From: an uncultured delta proteobacterium
Lineage (GTDB): Bacteria > Desulfobacterota > Binatia > Bin18
DNA: 64,000 bases
Reading direction: 5' to 3'
Assembly: GCA_963733195.1 (NCBI GenBank)
Contig: CAVTCR010000056.1
Location: forward strand, 128,001-192,000
Each line of letters begins with the position of its first letter. The stretch's first letter is position 1. Position numbers and translations under genes: made by a program. The notes beneath the pieces were generated by a model. The model had not been told where the DNA came from. It saw nothing but the letters and a program-made list of their open reading frames with translations, and made no database searches. Positions 1 through 64,000 of this stretch are shown in pieces.

Positions 1-115
1 TTTGCGAGAACACGGTTGAGTTCAGATGCAAAAAACTGCACGAGAATCATATCGAAGAGGTGTCCATCCCACTGGGTGCCAGTGGGGTTTGCTCTGGGCG
101 CTTTGATCGTTGCTC

Positions 116-892
116 TTACGTGGCTTGTGTCCATACACCCTTATATTGATCCCGCGCTTTGACTCTACGCCAATCTGTGAAAGAGTGATGGACCCCACAC
201 GCGAGGCACCGAGGCGAAGAGAACGCCTCCATGATCTTTCCGCTCTTTTGATAATACTTTGCTGCCATCCCACCAAATTTACTTTCGAGCGCAACACATT
301 GTGAGAGATAAGTGGTAAGTAAGGTGATCGCTGCAGAGAGCGCTGGACAGGAGGGGCCTAACCAGCGTTGGCGCTCTTGATTCTCTCTCACAATCTTTGA
401 GGCTTTGTACAAGCGATCACGTAAGTCCTTTCGTGCCGCCCGCGACCATTTTTTCTTGCACAACAGCCGTAGTGCAGTCACTCTACGCTGTAGCGCTGCG
501 ATGGGAGGGCCTACGTGAGACAGTGCTCGTGCCAAGAGAGGGGGCACGGAGCAAAAGTAGAGGGTGGCATACACGGCATTCCTCTCAACTTTCTGAAAAG
601 TCATAGTGAGGCGGGCCATGTGCGGATTCGAACTTGACTGTTCTAGTGGCGGAAGGAGAGATTCAACCTTCCTCCATCGTTCTGCGACCTCGGCCGCACC
701 ACGGAGAAGAGCAGTTTCGTACTGCTGGTGTGCTGCTTCTGCACTCATCTTTTCTATAGCTTCGTCAGGGCGCTCTAGCCCTTGGCGGGTTGGGTCTTCA
801 GGCGATGCTTCTAGAAGCTTTTGGAGACTAGGAACGTCTTTGAGTAAGCTCTCGGAGAAAAAAGATGCACTCTGCTCATCACCAGTAGGCAT
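116..892 (-). CDS. hypothetical protein (helical, Arg/Leu-rich); boundaries uncertain
   Basis: 258-aa ORF, the longest in the region. No recognisable motif; neighbouring frames may be frameshifted parts of the same gene. Confidence 0.4.
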   Translation of the reverse strand: MPTGDEQSASFFSESLLKDVPSLQKLLEASPEDPTRQGLERPDEAIEKMSAEAAHQQYETALLRGAAEVAERWRKVESLLPPLEQSSSNPHMARLTMTFQKVERNAVYATLYFCSVPPLLARALSHVGPPIAALQRRVTALRLLCKKKWSRAARKDLRDRLYKASKIVRENQERQRWLGPSCPALSAAITLLTTYLSQCVALESKFGGMAAKYYQKSGKIMEAFSSPRCLACGVHHSFTDWRRVKARDQYKGVWTQAT

Positions 893-1292
893 TTGCTTTT
901 TTCGCGTCCGTGTTCGATGGGGAAGGAAGTTTTGGGGGAGGTGCTCAGTGCTTTCGTGTGCGCCACTACCTGCGCTTCTTCAGGTTGCTCCTGCTTGTAG
1001 AGAAGAGGGAAGGCGAGGCAGGAGAGACACCCGCTATGTCAGCTACGATGATCAGCTGTAGCCTATCCCCTTCAGATCGAGGTCAGTGTATGCCTACGTT
1101 CGCTTCCCGTCTACCTCCGTGTCAATGTCACAACCTGTGCGTTTACGTCTGGGTTGTGTGTCGTGCGTCACGATGCGCGATTTTGCGCAGGGAAGGTGTG
1201 GAAGTATGAAGAATATCACGGGCTGTGGTCACCTGGGATATGTCGTACCGGCTTGAGGAGTGGCCGATCTGATCGTTCTCTCACAAAGTTGG

Positions 1293-2834
1293 TCACGCTT
1301 CTAAGCGGATGCCGGTGCCGAGTTCCTCTCCGGCATACTGCTCGACGAGTCCATTGAGGGCCTGCCCGACTTCATGGAGGCGCTGCGCAGCTTTTTCGAT
1401 TTGTCGCATACCTTCGACGTTCTGCGAAGCCGCCTGTTTGACACTTCCCATTGCTTGGACAACTTGATCCATGCCCACAAGTTGCTCCTGGTTCGACAGC
1501 GCGATATGAGTCACTGACTGTGCTGTTCTAGCGATACTCTGCGAGAGTTCCTTAATCGACTGATGAGCCTCAATAGAGCGAGCGACCCCAGTTTCGATCG
1601 CATGCGTGCCCTGTTCAGTAACTAAAACGGCGGCGTGGGTAGCATGCTGGATTTCTTGGAGGATCTCTTTGACCTGAGCGGTCGCCCGCTTCGATTGCTG
1701 AGCAAGGTTCTTAACTTCGTGGGCCACAATGGCGAAGCCTTTCCCGTGTTCTCCGGCTTTGGCGGCTTCGATAGCAGCGTTCACAGCCAGCAGGTTCGAT
1801 TGCTCTGCCAACTCATTGACGGATTCGACAATCGTGCCGATGGCGTGGCTGTGTTCTCCGAGTGTGATGACGCTTTGAGCAATTGATGTAATTTGCTGAT
1901 TGGCCTGTTGGAGTCCAGAAAGTGCGGCATCAGTTGCGTGCTCGCCAGTTTTGGAAACTGAGGCTGCCTGCTGCGCCTCTGAGGACACCTCCTTCGCCCT
2001 TTGTCCGGCGATATAGGTTGTCTGTTTCACTTCTTCGATAGTCGTGGCAGTCTGGGTGACTGCGGCGGCTGTCTGTGAGGTACTAGCGAGCAGTTGTGCC
2101 AAAGAGCGCATGATTTGACTTGTCGATTCAGTAAGAATTTGCATTCCTGTATGAAGCTGTTCCTCAGCCAGCCTCCGTTCGCTGACCTTTCGCATGAGAT
2201 CTGTATTCAGGAGGTCAGTTTTTCGCTTTTCATCACGTAAAGAAAAGTGTAACTCTGAGGAGAAGATGATCGCCTGATTGAAAGTTTTTGCCGTCCGCAA
2301 GGTGAGGAGGACGAAGAGTCCGGTAAGGAGCGCGAGCCAAGCTGAAGAGGTACTGGATTGCCAAAGTAACACGAGTATGAGGGCAATGGGTGTAGGAATA
2401 ACCGCGAGCCAAATTGCTGGCAAAATCGTTGAGAAGGTCGCGGCCGCCGTTCTGCCGATAATGATGACGATCACGAAAGTGCGGTCGTCGCCTGAAAGGA
2501 ATGGTAAGAACAACAAGGGGACCAGCAGCCACACGAGCCCAATACTGATTGCTGCTCCCATACCCAGTCGATACCAAGACTGAAGATGCGCATCCTGATC
2601 ACTGTCCTGTTGGTAGCGATTTGCCAAGATAAGCCAGGTCGCTGCAGCTGTAAAAGCAAAAGCCAGCCAACTAAAGAAAACCCAGTGCGGGAGGAGGTCC
2701 CAAAGTGCTATTGCCATGAGGAATGCAACAATAATGAGGGAAATGTTCGAGACTTTGGCGTTGGCAAACAACAGTTTCACCTGTTCAGCGAGTACATAGT
2801 TTTCGCTTGAATGGATAGGCGTTGTATTGTTCAC
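1293..2834 (-). CDS. methyl-accepting chemotaxis protein with multi-pass (about 5-6 TM) integral-membrane sensor domain, WspA-like signalling domain
   Basis: MCP hairpin signature [38 protein letters not shown]-terminal ~190 aa is a series of hydrophobic helices. GTG start with AGAGG RBS. Confidence 0.93.
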
Positions 2835-3371
2835 AGCATGAACCTCTTATAAGGAGACCGATGGAGAAAGAGCGGATGCCTCACGCGCCTGTGGTTACCG
2901 AAACTGCATGATCATTCGAGAGTAAATATCCAATATGCGACCCGACAATCACCCCACTGGCTATATAATACAGAAGATCGGGTAATCTGGATGACATCTT
3001 TACGTTTCCAGTCAAGATCACTTCACGTGATATTTTATCCTCTACAGAGTCGGTACAGCTATTCTCGGGTCGGGACGATTGGGTCACACATAGGGTATGC
3101 TTTCGTATGCAACTCTACCCGGCGCAAAGAAGTCCGACAGAACGATCAGATCAAGCCTAGCGAATTTCCTACTCCCCAGGTTATCTATCGGCGCATCCCT
3201 ATAGAGATTTAGTAGAGCTGAGGAAGAGAACAGAGTGCAGATGATGGCAACAAAGCGAGCGACCAACGAAAAATTTCTTAATGAAAGAGTTGGCGACCTG
3301 TTCGAGGTAGCAAGTGCTCCGAGGAAAACTGAAACGGGTAATCCATTGGCTACTGGCGAGTGAAACCGACT

Positions 3372-5477
3372 CTAAGCCGCAGCATGTAGCCGAAAGTCAG
3401 TTAACTGGGCCCGTAAGCGTGTAAGCTGCTCTTCGAGGTCGGTCAGCAGCAGGGGAGCAAGAGAGAGGTCTCCATGACGGCCCGTGAGTTCAAGACGGGA
3501 CGTGGTGTCGATGGCTGCGATGGCAGCGAAATTACCTAATGCGCCCTTTAATGCATTCGCACTATACGCTAATGCTTGACCATCTTGTCGTGTAATCGCC
3601 TCGTGCATCTGTCTGAGTGCCTTTGGATACTCTTCAAAAAAAAGCACAGTCATTTCATCGAACAACTCAGTATCGCCTTCAATACGAGCCAAGGCTTCGT
3701 GCAGATTTACCTCCATAGCCTCTTTATTTTTTGTCGGTGATATTGCAAGAGATAGTTGCTGTCCCCCTTTAGAAAGACTGCACCCGTCAATCGTTATCTT
3801 GAGACTTTCTGAGAGCAACGGTTTGCTCACAACGGCATCCATGCCTGCTGCAAGGCACTGAGCACGTCCGTCATCGCTCTGTGATTGGAGCACTCCGATC
3901 AACGGAGTATACACCCCTTCTTGCTGGTCGTGCTGACGAATCTGAATTGCGGCGGCGATTCCATCAATCCCGGGCATTTGTGTGGGGAGCAGCACGGCGG
4001 CATAGGGAAGGCGAGCATTCGCCTCTATGGCTTCACGCGCAGTTATGGCAACGTCAGCACGGTATCCTAATTCTTCAACGAGATGCACGGCATGTTTTTG
4101 GTCAGGGAGGTTACTATCAACAATCAGGATACGCGCCCGCCCACGCGTTCGTGCTTCTGCCAATGTATAGCGGGTGACTAGTGGTAAGTCGGGAGCGAGG
4201 GGCTGCGGTGGTTGTCCAAGAACTGAGGTCAGACACTCGAAAAGGAGAGGCGAGGAGACTGGGTACGTTAGGTATGCATCAAAACCGGCTTGACGGATCT
4301 GGCGTGCATCGCCTTTTTTCCCGCTTGTGGAGATGAAGACGAGACGCAGCGTCGCGAGCGCCTCGGTCGCACGAACACGCGCAGCAAGTTCCAGCGCGTC
4401 GGCCTCAAGTTCCTGACAGTGTATAAGAACGATATCGTAGGCTTGGTTTTCCTGGACGGCTGTTGTCAGTATCGACCAGGCTTGAGGGTAACGAAAGACG
4501 GAGCGGCTTGTCAGTCCCCATATGAAGGTATCTTCATCTGAGAGAGAGAAATCGCTGCTGACAAGGAGTAAACGGACTCCCGAGAGACTCGTACGGGGAG
4601 GCGAATCAGAAAACACCTTAGAAGGTTGCTTCTCTAGCATCAATGTGAACCAAATCGTTGTGCCGACATCTGGTGTTCTCTCGACTTCCAATTGTCCGCC
4701 GAAGGTTTTGACTAACTGTTTGCTGATCGCAATGCCATCCGCATGTTGGTCGTAGGGGGAGGAATATCCCCTATTTTCTGTCGTCGGCAGCTCCTGAGGA
4801 GATACTCCAGCGGGAAGAGTCGTCGAATTCAGGGTAGAGACAGAGAAGCGAAAAGTAGCATGGGTTGACGTTTGCTGCACGAGCATGCCACGTATCGTAA
4901 TCTCACCATGAGTGATAGTCGACATCGCATAGTCGATGAGATTTATTAAGATAAGTCGGATATCACCGGGATCGCCACGAAACGGCGTCGGACTGTCGGC
5001 AGAAAAGAGGCAGGAAAGTTCAATCTTTCTTTCCTTCGCGATGGTCGTGAAACGAGAAACGGTCTCTTCGACGGTTGTGCGCAAATTGAAATCGATTGGT
5101 TGAGAGGCAGCTAAATCAAAGGTGTAGAAATCTGCGAGCCGACGTTCAGGGGCAGTAGGAAGTGGAGGCTGTATGGAAGGCTCGTGGGGCGCGGTGACCT
5201 GGCGCTGCTGGATTGTCGGGCGTGGTGACGCAGGAGTACTGCGTGTGAATATTTCTTTTTGCCGAGAGCTGCGTTGAAACCTCAAAGCAAATCGAAAGCT
5301 TCCAATGAAGAGAGCTGAAAGAAGGGCGAGGCTGGGGAGGAGTGCTATATCGGTAACGTAAAGGCCCACAGTAACTATGAGAATCAGGAGAAAAAGCGAA
5401 AGTATCATAAGCAAAGACCGGGATGTTGGGACAGGTATGGGGGATTGTTCGACGGGAAATCTTTCTTTACTGGGCAT
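3372..5477 (-). CDS. degenerate (pseudo) hybrid histidine kinase: 2 TM - HATPase-like - pseudo-REC - pseudo-REC - pseudo-Hpt
   Basis: Collinear with the 7338-10859 kinase (FRGDPGDIRLILINL, GTTIWFTL, AGFDAYLT, VTRYTLAEA, EALARIEGD), but H-box absent and N, G1, G2 boxes, both receiver Asp and the Hpt His replaced. Start placed at ATG 5477; the ORF-track start 5633 overlaps the upstream gene. Confidence 0.85.
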   Translation of the reverse strand: MPSKERFPVEQSPIPVPTSRSLLMILSLFLLILIVTVGLYVTDIALLPSLALLSALFIGSFRFALRFQRSSRQKEIFTRSTPASPRPTIQQRQVTAPHEPSIQPPLPTAPERRLADFYTFDLAASQPIDFNLRTTVEETVSRFTTIAKERKIELSCLFSADSPTPFRGDPGDIRLILINLIDYAMSTITHGEITIRGMLVQQTSTHATFRFSVSTLNSTTLPAGVSPQELPTTENRGYSSPYDQHADGIAISKQLVKTFGGQLEVERTPDVGTTIWFTLMLEKQPSKVFSDSPPRTSLSGVRLLLVSSDFSLSDEDTFIWGLTSRSVFRYPQAWSILTTAVQENQAYDIVLIHCQELEADALELAARVRATEALATLRLVFISTSGKKGDARQIRQAGFDAYLTYPVSSPLLFECLTSVLGQPPQPLAPDLPLVTRYTLAEARTRGRARILIVDSNLPDQKHAVHLVEELGYRADVAITAREAIEANARLPYAAVLLPTQMPGIDGIAAAIQIRQHDQQEGVYTPLIGVLQSQSDDGRAQCLAAGMDAVVSKPLLSESLKITIDGCSLSKGGQQLSLAISPTKNKEAMEVNLHEALARIEGDTELFDEMTVLFFEEYPKALRQMHEAITRQDGQALAYSANALKGALGNFAAIAAIDTTSRLELTGRHGDLSLAPLLLTDLEEQLTRLRAQLTDFRLHAAA

Positions 5478-5520
5478 GGTTGAGAAACCTCTTATTAGCA
5501 TAAACGGAGGTTTGTGATCC

Positions 5521-7155
5521 TTATGCTGCTGCCTCCATTTTGAGCGTAGTGAGAAGTGGCGCGAGGCGTGCAAGTTCTGCCTCGAGTTCGGCGAGGGCGG
5601 TTTTTGCTTGTGTGAGGTTCCCTTGACGCCCAATTTTTTCCAACTTCAATGCAGCTTCGAATACGCTCGAGGCAGCAAAATTTGCGACTGACCCTTTCAG
5701 GGTGTGTACGGCGTAGGTGAGAGTTTGGGCGTTCCCGTGCGAAAGCGCGTCTTGCATCGTGACCAACAGGAGAGGGTATTCATCAAGGAATACACCGGCC
5801 ATCTCGCTCAATAACTCGCGATCACCATCAACACGATTGAGGGCTTCGTCGAGGTTCAACATGTGCTGAGATGAAGCGCTCCCAAGCTGCAGAGGCAGTG
5901 GGATCAAGGATCCTTGCGCTGACATTGCAGGAAAAGGTACCACTTTCGTCTGTTGCTCTTCTTTTTTTGAAGGGTCTTTTGCGATGGCAAATTGGGATGG
6001 GGCTGCAAAGGACTCAGATTGTTCGAGCAGAGAAGCCGAGGAGGAATACGCTAGAGAGTCATTACTCGCCACATCCGCAAATTGAAACTGAATAGCCGGA
6101 GAGGCAACACCTTGCAGTTCTGGTGTGGTCAGAGATGGCGACATAGAGATACTGACTGCAGATGGCGTAGATGAGGGTATGTCCTGAAATGCTGGAGAGG
6201 TCGGGACGTGATTCTCCAGGTTCTCTGTAGAGAAGGGCACAGAGGACGTGGAGGTCGTCTGCGAGAGTGGTGAGTATCCTGCCGGATAGTGCGTCGTAGC
6301 ATTATTTTCTGATTGAGGGGTCGATTGCATCCACGGAAGCACCGCCGTGTCCGTCGTTCCTGGCATGGTCCCTGGAATCGTGCTGGTTTCCAATCGTGAG
6401 GGAGTGGTCTGCGTGGCGATTCCCATTTTTTTCAGCGCTGCCCGCTTGGTCGTATCGCGGTAGACGCCTTGAAACCCAATGGGTACTCCATTTTTGTCGG
6501 TAATGGCACGCGTACGTGCTTCAATGGGTATCGCCGTGCCATTATGATGGAGTAGTTCGAATTCAAAGAGTGAAGGCATCTTTTCGCCGCCTTGAAAGCG
6601 GCGAATACGATCTTCGATGAGCGCGAGGGAAGAGATAGGAAGTATCGTACTATAGTGCTTACCGACGATCTCTTCTCGAATCTTTCCAAGCATAAGTTCG
6701 AATCCACGATTGACGCTGGTCAACGTCCCATCCAGAGAAATTGTAGCGATTCCATCGTTCGTATTTTCTACAAGCGTACGGTAAAATTCTTCGCTTGCCC
6801 GCAACGTTTCTTCGATCCGTCGTTGCTTGGCGAGTTCGGCTTTGAGCTCCATTACTACTTGTGTGAGCTTGGTCGCGCTCGCCTCGCCTTGTGCATTTGG
6901 GCGAACGGATGTGGAGAGTCGTTTTGCTCGCGCAATTATTTGTCCGAGAAAAAGGATGAGAAGTGGAATACTATCGATAAACCAGTGCAACGGTTGTGTC
7001 GTTTGTACTGCAAGGATGCTCGAGAATGAGAACGGCAGCCCATGCCGCAGGAGGTCAAGAACTGTTGCACCAATCGGTAAGCAACACCCGATTATCAGTA
7101 ACAGTGCGGTAGATTGATCGGCTGAAAACTTTGCCCGAATGGAAGATTTGTCCAT
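5521..7155 (-). CDS. membrane protein: 2 TM - PAS - long Ser/Thr/Pro linker - Hpt (no kinase domain)
   Basis: PAS (YRTLVENTNDGI...VNRGFELMLG...QGVYRDTT); C-terminal Hpt YAVHTLKGSVANF with His intact. Confidence 0.88.
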   Translation of the reverse strand: MDKSSIRAKFSADQSTALLLIIGCCLPIGATVLDLLRHGLPFSFSSILAVQTTQPLHWFIDSIPLLILFLGQIIARAKRLSTSVRPNAQGEASATKLTQVVMELKAELAKQRRIEETLRASEEFYRTLVENTNDGIATISLDGTLTSVNRGFELMLGKIREEIVGKHYSTILPISSLALIEDRIRRFQGGEKMPSLFEFELLHHNGTAIPIEARTRAITDKNGVPIGFQGVYRDTTKRAALKKMGIATQTTPSRLETSTIPGTMPGTTDTAVLPWMQSTPQSENNATTHYPAGYSPLSQTTSTSSVPFSTENLENHVPTSPAFQDIPSSTPSAVSISMSPSLTTPELQGVASPAIQFQFADVASNDSLAYSSSASLLEQSESFAAPSQFAIAKDPSKKEEQQTKVVPFPAMSAQGSLIPLPLQLGSASSQHMLNLDEALNRVDGDRELLSEMAGVFLDEYPLLLVTMQDALSHGNAQTLTYAVHTLKGSVANFAASSVFEAALKLEKIGRQGNLTQAKTALAELEAELARLAPLLTTLKMEAAA

Positions 7156-7337
7156 GAGAGCCTCGATATCTAGTGAAAGGGATACATCTGCTCACCGTCA
7201 TTCACGAAAACTATCGGGAAATCGGGAAAAACATTTACCCGAAAAAACCAGGTCGACGAAGCGGACCGAAGATCCTGGCATTGTATCTATTCCGACGACC
7301 TTCATGCTGCGTCTTAAGTAACAAGCAGTTCGACTGT

Positions 7338-10300
7338 TTACGCGAGTACCTCAGTCGTCAGTTTGCCCAAGGCGGGTGTCAGTCGCGAGAGTGCGGCTTC
7401 CAAATGGACAAGCGCATCAGAGGCCTGAGTTAAATCGCCATAGCGACCTATGCGTTCAAGGGTAAATGCTGCTTCAAATGCGTCACTGGCAGCGAAATTA
7501 CCAACTGATCCCTTCAGGGTGTGGGCTGCATATGATAGGGAGGACGAGTCTTTCTTGCTAATCGCCTCCTGGATTTGTGCTAAGAAACGAGGGTATTCTT
7601 CGAGAAACAGGGCTGCCATCTCGCCGAGCAGTTCTTTGTCTCCGTCAACTCTGGCTAACGCCTCCTGCGCATCAAATGCCTCTTTTACCTTTACTGGAAC
7701 GAGAGTTGTGACCGGAGGTGGACTTTCTAAACGAGGTGCCGATGCTTTTTGCAACCACCGGTCTAACGCAGCCTTAAGTTCTTCAGACCGGACGGGTTTC
7801 GATACATAGTCATCCATGCCTGCCGCGAGACAGCGCTCTCGATCCCCCTTCATGGCATGGGCGGTGACGGCGATGACTGGGGTATGGATTCCGTCTTGCA
7901 CATCACGCTTGCGGATCTCAGCAGTTGCTTCAAAGCCGTCCATTTCCGGCATTTGACAGTCCATCAATACGATGCTGTAGCCGAGTTGAGACATGGCTTC
8001 GACTGCCTCGATCCCGTTGGCGGCAACGTCGGCCTGATGACCGAGTTTTTCTAGCAGGCGAACGATGAGTTTCTGGTTGACCGGGTTATCCTCAGCGACC
8101 AAAAGCCGCGGTGTTTTAGGAACCGAGGGGGGTGTCGCAACGACATCTACAGGTACTTGTACGGGGTCTACTGAATTGGGCCGGATACCTTCTTGATCCT
8201 GTACATTCACTACAGGTACTAGAGAGGGGCGGAGCGCGACCTCTGACGAAGGGGAAACCAGCACGGTGGGTGGCCGTTTTTCTGCGGGCTTCTGTGGCAA
8301 AGCAGGAGCCTTAACCACTGAGACCTCTTGTGTGCGAGGAAGAAATCGATTGAGGGAGACCTTCAAATCATCAGACTTTACGGGTTTCGTGATGTAGTCG
8401 TCCATGCCTGCGGCGAGACAACGCTCTCGGTCTCCCTTCATCGCATGGGCAGTGACGGCGATGACAGGTGTATGCTGCCCTTTCTCGCTATCACGTTTGC
8501 GAATCACGGCAGTTGCTTCAAACCCATCCATTTCTGGCATTTGACAGTCCATTAAGACCGCTGCGTAAGAGACCCGAGAGAGCGCATCGATGGCTTCCAA
8601 TCCATTCGCCGCAACATCGGCACGGTAGTCCATTTTCTCAAGAAGCCGAGCGATCAGCTTTTGATTTACCGGATTGTCTTCAGCGACCAGAATTCGCGGT
8701 CGCGTTTGATGCTGTGCCTCCGCGAGGGTATGCCGCGTCACCAATACGGGCCGAGCAACTTCTTGCGGCTTTGCCGGTTGTCCCAGCACGGTGCGTAGAC
8801 ACTCGTAGAGTTGTGATTGCCGCACCGGTTTTGTGAGGTACGCATCAATACCAACATCTCGTGCTCGTTCGCCATCGCCGCGCCGACCGACTGAGGTTAA
8901 GAGCACTAACCGTGTGGCGGCTAGTGCAGGATTGTTGTTAATCTCTTTAGCGAGAGAAATCCCGTCCATCTCCGGCATCTGAAAATCAAGAATAGCAAGA
9001 TCATACGCACGGTCTTCTTCAGCGGCAGTCGCGAGCATTTCGAGTGCCTGGTGTGCGTCCTTAGCGGTGTGAGGTTTCATACCCCACGATGTCAGTTGAT
9101 GGCGTAGGATCGTCCGATTGGTCTGATTATCGTCGACAATCAGTGCACGCAGGCCATTGAGGTTGGCACGAAGCGGACTCGTTGGGAGCGTATCATGGGC
9201 TTGCTTCTCGAAGGGGATCGTAAACCAGAAAGTACTTCCTTTGCTTAAGTCACTCTCAACGCCAATCTCTCCTCCCATAAGTTCCGTGAGTTTTTTGCTG
9301 ATGGCCAAACCGATGCCTGTACCGCCGTACTTGCGCGTCGATGACGCGTCAACCTGAGAGAACGTTTGGAACAACCGATCCATACGCTCCGGTGGAATGC
9401 CGATCCCGGTATCAGAGATCGCAAACTTGACGATAGCATGCGTAGCGGTCTGACTGATGAGCATGACACGGAGGACAATTTCACCGTGTTCAGTGAACTT
9501 CAGGGCATTGCCGACCAAGTTATTCAAGACTTGACGAATACGTCCAGGGTCGCCTCGCAGGGCGGAGGGGACATCGTGATAAATGAGACACGCAAGTTCC
9601 AGCTTTTTATCGTCAGCCTGTGTGGCAAACAGGTCGACGACTTCTTCAACTGTAGGATGCAAGTCAAAGTCGATCACCTCGAGGTCGAGTTTGCCCCCTT
9701 CGATTTTCGAGAAATCGAGAATCTCGTTGATAATACTTAACAAGGATTCTGCGCAGCCTTTGACGGTTTCGGCATGCTCGCGTTGCTCCGGCATGAGTTT
9801 GGAGTCGAGCAACAGTCCGGTCATGCCCAAGATGCCGTTCATCGGCGTACGAATTTCGTGGCTCATGTTGGCGAGGAAATCGGACTTCGCCTGATCGGCA
9901 GCTTCGGCAGCTTCTTTTGCTTTTTGCAAGGTTTCTTCTGCTCGCTTGCGCTCAGTGATGTCACGCAAGGAGGCAATGACGGCAGTCTCTCCTTCCCAGG
10001 AGGTTTCCACGCCGCGCATTTCTGCAACGAGAATGTCACCGTTCTTCCGTGGGATGACAACCTCGGAAGTTTTACCGATCGAGATGGGGAATGCCAACGG
10101 TGTATTGAGAATAGCTTCTGCTGGTCGTTCCAGCAAAGCCTCAGCGGCTGGGTTAATGAAATGTACGATGCTATCTTGATCGACCACAATGATGGCGTCA
10201 GCGTTGTGCTCAAGTAACCGGCGATGATTCGCTTCCGAGATCGCGAGTTTCCGTGTCCGTTCCCTGACGCGTTGCTCAAGCTGTTCGTTGAGCTTCTTTA

Positions 10301-10859
10301 ACTCGAGTTGACTCTTGACTTGTTCGCGATTCGCGCGCTCAAGCTCGAGGTTCTTCTGGATCGCATTATCAAACGTAGACAAGAGGAGATCTATAATCTG
10401 CATGGGATCAGAGGCAAAACGGTACTTCTGTCCAGAGAAGAAGATCTCGATGCTCCCGTCTGTAGGAGGAGTCTTGCGGAGTTGTTGGTTGGCTAAGATG
10501 TACTGAAGACGGGAGAGGAGGAACTGCTCGTTGCACGGTTTGGTGATGAAGTTGTCAGCTCGATTCTCCAGGGCCTTAATCACATCGCGAGAATCGTTGA
10601 GTGTAGTGAGGAGAATAATTGGAATGTCTGCAATTGCCGGCTCCTCTTTGATCCGGCGGCAAAGTTCGTATCCATCCATTTCCGGCATGACGATGTCACT
10701 GATGACGATCGTGGGCCGATGTTCATGAATGGCAACTAACGCCTCGACGCCGTTTCGGGCAAAGGAGACGCGATAATCATGCTGCTCTAAGATGTGCCGT
10801 AACTGCACAGCTTGTGTTGGGCTGTCTTCAACGATCAGAATTTCAACATCGTTGCTCAT
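7338..10859 (-). CDS. hybrid sensor histidine kinase REC-PAS-HisKA-HATPase-REC-REC-REC-Hpt, at the position WspR occupies after cheB
   Basis: H-box [13 protein letters not shown]-box NLVGNALKF, G1 DTGIG, G2 GGTGIGL, four receivers with phospho-Asp, Hpt [15 protein letters not shown] 10859 preceded by GAAGGA. Confidence 0.95.
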   Translation of the reverse strand: MSNDVEILIVEDSPTQAVQLRHILEQHDYRVSFARNGVEALVAIHEHRPTIVISDIVMPEMDGYELCRRIKEEPAIADIPIILLTTLNDSRDVIKALENRADNFITKPCNEQFLLSRLQYILANQQLRKTPPTDGSIEIFFSGQKYRFASDPMQIIDLLLSTFDNAIQKNLELERANREQVKSQLELKKLNEQLEQRVRERTRKLAISEANHRRLLEHNADAIIVVDQDSIVHFINPAAEALLERPAEAILNTPLAFPISIGKTSEVVIPRKNGDILVAEMRGVETSWEGETAVIASLRDITERKRAEETLQKAKEAAEAADQAKSDFLANMSHEIRTPMNGILGMTGLLLDSKLMPEQREHAETVKGCAESLLSIINEILDFSKIEGGKLDLEVIDFDLHPTVEEVVDLFATQADDKKLELACLIYHDVPSALRGDPGRIRQVLNNLVGNALKFTEHGEIVLRVMLISQTATHAIVKFAISDTGIGIPPERMDRLFQTFSQVDASSTRKYGGTGIGLAISKKLTELMGGEIGVESDLSKGSTFWFTIPFEKQAHDTLPTSPLRANLNGLRALIVDDNQTNRTILRHQLTSWGMKPHTAKDAHQALEMLATAAEEDRAYDLAILDFQMPEMDGISLAKEINNNPALAATRLVLLTSVGRRGDGERARDVGIDAYLTKPVRQSQLYECLRTVLGQPAKPQEVARPVLVTRHTLAEAQHQTRPRILVAEDNPVNQKLIARLLEKMDYRADVAANGLEAIDALSRVSYAAVLMDCQMPEMDGFEATAVIRKRDSEKGQHTPVIAVTAHAMKGDRERCLAAGMDDYITKPVKSDDLKVSLNRFLPRTQEVSVVKAPALPQKPAEKRPPTVLVSPSSEVALRPSLVPVVNVQDQEGIRPNSVDPVQVPVDVVATPPSVPKTPRLLVAEDNPVNQKLIVRLLEKLGHQADVAANGIEAVEAMSQLGYSIVLMDCQMPEMDGFEATAEIRKRDVQDGIHTPVIAVTAHAMKGDRERCLAAGMDDYVSKPVRSEELKAALDRWLQKASAPRLESPPPVTTLVPVKVKEAFDAQEALARVDGDKELLGEMAALFLEEYPRFLAQIQEAISKKDSSSLSYAAHTLKGSVGNFAASDAFEAAFTLERIGRYGDLTQASDALVHLEAALSRLTPALGKLTTEVLA

Positions 10860-10908
10860 GGCAGTTCCTTCACTCTTCCTTCGCACGCTCCGTTCTACCA
10901 GCGGGCTA

Positions 10909-11961
10909 TTAGACTTTCGGCACGAGCTTCACTAACGCCTCCACAATACGCTCCGGAGACAGCACATGCACAGCAGCTCCGAGGTGAATGGCCTCGCCCG
11001 GCATGCCATGGACAGCAGAGCTTTCTTTATCTTGGGCGATCGTGATTGCTCCTTTTTCACGGAGAACTTTGAGTTCTGCCGCTCCATCTTTTCCCATACC
11101 TGTCAATAACACTCCAATGGCTTGATTACCAAGAGTCTCGGCGACTGAACGAAATAGATGCGAAACGGCAGGTCGCAGGTTATTTTCCGGAGGAGTTTGG
11201 CTAAGTATGGCACAAGGCCCACGCTCGATGCCAAGATGAAAACCGTCCGGAGCCAAGTACGCATGGCCGGGCAACAGGAGATCTCCGTGGGCAGGAATAC
11301 GAACTGGGAAATGGGTGACTTGGCTTAACCACTCGACCAGACCCGGTAAGAATCCGACGGCAATGTGTTGGACAATGAGAACGGGCACAGAGAAGTGTTT
11401 CGGGAGACTGGAAAGCAAGATCTGGAGAACCGGTGGTCCACCCGTGGAAGCTCCGATGGCGACCACTTTTATTGCCGTTGTGGGGTGGGACATTTCTGGC
11501 AGCGGCGGAACGACGAGCTGAGCAGGCTGTTCGATCTGTCGTCGCGGCCAACGTCGTACCACTTTGACTTCCGACATGAGCTTGATGGTTTGCACGAGCT
11601 GCTGGGCAGTTGATGCAAAATCCTTATGCCCAAGTCCGCGGGGTTTCTCAACGCCGGCTAGCGCTCCGGCCTCCATTGCACGAAACGTAGTCGCAACTTC
11701 CTGCGGATCCCAATTGGCACTGACAATCACAATTGGTACCGGCGTGGTTTCCATAATTCGACGTGTCGCGTCGAGCCCATTCATCTGCGGCATATTGAGA
11801 TCCATAGTGATCACATCTGGACGTTGCCGCGTCACGAACTCGACGGCCTCTGCGCCATTATTGGCTGTCCCAATGACACTGACCTCAGGATCGGTGCTCA
11901 GAATATGCCCAATGAGTGCTTGTTGGACCGGAGAATCTTCGACAATGAGGACTTTGACCAT
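10909..11961 (-). CDS. cheB: chemotaxis response regulator protein-glutamate methylesterase (WspF-like)
   Basis: N-terminal REC plus methylesterase motifs IGASTGGP, IVQHI, LLTGMGKDG. Confidence 0.96.
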   Translation of the reverse strand: MVKVLIVEDSPVQQALIGHILSTDPEVSVIGTANNGAEAVEFVTRQRPDVITMDLNMPQMNGLDATRRIMETTPVPIVIVSANWDPQEVATTFRAMEAGALAGVEKPRGLGHKDFASTAQQLVQTIKLMSEVKVVRRWPRRQIEQPAQLVVPPLPEMSHPTTAIKVVAIGASTGGPPVLQILLSSLPKHFSVPVLIVQHIAVGFLPGLVEWLSQVTHFPVRIPAHGDLLLPGHAYLAPDGFHLGIERGPCAILSQTPPENNLRPAVSHLFRSVAETLGNQAIGVLLTGMGKDGAAELKVLREKGAITIAQDKESSAVHGMPGEAIHLGAAVHVLSPERIVEALVKLVPKV

Positions 11962-11983
11962 AGTGACGGTTCCTTCTTCTTTT

Positions 11984-14900
11984 TTAGATCAGTCGCTGGA
12001 TGACATCCAGCAGGTTGCTTTGATCGAAGCTGGTTTTCACGATGTAGGCATCCGCACCCACGGTGATGCCACGCTCGCGGTCTTCGCGCGAATCGAGGCC
12101 GGTGACCAAGACGACAGGGATCTGTGCTACCTGCTCGGTCTCGCGAATCTTTGCGGTGAGTTCGAATCCATTCATCCGAGGCATTTCGACGTCTGACACC
12201 ACGAGATCAAAATCCGTCTTTTTCAGGAGGGAAAAGGCGTCAGCGCCATCGACGGACGTGGTGACTTGATACCCCGCTGACTCAAGAATGCCTTTGAGCA
12301 GCATACGTGAGGTGACGGAATCTTCGGCAACGAGGACGGACTTTTTGAGCACCTCGTTGTCGTCGTCGGCTGTGAGCATAAGCGTATGCCTCCCTCCTGT
12401 TTCACTTGCAGACTTCAGCAGGTCCGGAACATGGAGAATAGGAACAACCTTTCCTGAACCCAAGACGGTTGCTCCTGCTACATTTGGCACCTGAGATAGA
12501 AACGTCCCAAGACCTTTAAATAGCACTTCTTGTTCGTTTTCTACTTCATCAACGCAACACGCGATCCGCTTCTCTGCTGAACCAAGAATGAGCGCAAGCT
12601 GGCCGTCCTCGTCTGCATGTTGAGATCTTTTGCGCGGGAGTTGTAAGAGCATGTCAAGATTGACGAAGGCGATTGGGCGTCCGTCGAGAAAAATAGTTTC
12701 TTTGCCTTCGATTGTTTTGATGTCCCCTCGCTTGATCCGTGCCACACGTTCGATACTGGTTGTGGGGATGACAAAGGTATGGCCAGCGGCTTCTACGAAT
12801 ACGCCTCGAAACGTTGCGAGGGTAAGGGGAACGACAATCCGGAACGACGTGCCTTCACGGAGATGCGTCTCAACCGAGATCTGTCCGCCTAGTTTCTCAA
12901 TCTTCTCTCGAACAATGGCCATGCCAAGCCCACGGCCGGAGATGTCCGTGACAATTGGACTGGTGGAAATCTCGGACTGGAAGATCAGGGCAAGCGCGGC
13001 TTGCTCATCAAGTGCTTCTGCAGCCTGTGCAGAAAGGTACCCCTTCTTTACAGCCGCCTGTGCCACTTTTTCATGATCGATTCCTCCGCCGTCATCGGAG
13101 ATGACAATCTCGACTGAACTGCCACTAGTCTGCGAAACGGTAATGACGATGGTCCCACGTGGTGGCTTTTCGTAGTGCGTGCGCACCTCCGGGGTTTCAA
13201 TCCCGTGGTCAAGACTGTTACGAAGCAGATGGACCAGCGGCGTTTTCAGTTCTTCGAGAATGCGTTTGTCGATTTCTACCTCACTCCCTCGGGTGAGTAA
13301 TTCGACTTCTTTGCCGAGACTGCGCGACAAATCTCGGACCATCTTCGGAAAAATTTCAAGGAGTGAGGAGAAGGGCATCATGAGGACACGTTTGGTATTT
13401 TCCAGCAAATTATCAACTAGTGCTCCGACTGTTTGCTGGTCGTGTTCCGCAGCTTTTACTAATCCCTTCAGTCGATTCTCGATAGCAATGAACTGCTGCT
13501 CATTCCAGTAGATGAAGTCGACCAAAAGTGGCCCTGTTTGTGTGTACGAGTCATTGTGTTGTGCCCAATCGTCCGTAGCCTCAAATAACCGTTGCATTTT
13601 GCGGACTTCGGATGAGATTTTTGACCATTCCTTGCGCCATTCTCCCAACAGTCCCATCATGTCTTTGAGGTCCGAGGCGTGTTGGTTGAGCGAAAGTTTC
13701 GCAGATAACATCTCTTCCGCTTGTAGGAAGAGCGAATCGAGCTTGGCGGTTGTCACTCGAATGGTGTCTTCTCCAACCGGTTTCGCTGGCACATTTAGTT
13801 GATCGCTATGACCACTGCTTTGCCCAAGTGTAACCGTCTTTTCCCTAGTGCGGTCAGCACGCGAGTGCTCTATTGGTACCGCGGGAGCGGATGACACAGG
13901 AGAAAGGGTCGGTGAGAGGTCTGCCCCAAGTGGTTGAGAGGGTGCGACAAGAGGAGGCTTTTGTGTTGGTGCCGCCGGATTGGCTGGTGCTGGGTGTTGG
14001 TCCACCCCTATGGCTCCATCGGTTTCCAATCGAATTAATCGTTGAACCGCTTCCGCGATTTGCGTTGCATGTGGCTCGTTAGGTTCACTTAACAGCACCT
14101 CGACGGTATCAAGGCTTTGGTGAATAGCATCGAATCCTTCGAGGGAAAGCTGAAGCTCGCCACGCTTGAACCGTGCAAAGACGCCTTCCAGTGCTTGGCA
14201 TACGGCTTCCACATCCGTCAGGTCGACAGCACGAGACGCACCTTTGAGACTGTGCGCCTCACGGAAGATTGTTTCTAACAGAGGCTGTTGCTCGTCAGGT
14301 CCGTTCGCCTTCTCCAATGCCACTACCCCGGCGACCATAGCTTTGAGGTGCTCATCGGCTTCCAGACGGAAGGTCGCAATCAGTTTCTCGAGGAAATCAC
14401 TAGTAGAACCTGCTCCTACAAGTTGTGAGACACTAGGCAGTGGTGCTTGCAGAAAGTTACCTTTGGACGAGGTTGCATCGATGGGTGAGGGGGCTGCGGA
14501 AAGAAGGGTGTAGGGTTCCTCGCCCATCGAACTTGTGGGTGAGGTTGCATGTGGAGGGGACGAGGGAGAGAGGCTGTGTTCTGCAGGAAGAGAAATGGTT
14601 AATGAGGTCTGAAGCGCAGTCTCCTCTGATACTGAAGAGGTGGTTTCAATCTTCGCCGATGGAGCTGTTCTTTGGTGGCTCTCAGTTTCTAATTGGGAAA
14701 GCCTTTGTACCGTCTCTGCGACCTGTGTCGCGTGAGGTCCATTGGGTTCTGCTAATAGTGCGTCCACTGTGTCTAACGCATGATGGACGATATCGAAGTC
14801 TGCTGGTATCAGTACCAGCTCCTGGCGCTTCATCTTTGCAAAGACCCCTTCCAATGCCTGGCATACCGCTTCGACTTCTGTGAGATCGACCGCCCGTGCC

Positions 14901-15079
14901 GCACCCTTGAGACTATGAGCTTCGCGGAAAATGGTTTCTACGATCGGTGTCTGTTCGTCCGGAGTCGTGGCTGTCTCCAGGGCAAGCAACCCACTGATCA
15001 TAGCTTTGAGGTGCTCGTCGGCTTCTAAACGAAAGGTGGCAATTAACTGGCTCAGAAAATTACTGTTCGCGCTGCTCAT
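11984..15079 (-). CDS. cheA: CheA/WspE-like hybrid chemotaxis kinase with two tandem Hpt domains and C-terminal receiver
   Basis: IFREAHSLKG occurs twice; HLLRNSLDHGIE, DDGGGID, SGRGLGM, CheW domain, REC LVVSDVEMP. Confidence 0.95.
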   Translation of the reverse strand: MSSANSNFLSQLIATFRLEADEHLKAMISGLLALETATTPDEQTPIVETIFREAHSLKGAARAVDLTEVEAVCQALEGVFAKMKRQELVLIPADFDIVHHALDTVDALLAEPNGPHATQVAETVQRLSQLETESHQRTAPSAKIETTSSVSEETALQTSLTISLPAEHSLSPSSPPHATSPTSSMGEEPYTLLSAAPSPIDATSSKGNFLQAPLPSVSQLVGAGSTSDFLEKLIATFRLEADEHLKAMVAGVVALEKANGPDEQQPLLETIFREAHSLKGASRAVDLTDVEAVCQALEGVFARFKRGELQLSLEGFDAIHQSLDTVEVLLSEPNEPHATQIAEAVQRLIRLETDGAIGVDQHPAPANPAAPTQKPPLVAPSQPLGADLSPTLSPVSSAPAVPIEHSRADRTREKTVTLGQSSGHSDQLNVPAKPVGEDTIRVTTAKLDSLFLQAEEMLSAKLSLNQHASDLKDMMGLLGEWRKEWSKISSEVRKMQRLFEATDDWAQHNDSYTQTGPLLVDFIYWNEQQFIAIENRLKGLVKAAEHDQQTVGALVDNLLENTKRVLMMPFSSLLEIFPKMVRDLSRSLGKEVELLTRGSEVEIDKRILEELKTPLVHLLRNSLDHGIETPEVRTHYEKPPRGTIVITVSQTSGSSVEIVISDDGGGIDHEKVAQAAVKKGYLSAQAAEALDEQAALALIFQSEISTSPIVTDISGRGLGMAIVREKIEKLGGQISVETHLREGTSFRIVVPLTLATFRGVFVEAAGHTFVIPTTSIERVARIKRGDIKTIEGKETIFLDGRPIAFVNLDMLLQLPRKRSQHADEDGQLALILGSAEKRIACCVDEVENEQEVLFKGLGTFLSQVPNVAGATVLGSGKVVPILHVPDLLKSASETGGRHTLMLTADDDNEVLKKSVLVAEDSVTSRMLLKGILESAGYQVTTSVDGADAFSLLKKTDFDLVVSDVEMPRMNGFELTAKIRETEQVAQIPVVLVTGLDSREDRERGITVGADAYIVKTSFDQSNLLDVIQRLI

Positions 15080-15336
15080 CGTTCCCTCGCACGTGCATTG
15101 GATCTCGACTTCCTATCCTCGGTGGCTCCAGCGTGCCTTGCGACTCCCGAGTGAATACACTCGTGCATGCTGTTTGAGAAGCAAGATCGTGCCTTGTCTG
15201 CTAGGACAATGATGATGCTCACGAGGATTGTGGTACCCCCTGTGGACTGGACCTCAGAGTGTAATATCGAGAGAAAGAGGGGAATCTTTAGAGAAAACGG
15301 GGTACATCATAACGAGAGTATCTTAGTCCTCCGGAG

Positions 15337-15984
15337 TCACTCCTCGTGGTTGCCAAGTCGTATACTAGTCAGCAGTTTAGTTGCATCTAAAACTACCACT
15401 CCCTCGTTCGTGATCCCTTGAAGATAGCGAGCGCGTGAATTGGCTAGAGTTGAGAGTGGCGGATGGATTGTTGCTAGAGGAAGACTGCGGATACCTATGC
15501 CCAGATCCGTGACAATCCCGACCTCGAGCTCCCCAGCTTTCATCAGGATCACCGTGCTTTGCTCAGATATCTGCCGTCTGGCTAAGCCGAGCACAGAGGC
15601 GAGATCAACGACCGGAAGGATACGACCGCGGACATTGATAACGCCAAGAACAAAAGCAGGAGTACATGGGAGCGGTGTGAGCCCCTTGAGTGGATATACC
15701 TCGCGGATAGCGATCGAGGGAAGGGCATAGGTTTCCTCCCCAAGATGGAACTCGGCAACTTCGAGTTGGAGCCCCGTGGCCTCCGTCTCTTCTCGTGGAC
15801 GTGCGAGGGTTTGGGCACGTGCTTTCAACAGTGAGAGTTTCTCTTCTGTAGTTAACCCAGTTCTTTGCTGCGTTGCCTTTTGCATCTGTGCCATTTTCTG
15901 CTGGACCGCCTGCCAATCGATCGGAGTACCAGAGGAAATCCCAGTGGTCTGCAGAGAACTCTTCGTCAGGTTCGGATTCATCAT
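15337..15984 (-). CDS. cheW: chemotaxis coupling protein CheW (WspD-like, N-terminal extension)
   Basis: LLKARAQTLARP...LTPLPCTPAFVLGVINVRGRILPVVDL. Confidence 0.93.
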   Translation of the reverse strand: MMNPNLTKSSLQTTGISSGTPIDWQAVQQKMAQMQKATQQRTGLTTEEKLSLLKARAQTLARPREETEATGLQLEVAEFHLGEETYALPSIAIREVYPLKGLTPLPCTPAFVLGVINVRGRILPVVDLASVLGLARRQISEQSTVILMKAGELEVGIVTDLGIGIRSLPLATIHPPLSTLANSRARYLQGITNEGVVVLDATKLLTSIRLGNHEE

Positions 15985-15998
15985 TACACTCCTTAGTA

Positions 15999-17567
15999 TT
16001 ATCGCGGAAGCATCGTGCGGATGAGATCGGATAATCTCCCGGCTGTCAGACCTTCGGATTCTGGAATAATCCTCGCATGCTCGTACCGATGAAGTAGCGC
16101 GAGTGCATTCTGGAAATGTCGACGGGCGTTCTTAATTTTCTTTTGTCGGAGAGAGAGGTTCCCCAGGGTGAAATGCGCGAGTATAAACTCGCTATCGAGG
16201 TATAATGTTTGTCTGAGAGCCTGGGTTGCTTCTTCTTCCCGGCCTTGCTCGAGGAGGACGGTAGCTAAGAGGTAATAGAATCGCGGATTCAATACATCTG
16301 TGGCGATCGCTCTGTGGCACCAGGCAATGGCTTCGTCAAGTGCACCTTGGTTCGTACAGGTGCGAATCAGCAGGAGCGTTTCCTCTTGATTAAGAGGAGA
16401 CGGCTCTTGCTCCTGGGACAACAACACGTCGCGTAATTTCTCGCTCGCCTCAGTATAGTGACCTTGTCTGTATAGAGTTTGTGCTTCTGCGTAGGCTGCT
16501 GACGCCTGATTCGACACTGGAAACAGTTTGCCCTCGAGTGTCGGAGTAGAATTCGGGAGTATTGCCACAAGCTGTTCGTTTTCCTTGATCTGTGTGGAGA
16601 ACAATGGCTCAGCCAGGGCTTTCAGATCAGACAGGTGTTGAGCGTGCGGACGGCTGGAGGTCCCTGCCAGTGACGGTAGGGCAAGTGGCTTCTCTCCGAA
16701 CGCTGACTGATGGGGATGTACACCTTTGCGATGGACAATGATGCCCGGCAAGGGGATGGCCGTAAAAGGGGACTGTGAGAGATACGGTGTCTCACTTGGA
16801 CTGACGATTAACCATCCACCCTCAGCGAGTGTATAGTGGAAATTACGAATCACCGTTTGTGCTCGTTCTGATGAGAAATAAATGAAGACGTTGCGACAGA
16901 AGATGACGTCAACCGTAGCCGTGGTGTTCAGCGGGGGAGGAAAGACTTCGTCTGCGAGATTGAGCGGGAAAAAAGTCACCATTTGTTTGATCTCTGGGCA
17001 GATCACGAACCGACTGTCAGTCGTACGTTGAAAGTAGCGGGTCTTGATCCATTCTGGGGTGTTACGGAAGGACCAGTCGGTATACACACCGCTTGTGGCA
17101 CGCTGTAAAAACCGAGGGTTAATATCCGTTCCGATGATTGAGACACGCCAGTCGGAAAGCTGTGGACTCATCGTGGCAAGCGTGATGGCGATGGAATACG
17201 GCTCCTCGCCGGTACAACAGGCGGCGCTCCAAATACGGATGTGTCGTTCCCCGGATTGTCTATCCTGTATGAGTGCTGGAAGGATCTGTGTCGTCAGCAC
17301 TTCGAGTCCTCGATGTTCACGAAAGAAGTAAGTCTCACCTACAGTGAAATGGTCAGCGAGTACGGCGATTTGTTGCTGCGTGAGCGGAGCGGAATGTAAC
17401 CAGTCAATACAGGCCTGGACATCGGAAAAGCCAAGATCGCGGGCGGCTGCACGAATCCCACGTTCGAGATCGTGCCAGCGGTCAGACGGGAAATGCCATC
17501 CCATTCGCGTGGCAATGAGACTACTGAATTGTGCAAGGACAAAATCTGGAAGCGAAGTGACGGGCAT
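15999..17567 (-). CDS. cheR: CheR methyltransferase with C-terminal TPR domain (WspC-like)
   Basis: TVGETYFFRE, RIWSAACCTGEEPYS, GTDIN, FCRNVFIYF; TPR-like C-terminus (ALRQTLYLDSEFILAHFTLG). Confidence 0.94.
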   Translation of the reverse strand: MPVTSLPDFVLAQFSSLIATRMGWHFPSDRWHDLERGIRAAARDLGFSDVQACIDWLHSAPLTQQQIAVLADHFTVGETYFFREHRGLEVLTTQILPALIQDRQSGERHIRIWSAACCTGEEPYSIAITLATMSPQLSDWRVSIIGTDINPRFLQRATSGVYTDWSFRNTPEWIKTRYFQRTTDSRFVICPEIKQMVTFFPLNLADEVFPPPLNTTATVDVIFCRNVFIYFSSERAQTVIRNFHYTLAEGGWLIVSPSETPYLSQSPFTAIPLPGIIVHRKGVHPHQSAFGEKPLALPSLAGTSSRPHAQHLSDLKALAEPLFSTQIKENEQLVAILPNSTPTLEGKLFPVSNQASAAYAEAQTLYRQGHYTEASEKLRDVLLSQEQEPSPLNQEETLLLIRTCTNQGALDEAIAWCHRAIATDVLNPRFYYLLATVLLEQGREEEATQALRQTLYLDSEFILAHFTLGNLSLRQKKIKNARRHFQNALALLHRYEHARIIPESEGLTAGRLSDLIRTMLPR

Positions 17568-17578
17568 ACCCCCCACTT

Positions 17579-18037
17579 TCAGGCGGCTTGTAGGGCCTTG
17601 TCCAAAGTACGCTCTTCGTCGAACGACAAGCAGGCCTCGAGGTCATGAATGAGGATGACACCATCCTCTTGCTTTACTGCACCAGTCACGTGTTCTATGG
17701 AAGGCAGGATATCGGCTCGATGGACGATAGCCTGTTTAGAAATATCGATAACGCCGATGACCCTATCGACGGTCAGTGCGACCGTCCGCCGCGGCGTGTG
17801 GGCGATGATAAACTGATCTGCCGGGTCAAGGGTACGCTCGGGTAGCTGAAAACGCCGTCGCAGATTGATCACTGGTATCACTTGTCCTTGAACGTTAATG
17901 ATCCCTATGACAATGCCTGGAGCCTTGGGGAGTGGGGTGACATAGGCAGCAGGGACGACTCGCTCAACGTTCGGTAACGGTAAGGTGTACTGCTGATCAT
18001 CAAGGGTGAAGATCACATGTTGGTCAAACAGGCCCAT
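17579..18037 (-). CDS. cheW: chemotaxis coupling protein CheW (WspB-like)
   Basis: VTPLPKAPGIVIGIINVQGQVIPVINLRRRF. Confidence 0.93.
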   Translation of the reverse strand: MGLFDQHVIFTLDDQQYTLPLPNVERVVPAAYVTPLPKAPGIVIGIINVQGQVIPVINLRRRFQLPERTLDPADQFIIAHTPRRTVALTVDRVIGVIDISKQAIVHRADILPSIEHVTGAVKQEDGVILIHDLEACLSFDEERTLDKALQAA

Positions 18038-18294
18038 AACTCCTATACCTCCAATATGTGGATGCGCGGAGGGTCGTGCGGGTGCCGTCGGTGTCTGACT
18101 CGCCTCACAGAATAATGATAGAATATCACTTTAAGTGAATATTAACCAACAAATATCTTCTACCTTGTCATCATCTCGCGGCAGAAAGAGGCAGAGTGAC
18201 CTACGCAACTGCCGACACTTGCTGCAGTATATCGGTAGCTTTCCCTGTGTCCTTAATCGACCTGTAGGTCGCACCTGCAGTGACCAGTACGTAT

Positions 18295-20554
18295 CTACGC
18301 TGCGGATTTCTCGTATTCTTTGGAACGGAGTCCTAACTCTTCAAACATCCAGCGTGGCCGTGAATCAAACTCATCACGTCGCACATTGGCAAGCGCCTCT
18401 TCCACCGACGTGATTCCTTGACGGGCCTTCTCCATGGCATCCCAGTAGAGAGTTGTCATATCGGTGTTCTCGATAGCCATGCGTTTGAGGGCTTCCGAGG
18501 TGATGCCATGCTGGTTAATTGCCTTACGCATAGCATCATCCGGGACGAGAAGTTCATGAATACCGACTCGTCCCTTATAGCCTGTCCCATTACATGCCGG
18601 ACAGCCTTTGGAGCGATGGAGGGTGACCTCGGTGTCATGGTCGACGCCAATGAGGTGTCTCTCATCGCTGTTTGGCTGGTACTCTTCTTTGCACTCTTTG
18701 CACAGCCGACGCAGCAAACGTTGAGCACAGATGAGCACGAGCGACGAACTCACCATGAACGGTTCGATGCCCATTTCAATGAATCGGGTGACAGTTGAGG
18801 GGGCATCGTTGGTGTGTAAAGTAGATAGGAGTAAGTGTCCAGTCAGAGCTGCTTCAATCGCGATATCCGCGGTTTCTTTATCGCGAATTTCACCGACGAG
18901 GATGATATCGGGGTCTTGGCGTAGATAGCTACGCAGCGCACGTTGAAAGGTCAGCCCGATTTCTCGATGAATCTGCATTTGATTAATGCCCGCGAGTGTA
19001 TACTCGATGGGATCTTCGCAGGTCTGAATGTTGACTTCCGGAGTCTGGACTTCGTTCAATGCCGCATACAGAGTCATCGATTTTCCAGAACCTGTCGGAC
19101 CCACATGCAGGATCATACCATAGGGGGTTTCAATCTTATCGCGATACAGCGCCAGATTGCGGGAAGAGAAGCCGAGATTGGCCAACGGCATGACCGCTTT
19201 CTGTTTATCGAGAATACGCATGACGACTTTTTCACCGTAGTTCATCGGCGCGGTCGCAACGCGCAAGTCGAAATCAAATCCACGAGAGGTATACTTCTTA
19301 AAAATGATACGCCCGTCTTGCGGTAAACGACGCTCGGAGATGTCGAGGTCACTCATGATTTTGAGTCGAGCCACGAGCGGACGGATGAGGGTCCGAGGCG
19401 TGAAGCGGTTAACGATTCGCATCACACCGTCCACACGATAACGAACTAGAATCTCATTCTCCCAAGGTTCGATATGTATGTCCGAGGCGCCCATCGTATA
19501 GGCGTTTTCGATCAGCTGGTTGACGAGAACAATCAAAGGTTCAGATTCTTCGGTCGAGCCGTCCAGGACAGTCGCTGAAGTATCTTCTGCAGGTTGGTAG
19601 CGTTCGCGCAATTTCTTCTCAATATCCGAAATTGCAACCTGCGCGGTTGGAGCCTGCTGAGTAGCCGAGACCCCGCCCTTAAAGAAGGCAAGAATATTCT
19701 TGGGTTCGGTGATGCTCAGCTGCAAAGGGTGGGAGGACGTTTCGTACTTCTTGAGTAAGCGTAGTAACTCCCAGTTAAACGGATTCGAGAGGACAAACGT
19801 CCGTTTCTGTTCATCGGTGAGCGGCAAGACTAGATTCGTCTTACAAAATGGAGGCGGTAAGACGCCTAACGCCACTTTCTCAGCGCCGACAGTTGGGAGG
19901 TAGGGATAGTTGCAGAAACTCCGCTACCCATTTGGCAATCTGTTCGTCCCCGATTCCAAGATCTGAAGAGAGAGGATACAAATCTTTCGGGTTCAATCCC
20001 AGGACGCGCTCTTGTTTCCCTGGTGGTATCGCTGATTGCTTGGCGAGAAAAAGCCGAAATTGGGGAAAATCAGAGCGGAGAAGCCCGGCACTACGATGCG
20101 CGACTTCTGCGTTAGGGGAGGGATCTGTAGGCTTGGTCGTATTTTCGTCTTGGTCTAATTCCTTCCAGCGAGCGTGGGTTTCCAGATGAGAAGCCACCTT
20201 TCTGAGGAGCGTCTCTTTCTGAATTGGTTTAGTAATGTAATCGGCTGCTCCAAGAGCGAAGGCTTTTGCCTTATCTTCCTTTTGTTCAAGCGAGGTAACA
20301 AAAATAACCGGAATGCTGTTGAAATCTTGGTTCTGCCGCAGCCGGGCACATACTTCGTAGCCATCGAGGCCAGGCATCATGGCATCTAACAGGATGAGAT
20401 CTGGTTTGACACTTTGCAGGGTCTGGAGCGCGCGATTACCACTATCGGCTGTGAGGACCATATAGCCATTTGTGAGTAACGAACGTTCAATAGCGCGAAG
20501 GGTCACACGATCGTCGTCAACACAGAGGATGCGTGGCTTTGCTTGGGACTCCAT
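18295..20554 (-). CDS. receiver-domain-fused PilB/GspE-family secretion/pilus ATPase (~752 aa), split by one extra base near 19903-19905
   Basis: ORF 19880-20554 is a REC domain. ORF 18295-19875 has ASDIHIEP, RRLPQDGR, Walker A GPTGSGKS, EDPIE, Walker B ILVGEIRD, His box GHLLLSTLHTN and CxxC..CxxC. Removing one C from the minus-strand TCCC joins them as ...QLSYLPTVGAEKVALGV... Confidence 0.88.
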
Positions 20555-20605
20555 GAATTCTCTCCGTCCGGTAGCGATAATGGTCAGGTGAGCCGAGGAA
20601 TCGGT

Positions 20606-23169
20606 CTACGCAGTCGCTTCCAGTCGTAAATTTTCCAGCTCTGGAGTCAATTGTGCGAGCACGTGTTCCAGTTTGACGACTACTTGAGAGGCCAGGTCAA
20701 TATTGCCTTGTCGTCCCAACTGCTCAAGCGTCCGTGCAACCTCAAAGGGTTCGCGGGTTGTGAAATTTCCCACAGAACCTTTCAAGGCATGAGCTGCTTG
20801 TGTCAGCGCAGTGAGATCGGCTTGTACGACCGCTTCTTTGATACGCAACAGGTACCCTGGGTATGATTCCAAAAACAATTCTGCCATTTCGGATAACAGC
20901 ACCTTATCTCCATCCACACGGTCGAGGGCTTCGTTCAGATCGAAAACTGAGAGGTCCGTTTGTCTCGGGAACCGGAATCCATCCTCAGGTGCGAACGGGA
21001 TGTTTTCATCCGCCACGGAAGGTTCTTCTGTACTGTCATGCAGAGATTGATACTGAAATGGGTTTCCCTGCGAGAGGGACGTGTCATTGTTAGTGCTGAC
21101 TGGGGCTTCGTCTGTGGAGCGGAGTGAATATCCATCGTCTTCTGTTATGAGAGGTGGTGGAATAATATGGAAGCCTGTCTCTGAAGGAGAAGGATCCTGG
21201 GTCTCAAAGATGAGCACAGTGTTGTCACGTGCCTCTTCTGAGTCACTTTCCCCTTTTTCAAACGAAAGGTCCATGTCGAAGATGAGCGCAGTATTGTCAC
21301 GTGCCTCTTCTGAGTCACCCGTAGTTTGCGAAAACTGGGATAACGGATGGAACATGGGTGCTGCAGTCGGTGCCTCGATGTTTTGTGCGGTGAACGAAGC
21401 TGTTTCATTGCTGGCTGGGGTGAAAAGATTACTGTCGAGAGGAGCAGCTGTCACCGGTGCCACCACGGTAGCGGATTGTGTTTTCGCCCATGCGACCCAA
21501 TGCGCTAGTATTGTCTGCAGCTTATCGGGATTCAGCGGCTTGGAAAGGTAGTCGTCCATACCCGCAGCGAGGCAACGCTCACGATCCCCGGGCATAATAT
21601 GGGCGGTCAAGGCAATAATCGGGAGATGGGGAAGGTTCAATGTCGTTTCGCGCACGCGGATTTCCCCGGTTGCAGAGAGGCCATCCATCTCTGGCATCTG
21701 ACAATCCATCAGTACTGCTGCGTAGGAGTTGGTTACAGCTTCTTCGAACGCTGCTCGGCCATTAAATACGACTTTGGTCCGATAGCCAAATTTTTCCAGC
21801 AACCGACTGATGAGTTTTTGGTTGACCGGGTTATCTTCGGCAACAAGAATTGCGAGTTGTTCTTCAGTCGTGCTAGGGACTGTCGAAGGCAACGTACCGG
21901 GAAGTACCGGAGTGACCATTTCCTCTGTTGCCGCGGCTTGATGATGCAAACATACGGTAAACCAGAAGGTACTTCCTTGTGCCGTCCCGCTGGTGACTCC
22001 AATCTCTCCACCCATGTGTTCAACGATGCGCTTGCTGATTGCGAGTCCGAGGCCGGTTCCTCCATACCTCCGGGTGGATGAGGGATCACCTTGTGAGAAG
22101 GCCTGGAAGAGATTAGCGAGGCGGTCCGTTGGAATCCCAATTCCTGTATCAGTAATAGTAAAACGGAGAGTGACAGTGCTACCTGCAGTTTGCACGAGTC
22201 CAGTATGCAGAGATACTTGACCTGTTTCGGTGAACTTAAGCGCGTTTCCGAGGAGATTGATCAAGACTTGGCGGAGGCGTGTCGCATCTCCACGAAGCAG
22301 GGAGGGAACATCGTCGTGGATAAACGAGGTGAGTTCAAGTTTCTTCTTTGCTGTTGTTTCCGCGAAGAGGTCGAGTACTTCTTCGATTGTGTTGCGAGGC
22401 GAAAACTCTTTTTCTTCGAGTTCGAACGTTCCAGTTTCTAACTCCGAGAAGTCGAGCAAATCGTTAACAATGGTGAGCAGCATATCTGCGCTAGTACACG
22501 CAGTTTCTGCATAGTCCTTCTGTTCAGGAGTCAAGTCGGTATCTAATAACAACTGAGTCATGCCGATGACCCCGTTGAGCGGGGTACGGATTTCGTGACT
22601 CATATTGGCCAAGAAGTCAGACTTTGTCCGGTTGGCTGCAGAGACTTCTGTTCGTGATTGTTGCAACGCCTTTTCGAGTTGGACACGTTCCGCAGTCGCG
22701 CTTTGCAACGCGCTGGAAGTCTGCAACAACTCTGCTGCGTGCTCGTCTGCACGTGCGGTAAGAGTCTCTGTTGCCTTTCGCAATGCCTCTTCTGTCTGTC
22801 GATGCACGAGAATTTGTGCTTCCAGTTCACGCTTCGCTTCCTCGAGGCGATGCGCCCGTTCAAGCAGTCCCTGATGGGCGCTTTCTGCTCTTTGTCGTGC
22901 TATGCTCACCTCAGCGAGTTTTTCTTGTACTCCGACATGTTTCCGGCGGACAAGAAACGCTCCGAGAATAGCAACCGCAGTGCCAACACCAACTGTGAGA
23001 GCTTGCCCAGTAAACGCGTGGTAAAGGCAAGCGCCTCCTGTAGCATCTCACTTCCAGCAAGAATGAGGAATGCGACGAGGGCGATCTGGAACAACGATGG
23101 GGCGCCGGCCTCAGGTTTTTTCGAAGTTGTTGGCTCCGAGTGTCGCGATGATTGTCGCAGGTTACGCAT
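20606..23169 (-). CDS. membrane hybrid histidine kinase 2TM-HisKA-HATPase-REC-linker-Hpt (~854 aa), split by a missing base near 22990-23045
   Basis: ORF 22906-23169 supplies the start and first TM. The kinase frame is open upstream of 22909 and encodes a second TM ([20 protein letters not shown]). H-box SHEIRTP, NALKF, DTGIG, REC, Hpt [12 protein letters not shown]. Confidence 0.88.
21207..21318. repeat. intragenic ~40-bp direct repeat, 72-bp period ([13 protein letters not shown] twice)
   Basis: aagatgagc(a/g)cagt(g/a)ttgtcacgtgcctcttctgagtcac at 21207 and 21279. Confidence 0.9.
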
Positions 23170-23193
23170 AGTCGTAGTGATCCTCAGGTTTGT

Positions 23194-26100
23194 TTAGGCT
23201 GCGAGCTCCGCTTTCAACGACGAGAGCGCCTCTCGCAACCGTGCTAGTTCCGTTTCGAGAATGTCTACAGCGGGTGAAGCCTGCTCGATGTTACCGCGTG
23301 TCCCTATTTGTTCTAACTGCGCGATAGCCATGAGTGCTCGTTTCGCTGCGAAGTTGCCCACTGAGCCTTTCAGGGTATGGATTGTGTACGCGAGTGAGTG
23401 AGGGTCTTTGTCGCTGGCAGCTGCCCGCATTTGCTCCAGCAGTTTCGGAGAACTTTCCCAGAAAAGGTCGGTTAATTCTGTCAGCAACGTAACATCACCA
23501 TCGACCAGGGAGAGCAGCTCAGTACGATCAAAGATCTCTTCTGGAGTGGGGGGAGCTTCCTCTTGTTGGCCCATTGCGGTGCTCTTCCCTTGTTGGGCAA
23601 CTTGTTCCAGCGTGGCAAACAATTCTTCTGCTCGCAACGGCTTACTGACGTATCCATCCATGCCAGCCGACAGGCAATGTTCTTTGTCTCCTACCATCGC
23701 GTGCGCAGTCATGGCGATGATGAAGATGTGGGTCTCACTCTTTTGCTCGTACTCGCGAATAGCTGCGGTTGCTTCCATACCATTCATGACCGGCATTTCG
23801 ACATCCATAAGGATCGCATCGAACGGGCCGTTCTGGAGAAAACTCTCGTATGCCTCTTTCCCATTGGTCGCGACAACTGCCTCGTGACCCCATTTCTGTA
23901 AGAAACGCACGGCTAGTTTCTGGTTGACGGCGTTATCCTCGGCTACCAATAGCCGCAACACGCGCCGACTCTTTTGTGCGAATGGAGTTTTCGATTTGCG
24001 TGTTTCCTCGACGACTTTGCCTCGTGCCTTGAGAAGCGCCGTCAATAACTCTGACGGGCGAATTGGTTTCAACATGAAACCCGAGAGGCCCATCTGTTGA
24101 CATCGATCTCGCTCTTCTTTCTGGTCGGATGACGTCAACATCATCAATGTTGCCCCTGCAATCGCCGGTGTTTCGGTGATTTGCTGGGCAAGTGTAAACC
24201 CATCCGTCTTTGGCATGTGCCCGTCAATCAGCACGAAGGCGAACGGTTGGGCTTTCGTCTTTGCCTCTTGCATGAGGGCAAGGGCATGTTCTGCCGAATC
24301 GGCAAGATGTGGAACCATCCGCCACGAGGTCATGAGATCTTTGAGAATGCGTCGGTTGGTAGCGTTGTCGTCAACGATCAGCACTGGCAACCCTTGCAGT
24401 TCTTCAACGGCGACAGGGGTGGTCTCTTCTTGCCGGGTACCGATGCCGAGTCGGGCAGTGAAGTAGAATGTTGAGCCTTGATTCTCTTCGCTCTCAAGCC
24501 ACAGATAACCCTCCATCAATCTCACAAGCTGGGTCGAGATTGCAAGACCAAGGCCGGTTCCTCCGTACTTTCGATTGATGGAAGTATCGGCTTGAGAGAA
24601 CGCTTGAAAGATAAGGTGCTGTTTGTCCTTGGGGATACCAATTCCGGTGTCGCGGACAGCAAAACGTAGCTCTACCTCGTGTTCCTCGCCCCTTGTTTTT
24701 TCGACATGGACAGCGACCTCGCCCTTCTCGGTGAACTTGAGTGCGTTGCCGACCAGATTGGTGACAACTTGACGTAAGCGGCTGGAGTCGCCAATCACGA
24801 GGTCTGGAACATCTGCGGCGACTTCATACAGCAGCTCCAAGCCTTTTTGGTGTGCACGAAAGGCGAGTGCTTTCATTGCGTCACCGAGATTCTCACGGAG
24901 AGAGAAATTCACCGACTCCAGATCCAGTTTGCGGGCTTCAATTTTGGAGAAGTCGAGAATGTCGTTCAGAAGCGCAAGTAAGGCTTCGGCAGAACTTTTT
25001 ACGGTTTCTGCGTACTCACGCTGCTCTGAGGTCAGAGAGGTATCGAGAAGGAGCTCAGTCATGCCGATGACACCGTTCATCGGTGTACGGATCTCATGAC
25101 TCATATTGGCCAAAAATTCCGATTTTGCCTGGCTCGACTGTTCGGCGATTTCTTTTGCTTGTTGAAGCGAGAATTCGACCTGTTTGCGATCGGTAATATC
25201 TCGCCCAGTAACCACGACCCCACTGACTTGGCCATTGGCCTCTGTGAGCAGGGCGGCTTTCCAATGGTACAGCGCCGTAGATCCGTCTTTCCCAAGAAGT
25301 ACTGCCTCCAGCGTTCGTTGGCTTTCGCTGCTCTCTTCAGAGAGCATTGCCGTGATACGGTCGTGTTCCTCTTCTGCGAAGAACTGAATCGCCGGAAGCC
25401 CTGACAGTTCATCGCTAGAGTAGCCTGAAGCATGCTCGAACGCCGCGTTCCATTTGCGTATCCTCCCCTGTTGGTCGACAACAAAGAAGGCATCTGGGAG
25501 TGCTCTGGTGAGTACCTCGTGCTCGCGGAGAGTGTGGGTCAGTGTCTCTTCGCTGTGTTTGCGTTCTGCAATCTCAGCATGGAGGGCTGCGGTATCCTGT
25601 TCAAGGTCGACGGTATGTTCCTGTAATCGCCGCTCGAGATCTTCCTGAAGTTGGTGCAGGGATTCTTCCAACGTGTGCCGTGTGGTCTGTTCATTATGAA
25701 GCGAGGCTTGGAGCTGCTCAACTTCAGCCACCTGCTCATGGAGACGCCGCTCGAGATCTTCCTGAAGTTGGCGCAGGGATTCTTCCAACGTGTGCCGTGT
25801 GGTCTGTTCATTATGAAGCGAGGCTTGGAGCTGCTCAACTTCAGCCACCTGCTCATGGAGACGCCGCTCGAGATCCTCCTGGGTCTGACGTAATGCTGTT
25901 TCTGTTTGCTGGCGTGCTTCTCGTTCGGCTTCTATAGCACTATTGGCTTGAGCTGTTTCCCTTGTGTGTTCCTGGGCTTGATGGTCGAGCTGCTCTTGTG
26001 CCTGGCGGAGAGAGGCTTCGAGGGTTTGTCGTCCGACCTGATCATCGTACAACGTCGCCTGCAATTGTTCGATTTCAGCGGTGCGTTCTTGAAGGCGACG

Positions 26101-26820
26101 TTCGAGGTCACTCTGACCCTGACGGAGTGCTTCTGCAGCCTCACGCTGCGTTGCTAACTCACTCTGAAGTGTTTCATTTGTTTGGGTAAGTTCTCGTGTC
26201 CGTTCCTCGATGAGTTGCTCTAACTCCTGTGCTTGAAGAAGGACCTCTCCAGCTTGACCCTGAGAGGCATCCCACTCAGGAGCATCTTCAGGTGTTGGCC
26301 CGTGTTTGCCATTGGCAAGTGCGGGGGTGCCGGCTGACTGATCAAGGGTTGGCGGCTGTAGTTGCTGTCCTGCCACTAGGTGAAGCGTCGGAGGAGAGGA
26401 AGGTTCGACCAGGGCAGGTTTTTGGGAACTCGGTATTGTTCCTGCACCGATATGGAGCGCGACCTTCCGGAGAAGAATGTCTCTTTGAATGGGTTTAACT
26501 AGGTAGTCAGCGGCCCCAAGGGAGAAGGCCTTTGCCCGTTCCTCTCCTTCTTCCTGGGCGGTGACAAAGATGATGGGGATGGTGGCAAGGGTTGGGTTCG
26601 TTTGAAGATGTGAGCATACCTCGTAGCCATCCATGATTGGCATGATGGCATCGAGCAGAATGAGGTTCGGTTTGATCTTCTGCAGGGTTGTTAAGGCACG
26701 CGCACCACTGTCGGCAGTGAGTACCGAGTACCCATTACTTATGAGTGAGCGTTCGATTGCCCGCAGTGTCACCTTGTCATCATCAACACACAAGATGATT
26801 GGGGCTGTGGAGCCATCCAT
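23194..26820 (-). CDS. hybrid histidine kinase REC - long repeated coiled coil - PAS - HisKA - HATPase - REC - REC - Hpt
   Basis: All canonical motifs intact ([36 protein letters not shown]). ATG 26820 preceded by GGGGAGAG. Confidence 0.95.
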   Translation of the reverse strand: MDGSTAPIILCVDDDKVTLRAIERSLISNGYSVLTADSGARALTTLQKIKPNLILLDAIMPIMDGYEVCSHLQTNPTLATIPIIFVTAQEEGEERAKAFSLGAADYLVKPIQRDILLRKVALHIGAGTIPSSQKPALVEPSSPPTLHLVAGQQLQPPTLDQSAGTPALANGKHGPTPEDAPEWDASQGQAGEVLLQAQELEQLIEERTRELTQTNETLQSELATQREAAEALRQGQSDLERRLQERTAEIEQLQATLYDDQVGRQTLEASLRQAQEQLDHQAQEHTRETAQANSAIEAEREARQQTETALRQTQEDLERRLHEQVAEVEQLQASLHNEQTTRHTLEESLRQLQEDLERRLHEQVAEVEQLQASLHNEQTTRHTLEESLHQLQEDLERRLQEHTVDLEQDTAALHAEIAERKHSEETLTHTLREHEVLTRALPDAFFVVDQQGRIRKWNAAFEHASGYSSDELSGLPAIQFFAEEEHDRITAMLSEESSESQRTLEAVLLGKDGSTALYHWKAALLTEANGQVSGVVVTGRDITDRKQVEFSLQQAKEIAEQSSQAKSEFLANMSHEIRTPMNGVIGMTELLLDTSLTSEQREYAETVKSSAEALLALLNDILDFSKIEARKLDLESVNFSLRENLGDAMKALAFRAHQKGLELLYEVAADVPDLVIGDSSRLRQVVTNLVGNALKFTEKGEVAVHVEKTRGEEHEVELRFAVRDTGIGIPKDKQHLIFQAFSQADTSINRKYGGTGLGLAISTQLVRLMEGYLWLESEENQGSTFYFTARLGIGTRQEETTPVAVEELQGLPVLIVDDNATNRRILKDLMTSWRMVPHLADSAEHALALMQEAKTKAQPFAFVLIDGHMPKTDGFTLAQQITETPAIAGATLMMLTSSDQKEERDRCQQMGLSGFMLKPIRPSELLTALLKARGKVVEETRKSKTPFAQKSRRVLRLLVAEDNAVNQKLAVRFLQKWGHEAVVATNGKEAYESFLQNGPFDAILMDVEMPVMNGMEATAAIREYEQKSETHIFIIAMTAHAMVGDKEHCLSAGMDGYVSKPLRAEELFATLEQVAQQGKSTAMGQQEEAPPTPEEIFDRTELLSLVDGDVTLLTELTDLFWESSPKLLEQMRAAASDKDPHSLAYTIHTLKGSVGNFAAKRALMAIAQLEQIGTRGNIEQASPAVDILETELARLREALSSLKAELAA
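25628..25881. repeat. 117-bp near-perfect intragenic tandem repeat (39 aa, ~2.2 copies) inside a longer degenerate array
   Basis: cgccgctcgagatc at 25628, 25745 and 25862; encodes LQEDLERRLHEQVAEVEQLQASLHNEQTTRHTLEESLRQ. Confidence 0.95.
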
Positions 26821-27286
26821 GAATCTCTCCCCCATCACATAAGAAGTCTCTCTGGCCGAGATTGAGGTGGTTTTTCTGTTGATCGTTGGCCTTTCTCTCT
26901 ATGCCAGCGGCTTCTCTCTCCTTACATCGGCGATCGTTTGGTTTTGTTTACTATGGAAACATCTCGCTCCAGTTTCCACACAACACGCACGCTCATTACC
27001 TACCTATTCAATGCGAATGTACTCAGACGAGAAGGGAGAGATTCTGGTGAAGGTGTATTCTCCAGGCGGTGAACCACCAGGCTATGCACCTGGATGCCTG
27101 TTTCCAAGACAAGTTGGCCGTAACAGCTCCCACTCACCCTCTCTCTCGCTTGGGATGCGATCGGTGGTGACAAAAAAAACTTTAGTCAAGAGGGGCTCCT
27201 CTGTACAGTCTTCTGTTAGTTGCAATTTTTGATACGGAATTCTATCCTAGTGGAGTTAACATCACAGGAGAGATAAGGAGGTGTAT

Positions 27287-27655
27287 ATGAGGTGGTCTAC
27301 AAAAGTCATTGCGACAGTAATTGGCATGGGGATGCTGTATCCGACTCTCAGTATGGCGCAGCCAGCAGGAAGGACCAAAAGCGGAGAGTATGCACGAGGA
27401 TTAGCTGCTCCGCTGCTGAGTGTTGGGTATTTCCCCATCAAGTTTGTGGTCGGAGTGGCTGGAGCGGTCCTGGGTGGAGCAAGCGGATTCCTCACTGGTG
27501 GAAGTGATCGTGCTGCCGAAGGTATTTGGTATCCGATGACAGGCGGGACATACTTCATCACGCCGGAGATCTTAGAAGGAGAGCGACGCTTCCTACCACT
27601 TGATTACGGACCAAGTACGCCTCCTCGGGTGCATTCCGAATACATGCAGCCCTAG
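27287..27655 (+). CDS. hypothetical exported/membrane protein
   Basis: Strong RBS AAGGAGG before ATG 27287; signal-peptide-like N-terminus (..SMA/Q); Gly-rich hydrophobic segment. Confidence 0.8.
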   Translation: MRWSTKVIATVIGMGMLYPTLSMAQPAGRTKSGEYARGLAAPLLSVGYFPIKFVVGVAGAVLGGASGFLTGGSDRAAEGIWYPMTGGTYFITPEILEGERRFLPLDYGPSTPPRVHSEYMQP

Positions 27656-27715
27656 GCGATTGTTCTACCAGCTGATAACGAGACTACGCCACGACCGACA
27701 CGCATCACTAGAGAC

Positions 27716-27744
27716 TTGACAGGTGTAACGTAGCGCAGTAAGAA
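27716..27744 (+). promoter_or_regulatory. sigma70-type promoter of the pyr operon
   Basis: TTGACA (27716-27721), 17-nt spacer, TAAGAA, immediately before the PyrR leader. Confidence 0.6.
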
Positions 27745-27750
27745 CATCCC

Positions 27751-27785
27751 ACCTTTTAATCTATCCCCGCGAGGTTAGGAAAGGT
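27751..27785 (+). promoter_or_regulatory. PyrR-binding loop (anti-antiterminator) of the pyr leader
   Basis: ACCTTTTAATCTATCCCCGCGAGGTTAGGAAAGGT resembles the PyrR site pattern CUUUAA..UCCnGnGAGG..AAAGG; ACCTTT/AAAGGT closing stem; upstream of pyrR. Confidence 0.85.
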
Positions 27786-27793
27786 GCAAATGA

Positions 27794-28414
<621 letters not shown>

Positions 28415-28426
28415 CCAGGAGGGCGC

Positions 28427-29368
28427 ATGATGTTTACTCAACCTCATCTCCTCGGACTCGAAGGACTGCAGAAGGACGAGCTGCTGTTCCTCCTTGATAC
28501 TGCCGAATCCTTTCGGGAAATCTCCGAGCGGGAAGTCAAGAAAGTCCCGACGTTACGGGGCAAAACTGTGATCAATCTGTTCTACGAATCGAGTACACGT
28601 ACGCGAACCTCGTTCGAGATCGCTGCCAAGAGGCTGTCGGCGGATGCGATCAACATTACCGCTGCAGCAAGTAGTGTTACCAAAGGTGAAACTCTCCTCG
28701 ATACGGCCCGCAATCTGATTGCCATGCGTCCAGCTGCGATCGTCATTCGTCACCCTTCATCTGGAGCGCCGCACTTTGTGGCACAGTTGGTCGATTGCCC
28801 GGTGATTAATGCTGGAGACGGAACGCATGAGCACCCGACGCAGGCATTGCTTGATATGCATACGATTCGCGAGCGTAAAGGCAAAATCGCTGGACTGATC
28901 GTGGCGATCGTGGGCGACATTCTTCACAGTCGTGTGGCGCGCTCGAATGTGTTGGCGCTGACGACGTTGGGTGCAACGGTGCGCCTGGTTGGCCCACGGA
29001 CATTGTTGCCGCCGGAATGTCGTACGTTTGGTGCGGAGCTGTACACCGATCTTCGGGCTGGGTTGGCAGGGGCAGATGTGGTGATGGCCCTACGGTTGCA
29101 GCAGGAACGTCAGGCGCGGAATTTTTTCCCCAGCGTCGAGGAGTACGCCCGTCGTTTCTGCATTACGCCGACCGCCCTAGCCGAAGCACAGCCCGATGTG
29201 TTGATCATGCACCCAGGACCGATGAATCGCGGGATTGAGATCGACTCGCGCGTTGCCGACGGTCCCTATTCGGTCATTCTCGATCAGGTCACTAATGGTG
29301 TTGCGGTGCGTATGGCGGTTCTCTTTCTCTTGACGACGCGAGGGAAAGAGGTGCGGGAGGAGGAGTAG
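28427..29368 (+). CDS. pyrB: aspartate carbamoyltransferase catalytic subunit
   Basis: [35 protein letters not shown]. Confidence 0.97.
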
Positions 29369-29381
29369 GAAAGATAATGAC

Positions 29382-29462
29382 AATCGGAGAAACGGCGGGT
29401 GGGAGGAACATAGACGTGCGGTAATCCTCCGTCGATTCCCCGGGTCTCCGATTCTCCGTTTC
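29382..29462. repeat. 8-mer repeat hairpin (AATCGGAG/AAACGG ... CTCCGATT/CTCCGTTT) between pyrB and pyrC
   Basis: Left-arm units are reverse complements of right-arm units. Confidence 0.7.
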
Positions 29463-29489
29463 ATTTTAGGTCTCGTGTAGTGAATTGTT

Positions 29490-30773
29490 ATGAAGCTTGT
29501 TATCCAAAACGGAACTGTGATCGATCCAGCGAATAACCTTGACGCACCTTGTGATGTATTGATCGAAGATGGTGTCGTGCGTGCAGTCGAGCAACCTGGA
29601 ACGTTTCGTAAGATCGAAGCTGAGATTCTTGATGCCAGTGGTCTCATCGTCGCCCCAGGATTTATCGATATTCATGTACATCTTCGTGAACCAGGGCAAG
29701 AGTATAAAGAAACAGTGCTGACCGGTACCCAATCTGCCGTGGCTGGCGGATTCACTGCTGTAGCCTGTATGGCGAATACCAATCCTGTCAATGATAATGG
29801 TGCAGTGACGCGCTACATTATCGAGCGAGCACGGGAAGCCAACCTAGCTCGGGTATTCCCAATCGGCGCGCTGTCGAAAGGGCTAAAAGGGGAAGAACTG
29901 GCATCGCTCGGGGAAATGGTCGATGCTGGAGCGGTGGCTATTTCTGATGACGGACGTCCGGTGATGAACGCAAATCTGATGCGGCGCGCATTGGAATACT
30001 GCTCAATGCTTAACGTACCCATCAGTGTGCATGAAGAAGATCTCCACCTTGCAGGTGGCGGTGTAATGAACGAAGGGCCAATGGCATTGCGCCTCGGATT
30101 GTGCGGAATCCCTAATGCCGCGGAAGATGTGATGATTGCGCGCGATATTACGCTTGCCCGGTTAACTGGGGGACGCGTGCATATCGCTCATCTCAGTACC
30201 CGTGGTGCAGTTGCGTTGGTCCGCCAAGCAAAAGCCGAAGGGTTGCAGGTTTCAGCTGAAGCGGCACCGCATCACTTCACACTGACCGAAGAAGCAGTGA
30301 ACGGCTACAACACTAACGCAAAAATGGCTCCACCATTACGTCTCGCAGAAGATGTCGAGGCAGTCAAAGACGGCTTGCGAGATGGAACCATCGATGCGAT
30401 TGCGACTGACCATGCACCCCATCATCGTGATGAGAAAGAGGTGGAGTTTGATCAAGCTGCCAACGGCATAGTGGGATTGGAAACGGCATTGCCGCTCACC
30501 ATGAAATTAGTGGACACCGGCGTCCTCTCCTTATCGGAAGCAGTACGGAAGCTCACCATCAATCCAACACGGATTTTCAACTTACCATATGGAACTCTCA
30601 CTGTTGGTGCTTCTGCGGACGTGGTGATTTTTGACCCGGCCTGTCAATGGCGAGTGGACGCTGCGAAGTTGCAATCGAAGAGCAAGAACTCTCCGTTCGA
30701 TACATGGGAACTGAAAGGGAAAGTTGTGGTAACAGTGGTTGGAGGACGCATTGTCTATGACAGCAGACAGTAG
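29490..30773 (+). CDS. pyrC: dihydroorotase (type I)
   Basis: PGFIDIHVHLREPG, AISDDG, IATDHAPH, SKSKNSPF. Confidence 0.97.
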   Translation: MKLVIQNGTVIDPANNLDAPCDVLIEDGVVRAVEQPGTFRKIEAEILDASGLIVAPGFIDIHVHLREPGQEYKETVLTGTQSAVAGGFTAVACMANTNPVNDNGAVTRYIIERAREANLARVFPIGALSKGLKGEELASLGEMVDAGAVAISDDGRPVMNANLMRRALEYCSMLNVPISVHEEDLHLAGGGVMNEGPMALRLGLCGIPNAAEDVMIARDITLARLTGGRVHIAHLSTRGAVALVRQAKAEGLQVSAEAAPHHFTLTEEAVNGYNTNAKMAPPLRLAEDVEAVKDGLRDGTIDAIATDHAPHHRDEKEVEFDQAANGIVGLETALPLTMKLVDTGVLSLSEAVRKLTINPTRIFNLPYGTLTVGASADVVIFDPACQWRVDAAKLQSKSKNSPFDTWELKGKVVVTVVGGRIVYDSRQ

Positions 30774-30866
30774 GCCATAGGCTTGAGGGCTTCCTTTTCC
30801 TCTAACCTGAAACCTCTCACCTAGAGCGATTTTAATGAGAGCTGATAGTTGACTACTGAAAACTTA
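30771..30866. repeat. 7-mer repeat hairpin remnants between pyrC and carA
   Basis: taggcca-taggctt-gagg ... cctctaa-cctgaaa-cctctca-ccta, followed by gctgata-gttgact-actgaaa. Confidence 0.6.
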
Positions 30867-30871
30867 AACTC

Positions 30872-32075
30872 ATGAAAGCTATACTCGCACTTGCAGACGG
30901 AACCGTTTTTACAGGACTCTCCTTTGGAGCTGAAGGGAGAGGTGACTGGTGAAGTGGTGTTTAACACTTCTCTCACTGGCTATCAGGAGATCCTGACAGA
31001 CCCTTCGTACAAAGGTCAGATAGTGACGATGACGTATACCGAGATCGGCAACGTCGGGGTCAATCCTGAAGATGTTGAATCGCGTCAGCCGTTTGTCGAA
31101 GGTTTCATTGTCAAAGAATACTGGGAGCGGCAAAGCAATTGGCGCGCCCAGAAGAGTCTTGGACAGTATCTGCGAGAACACAATATCGTTGGCATTCAAG
31201 GAATTGATACCCGTGCCCTTGTCCGTCACCTGCGGGATCATGGTGCTCAACAAGGGGTGATTTCGACCATTGATGATAATACGCAACGATTGATTGCCAA
31301 AGCGAAAGCTGCGCCGAGTCTTGTTGGTCGTGACTTGGTGAAAGAAGTGACGTGTGCCCAGCCATATAACTGGCACCAGGGACGGTGGGAACTTGGAAGG
31401 GGGTACAGGGAACAGGGGGTGGGGGGTAGGAATGAAGAAAGTCTAGAGTCTAGAGTCCAGAGTCCAGAGCCGGAAACCCAACTCCTGACTCCTGACCCCC
31501 AACCCCCGTTTTTCGTTGTGGCCTACGACTTCGGCATCAAATACAACATCCTCCGCAATCTGGTCGATGCGGGGTGTCGTGTTCGTGTGGTTCCTGCCCA
31601 CATGCCTGCTGCCCAGGTACTCGCGATGAAGCCGGATGGCGTTTTTCTTTCCAATGGCCCTGGTGACCCTGATGCAGTTCCTTATGCACGAGAGAATGTA
31701 GCGGCATTGGTGGGAGAAGTGCCGATGTTCGGCATTTGTCTTGGGCATCAAATCATGGGGCTGGCCTTGGGCGGACAAACATACAAGCTCAAGTTCGGAC
31801 ATCGTGGTGGGAATCATCCGGTTATGGACATGCAAACTCGTAAGGTCGAGATCACGTGTCAAAATCACGGATTTTGTGTTGATGTCGAATCGTTGCAGGG
31901 AAGGGCAGATGTGACCCACCTGAATCTCAACGATCGTACAGTCGAGGGGCTGTCTCACAAGGAGTATCCTCTATTCTCTGTGCAATACCACCCTGAGTCC
32001 TCACCTGGACCACATGATGCCAACTACTTATTCCGTCGGTTTACAGATTTAATGGTGCATTACAGAAAAAGGTAA
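30872..32075 (+). CDS. carA: carbamoyl-phosphate synthase small subunit (~400 aa); one extra G near 30935-30937; in-frame repeat insertion
   Basis: Likely true start ATG 30872 ([22 protein letters not shown]) is one base out of frame with [30 protein letters not shown] and QYHPE present. Confidence 0.95.
31399..31507. repeat. heptamer-repeat palindromic element inserted in frame in carA
   Basis: G-rich arm gggtaca-gggaaca-gggggtg-gggggta, core agtctag-agtctag-agtccag-agtccag, C-rich arm ctcctga-ctcctga-cccccaa-ccccc. Confidence 0.85.
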
Positions 32076-32092
32076 AAGGCGAGATACGCTCC

Positions 32093-35000
32093 ATGCCGAA
32101 ACGCACAGACCTCCATTCCATCCTGCTCATCGGTTCCGGGCCGATTGTCATCGGTCAAGCGTGTGAATTCGATTATTCTGGCACCCAGGCTTGTAAGGCT
32201 CTCAAAGAAGAAGGGTACCGCGTTATTCTTGTCAACTCGAACCCCGCGACGATCATGACTGATCCAGGGTTTGCTGATCGGACCTACGTTGAGCCCCTTA
32301 CTGTTGAAGTTGTGGAGAAGATCATCGCCCAAGAGCGACCGGATGCACTGCTCCCAACGATCGGAGGACAGACGGGGCTCAATCTGGCCATCGATTTAGC
32401 GGAAGCCGGAGTTCTCGACCGTTACAACGTCGAACTGATTGGTGCCAAACTCCCAGCGATCAAGAAGGCAGAAGACCGCAATCTATTCAAAGCCGCAATG
32501 GAAAAGATTGGCCTTGACCTGCCACGCAGTGGGTACGCGCGATCTTTACAAGACGCTGAACAGATTCGTCAGCAGATTGGTTTGCCGCTGATTATTCGCC
32601 CTTCACGGACATTAGGGGGAAGTGGTCAAGGCTTGGTCAACTCGATCGAAGAGTTTCGCTCACTCGTTGAGATAGGATTAGATGCTTCTCCTACCCACGA
32701 AGTACTGATTGAAGAGTCAATCGCCGGGTGGAAAGAATTTGAACTCGAAGTGATGCGTGATGGCAAGGACAACGTTGTCATTATCTGTTCGATTGAGAAC
32801 CTCGATCCCATGGGAGTCCACACCGGCGACTCTATTACCGTCGCGCCTGCGCAGACATTGACTGACAAAGAATATCAGATCATGCGGGATGCCTCGTTGC
32901 GTATCATCCGTGAGATCGGCGTTGACACCGGTGGATCGAACATTCAGTTTGCGGTTCATCCTGATACTGGTCGGTTAGTCATCATCGAAATGAACCCGCG
33001 CGTATCGCGATCCTCAGCGTTAGCAAGTAAAGCAACAGGGTTTCCGATCGCAAAGATCGCAGCCAAGCTTGCCGTGGGCTATACACTTGACGAAATTCCT
33101 AACGACATCACGCGGGAAACGCCCGCATCCTTTGAGCCGACGATCGACTATGTGGTGGTGAAAATCCCGCGCTTCACTTTCGACAAGTTTCCGCAAACCA
33201 AAGACACGCTCGGCCCGCAGATGAAATCCGTCGGCGAAGCCATGGCGATCGGCCGCACCTTCAAAGAAGCGATGCAGAAAGCGTTGCGGTCGCTTGAAAT
33301 AGGAGTGTTTGGATTTGATGAGAAAGTGCAGAAGAGTCTAGGGTCTCTGGAAGAGTTAGCGAGAATACGCGAGCGACTACAGACGCCTAATGCGGAACGT
33401 ATCTGGTATGTCGCTGATGCCTTGCGGCTAGGAATGAACGTTGACGAACTCTACCAGGTGACGAAAATCGATCCGTGGTTCTTAGAAAATATTTCACAGA
33501 TAGTGAAGTTTGAAGAGAATCTCAAAAAACACACTGCAAACTCTCAGACCTTGGACTTTCTCCGCGAAGCAAAACGCATGGGGTTTTCAGACGTTCGTTT
33601 GGCGAAGTTGCTTGGTCGTAGTGAAGCCGAAGTCCGCGCTCAGCGAGAGCAATTAGGTATCGTGCCGGTGTATAAAACGGTAGATACGTGTGCCGCTGAG
33701 TTCGTTGCGCACACCCCGTACCTCTATTCGGCCTACGAAGGCCAGGATGAGGCCAATCCCTCGAACTGCAAGAAGATCCTCATTCTCGGCGGCGGACCGA
33801 ATCGTATTGGTCAAGGCATTGAGTTCGATTATTGCTGTGTCCATGCCGCGTTTGCGCTCAAAGAAGATGGGTTCGAAACCATCATGGTCAATTGCAACCC
33901 AGAGACGGTGAGTACCGACTATGACACGTCTGACAAGCTCTACTTTGAGCCACTAACATTGGAAGATGTATTGAGTATCGTACGCATTGAGAAACCTTTC
34001 GGTGTTATTGTTCAATTCGGAGGGCAGACGCCACTCAAACTGTCTGTCCCACTTGAGAAGGAAGGGGTGCCAATTCTTGGCACGTCGCCGGAGTCGATCG
34101 ACCGTGCCGAAGATCGTGAACGTTTCAAAGAGGTCTTGAATACGCTCGGATTGCTTCAGCCTCTCAACGGTACTGCACGTAGCCCGCAAGAAGCGGAACG
34201 CATTGCCAACCAGATTGGCTATCCTGTGTTAGTTCGCCCCTCCTATGTTCTTGGAGGGCGAGCGATGCAGATTGTCTATGATGATGCCAATCTTAAACGG
34301 TATATGAACGAGGCGGTGTTGGCCTCGCCTGAACATCCGGTGCTGGTCGATAAGTTCCTCGACGATGCGACCGAGGTGGATGTTGATGCGGTGAGTGATG
34401 GGCATGATGTCGTCATTGGTGGCATCATGGAACACATCGAACTCGCTGGCGTACACTCTGGTGATAGTGCGTGTTCGTTACCCCCGCGTTCGATTTCACA
34501 AAAAGTTCAGGATGATATTCGACGGCAAACGATCAGTCTGGCGAAAGAGTTACAAGTCGTAGGACTCATGAACGTCCAGTATGCCGTCAAAGAAGAGACC
34601 GTCTATGTACTGGAGGTAAACCCACGTGCCTCTCGAACCGTACCGTTTGTGAGTAAGGCGATCGGGCAACCCCTAGCCAAGATCGCCGCACGTGTGATGG
34701 CTGGAAAGACGCTCCGGGAACTCGGCTTTACCCGTGAAATCGTTCCATCTCACATCAGCGTCAAAGAAGCAGTATTCCCGTTCATCAAATTTCCTGGAGT
34801 AGACACCATTCTTGGGCCAGAGATGAAATCAACCGGTGAGGTGATGGGCATCGATAATTCTTTTGCCATGGCATTTGCCAAGGCTCAGATCGCGGGTGGT
34901 ACTCTCCTACCGGTGCAGGGGAAAGCCTTTCTCAGCGTACGTGATCACGACAAAGAAGCTACCCTCGCCATTGCTCGCCGGTTGATCGAAAGCGGGTTTT

Positions 35001-35320
35001 CGTTGATGGCAACTCGTGGAACGTCTGCCTATCTTCGTGATGCGGGAATTGTGGTCGAAACGGTGAACAAGGTACTGGAAGGTTCGCCGCATATCGTTGA
35101 TGCGATTCGTGCTGGTGAGATTGCTATCGTCATGAACACGGTAGAGGGTGCGCAGTCTGTTGCAGACTCGTTCTCGATCCGACGTAGCGCTCTTGAATGT
35201 CGGGTGCCGTACTTTACGACTATTGCCGGTGCTGGTGCTGCGGCTGAAGGAATTGCCAGGTTACGGATGGGCCTGCTTGGGGTGCGACCGCTGCAGGAGT
35301 ATCATCTCAAGACTGAGTAA
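32093..35320 (+). CDS. carB: carbamoyl-phosphate synthase large subunit
   Basis: [43 protein letters not shown], second ATP-grasp and MGS domain. Confidence 0.98.
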
Positions 35321-35379
35321 CGAGGACTGAGTGATGAGTGACAAAAAAACAATCGGTTCCTCTTCAGTCTTCAGTCCTC
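35310..35379. repeat. GGACTGAG-type heptamer hairpin overlapping the carB stop
   Basis: agactgagtaacgaggactgagtgatgagtg ... cttcagtcttcagtcctc. Confidence 0.75.
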
Positions 35380-35388
35380 TTTACTGCT

Positions 35389-37545
35389 ATGAGTGAGCAC
35401 TATCCCACGTCACCGGTAGAAGAAGGTTCCCTTCGCTCGGTATCTACCCGGGCCTTCTTGCCGCCACTAAAAAAACCTGTCCAGTTTGTGAAGGGCGTTG
35501 GGCCGAAACGCGCCGAACAACTTGAACGTCTCGGTATTCGCACGGTCGAGGATCTGCTCTATCACATTCCGTTTCGCTACCAAGATCGACGTGAGATTCA
35601 AAAGATTCGCGATCTACGAACTGGCGAAGAATGCGCCACTGTTGGGCAACTCGTGCGGATGGGACGACGGTTCGTCGCCCGCAGCAAACGGTGGGTACTG
35701 GAAGCGGTCGTGCGCGATGAAACCGGTTTTCTCTTTCTTCTCTGGTATTATCAGCACCGTTATTTTCAGCAGAAGTATCAGATCGGTACGCAAGTGCTTC
35801 TGTACGGCAAGGTCGAAATGGGCATGAAGGGTGGCAAGTGGATGATCCACCCGGACATGGAACTGCTGGAAGAGGACGACGAAACCGCACGCATCCTACC
35901 TATCTACAACAAGACCACAGAAATGACGGTCGGTGCTATGCGTCGCTTGGTCCATGGCGCAGTTGCGACGCATATCGATTTCATTCCTGATTCGCTCCCC
36001 CAGGAAATGAAAACGCGTCTTCATCTCATGAAGTTGAACGATGCATTGCGTGAATTGCATATGCCACCAGTTGATGCCGACGTTACGGCCCTCAATACTG
36101 CGGCGTCGCCAGCTCATCGTACGGTTGTGTTCGATGAGCTGTTCTATCTACAACTCGGAATGTCGCTACGGCGGCGGCACATGGTGAAAGAAGATGGGCT
36201 CTCGATCGTTCCTGGACCCTTGGTCATGCGGGTTCACGACGTGTTACCTTTTCGCTTAACCAACGCACAGCAACGCGTGCTAGAAGTAATCTTTCACGAT
36301 ATGGCTGCGCCGCATCCTATGAATCGCCTTGTTCAGGGAGATGTCGGTTCGGGAAAGACTATCGTCGCTTTTTGTGCTGCGTTAGCTGCACTGGATAGCG
36401 GATACCAAGTTGCTTTCATGGCTCCGACTGAATTACTTGCCGAGCAGCATTTCCGTACCCTTGCGGTTTTGGCAAAGCAGCTTGAAGTGTCGATCACCTT
36501 GCTTACTGGGGACACTAAGCCTAAGCAGAAGCAAGAGATTTACGGTCTGATTGAGCAGGGAAAAGTCGAAATTGTCGTCGGCACGCATGCGCTCATCCAA
36601 GAGGGACTGCGTTTCCATCGGTTAGGGTTGGCGATTGTCGATGAACAGCACCGCTTCGGAGTGATGCAACGTGCGACCCTGAAGAAGATGGGTACCAATC
36701 CCGACATGTTGCTGATGACCGCGACGCCAATTCCTCGCACGCTGGCATTAACGATCTATGGGGATCTCGACGTCTCTGCGATTGATGAACTTCCGCCTGG
36801 ACGCAAGCCGGTTACAACTCGTGTATTTCATGAAGGCGAGCGGGAAAAAGCGTATCGTGCAGTGAAAGAGCAGCTTGACAAAGGACATCAAGCTTACATC
36901 GTCTATCCCTTAGTGGAAGAATCCGAAAAGTCAGACCTCAAAGCCGCGACAACGATGGCCGAGCAACTATCGCGTACAGTCTTTGCCGGGTATTCGATCG
37001 GGCTCGTGCACGGGCGAATGAAAAGTGACGAGAAAGATGCGGTAATGACCCGCTTCAAGAAAGGCGAGCATCACATTCTTGTCTCAACGACAGTGATTGA
37101 GGTTGGCATCGACGTACCGAACTCAACAGTGATTCTTATCGAACACGCCGAGCGCTTTGGGCTGGCGCAGTTGCATCAGTTACGTGGTCGGGTAGGGCGT
37201 GGACAGGTTGCATCGTTCTGTTTTCTCTTGGCGCAGTACACTCCTGCCGACGAGTCGATCCGCCGCCTGCGAGTGATGGTTGATACGAACGACGGCTTTA
37301 AGATTGCCGAAGCTGACCTCAATTTTCGTGGACCAGGCGAATTTCTCGGAACTCGCCAATCCGGCATGCCGGATTTCCGTGTCGCCAATATCGTGCGTGA
37401 CAGCCGCATTCTCGAATTGGCACGTGACGAAGCTGAGGCTTGGTTGGCAAAAGATCCTGAGTTGACCGCGCCAGCATCGCGCCGGGTCCGTGCTATTCTT
37501 GAAGATCGCTGGGCTGGGCGGCTGGAGTTAGCGCGCGTTGGGTAG
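35389..37545 (+). CDS. recG: ATP-dependent DNA helicase RecG
   Basis: KGVGPKR, MNRLVQGDVGSGKT, APTELLAEQH, DEQHRFG, QLHQLRGRVGRG, RGPGEFLGTRQSG. Start placed at ATG 35389. Confidence 0.97.
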   Translation: MSEHYPTSPVEEGSLRSVSTRAFLPPLKKPVQFVKGVGPKRAEQLERLGIRTVEDLLYHIPFRYQDRREIQKIRDLRTGEECATVGQLVRMGRRFVARSKRWVLEAVVRDETGFLFLLWYYQHRYFQQKYQIGTQVLLYGKVEMGMKGGKWMIHPDMELLEEDDETARILPIYNKTTEMTVGAMRRLVHGAVATHIDFIPDSLPQEMKTRLHLMKLNDALRELHMPPVDADVTALNTAASPAHRTVVFDELFYLQLGMSLRRRHMVKEDGLSIVPGPLVMRVHDVLPFRLTNAQQRVLEVIFHDMAAPHPMNRLVQGDVGSGKTIVAFCAALAALDSGYQVAFMAPTELLAEQHFRTLAVLAKQLEVSITLLTGDTKPKQKQEIYGLIEQGKVEIVVGTHALIQEGLRFHRLGLAIVDEQHRFGVMQRATLKKMGTNPDMLLMTATPIPRTLALTIYGDLDVSAIDELPPGRKPVTTRVFHEGEREKAYRAVKEQLDKGHQAYIVYPLVEESEKSDLKAATTMAEQLSRTVFAGYSIGLVHGRMKSDEKDAVMTRFKKGEHHILVSTTVIEVGIDVPNSTVILIEHAERFGLAQLHQLRGRVGRGQVASFCFLLAQYTPADESIRRLRVMVDTNDGFKIAEADLNFRGPGEFLGTRQSGMPDFRVANIVRDSRILELARDEAEAWLAKDPELTAPASRRVRAILEDRWAGRLELARVG

Positions 37546-37597
37546 TTGCTTATATTTATACTTTTCGTATTGAAATGTTATGCCAAACCGTGCCTGC

Positions 37598-37745
37598 TGA
37601 GCCCTTCGACAAGCTCACCTGTGCCTGCAGCACTGGCGCAGGCAGGACAGGCTACACCTGGAGGGTGAAGGAAGCCTGAGTAACCCTGTCCCAGCTTCAT
37701 CCTTCGACTCCGCTGCGCGTAGTTCATCCTGAGCTTTGTTGAAAA
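37598..37745. repeat. composite REP-like palindromic element (CCCTTCGACAAGCTCA..GGACAGGCT core with a nested CCTG..CAGG hairpin)
   Basis: Related cores recur near 51436 and 63513; flanked by cttcgactccgct and cctgagctttgttgaa arms. Confidence 0.7.
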
Positions 37746-37792
37746 GATCGAGACGAGCAGGAAAGTTTCCAGGAATAGAGACGAAGGGGATA

Positions 37793-38809
37793 ATGAAACT
37801 CGACACTATTCTTACAGTCAATTCATTCAAAGATGTCGCCCAACTTGCCCGAACAGTTGAAGACATGGGTTTTGATGCTCTATGGAGCCTGGAGAACCGT
37901 CACGAGCCGTTTATGCCGTTGGCAGTTGCCGCAAGTACGACCGAGAAACTCAATCTTGGAACATCAATTGCCCTGGCGTTTGTTCGCAGTCCGATGAATC
38001 TGGCGTATACGGCCTGGGATCTCCAAGCAGGGTCGAACGGACGTTTTATCTTAGGCTTGGGGACTCAAGTAAAAGGTCACAACGAACGTCGCTATAGTGT
38101 GAAGTGGGAGTCACCCGGACCGAAGCTGCGTGAGTTGATCCGTGCCCTGCGAACGATCTGGGATTGCTGGCAGAATGGCAGCAAGCTGGATTTCACTGGA
38201 CAGTTCTACTCCTTTACGTTAATGCCGCCAGCGTTCAGCCCCGGCAAAATCGCCCAGCCGCATGTGCCGATTTACGTTGCCGGAGTCAATCCGTACATGT
38301 GTCGCTTGGCTGGTGAGCTTGGCGACGGCTTTCATGTGCATCCGTTTCATTCGACTAAGTATCTGCGTGATACAGTCCTGCCGCAGATCGAAGAAGGTGC
38401 GCGGAAAGCAGGGCGAAGCCGTAAAGACGTTGTGATGACCAGTTCCGTGTTTGCCATCATGGGCGACAGCAAGAAAGAGATCGAAGAAGCTCGTGAAGAA
38501 GCCCGTCGCCAGATTGCTTTTTATGCCTCAACTCGAACGTATAAGCCGGTGCTTGATGCTCATGGCTGGGGAGATGTCTGTCTCCGACTGCATGAGAAAA
38601 CAGTGAAAGGTGATTGGGCTGGCATGGCTCAAGAGATCAGTGATGAAATGATGGCAGAATATACGATCACCGGCTCGCCACAAGAAATGCCTGGGCTTAT
38701 CAAGGGACGTTATAACGGATTGTTAGACCGGGTTGCGTTCTATTACCCCTATCAACCCGGTCAAGACGAAAAACGTTGGCGGAAGATTGTGGAAGCATTT
38801 AAGTCTTGA
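37793..38809 (+). CDS. luciferase-like monooxygenase (LLM), probable F420-dependent oxidoreductase
   Basis: ENRHEPF, LGTSIALAFVRSP, GRFILGLGTQVKGHNERRY, GELGDGFHVHPFHS, IAFYASTRTY. Confidence 0.9.
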   Translation: MKLDTILTVNSFKDVAQLARTVEDMGFDALWSLENRHEPFMPLAVAASTTEKLNLGTSIALAFVRSPMNLAYTAWDLQAGSNGRFILGLGTQVKGHNERRYSVKWESPGPKLRELIRALRTIWDCWQNGSKLDFTGQFYSFTLMPPAFSPGKIAQPHVPIYVAGVNPYMCRLAGELGDGFHVHPFHSTKYLRDTVLPQIEEGARKAGRSRKDVVMTSSVFAIMGDSKKEIEEAREEARRQIAFYASTRTYKPVLDAHGWGDVCLRLHEKTVKGDWAGMAQEISDEMMAEYTITGSPQEMPGLIKGRYNGLLDRVAFYYPYQPGQDEKRWRKIVEAFKS

Positions 38810-38817
38810 GGTATTTT

Positions 38818-38848
38818 CCTCTCCCTCTGGGAGAGGGCTAGGGTGAGG
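38818..38848. repeat. REP-like palindrome CCTCTCCC-tct-GGGAGAGGG-CTAGGGTGAGG between convergent genes
   Basis: Perfect stem; related inverted copy at 54181-54219. Confidence 0.75.
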
Positions 38849-38854
38849 AGAAAG

Positions 38855-39977
38855 CTACGTCTTCAAAACCTCGTCAGTATGCTCCCCGAGTTGTGGTGCA
38901 CGTTGAGTAAATGCTGCACGCTTACCGTCAAGCGACAATGGTAAGCTGTGCCAAGGCGATGTCCAGTCCTGGCTGTTGCCGAAACATTTCCAGTGCTTCA
39001 GTCTGCGGTTGGGCGAGCACTTCCGGGATGGTCAGAATCGGCGCGCACGGGACGCCCGCTGCTTCGAGCGTGTCCATCCAGTATTCTTTGGTCTTTTCAT
39101 GGAGAATTGCGCGGATCTCTGTCAACAAATACTCCCTGTGAGCTAAGCGATCCGCATTGGTACGAAATCGTGAATCAGTTGCCCACTCGCTCCGACCTAG
39201 TGCATGTGCGAGTTTCACAAACAGTCGGTCGTTAGCGACACCGACGATCAGCGGTCCGTTTTTCGTCTCGAACGCGCCAAACGCGACTTGTCGCGGACTA
39301 CCGGTAGCATGGCGTTCTGGAACTTTGCCGGTTACTGCATACTGTGCATACGAGTTACTAATCCAGAACAATGCAGTCTCAAAGAGTGAAGTTTCCACTA
39401 CACAACCCCGCCCGGTTCGATCACGTTGTCGGAGGGCGGCGAGTGCAGCAATCGTAGTCCACATGCCTGTACCAATATCGACGACCGGTGCCCCCATGCG
39501 TAATGGTGGACCTCCTTCTTCCCCAGTCATGCTCATCGGACCAGCGAACGCTTGCAGGAGAATCTCATATCCAGGTTTCAATTGCAGCGGACCCGTGTGG
39601 CCAAATGCGGCGATCGAGCAGTAGATCAGACGCGGATTCATTTCGAAAAGGACAGATGGACCAAGTCCGACCTCTTCGGCATTACCAGGACGGAGATTCT
39701 GAATAAAAATGTCACTCTCGGCGATCAGGGAGTACAGTTGCTCCATGTCTGTGGGTTTCTTGAAGTCAATAGTGACAGAGCGTTTGTTCCGATTCACCAG
39801 ATGAAACGTCGGCGAAGCACCTTCAATGAATGGTGGACCCCAGCCGCGAGCATCATCGCCACCTTCTGGGCGTTCGATCTTGATGACATCTGCACCGAGA
39901 CCAGCGAGAATCTCTCCAACGATAGGACCCGCCAAGTTCAGACCGACCTCGATGACCTTGATTCCCGATAGCGGCAT
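38855..39977 (-). CDS. CaiB/BaiF family CoA transferase III (~373 aa); frameshift near 38945
   Basis: PLSGIKVIE, GADVIKIERPEGGDDAR, NRNKRSV, QNLRPG. Expected C-terminus LPLSLDGK..RAPQLGEHTDEVL lies in the shifted frame ending at 38855. Confidence 0.92.
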
Positions 39978-40030
39978 TTATTCCTCCTGTGCCTACATTT
40001 TATGGTATGTCTCTCGTACAATAGGGAGTT

Positions 40031-40369
40031 ATGGAACATTCAACAACTCAAGTGATCAAACAGATGCTTGTTGGGATAACGGGACTCTCTAAAGATGCTC
40101 TGCATGTCCATGTCGGGCTTGCGACCATGTTCGCTACCGCGATGGTTTTTCGTAAGGCGCTTCGCTCTCTCTGGCCTTGGCTTGCGGTGTTTGCTGCGGC
40201 CCTGTGCGGGGAGATGCTCGATATGTATGACGACCTTGTTTCCTCAGGATACTGGCAGTGGGAAATGAGTGTTCACGACATCGCCAACACACTTTTCTGG
40301 CCTACGGTGTTGATGTTACTCGCCCGCGCCGGATTTTGGGCGCGAGTGACGCGAGGTCATGGTGCTTGA
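40031..40369 (+). CDS. small hypothetical membrane protein
   Basis: GGGAG RBS; three hydrophobic segments; KDALHVHVGL..E..D..DIANTLFWP pattern. Confidence 0.75.
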   Translation: MEHSTTQVIKQMLVGITGLSKDALHVHVGLATMFATAMVFRKALRSLWPWLAVFAAALCGEMLDMYDDLVSSGYWQWEMSVHDIANTLFWPTVLMLLARAGFWARVTRGHGA

Positions 40370-40425
40370 CTGTACCGGGAGGGTAGCGGGTAGCGAAGTC
40401 TCGGTGGCGATAAAAGTCCCTCTCT

Positions 40426-41130
40426 TTATTCCCTCAGGAGCCATTCCCGCTGTAATCGATTCGGAGCCAACCCCATTCGTGATTGACGTTCGGGAATGAT
40501 CACAAAGCGCGATGACCGAACGATCCCCAACTCTGAGATCCTTCGATAATTGTCGGATTCCTGCCAATGACTACAATTTGTGGTACTGCGCCAATACGTC
40601 AACAAAACATACTGCACCGGGGCGTGTTGAGGAGCGATGCCGACTGGTCCCCCAAAGAGGTAGGGGGTGGGAATTCGCTCGCCGATGACGGTTTCATAGG
40701 GGACGAGTGGAAACTCTGAGACCTGTGGGAGTGTTACATCGGCCCAATGTTGCTCGTTCGTTGAAAGTGGGGAGTCACGAAGGATGAATGTCTCGCAGAG
40801 GATTCTTCCCTCCGCACTTGCTGCCAGTCCAAGCAGGCGACCTTTCCGAAGGTAATACCCAGTCCACCAGACGTTACGTGCTTGATCCTGGACGTCGATA
40901 TGGGCACGATTCAATTGCCATCGTTCCATATTTTCTAGAGTGTCGAACTTGGCAGTAAAGAACCACCACGGACTGCCTGAAATCGGTCCCCCGTAGGTCT
41001 CACAAAAACCTGGCTGTGACATCGCAAGCGGCATAAACTCTTCGTGACGCTTGTGGTATGCCTCGATTTGTTCTGGTCGTGGACGAAAGCCGCCGTCCAG
41101 AATATGAAGGGTAGGTTGCTGTTCAGGCAT
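40426..41130 (-). CDS. antibiotic biosynthesis monooxygenase (ABM)-like dimeric alpha-beta barrel protein, apparently two domains
   Basis: LAMSQPGF, FDTLENMERWQLNRAHIDVQDQAR..WW..Y; second YVLLTYWRS..HWQESDNY unit. Confidence 0.7.
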   Translation of the reverse strand: MPEQQPTLHILDGGFRPRPEQIEAYHKRHEEFMPLAMSQPGFCETYGGPISGSPWWFFTAKFDTLENMERWQLNRAHIDVQDQARNVWWTGYYLRKGRLLGLAASAEGRILCETFILRDSPLSTNEQHWADVTLPQVSEFPLVPYETVIGERIPTPYLFGGPVGIAPQHAPVQYVLLTYWRSTTNCSHWQESDNYRRISELGIVRSSRFVIIPERQSRMGLAPNRLQREWLLRE

Positions 41131-41145
41131 GGGTGCTGTTCCTGT

Positions 41146-41718
41146 TCAGGTCTGGGCGTGACGATGTGAGGCAAGATCGAAAAACAGTTCTTGCCCTGGA
41201 TTTCGCAATTCAGGCTGCTCACCGAGGCGAACTATCTTTGCAGTCATCTGTCCAGGGGCTAAGTCCAGGAGGCCAATTGTTCCCAAGCGAGTAGACCACA
41301 AATGCGGATGGGTCGGGCTACCGGAATTGATTTGCAGCACGCCTTCTCGGTAGTCCAGTCGCTCGAAATGCGTATGGCCTGTGATGATGATGTCGGCATG
41401 CTCGCCTTTGAGATGATATTTCTTGAGTTCAGCAATCGGGCGATCTTCTGGCTCCATATCGTGGATCATTGCCACGCGCCAGCCTTCGAGATCGAGCCAG
41501 TGAATATCTTTCACGCGCGGATCGTCCCAGCCGCTGTCGTTGTTGCCACGGGCAGCTAATGTTGGTGCGATATCCTCTAACCAATCAATGACACGAGGAG
41601 TGACGATATCACCACCGTGCAGGATGAGATCCACGCCAGCAAAGGCAGTCTTTACCTCGTCCCAGAGGTTACGGATGGTACTGGGGAGATGTGTGTCTGT
41701 GAGTAGGCCAATGCGCAT
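41146..41718 (-). CDS. metallophosphoesterase (YfcE/calcineurin-like)
   Basis: LLTDTH, LHGGD, ARGNND, TGHTH, INSGS motifs. Confidence 0.92.
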   Translation of the reverse strand: MRIGLLTDTHLPSTIRNLWDEVKTAFAGVDLILHGGDIVTPRVIDWLEDIAPTLAARGNNDSGWDDPRVKDIHWLDLEGWRVAMIHDMEPEDRPIAELKKYHLKGEHADIIITGHTHFERLDYREGVLQINSGSPTHPHLWSTRLGTIGLLDLAPGQMTAKIVRLGEQPELRNPGQELFFDLASHRHAQT

Positions 41719-41751
41719 ATTGCGTTGTCCTCTAGAGAAGTCGTTTCGGTA

Positions 41752-41840
41752 TTGTCATTCTGAGTGAGGCGAAGAATCTTTTTTTCAGCAAGTTATGAAG
41801 AGAGATTCTTCACTACGTTGCTCTCCGTTCAGAACGACAA
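41752..41840. repeat. REP-like long imperfect palindrome GTCATTCTGAG..GAAGAATCT / AGATTCTTC..TTCAGAACGAC
   Basis: Inverted arms at 41752-41780 and 41801-41840. Confidence 0.8.
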
Positions 41841-41851
41841 GATCACTCTGG

Positions 41852-43018
41852 CTAGTTGAGACCGTAACACTCCAGCACATTCTTCCCGAGAATCTTCGCC
41901 CGTGCTGACTCAGGTAAGAGACTCACCAACTGTTCAAGATTAGGAATATACTTCGGTGGGTGGTCTGCATGGGGAAAGTCACTGGCCCAGAAGAACCGAT
42001 CATCGCCAACGAACGGAATAACGCCCGCCAATGAGCGTTCATCCGGATCACCCGATACCCAGCACTGTCGTTTGAAGTAGAAACTTGGCTTCTCTTTGAG
42101 CGGGACGCTCTTGCCGATCGGTGACTCATATACTGCGTCCATCCGGTCAAGCCAGTAGCCTACCCAACCGGCACCGATTTCGAGAATCACCACGCGTAAC
42201 TCAGGGAACTTATCGAAGACGCCGTACTGAAAGAGCGACGTAAAGCCTTCACGAATGACATTACCAAGCACGACATTCTGAAAGAATGCAGTGTCGCGGC
42301 CCGTCATACGCCCAAAGCGCGTAGGCGCTGCCCAGTGGGGTTCAAATGAGGGATGAAGCCCAAACGGCAACCCCAGCTCTTGGGCTGTGGCAAAGAGACG
42401 ATGATGATCTGGATGACCATGTACTTTGCGGCTCCAAATAAAGGGCGCGGAATAGAAACCTTTCACGCCATCCTTGGCTGCGCGACGGAGTTCTTCCTCC
42501 GCAAGTTCAGGGATGCCGAACGGAATGTGAGCAATCGGCAGCAAGCGACCTCCGGAATCAGAGCAAAAATCGACAATCCAACGATTGTATGCACGGGCAT
42601 ACGCTAGTGCCAATTCGAGATCTTCACACTCGGGCTCCCAGAGGAGTCCAAGGGTAGGGTAGAGGAACACGCGGTCGATGTTCTCGATATCGAGGCGTTT
42701 GAGCCGTTCCTTAGGGTCCATCGACCCGAACGAAGCGTTATCGACATAGCCAGAGCCGGTCGGTTCGCGTTTATATTCGATACCCGCAAGCTGATCCATC
42801 ACTCCAAGTGACGATGGTGCGCCATTGCGCGTCATTCTGGAGGGTTTGTTATCGACTTCAAGATATTCCAACCCGCGCTCATCTTTGCGAATGCGCACCG
42901 CGCGGTCGCGATATTTTGGTTCGAGATATTTTTCCCATAGGTCTGGGGCTTCGAGGATATGACCGTCGGCGTCGACGACGCCAGAAGCGTGTATGCGTGG
43001 CAGATCAGCGGGAGTCAT
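41852..43018 (-). CDS. amidohydrolase family protein (Amidohydro_2)
   Basis: VDADGHILE, LYPTLGL, ARAYNRW, GVFDKFPELRVVILE, WASDFPHAD. Confidence 0.92.
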   Translation of the reverse strand: MTPADLPRIHASGVVDADGHILEAPDLWEKYLEPKYRDRAVRIRKDERGLEYLEVDNKPSRMTRNGAPSSLGVMDQLAGIEYKREPTGSGYVDNASFGSMDPKERLKRLDIENIDRVFLYPTLGLLWEPECEDLELALAYARAYNRWIVDFCSDSGGRLLPIAHIPFGIPELAEEELRRAAKDGVKGFYSAPFIWSRKVHGHPDHHRLFATAQELGLPFGLHPSFEPHWAAPTRFGRMTGRDTAFFQNVVLGNVIREGFTSLFQYGVFDKFPELRVVILEIGAGWVGYWLDRMDAVYESPIGKSVPLKEKPSFYFKRQCWVSGDPDERSLAGVIPFVGDDRFFWASDFPHADHPPKYIPNLEQLVSLLPESARAKILGKNVLECYGLN

Positions 43019-43097
43019 GGGTTTGCTCCTTTTTCATGAAATCGGGCGAATCTTATTCCCCACCGATAGTCTTCACAAGAATGCGCCGTTGTTGGCG

Positions 43098-43592
43098 TCA
43101 AACCGTGCACGTACATCCGCATTCAAGGATGATTTCCACTGGTGAAACTTTCCTGATTGTTCCATCGCGTCGCACGTGCAGGACTAACAGGGTGTATGGA
43201 TCAAACACGACGACATCTTTGATGCCTTGAGAGAGGTAGAAGTGTGGGCCAATCTCCAGATCTTTTGCTTCATACCCTTTGCTGACGATCTCGATCACGG
43301 CTTCTGGAACCGACTTAATCGCTTCGTCTTCCTCAGAAGGTTCTTGGCAGAAAATCGCAATGTCCGGCCGTTTCAACGAACCATCAGGGAAGCTGACGTA
43401 CACATCGGAAATATGAACACACATGCAGTCACTTTGCCGGGAATCCACAGGCTTTCCTTGTTGAATCGTTGCTCGAATGCGGTCGATCGCTTTCTGGTGT
43501 CGATACAACGGATGCGGCTCCCAAATTGGCAGCCCTGCGACAATCTCAAGTCGAATGCCGAGTTCATCGGCGCGGAGGAATTTGGAGTCCAT
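43098..43592 (-). CDS. Uma2 family PD-(D/E)XK endonuclease-like protein
   Basis: RLEIVAG, HQ, KRPDIAIF, PEAVIEIVS, YLSQGIKDVVVFDP. Confidence 0.88.
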   Translation of the reverse strand: MDSKFLRADELGIRLEIVAGLPIWEPHPLYRHQKAIDRIRATIQQGKPVDSRQSDCMCVHISDVYVSFPDGSLKRPDIAIFCQEPSEEDEAIKSVPEAVIEIVSKGYEAKDLEIGPHFYLSQGIKDVVVFDPYTLLVLHVRRDGTIRKVSPVEIILECGCTCTV

Positions 43593-43664
43593 ACGGTCCT
43601 TCTTGTCTACGGAGTGCAGGGGGGTTAGTCCTGCACTTGTCGGCGGTATTACGACATGCTCATC

Positions 43665-44528
43665 TTACTTCTTCTCCAGCTTGATGCCCAGTGCCTTTTG
43701 CGTCTCTGCCGGCAGGCCGGTGGGGTCAAGTAACAAGTTGTACAACTTGAGCCAGTGCGTATGCGCGAGCTGATGCAGAGCGAAAGAGGTTTGCATCGCC
43801 TGTTGGCGACCTTGCACATCTTGTGCAACGTTGACTGCTTCTTTGGTCAGCTTCAGCGCAAACAGTGACTTCTTGGTGATCTTTGCCGCCATTTCGAGAG
43901 CAGCATCTTGCAGCTTTTCTTTCGGTACGATCTGGTTGACCATACCAAGCTGTTTCGCCTCCTCTGCTGAGAGGAAGTCAGAGGTAAACAGCATTTCCTT
44001 GGCCTTGCGCACACCGACTTCCCAGGCGTGTTGGAAGAATTCGACTCCGCCAATACCGAAACTCACGACTGGATCGCTAAACTGGGCGTCCTCACTGGCA
44101 ATGATAATGTCGCAGGGCCAGATCAGCATGAGTCCGCCTGCGATACAGCGACCTTGCACCGCGGCAATGGTTGGTTTGGCTACATTGCGCCAACGCTCGC
44201 TAAAACCGACGTAGATTTCTTTTTCACGTGCCATCTGGGCTTCGGCGCCGGCGCAGGTGAACCCGCACCAAGTGCCGACCGTTCTGAACTCGGACATCTT
44301 CTGGTACGAATTCTGTTCACGCAGATCGTGGCCAGCAGAGAAATGTGGTCCATTGGCGGCGAGAATAATCACTTTGACATTATCGTCTTGCGCGGCGATG
44401 TCGAAAGCGTCATTCAATTCGTAGAGCAATCGTGTGTCTTGCGAATTGCGGGTTTCTGGACGATTGAGCACGATGCGTGCGACATGCTCGGCTGGGGCTT
44501 CATACAGAATGGTTTGGAACTCTTTCAT
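43665..44528 (-). CDS. enoyl-CoA hydratase/isomerase family protein
   Basis: LNRPETRN, FSAGHDL, KPTIAAVQGRCIAGG, CDIIIAS. Confidence 0.93.
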   Translation of the reverse strand: MKEFQTILYEAPAEHVARIVLNRPETRNSQDTRLLYELNDAFDIAAQDDNVKVIILAANGPHFSAGHDLREQNSYQKMSEFRTVGTWCGFTCAGAEAQMAREKEIYVGFSERWRNVAKPTIAAVQGRCIAGGLMLIWPCDIIIASEDAQFSDPVVSFGIGGVEFFQHAWEVGVRKAKEMLFTSDFLSAEEAKQLGMVNQIVPKEKLQDAALEMAAKITKKSLFALKLTKEAVNVAQDVQGRQQAMQTSFALHQLAHTHWLKLYNLLLDPTGLPAETQKALGIKLEKK

Positions 44529-44610
44529 TGTGATTCCCTCCTGTGGGCAGATATTGCGCGATACTCTACACCTCTATATCTCAGGAGCCAATGATCGTAA
44601 GGGATAAGGT

Positions 44611-45435
44611 ATGGAAACAATTCGTGGGAACGTACGCAAGCTGATCGCGACGGTGGAAACTCCGGTGGCCTACACCCTACCCTTGGGTGAGGAGCGTCTG
44701 CCGCTAAATCCTCTCCTCGGAAAGACGGTACGCATTGAATATAGTGGTCAGATTCAGTGTGCAGGCTGTGGTCAACTCACCAAGAAGAGCTTTAATGAGG
44801 GGTTCTGTTTTCGCTGTTTTTCTACTCTGGCTCAATGTGATCTCTGTATCGTGAAACCGGAGCTGTGCCACTTCGCCAAAGGGACATGTCGTGAGCCAGA
44901 GTGGGGGCGGGCACACTGTATGCAACCTCACTATGTGTATCTAGCCAACGCCTCGGGGATAAAAGTGGGCATTACCCGAGGCAGTCAGGTTCCGACACGC
45001 TGGCTTGATCAAGGAGCCGTACAAGCATTGCTCCTGTTGCAGGTCCACAGCCGCCACCAGGCTGGACTTGTCGAAGTGGCGATGAAACAGCATGTTTCTG
45101 ACCGCACCGATTGGCGAAAGATGTTGAAGGGGGAACCGGAGATGCACGATTTGAAAGCCCAACGAGAAGGGCTTCTTGCTCGGTGTGCAGAGGCGCTGGC
45201 GACGAGCGCTGTCACGACAGAAAGACCTGAGCCTGTGTTCCTGGAGACAGAAGAGGTGCGGAAGTTCAACTATCCAGTCCTCACTTATCCCCAACGAGTG
45301 ACTGCGTTAAACCTCGACAAAACTGCTGTAGTCGAGGGGACGTTACTTGGTATCAAAGGGCAGTACCTCATCTTTGATGTCGGTGTGCTCAACGTGCGGA
45401 AGTTCACCGGGTATCAAGTGACGGTGACGGCGTAA
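44611..45435 (+). CDS. DUF2797-like Cys-rich protein
   Basis: CAGCG..KKSFNEGFCFRC..CDLCIVKPELCH..GTCREPEW, HYVYLAN, KVGITR, RWLDQGA, GIKGQYLI. Confidence 0.88.
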   Translation: METIRGNVRKLIATVETPVAYTLPLGEERLPLNPLLGKTVRIEYSGQIQCAGCGQLTKKSFNEGFCFRCFSTLAQCDLCIVKPELCHFAKGTCREPEWGRAHCMQPHYVYLANASGIKVGITRGSQVPTRWLDQGAVQALLLLQVHSRHQAGLVEVAMKQHVSDRTDWRKMLKGEPEMHDLKAQREGLLARCAEALATSAVTTERPEPVFLETEEVRKFNYPVLTYPQRVTALNLDKTAVVEGTLLGIKGQYLIFDVGVLNVRKFTGYQVTVTA

Positions 45436-45437
45436 CG

Positions 45438-45467
45438 TTGACAGTCCCGAGACCCGAAGGTTACTGT
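45438..45467 (+). promoter_or_regulatory. putative sigma70 promoter upstream of the hpaB-like gene
   Basis: TTGACA, 18-nt spacer, TACTGT, then AAGGAG RBS. Confidence 0.5.
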
Positions 45468-45505
45468 GCCGTCCCAACTGAAGTCAGTAAACAAGGAGTG
45501 CATAT

Positions 45506-47044
45506 ATGGCCGAAGCGGTAGCAAAAACGACATTCGAACGTCCGAAACGAGTGCCCATGACTGGTGCGCAGTATCTGGAAGGTCTGCGTGATGATCGAGA
45601 AATCTGGATCAATGGTGAGCGCGTCAAGGATGTGACAACGCATCCGGCGTTTCGCAATGGTGCCCGGTCAGTCGCACGATTGTATGACGCCTTGCATGAT
45701 CCCGAGCAACAAGCTGTCCTCACTGGGCTTACGCCGAACGGTGCGCTAACTCACAAGTCGTTTCTACTCGCTCGGACGCCGCAAGAGCTGCTGGCGCGTT
45801 CTGAAGCGATGCGTGTCTGGAGTCGCTTGCACTTCGGCTTTATGGGTCGTAGCCCGGACTATAAAGCGGGACTGGTGGTGAGCCTTGGGGCGTGGCCGGA
45901 GTACTTTGCGCCGTATGCGGAAAATGCGAAGTATTGGTATCACAAATTATCAGATGAATGTCTGTATCTGAATCATGTCGGTATCAATCCAATGGTCGAT
46001 CGCTCGAAGGCCCTTCACGAGCAAAAGGAAGTATTCGTCCGTGCCATCGAGGAACGTGATGACGGTATCGTGGTCAGCGGGGCAAAGATGGTCGGTACCG
46101 CTGCCGCGTTCACGCATTATAACTTCATTTTCAACTATGGTGCGGTGCCGCTCAGTGACGGTGATACCGATCACGCGTTGGTGTTCATCATTCCCACCAA
46201 CGCACCAGGAGTGAAGTTGCTCTCGCGCCCATCATACGAGTTAGCTGCCAGCCGGTCTCATCCCTTCGATTATCCCTTGTCAAGTCGCTTCGACGAGAAT
46301 GATGCAACTATGATTCTCGATCGTGTTTTTGTCCCGTGGGAGAATGTGTTTGTCTTTCGTGACATCCCCAAGACCAACGGATTCTTCCCACAAGCGCAAG
46401 TGCTGCAAAACCTCATGCTACAAGGGGCTACACGCTTTGCAACCAAACTTGAATTCTTTACTGGGCTCTTTCTGATGGTCGCAGAGTCGAACGGCACTAT
46501 CGGTTTTCGTGGCGTGCAAGAAAAACTCGGCGAGGCTATCGCCTACGTCCACACATTCAATGCCCTGGTGCGTGATGCGTGTTTGTCCCCTGATCCTGCT
46601 GCCAACGGCTATGTGGCTCCGTCGCATCGTTCGATGTGGGCCTATCGCGTTCAGGCACCCAGTGTCTACCCGCGCATGCGCGAGTTGATTGAACTGGTTG
46701 CAGCCGGCGGACTGATCCAGATTCCGTCGAGTGCCAAAGATTTTGCTAATCCTGCGTTGCGTCCGTTTCTTGACCAATATTACAAAGGTGCGAACATGAA
46801 TGCCGAGCAGCGAGTGAAGCTGAGTAAGTTGGTGTGGGATGCTATCGGCAGTGAGTTCGGTGGCCGTCACGAACTATACGAACGCAACTATGCTGGCAAT
46901 GTTGAAAACCTCAAGGTCGAAACTTTCTTTTCCTCACAAGCTGATGGCGATCGCGCAACGCTCGAACGTCTCGTGCAGTCTTGCCTCAGTGACTATGACC
47001 TCAATGGTTGGACCGTGCCGACGTGGATGGGGCCGGAAAAATAG
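45506..47044 (+). CDS. hpaB: 4-hydroxyphenylacetate 3-hydroxylase family oxygenase component
   Basis: MTGAQYLEGLRDDREIW, GFMGRSPDYK, GAKMVGT, PLSSRFDENDA, IGSEFGGRHELYERNYAG. Substrate not determinable. Confidence 0.92.
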   Translation: MAEAVAKTTFERPKRVPMTGAQYLEGLRDDREIWINGERVKDVTTHPAFRNGARSVARLYDALHDPEQQAVLTGLTPNGALTHKSFLLARTPQELLARSEAMRVWSRLHFGFMGRSPDYKAGLVVSLGAWPEYFAPYAENAKYWYHKLSDECLYLNHVGINPMVDRSKALHEQKEVFVRAIEERDDGIVVSGAKMVGTAAAFTHYNFIFNYGAVPLSDGDTDHALVFIIPTNAPGVKLLSRPSYELAASRSHPFDYPLSSRFDENDATMILDRVFVPWENVFVFRDIPKTNGFFPQAQVLQNLMLQGATRFATKLEFFTGLFLMVAESNGTIGFRGVQEKLGEAIAYVHTFNALVRDACLSPDPAANGYVAPSHRSMWAYRVQAPSVYPRMRELIELVAAGGLIQIPSSAKDFANPALRPFLDQYYKGANMNAEQRVKLSKLVWDAIGSEFGGRHELYERNYAGNVENLKVETFFSSQADGDRATLERLVQSCLSDYDLNGWTVPTWMGPEK

Positions 47045-47054
47045 CGAGATGGTT

Positions 47055-47082
47055 ATAGGGGCACGATGCACTGTGCCTCTAC
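47055..47082. repeat. REP-like palindrome (A)TAGGGGCAC..GTGCCTCTAC between convergent genes
   Basis: ataggggcacgatgcactgtgcctctac; GTAG-type REP geometry; overlaps the ligase stop codon. Confidence 0.65.
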
Positions 47083-48206
47083 GCTTCTTCCTCAATCACT
47101 GCTGGCGGTGCAACGTTGGTCGCAGCCAACTCGTCCTCCAGCAATTGTCGCAGTAGCCGATCGTGAACGTCTTTGTTGTCCCAAAATAGCATCGCCAGCG
47201 AAAAATCACGCGACGTGAGTTGCTGGCGCATCTGAATGGCGAAATCTTTGCGCGACAACATTCGATGCCGATCGACTTCCTTCCGCACTGTAGAGGTATG
47301 CTCTCCGACGGTCTGCACGGCACGGAAAAATCCGGTGATGAACGGCAACGCCCACATAATAGTTTCTTCGTCGAACTGACGAATCAGTGAATCCACAAAT
47401 ACTGGTTGTGACGGGCGACCTGCTTGAAACCACATGTCGATGAGCCGGCTCGTGCTCATGCGGTACTTAAACGCGTGCTTAGCGATGTACGAGACGCATT
47501 TCACCTTGACGAGGGTTTGCTCGTCATGAATGCGAATGACATAGCCTTCTTTTTCCGTGTCCGATGCGAGCGTGGCATAGAGGTCGGTCCATCCGCTCTC
47601 ATTCAAGAGAAAGAACTCGACCAACTGGATTCCGGTGTGTGCCGCTATGTCCTGGAGTTCGATCATCCGCAGGTAGCGTAACTCGCGATGATGAATACCA
47701 CCGACCAAAAAGAGGTCAGTATGTGCATACTTCAGAATAATCACATTTGACGGGCTCACCCACTCAAACAACAGACTCGTATTCGGGAGATAGGCGGGGT
47801 CTAACAGCTGGGGATAACGGCGTGTGCATTCGTCGATTTCGTGGGCGTTATCCTGATGCTGATAGCTAAACGCGCCACGCGTCCGTAATAACACCTGCCC
47901 CTGATGAACAGAACGGACCAGTAAACTTCCGTCCAGTTTGACCGTGGCAACGGCATCACCACGGACACAGGCATTGACGATGTCGGCAGCATCGACGCGT
48001 AATCCGTCTGGACCCTGGCCAAGGTTCATAAACTTTTTGAAGCCTTGGGAGACGGTTTCGCCTGCCACTGTTTCCAGGCGTGACCGATAGTGAATATTCT
48101 CCAGTGTCCAGACGTGATCGGCGAAAACCGTGGCGGCTTTCGGCGTAATCAGCCGTAACCCATCACGCTCTTGGATGAAGAAGTGTTCGGGATCAAGATG
48201 TGGCAC
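47079..48206 (-). CDS. T4 Rnl1-like RNA ligase (nucleotidyltransferase)
   Basis: KKFMNLGQ, motif I KLDGSL, RTRG, motif III FEWVSPSNVII, motif IV EGYVI, motif V VKVK. Confidence 0.85.
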   Translation of the reverse strand: MPHLDPEHFFIQERDGLRLITPKAATVFADHVWTLENIHYRSRLETVAGETVSQGFKKFMNLGQGPDGLRVDAADIVNACVRGDAVATVKLDGSLLVRSVHQGQVLLRTRGAFSYQHQDNAHEIDECTRRYPQLLDPAYLPNTSLLFEWVSPSNVIILKYAHTDLFLVGGIHHRELRYLRMIELQDIAAHTGIQLVEFFLLNESGWTDLYATLASDTEKEGYVIRIHDEQTLVKVKCVSYIAKHAFKYRMSTSRLIDMWFQAGRPSQPVFVDSLIRQFDEETIMWALPFITGFFRAVQTVGEHTSTVRKEVDRHRMLSRKDFAIQMRQQLTSRDFSLAMLFWDNKDVHDRLLRQLLEDELAATNVAPPAVIEEEA

Positions 48207-48274
48207 AGAGGATATAGTAAAGGAGGAGAGGGACTACAGGCAATGAGAGGTTCTCCCCTTTGTGGTACTCGACC

Positions 48275-49489
48275 TCAAACGATTTCTTTTTCATTGACCC
48301 ACCGTAAGGTGATGAGCCCGATCACGCCGATCACGGTCAGAACAAGCCACGAGGAACGGTAACTTCCCGTTACATCAGCAAGCAAGCCGAACAGCGGTGG
48401 GGCCAATAGCGTTGCCGGCATAGATAGGCCTTGGACCAGGGAGATGGCGGTGCCCGCAGACTCTGCGCCGACCGTTTCAATGACTAATGTCCCGAGAATC
48501 CCTGTCCACGCAAAAGCTGAAATGCCGAAAAGCACTGCAAGAACTCCGACCAACCACAGTGGCGTGTGCGATGGGATGAGTGCCGCGCCTAACGTACTGC
48601 AAACAGTAAGTGCGATAATGATAACCAACACGGGATGCCGTTTGCCCTGAAACTGTCGGTCGCTAACTAACCCCCAACCGATCCGTGCGACCATTGCTGC
48701 GACATTGACGACAACGAAAAGCGCCCCTGCGATCACTACAGAAGCGCCAAAAGCCTCATGCAAAAAGAGCACGAAGTACGTCGTCGCGGCCATTTGGGTG
48801 AACACCTGACAATTGAAGATCAGAGCTAATAGCAAGAGCTGTCGGTCGCGCATGAGGTCGCGAAACGAACGCATCGCTGTTGTTCCTATCGCTTGCTTGC
48901 GTGGCGGATCAAAGTAGGCGACGATAATCAATATCGCACCAATAACGGAGAGCAACCCACCTGCGAGATACACTGAGCGCCAACCGTAATGCAAGGCAAG
49001 CAGTGGTGCGACGCCGGCGGCAAGCATCCCACCGATCGGTACGCCAGTCTGACGAATGCCCATAGCAAATCCACGCTGGGATTGCGGGAACCAACGCATC
49101 ACCGCAGCACTACCGGCAGGATTCTGCATGCCGTTGCCTAGCCCTAGTGCTAGGCAGCCAAGCACTAGACTCCAGAACCCACTGCTCCACGAAACCGCTA
49201 GTGCCGCGAGAGCACCCAGGACTCCTGAGAGAATCAACACCTGCCTCTCACCTACACGATCCGCGGCTCGTCCCCCGAACAGAGCCGAAGGAGCAGCGGT
49301 AAGAAACACGGCTGTAGAAACCAAGCCGACTTCAGCGCGGCTGATGTGTAGATCATCTTGTAAAAAGGGAGCGAGCGGTCCGAACGCTGAAGCGAGGATA
49401 TTGGCTGCCGCTTGTCCCAACGTTGTCATGCCGAGCGCGTACCAACGGTAGCGCTCAGCGGCCAATAAAGAAGTACGATAAGAAAACAC
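48275..49489 (-). CDS. MFS transporter
   Basis: About 12 hydrophobic helices; GRAADRVGER; WFPQSQRGFAMG; GLVSDR. Confidence 0.93.
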   Translation of the reverse strand: MFSYRTSLLAAERYRWYALGMTTLGQAAANILASAFGPLAPFLQDDLHISRAEVGLVSTAVFLTAAPSALFGGRAADRVGERQVLILSGVLGALAALAVSWSSGFWSLVLGCLALGLGNGMQNPAGSAAVMRWFPQSQRGFAMGIRQTGVPIGGMLAAGVAPLLALHYGWRSVYLAGGLLSVIGAILIIVAYFDPPRKQAIGTTAMRSFRDLMRDRQLLLLALIFNCQVFTQMAATTYFVLFLHEAFGASVVIAGALFVVVNVAAMVARIGWGLVSDRQFQGKRHPVLVIIIALTVCSTLGAALIPSHTPLWLVGVLAVLFGISAFAWTGILGTLVIETVGAESAGTAISLVQGLSMPATLLAPPLFGLLADVTGSYRSSWLVLTVIGVIGLITLRWVNEKEIV

Positions 49490-49607
49490 CGCATGTGTGT
49501 AGCAAGAACTACCGCACCTATAAACGGCATGAAGAATATTCCGTCGGTTGCGGTGGACTTGAGACTGTTTACGAATCGCGGTACCTGTTACAAAGCGTGA
49601 GGAGACG

Positions 49608-50669
49608 ATGATGGCCCTTGCAAATACACCGCTGCAGTCTGCAACGTATGAACTTGCTGATGCACTCGATGTGAACGAGCTGTATCAACAAAAAGGCTGG
49701 ACCGACGGTCTGCCAATCGTTCCGCCGACGGAAGAACGAGTACATGAATTTCTCACTACTGCTCAACTTGAACCGGGAGATGTCGTTGGCATAGAGTCCG
49801 TGCGTCAACGTCCGATCACGGCAGAAAAAGTCGCGATTAACGCGGTCATGGCGGGGTGCCTGCCGACCTTCATGCCGGTAATTGTGGCGGTGTTGCGGGC
49901 CATGTGTGACGAAGAGTTTAATCTCCATGGCAGCACGGCTAGTACAGGGGGTAGCGCACCACTTATTATTGTCAACGGGCCTATCCGCACCGCGCTGGGA
50001 ATGAACACGACGCATAATGCACTTGCCAATGGCAGCCGGGCGAATGCTACGATCGGACGTGCGATTCGCTTGCTCCTTATCAACGTGCTCGGCTGCATTC
50101 CTGGCCAGCTTGATCGCTCTACTCTCGGACATCCAGGGAAATTCACTTTTTGTATCGCTGAAGATGAAGAAGACAGTCCATGGATTCCACTGGCGCAAGA
50201 ACGTGGTGTACCAAGCGGTACCTCCGGCGTTACAGTGATGGCCTGTGAATCACCCCATCAAGTGATGAACGAGTGGACCAAAGATCCAGAAGAGATTATG
50301 GAGACGTTTGCGGCGGAGATTCGTCACAATATGTTGACCTATTCGATCTGGGCAGGGAACTATGCGATTGTGATTCCCAAGCAGTTGCGTGAATTGTTGG
50401 TTGCCGCCGGCTGGCAAAAGAAGAATATTCGCGAGTATGTATTCCAATCTGCTCGCGTGCTGCGGAAGGAGTGGGCGACAGTCGGGAAGAAGAATATCGT
50501 CGAACGCGGCAAAGGTCCTGAGCAAGAGTTTACTGCACTGCGCTCACCGGACGATCTCTTAGTTATTGCTGCAGGTGGTTCGGCTGGAGGGTTTGGTGCG
50601 GTGATCCCACCTTGGCTTGGGACGTGGTCGCATGCGGTTACAAGGGCGGTGAGAAGGCCTGAGGACTGA
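49608..50669 (+). CDS. conserved protein of unknown function typically found with UGSC-type (seleno)proteins
   Basis: GWTDGLPIVPPTEERV, EKVAINAVMAGC, IIVNGPI, RANATIGRA, STLGHPGK, AEDEEDSPW. Confidence 0.85.
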   Translation: MMALANTPLQSATYELADALDVNELYQQKGWTDGLPIVPPTEERVHEFLTTAQLEPGDVVGIESVRQRPITAEKVAINAVMAGCLPTFMPVIVAVLRAMCDEEFNLHGSTASTGGSAPLIIVNGPIRTALGMNTTHNALANGSRANATIGRAIRLLLINVLGCIPGQLDRSTLGHPGKFTFCIAEDEEDSPWIPLAQERGVPSGTSGVTVMACESPHQVMNEWTKDPEEIMETFAAEIRHNMLTYSIWAGNYAIVIPKQLRELLVAAGWQKKNIREYVFQSARVLRKEWATVGKKNIVERGKGPEQEFTALRSPDDLLVIAAGGSAGGFGAVIPPWLGTWSHAVTRAVRRPED

Positions 50670-50800
50670 GTGATGAGTGATGAGAAAGGCTTTAGGCTAA
50701 AGGGTAAAATCAGAGCGACTAGTTTCGGTCTTCTTCAATTTGGCCTTTAGTTTTTTTGTTGACCCTATAGCCTTCAGCCTATAGCCTTTTTCGCTGACTA
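50659..50800. repeat. stacked heptamer repeats: GGACTGAG/TGATGAG arm over the stop codon plus a TAGGC/GCCTA hairpin
   Basis: tgaggactgagtgatgagtgatgag, aaaggctttaggctaaagggt ... accctatagccttcagcctatagccttt. Confidence 0.75.
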
Positions 50801-50820
50801 CTTTTGTGTGAGGTTTTCTT

Positions 50821-51345
50821 ATGGGCATTCGCGTTCTTGACCCGACGTTTGAAGAATCAACAACGACCAACGCAACCGTGACGGGCTTGAAGTCTCTTGC
50901 TGGCTGCACGGTTGGATTGCTCGACAACAGCAAGATCAAAGTCAAAGAGATTCTTGACTATGCTGAAGAGCTATTGCGGACCCAGCACGGTGTCAAACAG
51001 GTTGTTCGTCTCAAGAAGCCCGATGCCAGCCGACCGGCACCGCCAGAGGTCTTCGCTCAGCTCGCGGCCTGTGATGCGTTCATCTCTGCGGTGGGTGATT
51101 GAGGGAGCTGTTCGTCGTGCAGTTTGCACGATGCACTTTCTGCGGAGAAGCTCGGAGTGACCGCTACTGCGATTATCACTGACCGTTTCTCGCAAACTGC
51201 CCAAGTGATGGCGCAGGTATCCGGGTTCCCGCAATATCGCTTTGCGGTGATTCCCCACCCGATCAGCAACAACAGTGATGACGTTCTCCGCGCAAAGGCT
51301 GAGGCTGCCGTGCAGCAATGTGTGGAGATTCTGCTCAGTCACTGA
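50821..51345 (+). CDS. UGSC-type selenoprotein (174 aa, Sec at codon 94, TGA 51100-51102)
   Basis: ORFs 50821-51102 and 51124-51345 share one frame. Read-through gives AVGD-U-GSCSSCSLHD; a hairpin follows the UGA. Confidence 0.9.
51103..51140 (+). promoter_or_regulatory. bacterial SECIS-like hairpin
   Basis: CGTCGTGCA-GTT-TGCACGATG stem-loop (51113-51133), extendable by GGGAG/CTTTC; G-starting apical loop about 20 nt after the UGA. Confidence 0.75.
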
Positions 51346-51376
51346 AATCTTTTGGAAAACTTATTTCAAGACGAGA

Positions 51377-51510
51377 AACTGGATTCCTGCTGTTGCGAGG
51401 AATGAGCTGGAAATGGGAGGCACATCGTCATGCCCGCCCTTCGACAAGCCCAGGATAAACTGTGGCGGGTATCAAGCTTGCTGAATGCTGACAACTGAGT
51501 GCTGAATACT
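51377..51510. repeat. cluster of REP-like palindromes and TGCTGA heptamer units
   Basis: ggattcctgc..gaggaatga; gtcatgcccgc-ccttcgacaagcccaggataaact-gtggcgggtatc; tgctgaa-tgctgac-aactgag-tgctgaa. Confidence 0.65.
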
Positions 51511-51521
51511 TTCGCTCACGT

Positions 51522-51550
51522 TTGACCGCTTCTGGGAAATCCACTATACC
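51522..51550 (+). promoter_or_regulatory. putative sigma70 promoter of the alaC-hom-thrC operon
   Basis: TTGACC, 17-nt spacer, TATACC. Confidence 0.45.
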
Positions 51551-51623
51551 CTAAGAATACCCTACACGTCTGTGCTCGCCCTGTTGAAAGTGTAGAGACG
51601 AGAGGAGCTTACAGGTAAAAGTT

Positions 51624-52829
51624 ATGGATTTCCCACGCATTAAACGACTTCCCCCGTATTTATTTGCCCAACTCGATAAGATGAAGATCGAGGCACGGCG
51701 AGCAGGGGAAGATATTATCGACTTCGGCATGGGAAACCCTGACCATGCCTCTCCTCCCCATGTGGTAGAAAAGCTGATTGAGGCAGCGAAGAAGCCGCAA
51801 AACCACCGCTATTCGACCTCCCGTGGTATCCATAAACTGCGGCTGGCGATCTGTAATTGGTACAAGCACCGCTTTGGTGTGGAACTCGACCCTGAGAGTG
51901 AAGCGGTTGTCACTATTGGTTCCAAAGAAGGGCTGTCTCATCTTGCCTTGGCGATGCTTGGTCCTGGTGATGTGGCGATCTGTCCGAGCCCGACGTATCC
52001 GATCCATCAATACTCCATTGTCATTGCCAATGCTGATCTGCGTGTAGTTCCCCTTGTGCTGGGCTCTGATTTCTTTGCGTCGTTAGAAGAAACCGTGCGT
52101 CAGTGCTGGCCGCGACCCAAACTCTTGTTGATGAGCTTCCCGCACAATCCGACGACCGCGGTTGTTGATCTCGATTTCTTCCGTCGTGTGGTCGATTTCG
52201 CCAAAGAGAACAATCTGTTTGTCATTCACGATTTCGCCTATGCTGATTTATACTTCGATGGCTACCAGCCACCGAGCTTCCTACAGGTGCCAGGAGCAAA
52301 AGATATCGGTGTTGAGTTTTTTACCTTGTCGAAATCCTATGACATGCCAGGCTGGCGCGTCGGTTTTGTCTGCGGTAACCCCGAGGCTCTAGGCGCACTG
52401 TCGCGACTGAAAAGTTACTTTGACTATGGGATTTTCCAGCCGGTGCAAATTGCCGCCATCCATGCACTCAATGGTCCGCAAGAGTATGTCGAATCTGTGC
52501 GACAACGCTACCGCCGTCGGCGCGATGTCTTGATTGACGGGTTGGATCGGGTTGGCTGGCATATCCCAAAACCTAAAGGCACGATGTTCGTGTGGGCAGA
52601 AATTCCTGAGCAGTTTCGTCATCTCGGTTCGATGAAATTTGCTGAACTCCTTCTGACTGAGGCCAGGGTTTCGGTCTCTCCTGGGATCGGCTTTGGAGAA
52701 TATGGGGATGATTTCGTCCGTTTCGCTTTGATTGAGAACGAACATCGGACGCGGCAAGCTGTGCGTGGTATTCGCAAAGTCATCGGCGGGATAGCAGTCC
52801 CTGAACTCAAGAAAGCTAGCGTAGGATAA
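51624..52829 (+). CDS. alaC: class I/II PLP aminotransferase, AlaC (YfdZ)-type
   Basis: [45 protein letters not shown]; upstream of hom-thrC. Confidence 0.88.
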
Positions 52830-52831
52830 CG

Positions 52832-54151
52832 ATGCCAGCGAGAGAGGTGAAGCTCGGCGTAATCGGTCTTGGCACTGTAGGGAGCAGCCTCGTTCAACTT
52901 CTTGAGCGGAATGCTGCCGCTATTACGAAAAAGCTTAGGCGGTCGGTCCGCCTCGTTCACGTTGCCAGTCGCAGCCTCCATACAAAACCTCACCCAGATT
53001 TAGGAACAACCCGAATGAGCACTGACCCATGGGCGGTGGTGCGAGACCCTGATGTTGATCTTGTTGTTGAACTGATGGGTGGTATCGACCCGACCCGGGC
53101 GTTGGTGCTCGAAGCAATCAAGCAGGGGAAAGATGTTGTTACTGCGAATAAAGCCCTGCTTGCCCTCCACGGATCAGAGGTGTTCGTTGCGGCTGAAGCC
53201 AAAGGCGTGTACCTCGGCTTTGAGGCGGCGGTCGCAGGTGGTATCCCCATTATTCGCACCTTGCGCGAGGGACTAGCTGCAGACCACAATCTCGCGCTCT
53301 TCGGCATCGTCAACGGAACCTGCAATTACATTTTGACAACGATGAGTGAGCGCGGTGAGGAATTTGTGACCGTGCTCCGTAGAGCGCAGGAACAGGGGCT
53401 GGCAGAAGCAGATCCTAGCTTTGATATCGATGGGATTGACGCTGCTCACAAACTGACACTCTTAGCAACTTTAGCCTTTGGTGTTCGGGTGCCGTTTGAC
53501 TCGGTGTATATCGAGGGAATTCGCCACATCAGTCAGACCGATATCTCGTTTGCGCAGGAGTTCGGGTATGCAATCAAGCTCCTTGCCATTGCCAAAGACG
53601 AAGACGGTGCGGTCGATGTCCGCGTGCATCCGACCATGATTCCACGAAGCAGTTTACTCGCGGGTGTTGGTGGAGCGTATAATGCGATCTTTGTTCAGGG
53701 TGAGGCTCTTGGGTCGTCATTGTATTTTGGTCGCGGGGCAGGGGGGATGCCCACTGCTTCGGCAGTGTTGGCGGACGTGATTGAAGTCGCTCACAACCGT
53801 ACTGTTGCTAGTGGTGTACGAGTACCACCGTTAGGATATGCATGGAAAGACCTCCGCTCGACGTCCTTCCGGCCTATTGATGATTTGGTGAGTGAATATT
53901 ATTTGCGCTTTATGGCTGTCGATCGGCCTGGAGTGCTAGCCAAGATCGCTGGTATTCTAGGAGAACAGAACATTAGTATTGCCGCGGTTATCCAACAAGA
54001 TAGAGGCAAGGGGGATGAATCTGTCCCGTTGGTGATGCGCACGCATGCTGCCCGAGAGCGGAACCTGAAGGTGGCGTTGAGCCTGGTTGACGAATTGGCC
54101 ATTGTTCAAGGAAAATCAGTTTCAATCCGTATTGAAGAGAATCTAGGATAA
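52832..54151 (+). CDS. hom: homoserine dehydrogenase with C-terminal ACT domain
   Basis: [54 protein letters not shown]. Confidence 0.96.
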
Positions 54152-54180
54152 GACCGAAGAAATTACAGCCTCATATGGCC

Positions 54181-54219
54181 CTCATCTTAACCCTCTCCTG
54201 TGCAATGGGAGAGGGAACA
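54181..54219. repeat. REP-like palindrome CCTCATCTTAACCCTCTCC..GGGAGAGGG
   Basis: Inverted relative of the 38818 element. Confidence 0.7.
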
Positions 54220-54236
54220 GAAACGCGAACAAGACG

Positions 54237-55628
54237 ATGACAGATATCGCATTTTCTGAACGAACGCTTATCCCTTCGGCGGTCCCGCAATTCCGTGCTT
54301 GGTTTGCTTGTGCTGCGGGCTGTAGTGGTGAGTTATCAATTAATCAAATCATCTACTACTGCCCGAAGTGTGGCAGTCTGTTGGATGTCCACCACGATCT
54401 TACTGCGTTGCAGACGCGCTCACCACAGGAATGGAAAAAACTCTTTGACGATCGCTACTGTCGCACTGCTTATCCCTATGGCAGTGGCGTGTGGGGCAAG
54501 AAAGAAATGGTGTGCCCGTCAGTCGAAGATCACAACGTAGTTTCGATGTGCGAAGGAGCCACCAACCTCTTTTGGGCGGAACGTCTCGGCAAGCAAATCG
54601 GCCTCGAAGATCTGTGGGTCAAACAGTGCGGGAACTCGCATACTGGCTCGTTCAAAGACCTTGGCATGACCGTGTTGGTATCAATGGTCAAGCAGATGAT
54701 CTCCGAAGGAACACAGATCCCTGCGGTTGCGTGCGCCTCGACTGGGGATACCTCTGCGGCCCTGGCGGCATACTGTGCCGCCGCGAATATCCCTGCCATT
54801 GTCATCTTGCCGCGCAATAAAGTCTCTACGGCCCAGCTCATCCAACCCATGGCCAACGGAGCGCTGACGCTATCACTCGATACTGACTTCGATGGTTGCA
54901 TGCGCATTGTGCGCGAGCTGTGCACCAAAGAGAACCTCTACCTCGCCAATTCCATGAACAGTCTGCGACTGGAGGGACAGAAGACCATCTCGATTGAAAT
55001 CGTGCAGCAATGTGATTGGGCAGTCCCTGATGTTGTCATTGTTCCAGGCGGCAACCTCGGCAACATCTCTGCCATTGGGCGTGGGTTTCTGTTGATGCGC
55101 GATCTGGGCATGATTGATCGTTTACCGCGCTTGGTGTGTGCGCAAGCCGCTCACGCAAACCCTCTGTACCGCAGTTTTCTGTCCAAATTCGAAAAGTATA
55201 AGCCGATTCGGGCACGAAAAACGTTGGCCTCGGCAATCCAGATCGGCGATCCGGTCAGTATCCATCGAGCGGTGTCCACCTTAAAATCCTTCGACAGTGT
55301 GGTTGAACAAGCAAGTGAAGAAGAATTAGCTGATGCGTCTGCCCTCGCCGATCGGACCGGCCTTTTCAATTGTCCACATACTGGCGTGGCCTTGGCCGTG
55401 CTCTTTAAGTTGTTAGAACGGAAATGGATTCAGTGGCATGAGAAAGTCGTGGTGATTTCGACCGCGCATGGACTGAAATTTACCGATTTCAAGCGTCGCT
55501 ACCACGAAGGCAAACTACCAGGGCTCGCGTCTCGACACGCGAACCGCCCAGTTGAATTGCCTGCGGACTATGGAAAAGCCCGTGATGCGATTTTTCGAGC
55601 GTTGGAACAATATAGGACTGAGCTATGA
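54237..55628 (+). CDS. thrC: threonine synthase
   Basis: [49 protein letters not shown]. Confidence 0.96.
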
Positions 55629-55742
55629 GGACTGAGGCAGGGTGACAGAAGGGAAAAAGGCGAAATGGCGAAGAGGGGAAACGGGAGAATTTAGGATTTC
55701 TTCTTCGCCTTCCCGTTTCTCCATTCCCCCTTTTCAGCCCTC
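55614..55742. repeat. GGACTGAG heptamer arm over the thrC stop plus an 8-mer purine/pyrimidine hairpin
   Basis: aggactgagctatgaggactgagg; gggaaaaaggcgaaatggcgaagaggggaaacgggagaa ... ttcgccttcccgtttctccattccccc. Confidence 0.75.
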
Positions 55743-55800
55743 TTTGTTGAGTTAGGTACGGCTTGTGGGGAATTGACGGGAACTAACTGGAGGAACAAAC

Positions 55801-57024
55801 ATGAAGTACGTAGTACTCCAAGGTGACGGCATGGCTGACTGGCCAATTGCCGAGCTGGGAAATAAGACTCCACTCGAGTATGCCCGGACACCCAACATGG
55901 ATCGTATCGCCTCACTCGGAGTGTTGGGTCTGACGCATACGATTCCCGATGGCTACCCATCAGGAAGTGATGTCGGGACGATGAGTCTCTTAGGGTATGA
56001 TCCTCGGCGGTATCATACTGGGCGCTCGCCAATCGAGGCCGCCAGTATGGGTGTTGAGCTGAGTCCCACCGACATCGCCTTCCGCTGCAACCTGGTCACA
56101 CTCGGAACTGGTACCAACGGCGAAGAAACGATGGTCGATTTTTCCTCTGGCCATATTACCAGCGAGGAAGCCGCAGAGTTGATCCACACAGTCAATGCGG
56201 AATTGGGCAAGGAAGACATCTCCTTCTATCCGGGAGTGAGTTATCGTCATCTTATGGTTTGGCATGGTGGTAAAGAGAAGATGCAAACCACGCCACCGCA
56301 TGACATCACCGACCAACCGACTGCAGGTCACTTTCCGGCTGGTGAGGGAAGCGAGCGTTTGCTCGATCTTATGCTGCGCTCGCGCGAGATTCTGGCTGCT
56401 CATCCTGTAAACAGGAAACGCCAACAGAATGGTCACAAACCTGCCTCTTCGATTTGGTTGTGGGGACAAGGGCGACGTCCGGCAGTACCAACGATTAAGG
56501 AACGCTTTGGCTGTGACGGCTCGGTGATTTCTGCGGTTGATCTGGTGCGTGGCATTGGTGTGCTGGCGGGATTAGAGGTGATTCTCGTTCCTGGTGCGAC
56601 AGGATTTCTTGATACGAACTACTTGGGCAAGGCTGAGTATGGTCTCGCGGAATTGCGCAAAAAGGATTTCCTCTTCTTACATGTCGAAGCAACTGATGAA
56701 GCTGGGCATATGGGAGCACCAGATAAGAAGGTCCAAGCGCTTGAGGATTTTGATCAGAAAGTCGTCGGGACGATTCTCGACGGATTGCGCGAGTTTCCTG
56801 AATGGCGCGTGTTGGTGATGCCTGATCATGCAACACCGTGTGCGATTAAAACTCATTCATCTGATCCAGTTCCCTTCGCCATTCTCTCCTCGGAAGATAT
56901 GAAACGAGGAGTGCAGAAACCGGTGAGTTATAACGAAACAAGTGCCAAAGGGACCGGGGTTGTTGTCTCTGAAGCCTGGCGGATTCTCGAACATTTCGTT
57001 CGTGGCGAGACTGTTTCTGCCTAA
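55801..57024 (+). CDS. apgM: cofactor-independent phosphoglycerate mutase (ApgM / archaeal type)
   Basis: GDGMAD, KTPLEYARTPNMD, GSDV, GRSPIEA, HVEATDEAGH, PDHATP. Confidence 0.93.
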   Translation: MKYVVLQGDGMADWPIAELGNKTPLEYARTPNMDRIASLGVLGLTHTIPDGYPSGSDVGTMSLLGYDPRRYHTGRSPIEAASMGVELSPTDIAFRCNLVTLGTGTNGEETMVDFSSGHITSEEAAELIHTVNAELGKEDISFYPGVSYRHLMVWHGGKEKMQTTPPHDITDQPTAGHFPAGEGSERLLDLMLRSREILAAHPVNRKRQQNGHKPASSIWLWGQGRRPAVPTIKERFGCDGSVISAVDLVRGIGVLAGLEVILVPGATGFLDTNYLGKAEYGLAELRKKDFLFLHVEATDEAGHMGAPDKKVQALEDFDQKVVGTILDGLREFPEWRVLVMPDHATPCAIKTHSSDPVPFAILSSEDMKRGVQKPVSYNETSAKGTGVVVSEAWRILEHFVRGETVSA

Positions 57025-57047
57025 GAACGATACGGAGGGCGCAGCGT

Positions 57048-58004
57048 ATGGACCGCAATTTAGCTCTGGAAGTGGTGCGTGTTACCGAGGCTGCGGCGTT
57101 AGCTTCTGCGGAATTGATGGGACGAGGAGATGAAGCCGCAACTGACGAAGCCGCTGCGGAAGCAATGCACAAATTGTTTCCTGATGTTGAATTTAACGGA
57201 CGAATTGTCATTGGTGAAGGCGAGTCCGAGTCAATTCCTATGCTCTATATCGGCGAAACGGTAGGAACAGGGAAGGGGCCAGAGATTGAAGTCGCGCTCG
57301 ATGCACTCGAAGGTGCGACCTCCTGTGCGACTGGGGGGCCGAATACGATCTCGGTGGTAGCGATTGCTGAACATGGCGGATTTCTCCGCTGCCCGCAGCA
57401 CGTGTACATGGAAAAGATCGCCGTCGGGCCGGTGGGGAAGGGAGTTATTAATCTCGATAAACCAGTGAAAGAGAACCTTGCGGCATTGGCAGAGGCCAAA
57501 GGCGTTCGGGTCGAGACCTTGACCGTTGTGATTCTCGATCGCCCCCGGCATGAGCAGCTCATCACTGAGTTGCGTCACATCGGTGTGCGGGTCAAACTGA
57601 TTAGCGATGGCGATCTCTCTGCGGCATTGGCCACCACGCGTGAAGACACAGGCATCGATATGCTTGTCGGAACAGGAGGCGCAGCGCAGGGAATTATGGC
57701 GGCTGCCGCGGTGTATTGTTTAGGCGGAGAGATTCAATGCCGTTTCCGACCTCGTAATCAGGAAGAAGCAGATCAACTGCGTCGTATGGAAATTTATGAT
57801 TTTCACAAGAAGTATACGACCGAAGACATGGTGAGTGGGAATGTCATGTTTGCCGCGACCGGCGTAACCACCGGTGAGTATCTGAAAGGTGTACGGTTCT
57901 TTCGTGGTGGTGCGGCGACGAATTCAGTGGTGATGCGTTCCAAGACCCACACCATCCGCTTTATGGAAACTTTCCATCATTTTGATGTGCATCCGGAGTA
58001 TTGA
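57048..58004 (+). CDS. glpX: fructose-1,6-bisphosphatase class II
   Basis: MDRNLALEVVRVTEAAA, VIGEGE, LDRPRH, LISDGD, FAATGVT. Confidence 0.93.
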   Translation: MDRNLALEVVRVTEAAALASAELMGRGDEAATDEAAAEAMHKLFPDVEFNGRIVIGEGESESIPMLYIGETVGTGKGPEIEVALDALEGATSCATGGPNTISVVAIAEHGGFLRCPQHVYMEKIAVGPVGKGVINLDKPVKENLAALAEAKGVRVETLTVVILDRPRHEQLITELRHIGVRVKLISDGDLSAALATTREDTGIDMLVGTGGAAQGIMAAAAVYCLGGEIQCRFRPRNQEEADQLRRMEIYDFHKKYTTEDMVSGNVMFAATGVTTGEYLKGVRFFRGGAATNSVVMRSKTHTIRFMETFHHFDVHPEY

Positions 58005-58005
58005 T

Positions 58006-58788
58006 ATGGCCTATGAGAACATTCTGTTTGAGAAAGAGGGCGCGATTGCAATTCTGACGATCAACCGTCCGAAGAGCCTCAACGCGCTCAACCCGGCTAC
58101 CGTGCGTGAGATTGGTGCATGTGTCGAAGCGATGCGACAAGATTCTGCTATTCGTTGTTTGATCATTACCGGCTCGGGAGACCGTGCATTTGTCGCTGGG
58201 GCGGATATTTCTGCCATGGTGTCGATGAGTGCGACTGAAGGAAAGACCTTCTCCGCGGTCGGGCTTGCTGTTATGCGGTCGTTGGAAACGCTGCCCATTC
58301 CGGTCATTGCTGCGGTCAACGGGTTTGCCCTCGGAGGAGGAACAGAACTCGCTTTGGCGTGTGACTTGATCATCGCGGCTGACAAGGCGAAGTTTGGGCA
58401 ACCAGAAATCAATCTCGGGATTATTCCAGGATTTGGCGGGACGCAACGGCTTGCCCGTCGCATCGGTCTGCCTCGTGCACGTGAGTTGATTTACAGCGGA
58501 GATATGATCGATGCCGAGACCGCACTTCGCTATGGCCTGGCAAATAAAGTTGTGCCACTCGCCGAGCTGATGAATGAGGCCAAAACTTTAGCGCGCAAGC
58601 TTGCCACTAAACCGCCGATTGCGGTGCAACAAGCCAAAGAAGCGATTAACGCTGGTATCGACATGGATCTCGATAATGGCAGTCGTTTCGAGAATGAAGC
58701 CTTTGCGCTCACGTTTTCGACATCCGATAAAGTAGAAGGCATGACCGCATTTCTCGAGAAGCGCGAGGCAAAGTTTACGGGGAAGTGA
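58006..58788 (+). CDS. short-chain enoyl-CoA hydratase (crotonase)
   Basis: INRPKSLNAL, AFVAGADI, AAVNGFALGGG, GQPEINLGIIPGFGGTQRL. ATG 58006 just after the glpX stop. Confidence 0.94.
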   Translation: MAYENILFEKEGAIAILTINRPKSLNALNPATVREIGACVEAMRQDSAIRCLIITGSGDRAFVAGADISAMVSMSATEGKTFSAVGLAVMRSLETLPIPVIAAVNGFALGGGTELALACDLIIAADKAKFGQPEINLGIIPGFGGTQRLARRIGLPRARELIYSGDMIDAETALRYGLANKVVPLAELMNEAKTLARKLATKPPIAVQQAKEAINAGIDMDLDNGSRFENEAFALTFSTSDKVEGMTAFLEKREAKFTGK

Positions 58789-59029
58789 GAGTAATGCGTA
58801 ATCAAAAGGGGTAATGGTGACGTTTTACGCGGTATGCCTCAAGCCTACTGATTGTCCTTCCTTTGATCCAATGCAAAGTTTGTGATGTCCTGCCCTTCTC
58901 CTTGGGCTTTGGTGGCTGCGAGGCCTGCGGCTTGCAGCTTACCGCGACACGCGGCGACCATTGATTCAGAGAGGTCGAGCCCGTGAAAGTAGCCACATCC
59001 ATTCATTTTTTCAGATCAGATGTAATTGT

Positions 59030-59725
59030 TCAGCGATGTGTATTCACACCTACTTGGCGGCACATATCGAGGACCGGACACGTCGAGCAACGAGGTAGAC
59101 GCCCGGTACAGATATGCTTACCGAACGGGACGAGTAGACGATTAATTTCTATCCAATAAGAGCGCGGCAGAATTTCTGCGAGCCTAGCCGCTGTCTTTTC
59201 CGGAGTCGGCGTATTTACATACCCCCAGCGATTCGTGACACGGTGTACGTGGATATCGACAGCGATGCTCGGTTGATCACAAGCGATGCCAAGGACGAGG
59301 TTGGCGCACTTCGGACCAACGCCGTGAAAGGAGAGAAGCACTGCCGACTCGCAAGGCAGAACGCCATCATGTTCCTTGACAATGCGGCGAGCGATCTCGT
59401 GGATCTGTCGCGCTTTCGCTTCATGAAAAGTGCAGGCGCGAATGTGTTCATCAATCTCCGCGACGGGCGAGCGACTCATTTCAAGCGGGGTACGGGCCAG
59501 GGCAAATAGACGACGCGCCGTCGGTAACGTCACTTCATCGAGAGTGCGGATAGAAATGATGCAGGCGATAAGCTGTTCAAAGAGCGAGCGAAAACCTGCT
59601 TCAGCTAGGTCAAAAAGCGCCGCTTTAGGGAATGGGCGGATCGCCTCGCGGATGTGAAGGATCGCTTGGTCGATATCGAACGGGCGCTTATCGGGAGCAA
59701 TCGAATCTTTGCCCAGTTTTCCCAT
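59030..59725 (-). CDS. nth: endonuclease III (HhH-GPD, 4Fe-4S)
   Basis: LIACIISIRT, GVGPKCANL, VDIHVHRV, C-x6-C-x2-C-x5-C. Start placed at ATG 59725. Confidence 0.93.
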   Translation of the reverse strand: MGKLGKDSIAPDKRPFDIDQAILHIREAIRPFPKAALFDLAEAGFRSLFEQLIACIISIRTLDEVTLPTARRLFALARTPLEMSRSPVAEIDEHIRACTFHEAKARQIHEIARRIVKEHDGVLPCESAVLLSFHGVGPKCANLVLGIACDQPSIAVDIHVHRVTNRWGYVNTPTPEKTAARLAEILPRSYWIEINRLLVPFGKHICTGRLPRCSTCPVLDMCRQVGVNTHR

Positions 59726-60072
59726 ATCAACAATCCAGCACAGGTCTGAATGAACGGCAAGGGAGAAGACGTTCAGAAGAGCACAGCTGTTTGCTGACTC
59801 CTCTTCCTTTTCGTTCAATGAATTCAACAACATCCCTTATTCCCCAACCCAACAGCAGGACGAACTACTCGACGCGACCCACGCGTGAAGTGGCTGGCCT
59901 TGAGCGGTAACCTTCGCTGGGACACGGCACCGGGGAACGTACTGCTATTGGTTCAGTGTCTTCTTCCACCCCTACCGTGCTTAAGATGATATCGTCCATG
60001 GCGTCCGCCGCTAGAAAGACCCGGAAATCTCGCATAGACTAACAAGCAGAAGAGTAAAGAAAGGCATCAAAC

Positions 60073-60306
60073 ATGCGAGCCGTAGAAGTGATCGGTACCG
60101 TGGATGCACAGCATCAGATCCAAGCCTCAGTTCCCGCCGAAGTCCCGCAAGGACCGGTGCGGCTGATTGTGTTGATTCCAGAAGAAGCAGTGACAACGGA
60201 TGCGCTTACGGCAGCGATGAATGTAGTGTGTGCTGAAGTGGACACAAGACTGGAGCCCGCGTTCCAGGAAGCGACCCGCCGGGTATTGGAACGGAGTGAA
60301 TGGTAA
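60073..60306 (+). CDS. putative antitoxin of the PemK/MazF toxin
   Basis: 77 aa ending ..RRVLERSEW; overlaps the toxin start. Confidence 0.75.
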   Translation: MRAVEVIGTVDAQHQIQASVPAEVPQGPVRLIVLIPEEAVTTDALTAAMNVVCAEVDTRLEPAFQEATRRVLERSEW

Positions 60307-60643
60307 ACCACCAAGGAGACGTGTGGTGGGCGGAATTGCCGGAGCAAACTGGTTCGGGGCCGGGATTTCGGCGACCCGTCTTGATCGTCCAAGGAGAAGC
60401 ACTCAACCGTAGCCGTCTTGCTACTGTGGTATGCGTACCCTTGACCAGTAATTTACGTTGGGCCACAGCACCGGGAAATGTACTCCTGTTGGCGCAGCAT
60501 ACAGGTCTTGCCAAAGACTCTGTAGCCAACGTCTCGCAAATCCTCGCACTGGACCGTAGCGTATTGACCGAGCTGGTCGGTCAAATCCCCTCTCCTCAGC
60601 TAGAGGTGTGTTGAAAGGCATCGAGACCATCCTACGGCGATAA
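60300..60643 (+). CDS. PemK/MazF family endoribonuclease toxin (~114 aa); one base missing near 60607
   Basis: QGDVWWAELP..GSGPGFRRPVLIVQ, VPLTSN, PGNV, GLAKDSVANVSQI. Terminal helix VLKGIETILRR lies in the shifted frame. Confidence 0.9.
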
Positions 60644-60960
60644 AGCAAACATCACCAAAGATGAGTGATCACGTAGCGAAGCAATCTCACTGGTTGTAAA
60701 AATCGAGGTGCTGTTCTTCGCCGTTTGCTGATTTTGAGCACTGGCGAACAAGTCGCCAGTGGCACCTGGCGCTTGTTCCGCTGAATATCTCGGAATGACG
60801 CTATTCTCCATTTTGTCCTTCTTTTCTTGTTGTTCTCCATTCATCTTCTGCGTTCATCATTTCTTGATGAGCCAGCCGTCTGTGGCACCTGGCGTTCTAT
60901 CGTAGGGTCGAATGAGAAAGCATGCTGTTACGGACTTAAATCCGTGTAGTCGTCTTGACC

Positions 60961-61002
60961 TTGTCTGCGCCGACTGGTCCAGTACATAATAGTCTGAGAC
61001 TA
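60961..61002 (+). promoter_or_regulatory. putative promoter with two palindromic operators upstream of the DUF433-PIN pair
   Basis: TTGTCT..18..CATAAT overlapped by ACTGG-t-CCAGT and TAGTCT-g-AGACTA. Confidence 0.5.
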
Positions 61003-61019
61003 GCCTCAAGGAGCATAGG

Positions 61020-61307
61020 GTGATGGCTGAACTTGTCAAAGAAACTGTCGGCGGAGAGCCCTACCAATATTATCCACTGGGCGAGTACGTTGTGCGGGCG
61101 GTAGGCGTGTGTGGGGGCCGTCCAACGTTCAAATACACTCGGATTGAAATTACCGGAACGCTTGAGCGGTTGGCGGCGGGCGAACCAATTGACGACATTG
61201 TCACAGGCTATCGAGGTCGAGTCTGTCATGCCGCCATTCGAGAAGCGGTTCGGTTAATGACGGCTCAATTTCTTAGCACTTTGCCTGAATTAGAACCGGC
61301 GCAATGA
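61020..61307 (+). CDS. DUF433-domain antitoxin-like protein
   Basis: GVCGGRPTFKYTRI..LAAGEPIDDIV..AIREA; ATGA overlap with the next gene. Confidence 0.88.
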   Translation: MMAELVKETVGGEPYQYYPLGEYVVRAVGVCGGRPTFKYTRIEITGTLERLAAGEPIDDIVTGYRGRVCHAAIREAVRLMTAQFLSTLPELEPAQ

Positions 61308-61717
61308 TTGTTCTGGATGAACAATTACTCGGCCGAGCCATTGATCAGAACATTGCACGCTGGTACCGAGGCCCAGTTCATTTTATTCTTGACCTCCGTC
61401 CGCGCACGGTGATCAAAGATGACGGCATCCCTGAACTACTGCGGCAACAATCCCAACCGACCTTCGTAACTATTAACGAGCGGGATTTTTGGCAAAAGGT
61501 CGAAGCCGATTCTCGCTATTGTATCGTGTGTTTTCCTCTCCCTGATCCTCGGGTTCGCGAAATTCCTGACGCGTTGCGCTCGCTGTTTCGCCGACCAGAG
61601 TTCCGGACAAAGGCGCAACGGATGGGCAAGGTCATTCGGGTCACAAACGAGGATGTTCACTTCTATACTGTCAGCGACAAACGAGTCAGAGCAATTCCTT
61701 TTCCTCCTGAAGATTGA
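61304..61717 (+). CDS. PIN-like (DUF5615-like) toxin candidate
   Basis: IVLDEQL, IKDDGIPELL, PTFVTINERDF; coupled to DUF433. Confidence 0.8.
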   Translation: MIVLDEQLLGRAIDQNIARWYRGPVHFILDLRPRTVIKDDGIPELLRQQSQPTFVTINERDFWQKVEADSRYCIVCFPLPDPRVREIPDALRSLFRRPEFRTKAQRMGKVIRVTNEDVHFYTVSDKRVRAIPFPPED

Positions 61718-61794
61718 TCACGAACATTAATCACAAATTGTGGAATGTTGTTCTTCGTTCATCCTTCCTCGTTCATCGTTCTTTGCTGGAGTTA

Positions 61795-61869
61795 CTGCCA
61801 AAGTAAAGACTTGACCCTTATCCGAAAATTCCTCACACTAGAGCTTGCTGGCAAAGTAAAGATCTGACC
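61795..61869. repeat. two direct copies of CTG(C/G)CAAAGTAAAGA..TGACC, 53 bp apart
   Basis: ctgccaaagtaaagacttgacc at 61795 and ctggcaaagtaaagatctgacc at 61848. Confidence 0.7.
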
Positions 61870-62128
61870 TAATTCTCTCCGGGCTGTGACCAGCAACCGA
61901 AATCACGTCAGCCGCAAGTGCTTCGTGATGACGACTCACTATTTATTTTGCAGACGGTTATCCCACCTCCACGCGATGCATCCGTCTACCCTCTTGACAC
62001 CGGAGGCATGAGAGGTGTTAGACGGTGCCCACTCCATCGATACACGTCTCAAGGGTCACCTTGAACAACCTCGTTTCACTGTGCTACCTGTGCTCGACAT
62101 TCACTCCATCACTTGCGTCGGAGGACCC

Positions 62129-62407
62129 ATGCCATCAGTGGCTTTCATCCAAGGACAGATTCGGAGACTCGAGGGGTTTGCCATAATCTTTCGCAACCGA
62201 GACGGCCGCAACACACGGGACGACTTGGAATTGCCCAAGGGGTATCCATTCTCCAATGCGGCTGCTCACAACATGACGGTCTCTGACTGGAAACGGAACC
62301 GGTTTGACCCAAATTTTATGGGTTTTGATTGCGATGTCCTCGACGAGCGTGGTAACGCGGTACCAGGCATGACGCTCCTCTCTAACGTACGCAAGAGCTA
62401 CCAATAG
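62129..62407 (+). CDS. small hypothetical protein (92 aa)
   Basis: GGAGG RBS before ATG 62129; globular-looking YPFSNAA..MTVSDWKRNRF..DVLD..G..VPG.TLL.NVR.SY. Confidence 0.7.
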   Translation: MPSVAFIQGQIRRLEGFAIIFRNRDGRNTRDDLELPKGYPFSNAAAHNMTVSDWKRNRFDPNFMGFDCDVLDERGNAVPGMTLLSNVRKSYQ

Positions 62408-62445
62408 TAATGACAGGCACAGTCGATTTGGTTTACCACCACTTC

Positions 62446-63426
62446 CTACCGCGGAGTTATTTCCGCCATTCTACATCGTAACGCCTCAAGACGTTGAAGG
62501 GGGGCACTTCTCCTACCAACTTCGCTTTCTGCGGTGCTGATCTTCCGCTGTTGCGTTCTGCTCAAGTCAACAAGTTCGTCAACTTCAAAGAGAACGGGCT
62601 TTACCCAAGTTTCACGAACTCTTGTGCCCACCTATGTAAGTGATCGAGAAGTGTTTTCGACATTTCATGCACATATCTCGTGATTTTCAAGCCTTCGCTT
62701 TCTCCAGATTAGGCGTACGCCTCTCGCGCGCTTCATACCTCCAGAACTGCCACCATGAACCAACGCGATAAAACTCGACACTCTGGTCAATGTATCTTTG
62801 GGGTGAGGGGAGTGCCTTGATACTGAACTGCGGCAGAGTCAAGCCGCTCTTTGTTGCATGGAAATTTGCTCCCTTAAGAATTTCTAACATCGTTTGTTTG
62901 TGCATCATCTCGGGAGTGTATGACAGAGCGCGGGATAAACTGCGACACTCTTCTCTACCTCTGCCCATCTCGCACAGAAGAGACTCTCTTCCCAGAAGAG
63001 GTGAGGGGGATCACTCGGAAGACGGATTGGAGAGAAACTAAGCATTGCCGCTCGAAGCTCCGTGTCGCCCAACGCGCCAGGCAAGGACCATCGAGCGATC
63101 ACTGATTCGCTTACCTGTTGGAGTTCGGTAGCCGTAAGCTTGAGCTGGACGATCCGGTCTACTCTTTTCTCTTCAGCTTCCCGCATTGCTCTCAGCTCTT
63201 CAGTCGCTGCTTGTACTATTTGTTCAATCTCATGCACGCATGCTTCGAACAAGCTCGTCATCTCTAGCTTAAGGGAACTGTTATCCTCGGGCTGCTTTAC
63301 CCTGTCGAGAACGGTCGCCAAACGGCGACTGAGATGCTCTACCTCGGGGAACTCTAAAATAATCGCAAGGCCCTCCTTTAGAATTTCTTGGGTTTCGGTC
63401 ACTTGAGGAGATATAACAATATTCAC
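62446..63426 (-). pseudogene. fragmented helical/coiled-coil protein gene (several successive frames)
   Basis: ORFs 62905-63426, 62687-62968 and 62446-62631 follow one another in shifted frames with similar helical composition; no family recognised. Confidence 0.4.
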
Positions 63427-63497
63427 AACTATTGTAATGCCTTCTAATCCTGGTGCCGGCTAACGCAAGATTGAATCAGTCCTGCGGGCCAAGCTGT

Positions 63498-63553
63498 GTA
63501 GCCCGGATGAAACCCTTCGGCTTTGCTCAGGACAGGCTCCGTGGAATCCGGGA
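63498..63553. repeat. REP-like palindrome GTAGCCCGGAT..ATCCGGG with nested CCCTTCG..GCTCAGGACAGGCT core
   Basis: gtagcccggatgaaa-cccttcggctttgctcaggacaggct-ccgtggaatccggga. Confidence 0.75.
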
Positions 63554-63562
63554 ACAGTATAG

Positions 63563-63949
63563 TTACCACCTAAGACTTTGCTCTTTTCTTTGCTTGATTT
63601 GCCAGTAGCTTACTCCGCTACGGCGTACGCATGCGATTTTGCCCATGCGCTGTGCTTGCCTGCGAAAGGCTTGATAGCGGAGGAACCGGCGAATGTATTC
63701 CGCCGTTTCGTCAACCTCAACGTCGAGATGCACCAGGCAATAGCCCGCATGGAGTAAGGTTGCGCGATAAAAGCCATGGTCACGAGTGAAGAAGGTTGGC
63801 CGTCTCAACCCATGTAGCAAGGGGATGATATCATTCTTATCCTTCATCCCAAGACGGCCTACTTCTTGGCCGATGCTGCGGAAATGAATCCGCCAGGCGC
63901 GTAGACGTGCGCGTTCAGGGGCAATAATATTCTCGTCTAATACATTCAT
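63563..63949 (-). CDS. PIN-like toxin candidate, paralogue of 61304-61717
   Basis: NVLDENI, MKDKNDIIPLL, PTFFTRDHGFY, YCLV, FRRQAQRMGK shared with the 61304 protein. Confidence 0.8.
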   Translation of the reverse strand: MNVLDENIIAPERARLRAWRIHFRSIGQEVGRLGMKDKNDIIPLLHGLRRPTFFTRDHGFYRATLLHAGYCLVHLDVEVDETAEYIRRFLRYQAFRRQAQRMGKIACVRRSGVSYWQIKQRKEQSLRW

Positions 63950-63999
63950 GCGGCTCGCCGGCGCATGAATGTACGATCAATTAACGACTTACGTGCCAA
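63946..63999 (-). CDS. 3' end of the upstream partner gene (probable antitoxin), truncated by the window edge
   Basis: Open frame LARKSLIDRTFMRRRAA* with ATGA overlap on the PIN-like start, the same geometry as 61020/61304. Confidence 0.5.
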   Translation of the reverse strand: MARKSLIDRTFMRRRAA

Positions 64000-64000
64000 T

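Follow-up and report, generated by a model that had tools for sequence, protein, structure and literature searches.

A chemosensory cluster of ACF-type architecture adjoins a receiver-fused PilB/GspE-like ATPase in a Binatia lineage

Here we report the analysis of a signalling island in a window of 64,000 nucleotides, the whole stretch of DNA examined, from an uncultured soil bacterium of the Candidatus Binatia (genome G000). The island comprises 12 genes, or 13 co-oriented ORFs with the REC-ATPase gene counted as two, all on the minus strand (Table 1). They are transcribed in the order 1214-aa hybrid kinase, 767-aa kinase, REC-MshEN-T2SSE ATPase, cheW, cheR-TPR, cheW, cheA, REC-cheB, 1182-aa kinase, PAS-Hpt protein (544 aa), dead kinase (ORF of 753 aa), and MCP (513 aa). 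ORF and Pfam annotation confirmed the gene content, positions and co-orientation described in the initial annotation and found no GGDEF/EAL, flagellar or pilin domains in the island ORFs, as had also been claimed; the ATPase is likewise the only non-signalling protein. The che cluster is the only one in the genome. A foreign origin of the island was considered and set aside, since its GC content (~0.52) equals that of the flanks and composition gives no sign of one.

Table 1. Genes of the island, with positions in the window
Feature	Position	Strand	Basis
Hybrid kinase REC-(coiled coil)-PAS-HisKA-HATPase-REC-REC-Hpt, 1214 aa, likely ATG 26820	23194..26838	-	Pfam, alignments
Soluble hybrid kinase HisKA-HATPase-REC-Hpt, 767 aa	20606..22909	-	Pfam, alignment, TM prediction
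REC-MshEN(no c-di-GMP motif)-T2SSE PilB/GspE-like ATPase, ~752 aa	18295..20554	-	Pfam, contig comparison, orthologues, fold
CheW	17579..18037	-	Pfam
CheR-TPR	15999..17576	-	Pfam
CheW	15337..15984	-	Pfam
CheA: two His-containing Hpt (72% identical), HATPase, CheW, C-terminal REC	11984..15079	-	Pfam, alignment
REC-CheB methylesterase	10909..11961	-	Pfam; over NCBIfam cut-off
REC-PAS-HisKA-HATPase-REC-REC-REC-Hpt, 1182 aa, WspR position	7338..10886	-	Pfam, alignment, synteny
Two-TM PAS-linker-Hpt protein, His intact, 544 aa	5521..7155	-	Pfam, alignment, TM prediction
Two-TM pseudo-relay (dead kinase), degenerate HATPase-REC-REC-Hpt, likely start 5501 or 5477	3372..5633	-	Pfam, alignment
MCP, ~5 predicted TM segments, 40H-length signalling domain	1293..2834	-	Pfam, TM prediction

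By architecture, the che core appears to fit the ACF (Wsp/Che3-type) class, and the Wsp-like character first ascribed to it was borne out in gene order and domains. CheR is fused to TPR, a fusion associated with the ACF class in the excerpted text of PMC3447774, and a multidomain response regulator (REC-PAS-HK-REC3-Hpt) follows cheB; the same excerpt gives a kinase module for ~40% of ACF multidomain response regulators. CheA combines a C-terminal REC with multiple Hpt domains, an arrangement common to ACF and Tfp systems: ~93% of multi-Hpt CheA proteins are ACF or Tfp according to an excerpt of PMC10542144, a figure that does not separate the two. No P2 domain was detected in CheA by Pfam. The matched stretch of the MCP is 28 residues longer than that of Tar (267 versus 239) and measures 275 against 268 for CtpM; we take this MCP to be of the 40H class, presuming the heptad classes of Tar and CtpM. 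The MCP is not conserved at the island site in relatives, the cheW-cheA gap yielded no MCP remnant, and the transmembrane input regions of the MCP, the PAS-Hpt protein and the dead kinase matched no Pfam family at E 0.1.

The initial annotation saw the ATPase standing in place of WspR, that is, of a diguanylate cyclase output. This did not hold: the slot directly after cheB is occupied by the 1182-aa REC-hybrid kinase, the likely cognate target of CheA and a known ACF output type in the excerpt of PMC3447774. A REC-GGDEF protein (WspR) is absent after cheB, and the two GGDEF hits of the genome both lie on contig C62, which encodes a REC-GGDEF protein. Other Binatia che clusters, with no ATPase nearby, usually have a REC-hybrid kinase after cheB as well.

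Among the remaining kinases, the 1214-aa protein carries at its N-terminus a second copy of the ATPase REC (68% identical); no transmembrane segment is predicted in it, and its gene contains a 117-bp tandem repeat at 25628-25881. Pfam recognised no input domain in the 767-aa kinase. The dead kinase is without any phospho-site, with Asn for the phospho-His of its Hpt and both receiver Asp lost, as are the H-box and the N/G boxes; this paralogue is dead in G010 and G001 as well. The five related C-terminal Hpt modules noticed earlier are indeed present (38-57% identical), that of the dead kinase being the one with Asn. Their interpretation as a local paralogous expansion is not supported as unique, for modules 43-49% identical to that of the 1182-aa kinase are found on three other contigs. 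G000 encodes many further receivers (77 tblastn hits), among them the REC-GGDEF protein on C62, a point against a relay that ends at the ATPase.

As assembled, the REC-ATPase consists of two ORFs in different frames (19880-20554 and 18295-19875) owing to a single additional base at 19907, and the break falls within the MshEN domain. The extra base is probably an assembly error, because it is missing in both near-identical contigs that cross the site (from runs X1 and X2, with 13 and 9 differences in ~500 bases; runs X3 and X4 have no coverage of 19907). The orthologues are single ORFs of 732-801 aa. A true pseudogene in the G000 strain, by which the island would have lost its ATPase output, would agree with the frameshift in the assembly and with the decayed copies that G189 and G272 carry at this position, but we consider it hardly probable in view of those two contigs, of the splitting of dnaK, pilT and both gspD genes in the same assembly, and of an ATPase core 96% identical to an intact homologue.

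The protein has the features of the PilB/GspE extension superfamily, namely T2SSE, Walker A and B motifs, Asp box, His box, four-Cys Zn site, and MshEN/N1. In the predicted structure the N-domain adopts a full MshEN fold (pLDDT 91.7), for which XpsE-N is the best match (Z 11.7, rmsd 3.2, 130 aligned), alongside MshEN itself (Z 11.4, rmsd 3.0, 128 aligned). The first half of the c-di-GMP motif RLGxx(L/V/I)(L/V/I)xxG...LxxxLxxQ was matched by 0/68 and 0/40 ATPase rows; according to the source of the motif (PMC5013675), a perfect match is perhaps not needed. The ATPase remains under the cut-offs of the canonical families, with 516 bits for the intact G010 orthologue against 675.65 for PilB (TIGR02538), a slightly higher 528 bits against 630.25 for GspE (TIGR02533), and a score below the TfpB cut-off too. 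Its core scores ~395 bits to PilB and GspE alike, and it forms its own clade. A FastTree placement as sister to PilB was dropped after IQ-TREE left the PilB/GspE fork of this clade open (AU p = 0.24 for joining GspE).

The ATPase family spans several phyla, and REC-PilB-like ATPases form Atlas clusters of 55 to 3005 members. Their neighbours are mostly hybrid kinases, which occur within 5 kb at 39 of the 86 family loci, and at times an own pilin pair: a pilin with N-methyl motifs and a pilin-like transmembrane gene adjoin the ATPase at 13 loci in two ATPase clades. The first neighbour scan (E 1e-8; 92 of the 166 unlabelled neighbours) returned no pilus genes, and the pilins, which fall below its length and E-value limits, were found later. 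No such cognate pair was found in G000, and no PilC/GspF-like gene near the ATPase at the 86 loci. The phospho-Asp and Lys of the REC are kept in 37/37 REC-bearing homologues, and the Walker A Lys, Walker B Glu, His box and four Cys are invariant in 40/40. Some observations would suit a signalling or inhibitory subunit, for example one poisoning or tuning mixed hexamers with other orphan PilB-like ATPases: the Walker A tail is atypical (GKSM in 32/40 homologues), REC-MshEN proteins without ATPase stand alone in L073-L075, and the gene is patchy (17/251 Binatia) and usually far from machine genes. The invariance of the checked catalytic and Zn-binding residues and the pilin pairs at 13 loci nevertheless make such a role very improbable.

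A search elsewhere in the genome for pil and gsp genes, suggested by the initial annotation, found a type IVa pilus machine (pilC with aroE directly before it, two pilA, pilM, pilQ, and pilT/U) and two T2SS; two ATPases exceed the GspE cut-off. G000 yielded neither a flagellin nor a canonical PilB scoring above the TIGR02538 cut-off, and it encodes three further orphan PilB-like ATPases. Because the pilus machine is present and canonical PilB absent, orphan ATPases such as the REC-ATPase are the only candidate extension motors. PilM exceeds its cut-off in 36 of 38 ATPase carrier genomes across phyla, and is found in 15/17 ATPase carriers versus 142/251 Binatia overall. Two relatives without pilB, G002 and G017, also have no full pilM, and the ATPase is decayed in G189 and G272, so in the 55-genome family the missing pilB may reflect decay of the pilus. 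A complex prediction for PilM and the ATPase N-domain (G010 pair, with alignments) scored 0.20 (mark, 0.32). Under relay control the ATPase could also drive, in place of the type IVa pilus, a T2SS pseudopilus or some small filament of its own, given the slightly higher GspE score, the open tree position, the XpsE-like N-domain, and the presence of two T2SS. We regard this as improbable, as two ATPases over the GspE cut-off are available for the two T2SS whereas the pilus machine has no canonical motor, and as family members lie beside N-methyl pilins with no PilC/GspF-like gene near the 86 loci.

Synteny with the che genes, which the initial annotation had put forward as a check, proved to be conserved. 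The ATPase lies directly upstream of cheW in four genomes (G000, G001, G010, and G018) and five metagenome contigs (L081-L084 and L086), all from one Binatia lineage, and is 82-94% identical across the three genera that share this adjacency; the comparison of the island's left half covered G010 and G001, since L082 and L086 could not be followed past their flanks. The che-linked ATPases tested form one clade (support 100/99). A kinase and ATPase without adjacent che genes are the common state of the family, beside which the che cassette seems to have arrived late. In the 55-genome family, the island CheA type is present in 6 of 7 genomes with an intact ATPase and absent from both genomes with a decayed one, and an ATPase of this kind is missing from 7 of the 13 genomes that carry this CheA type, all counts being drawn from related genomes. 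The initial interpretation is upheld in part: the intact phospho-Asp (37/37) and the conserved adjacency agree with direct control of the ATPase by phosphorylation, but the transfer is one that we infer, and che genes occur within 5 kb at only 6 of the 86 loci.

These data bear on whether the island holds one circuit or two. It is conceivable, though on balance somewhat unlikely, that the upstream kinases run the REC-ATPase and that the che cassette merely landed here, signalling via its own hybrid kinase and Hpt to regulators elsewhere (e.g., the REC-GGDEF on C62). The pair of cheB and REC-hybrid kinase recurs in G002, G022, G003, G008, and G307, four of which have no such ATPase, and the che-less kinase and ATPase arrangement is the common one in the family. 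Since all che-linked loci form one clade, a single event would explain them, and the 257-bp gap between the ATPase and cheW contains one weak promoter-like match (10 found versus 8.1 expected by chance). Set against two circuits are the persistence of the adjacency across three genera, the co-orientation of the genes, the likeness (38-57%) of the Hpt modules on both sides, and the co-occurrence of the intact ATPase with the CheA type among related genomes. Nor was any terminator-like site on the minus strand listed for the gap; promoter and terminator scans were both at chance level.

We give about an even chance to a single circuit, in which an ACF cassette and its relay have as their main output a phosphorylation-controlled accessory extension motor of a type IVa pilus encoded elsewhere. 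The cassette and a multi-step His-Asp relay would have been added beside an older module of hybrid kinase and REC-ATPase at the pyrR-tenA site. Three ACF-type MCPs, one in the island and two elsewhere, would signal to CheA, which would phosphorylate the N-terminal REC of the 1182-aa kinase, by analogy with CheA3 and CheS3 in R. centenum; the internal RECs of this kinase would then pass phosphate via its Hpt to the REC of the ATPase. Phosphate could also be supplied or drained by the PAS-Hpt protein and both upstream kinases through their related Hpt modules, the copy of the motor REC on the 1214-aa kinase would let a shared donor feed back on the relay, and the dead paralogue might be a membrane-anchored scaffold or competitor. 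Sensors may in this way turn pilus building directly on or off. We infer every phosphotransfer step and its sign, that the ATPase docks on the pilus machine, and which machine it serves (pilus or T2SS). There are precedents for two extension motors on one pilus (excerpt of PMC8213720) and for a REC protein stimulating the PilB ATPase (excerpt of PMC13507683). A broader and rather doubtful extension is that this Binatia lineage, having dropped standard pilB, powers its type IVa pilus by interchangeable sensor-fused motors (with REC-, GAF- or c-di-GMP-type N-termini), the REC motor being the direct end-point and final response regulator of the only chemosensory array of the cell, and that a feedback loop is closed by the receiver copy which the first kinase carries.

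In the published pilus systems examined, che signals reach the motor via second messengers or regulators that are separate from it. If true, a che-linked phosphorelay ending on a receiver built into the motor would be the shortest possible wiring. An ACF system would thereby gain an output, and the REC-PilB-like ATPases, a large family that is catalogued but apparently unstudied, would gain a function. The relay proteins are soluble except two, so phosphotransfer profiling is feasible without culturing the host. The initial annotation did not recognise the architecture from characterised systems. Here REC-MshEN-T2SSE had been catalogued in 2016 (PMC5013675, Suppl. Table 4) and the ACF arrangement is known, but the coupling of the ATPase to che genes was not found in the published literature, although reviews of response regulator outputs or chemosensory classes may already list REC-PilB or this type of cluster.

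Among known systems, Pseudomonas Wsp (WspA-F, WspR) shares with the island the order cheW-cheR(TPR)-cheW-cheA(REC)-cheB followed by a multidomain regulator, and an MCP of 40H length. The regulator after cheB is REC-GGDEF in Wsp and REC-hybrid kinase-Hpt in the island, where CheA has two Hpt domains, the MCP stands at the end and is not conserved there, and the cluster is joined by a co-oriented motor ATPase and four further Hpt proteins. The best template for the first step is Che3 of Rhodospirillum centenum, an ACF system with CheA followed by a hybrid kinase with N-terminal REC, in which an excerpt of PMC3868531 describes CheA3 signalling through CheS3 to CheY3 with cyst formation as output; its last acceptor is the stand-alone CheY3, whereas the island kinases end in Hpt and the candidate acceptor is fused to the ATPase. 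Gmet_3473 of Geobacter metallireducens, an entry without reference in PMC5013675 (Suppl. Table 4), has the same domain order as the REC-ATPase, to whose subfamily it might belong; that subfamily lacks the c-di-GMP motif and is che-linked in the island. PilB/GspE (PDB 5tsg, 3jc8, 4pht) and TfpB of Acinetobacter baylyi share the MshEN fold, ATPase core and Zn site, and the orphan location resembles that of an accessory motor, but the island ATPase has an N-terminal REC and falls under all three cut-offs. Finally, chemosensory or REC signals reach pilus motors in Pseudomonas Pil-Chp, Synechocystis Tax1, Myxococcus Frz, and Xanthomonas DrdR, the last of which binds and stimulates PilB. The island che system is not of the Tfp class by architecture, and where those systems use separate regulators (PilG/H, PATAN proteins, polarity proteins, and DrdR), in the island the receiver is fused to the motor.

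The 13 ORFs at positions 1293-26838 of the window, all on the minus strand, bear out by Pfam the gene inventory of the initial annotation, including a che core, three hybrid kinases (1214, 767 and 1182 aa), a dead 753-aa kinase paralogue, a PAS-Hpt protein and a PilB/GspE-like ATPase with REC, MshEN and T2SSE domains. The window corresponds to C56:128001-192000 of a 6.9-Mb, 93% complete genome (G000), in which this REC-ATPase appears as two ORFs in different frames, with the break inside the MshEN domain, as in a pseudogene of this strain. One base at 19907 is absent in both contigs crossing the site (four runs aligned; depth ~3, possibly one study), its orthologues are single ORFs, and single-base breaks occur elsewhere in the assembly, in pilT, in dnaK (C19, L127) and in two gspD genes (C74, C81), so that split genes of this genome are not to be taken as pseudogenes. 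We therefore treat the REC-ATPase as one gene of ~752 aa, a pseudogene being very improbable, and used the intact orthologue of the related genome G010 in searches. The closest orthologue carries the source label Candidatus Binatia.

The architecture of the che core (CheR-TPR, CheA with two Hpt domains and a C-terminal REC, an MCP of 40H length, and a multidomain regulator after cheB) fits the ACF class, as its features are described in PMC3447774 and PMC10542144, in agreement with the Wsp-like core first proposed. The genome has no second che cluster, its three CheW domains all lying in the island; its three MCPs are 48-57% alike, and the island's CheA type occurs in 13 of 55 genomes of the family. 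An MCP on another contig apparently has, by eye, the same two-TM plus PAS input module as the PAS-Hpt protein. In the 15 che loci mapped, what comes after cheB is usually a REC-hybrid kinase, or else a pair made up of REC-REC and kinase-Hpt proteins, and a REC-GGDEF gene directly after cheB was detected in none. In several of these loci an MCP gene lies between cheW and cheA; the island lacks one there. The WspR slot is therefore held here by the 1182-aa kinase, and not by the ATPase.

The three hybrid kinases retain the H-box, N and G boxes, every receiver Asp and the Hpt His, which is also intact in the PAS-Hpt protein. In the 753-aa paralogue the H-box, the motifs for ATP binding, the Asp of both receivers and the Hpt His are all lost; its counterparts in G010 and G001, a further relative, are just as dead, so this pseudo-relay protein is conserved. 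Pairwise identity of 38-57% shows that the five C-terminal Hpt modules are indeed related, but a strictly local expansion is not supported, since three other contigs carry modules 43-49% identical to one of the five. The first REC of the 1214-aa kinase shares 68% identity with the REC of the ATPase (70% in L041 and 69% in L086), whose next-best match in the genome (77 matches) reaches 45%; this likeness suggests that the two receivers may have a common phospho-donor.

A search with ATPase residues 140-340 (1553 candidates) recovered 40 proteins, 37 with REC. The scans yielded 86 loci (40 genome, 38 metagenome and 16 further Binatia loci, minus 7 duplicates and one without domain call), and N-terminal REC is present in 79. 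With many contigs short, a hybrid kinase lies within 5 kb of the ATPase in 39, che genes are near it in six, a GGDEF gene in four and pilC in none. By record title, the family ranges over Binatia, Desulfobacterota, Nitrospirota, Planctomycetota, Actinomycetota and others. The N-domain is modelled as a complete MshEN fold, the c-di-GMP motif is found in 0/68 aligned rows, and we infer that phosphorylation replaced nucleotide sensing. Motor residues are unchanged in all 40 aligned ATPases, and a non-motor role is very improbable. The REC plus motif-less MshEN module recurs in at least three distinct clades of ATPases (L048-L077, L096-L118), two of which (Desulfobacterota-type and Nitrospira-type) carry a second, C-terminal REC; stand-alone REC-MshEN genes are found in L073-L075. 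In two genomes (G003, G007) the REC-ATPase has the gene of a sigma-70 factor on one side and a REC-GGDEF gene on the other, without che genes.

The pil and gsp genes sought elsewhere were found: the genome carries pilC, two pilA, pilM-Q, pilT/U, two T2SS and a Tad locus, with no match to flagellin. The window's ATPase clade is well supported (100/100, tree of 43 of 80 rows), and the tree joins it firmly neither to PilB nor to GspE, as service in a T2SS or other filament would allow; two other ATPases exceed the GspE cut-off (TIGR02533) and account for both T2SS, and we consider such service improbable. None of the six PilB/GspE-like genes reaches the PilB cut-off (TIGR02538), exceeded in 17 of 41 sampled Binatia genomes, and aroE abuts pilC. 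Pilus extension must therefore rely on at least one of four orphan ATPases, unless the assembly misses pilB. The three orphans outside the island form their own clade (100/100), two keeping MshEN-like motif copies. In 11 of 30 Binatia pilC loci (L127, L133-L162) pilC directly follows aroE without pilB or pilT, and 14 of 41 Binatia genomes have a strong pilC match and no PilB over cut-off, most retaining long orphan PilB-like ATPases. Between pilC and pilA lies a single ORF of 670 aa, hydrophobic at its N-terminus and bearing a sigma-54 activator domain; it looks like PilS and PilR condensed into one protein, and most Binatia loci have it conserved behind pilC.

Across phyla, pilM is present in 36 of 38 carrier genomes, and within Binatia in 15/17 carriers vs 142/251 genomes (Fisher p = 0.009, overstated by kinship); the two Binatia exceptions have a broken pilM (G147) or an ATPase remnant only (G272). 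A pilin gene and a pilin-like TM gene adjoin the ATPase in 13 loci, of which nine and seven supplied the search profiles. Three observations count against a pilus motor: these profiles did not find the pair in the studied genome; a canonical or near-cut-off PilB is retained by the majority of carriers outside this lineage (14/38 over cut-off), which makes the REC motor an accessory one as a rule; and G002 and G017 have neither canonical pilB nor full pilM. The pilin-like single-TM protein has no confident Pfam family, shows conserved CIxxLW and CPxPxxH motifs and travels with the REC-ATPase, its partner pilin bearing a C-terminal CSxH motif; its gene occurs in 6/251 Binatia genomes, of one genus and all ATPase carriers.

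The conservation of the ATPase beside che genes, on which the initial annotation had staked its proposal, holds within the family and fails outside it. cheW directly follows the ATPase in G000, G001, G010 and G018 (three genera of one family; contigs of G001 and G018 end inside the ATPase), as well as in L081-L084 and L086. The whole island is present in G010 except the MCP, of which a deleted remnant with stops is left; in G001 the dead kinase directly adjoins tenA, with no MCP between. Since relatives have the ATPase without che genes at the pyrR-tenA site, gene order indicates that the ATPase probably occupied it first and that the che cassette joined it afterwards in one lineage. Such a history would suit two independent circuits, a possible but less likely reading given the adjacency kept in the family. 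That a relay from the che core controls the REC-ATPase as pilus extension motor is the best explanation, with about an even chance of being right.

Locations of features in the window, the studied genome (G000, with contigs C) and other genome or metagenome loci (L)
Feature	Location	Remark
pyrR-pyrB-pyrC-carA-carB-recG	window 27878-37545	divergent from island; ordinary operon, site marker (Pfam)
258-aa ORF without Pfam family	window 116-892	between MCP and tenA
~6 kb with piece of IS110-type transposase	L126:12600-18000	between MCP and tenA
DUF2797 gene, HpaB-like hydroxylase	within window 44611-48206, 49608-50669, 61304-63949	
Five ORFs	within the same three intervals	no Pfam match at 1e-10
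T4-Rnl1-like RNA ligase	window 47079-48206	
PAS-Hpt protein input module	window 6800-7155	
MCP	G000:C73:60161-61666	
pilT	G000:C60:87156-88212	
aroE-pilC	G000:C19:12374-14722, L127	
670-aa ORF	L127:10733-12742	
Orphan PilB-like ATPase	L004:271-2703	G000; 810 aa
Orphan PilB-like ATPase	L005:1483-3786	G000; 767 aa, with GAF
Orphan PilB-like ATPase	L006:457-2706	G000; 749 aa
ATPase	L088	pyrR-tenA site; alone
Kinase and ATPase	L089	pyrR-tenA site; adjoining tenA
ATPase and pilin pair	L093	pyrR-tenA site
Decayed ATPase copies	G189, G272	pyrR-tenA site
Pilin pair	L049:3005-5270, L093:1130-1947, L205	and 10 more loci
MCP remnant	L031:1055-1789	G010
REC-ATPase and flanking genes	L034:11472-15867	G003
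REC-ATPase and flanking genes	L036:9226-13383	G007

The island is real, kept in one lineage and assembled from known parts. REC-MshEN-T2SSE is catalogued in Supplementary Table 4 of PMC5013675 (example Gmet_3473, without reference there), and the Atlas holds several clusters combining these domains. PilB/GspE was not found in the regulator table of PMC3447774, the words "receiver" and "fused" do not occur in the PilB review PMC11656802, nor does PilB in the Geobacter che paper PMC2577667; full-text searches of the open literature found no paper whose title or start of abstract links che signalling to a PilB with a fused REC. New are the linkage of che genes to a motor, the lack of a canonical pilB, the duplication of a receiver, a relay paralogue dead at every phospho-site, and the pilin pair of the ATPase family. 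Precedents are the second extension motor TfpB (PMC8213720) and DrdR, which stimulates PilB/PilT (PMC13507683). The nearest worked-out case is Che3 of R. centenum, where CheA3 phosphorylates a receiver of the hybrid kinase CheS3 (PMC3868531).
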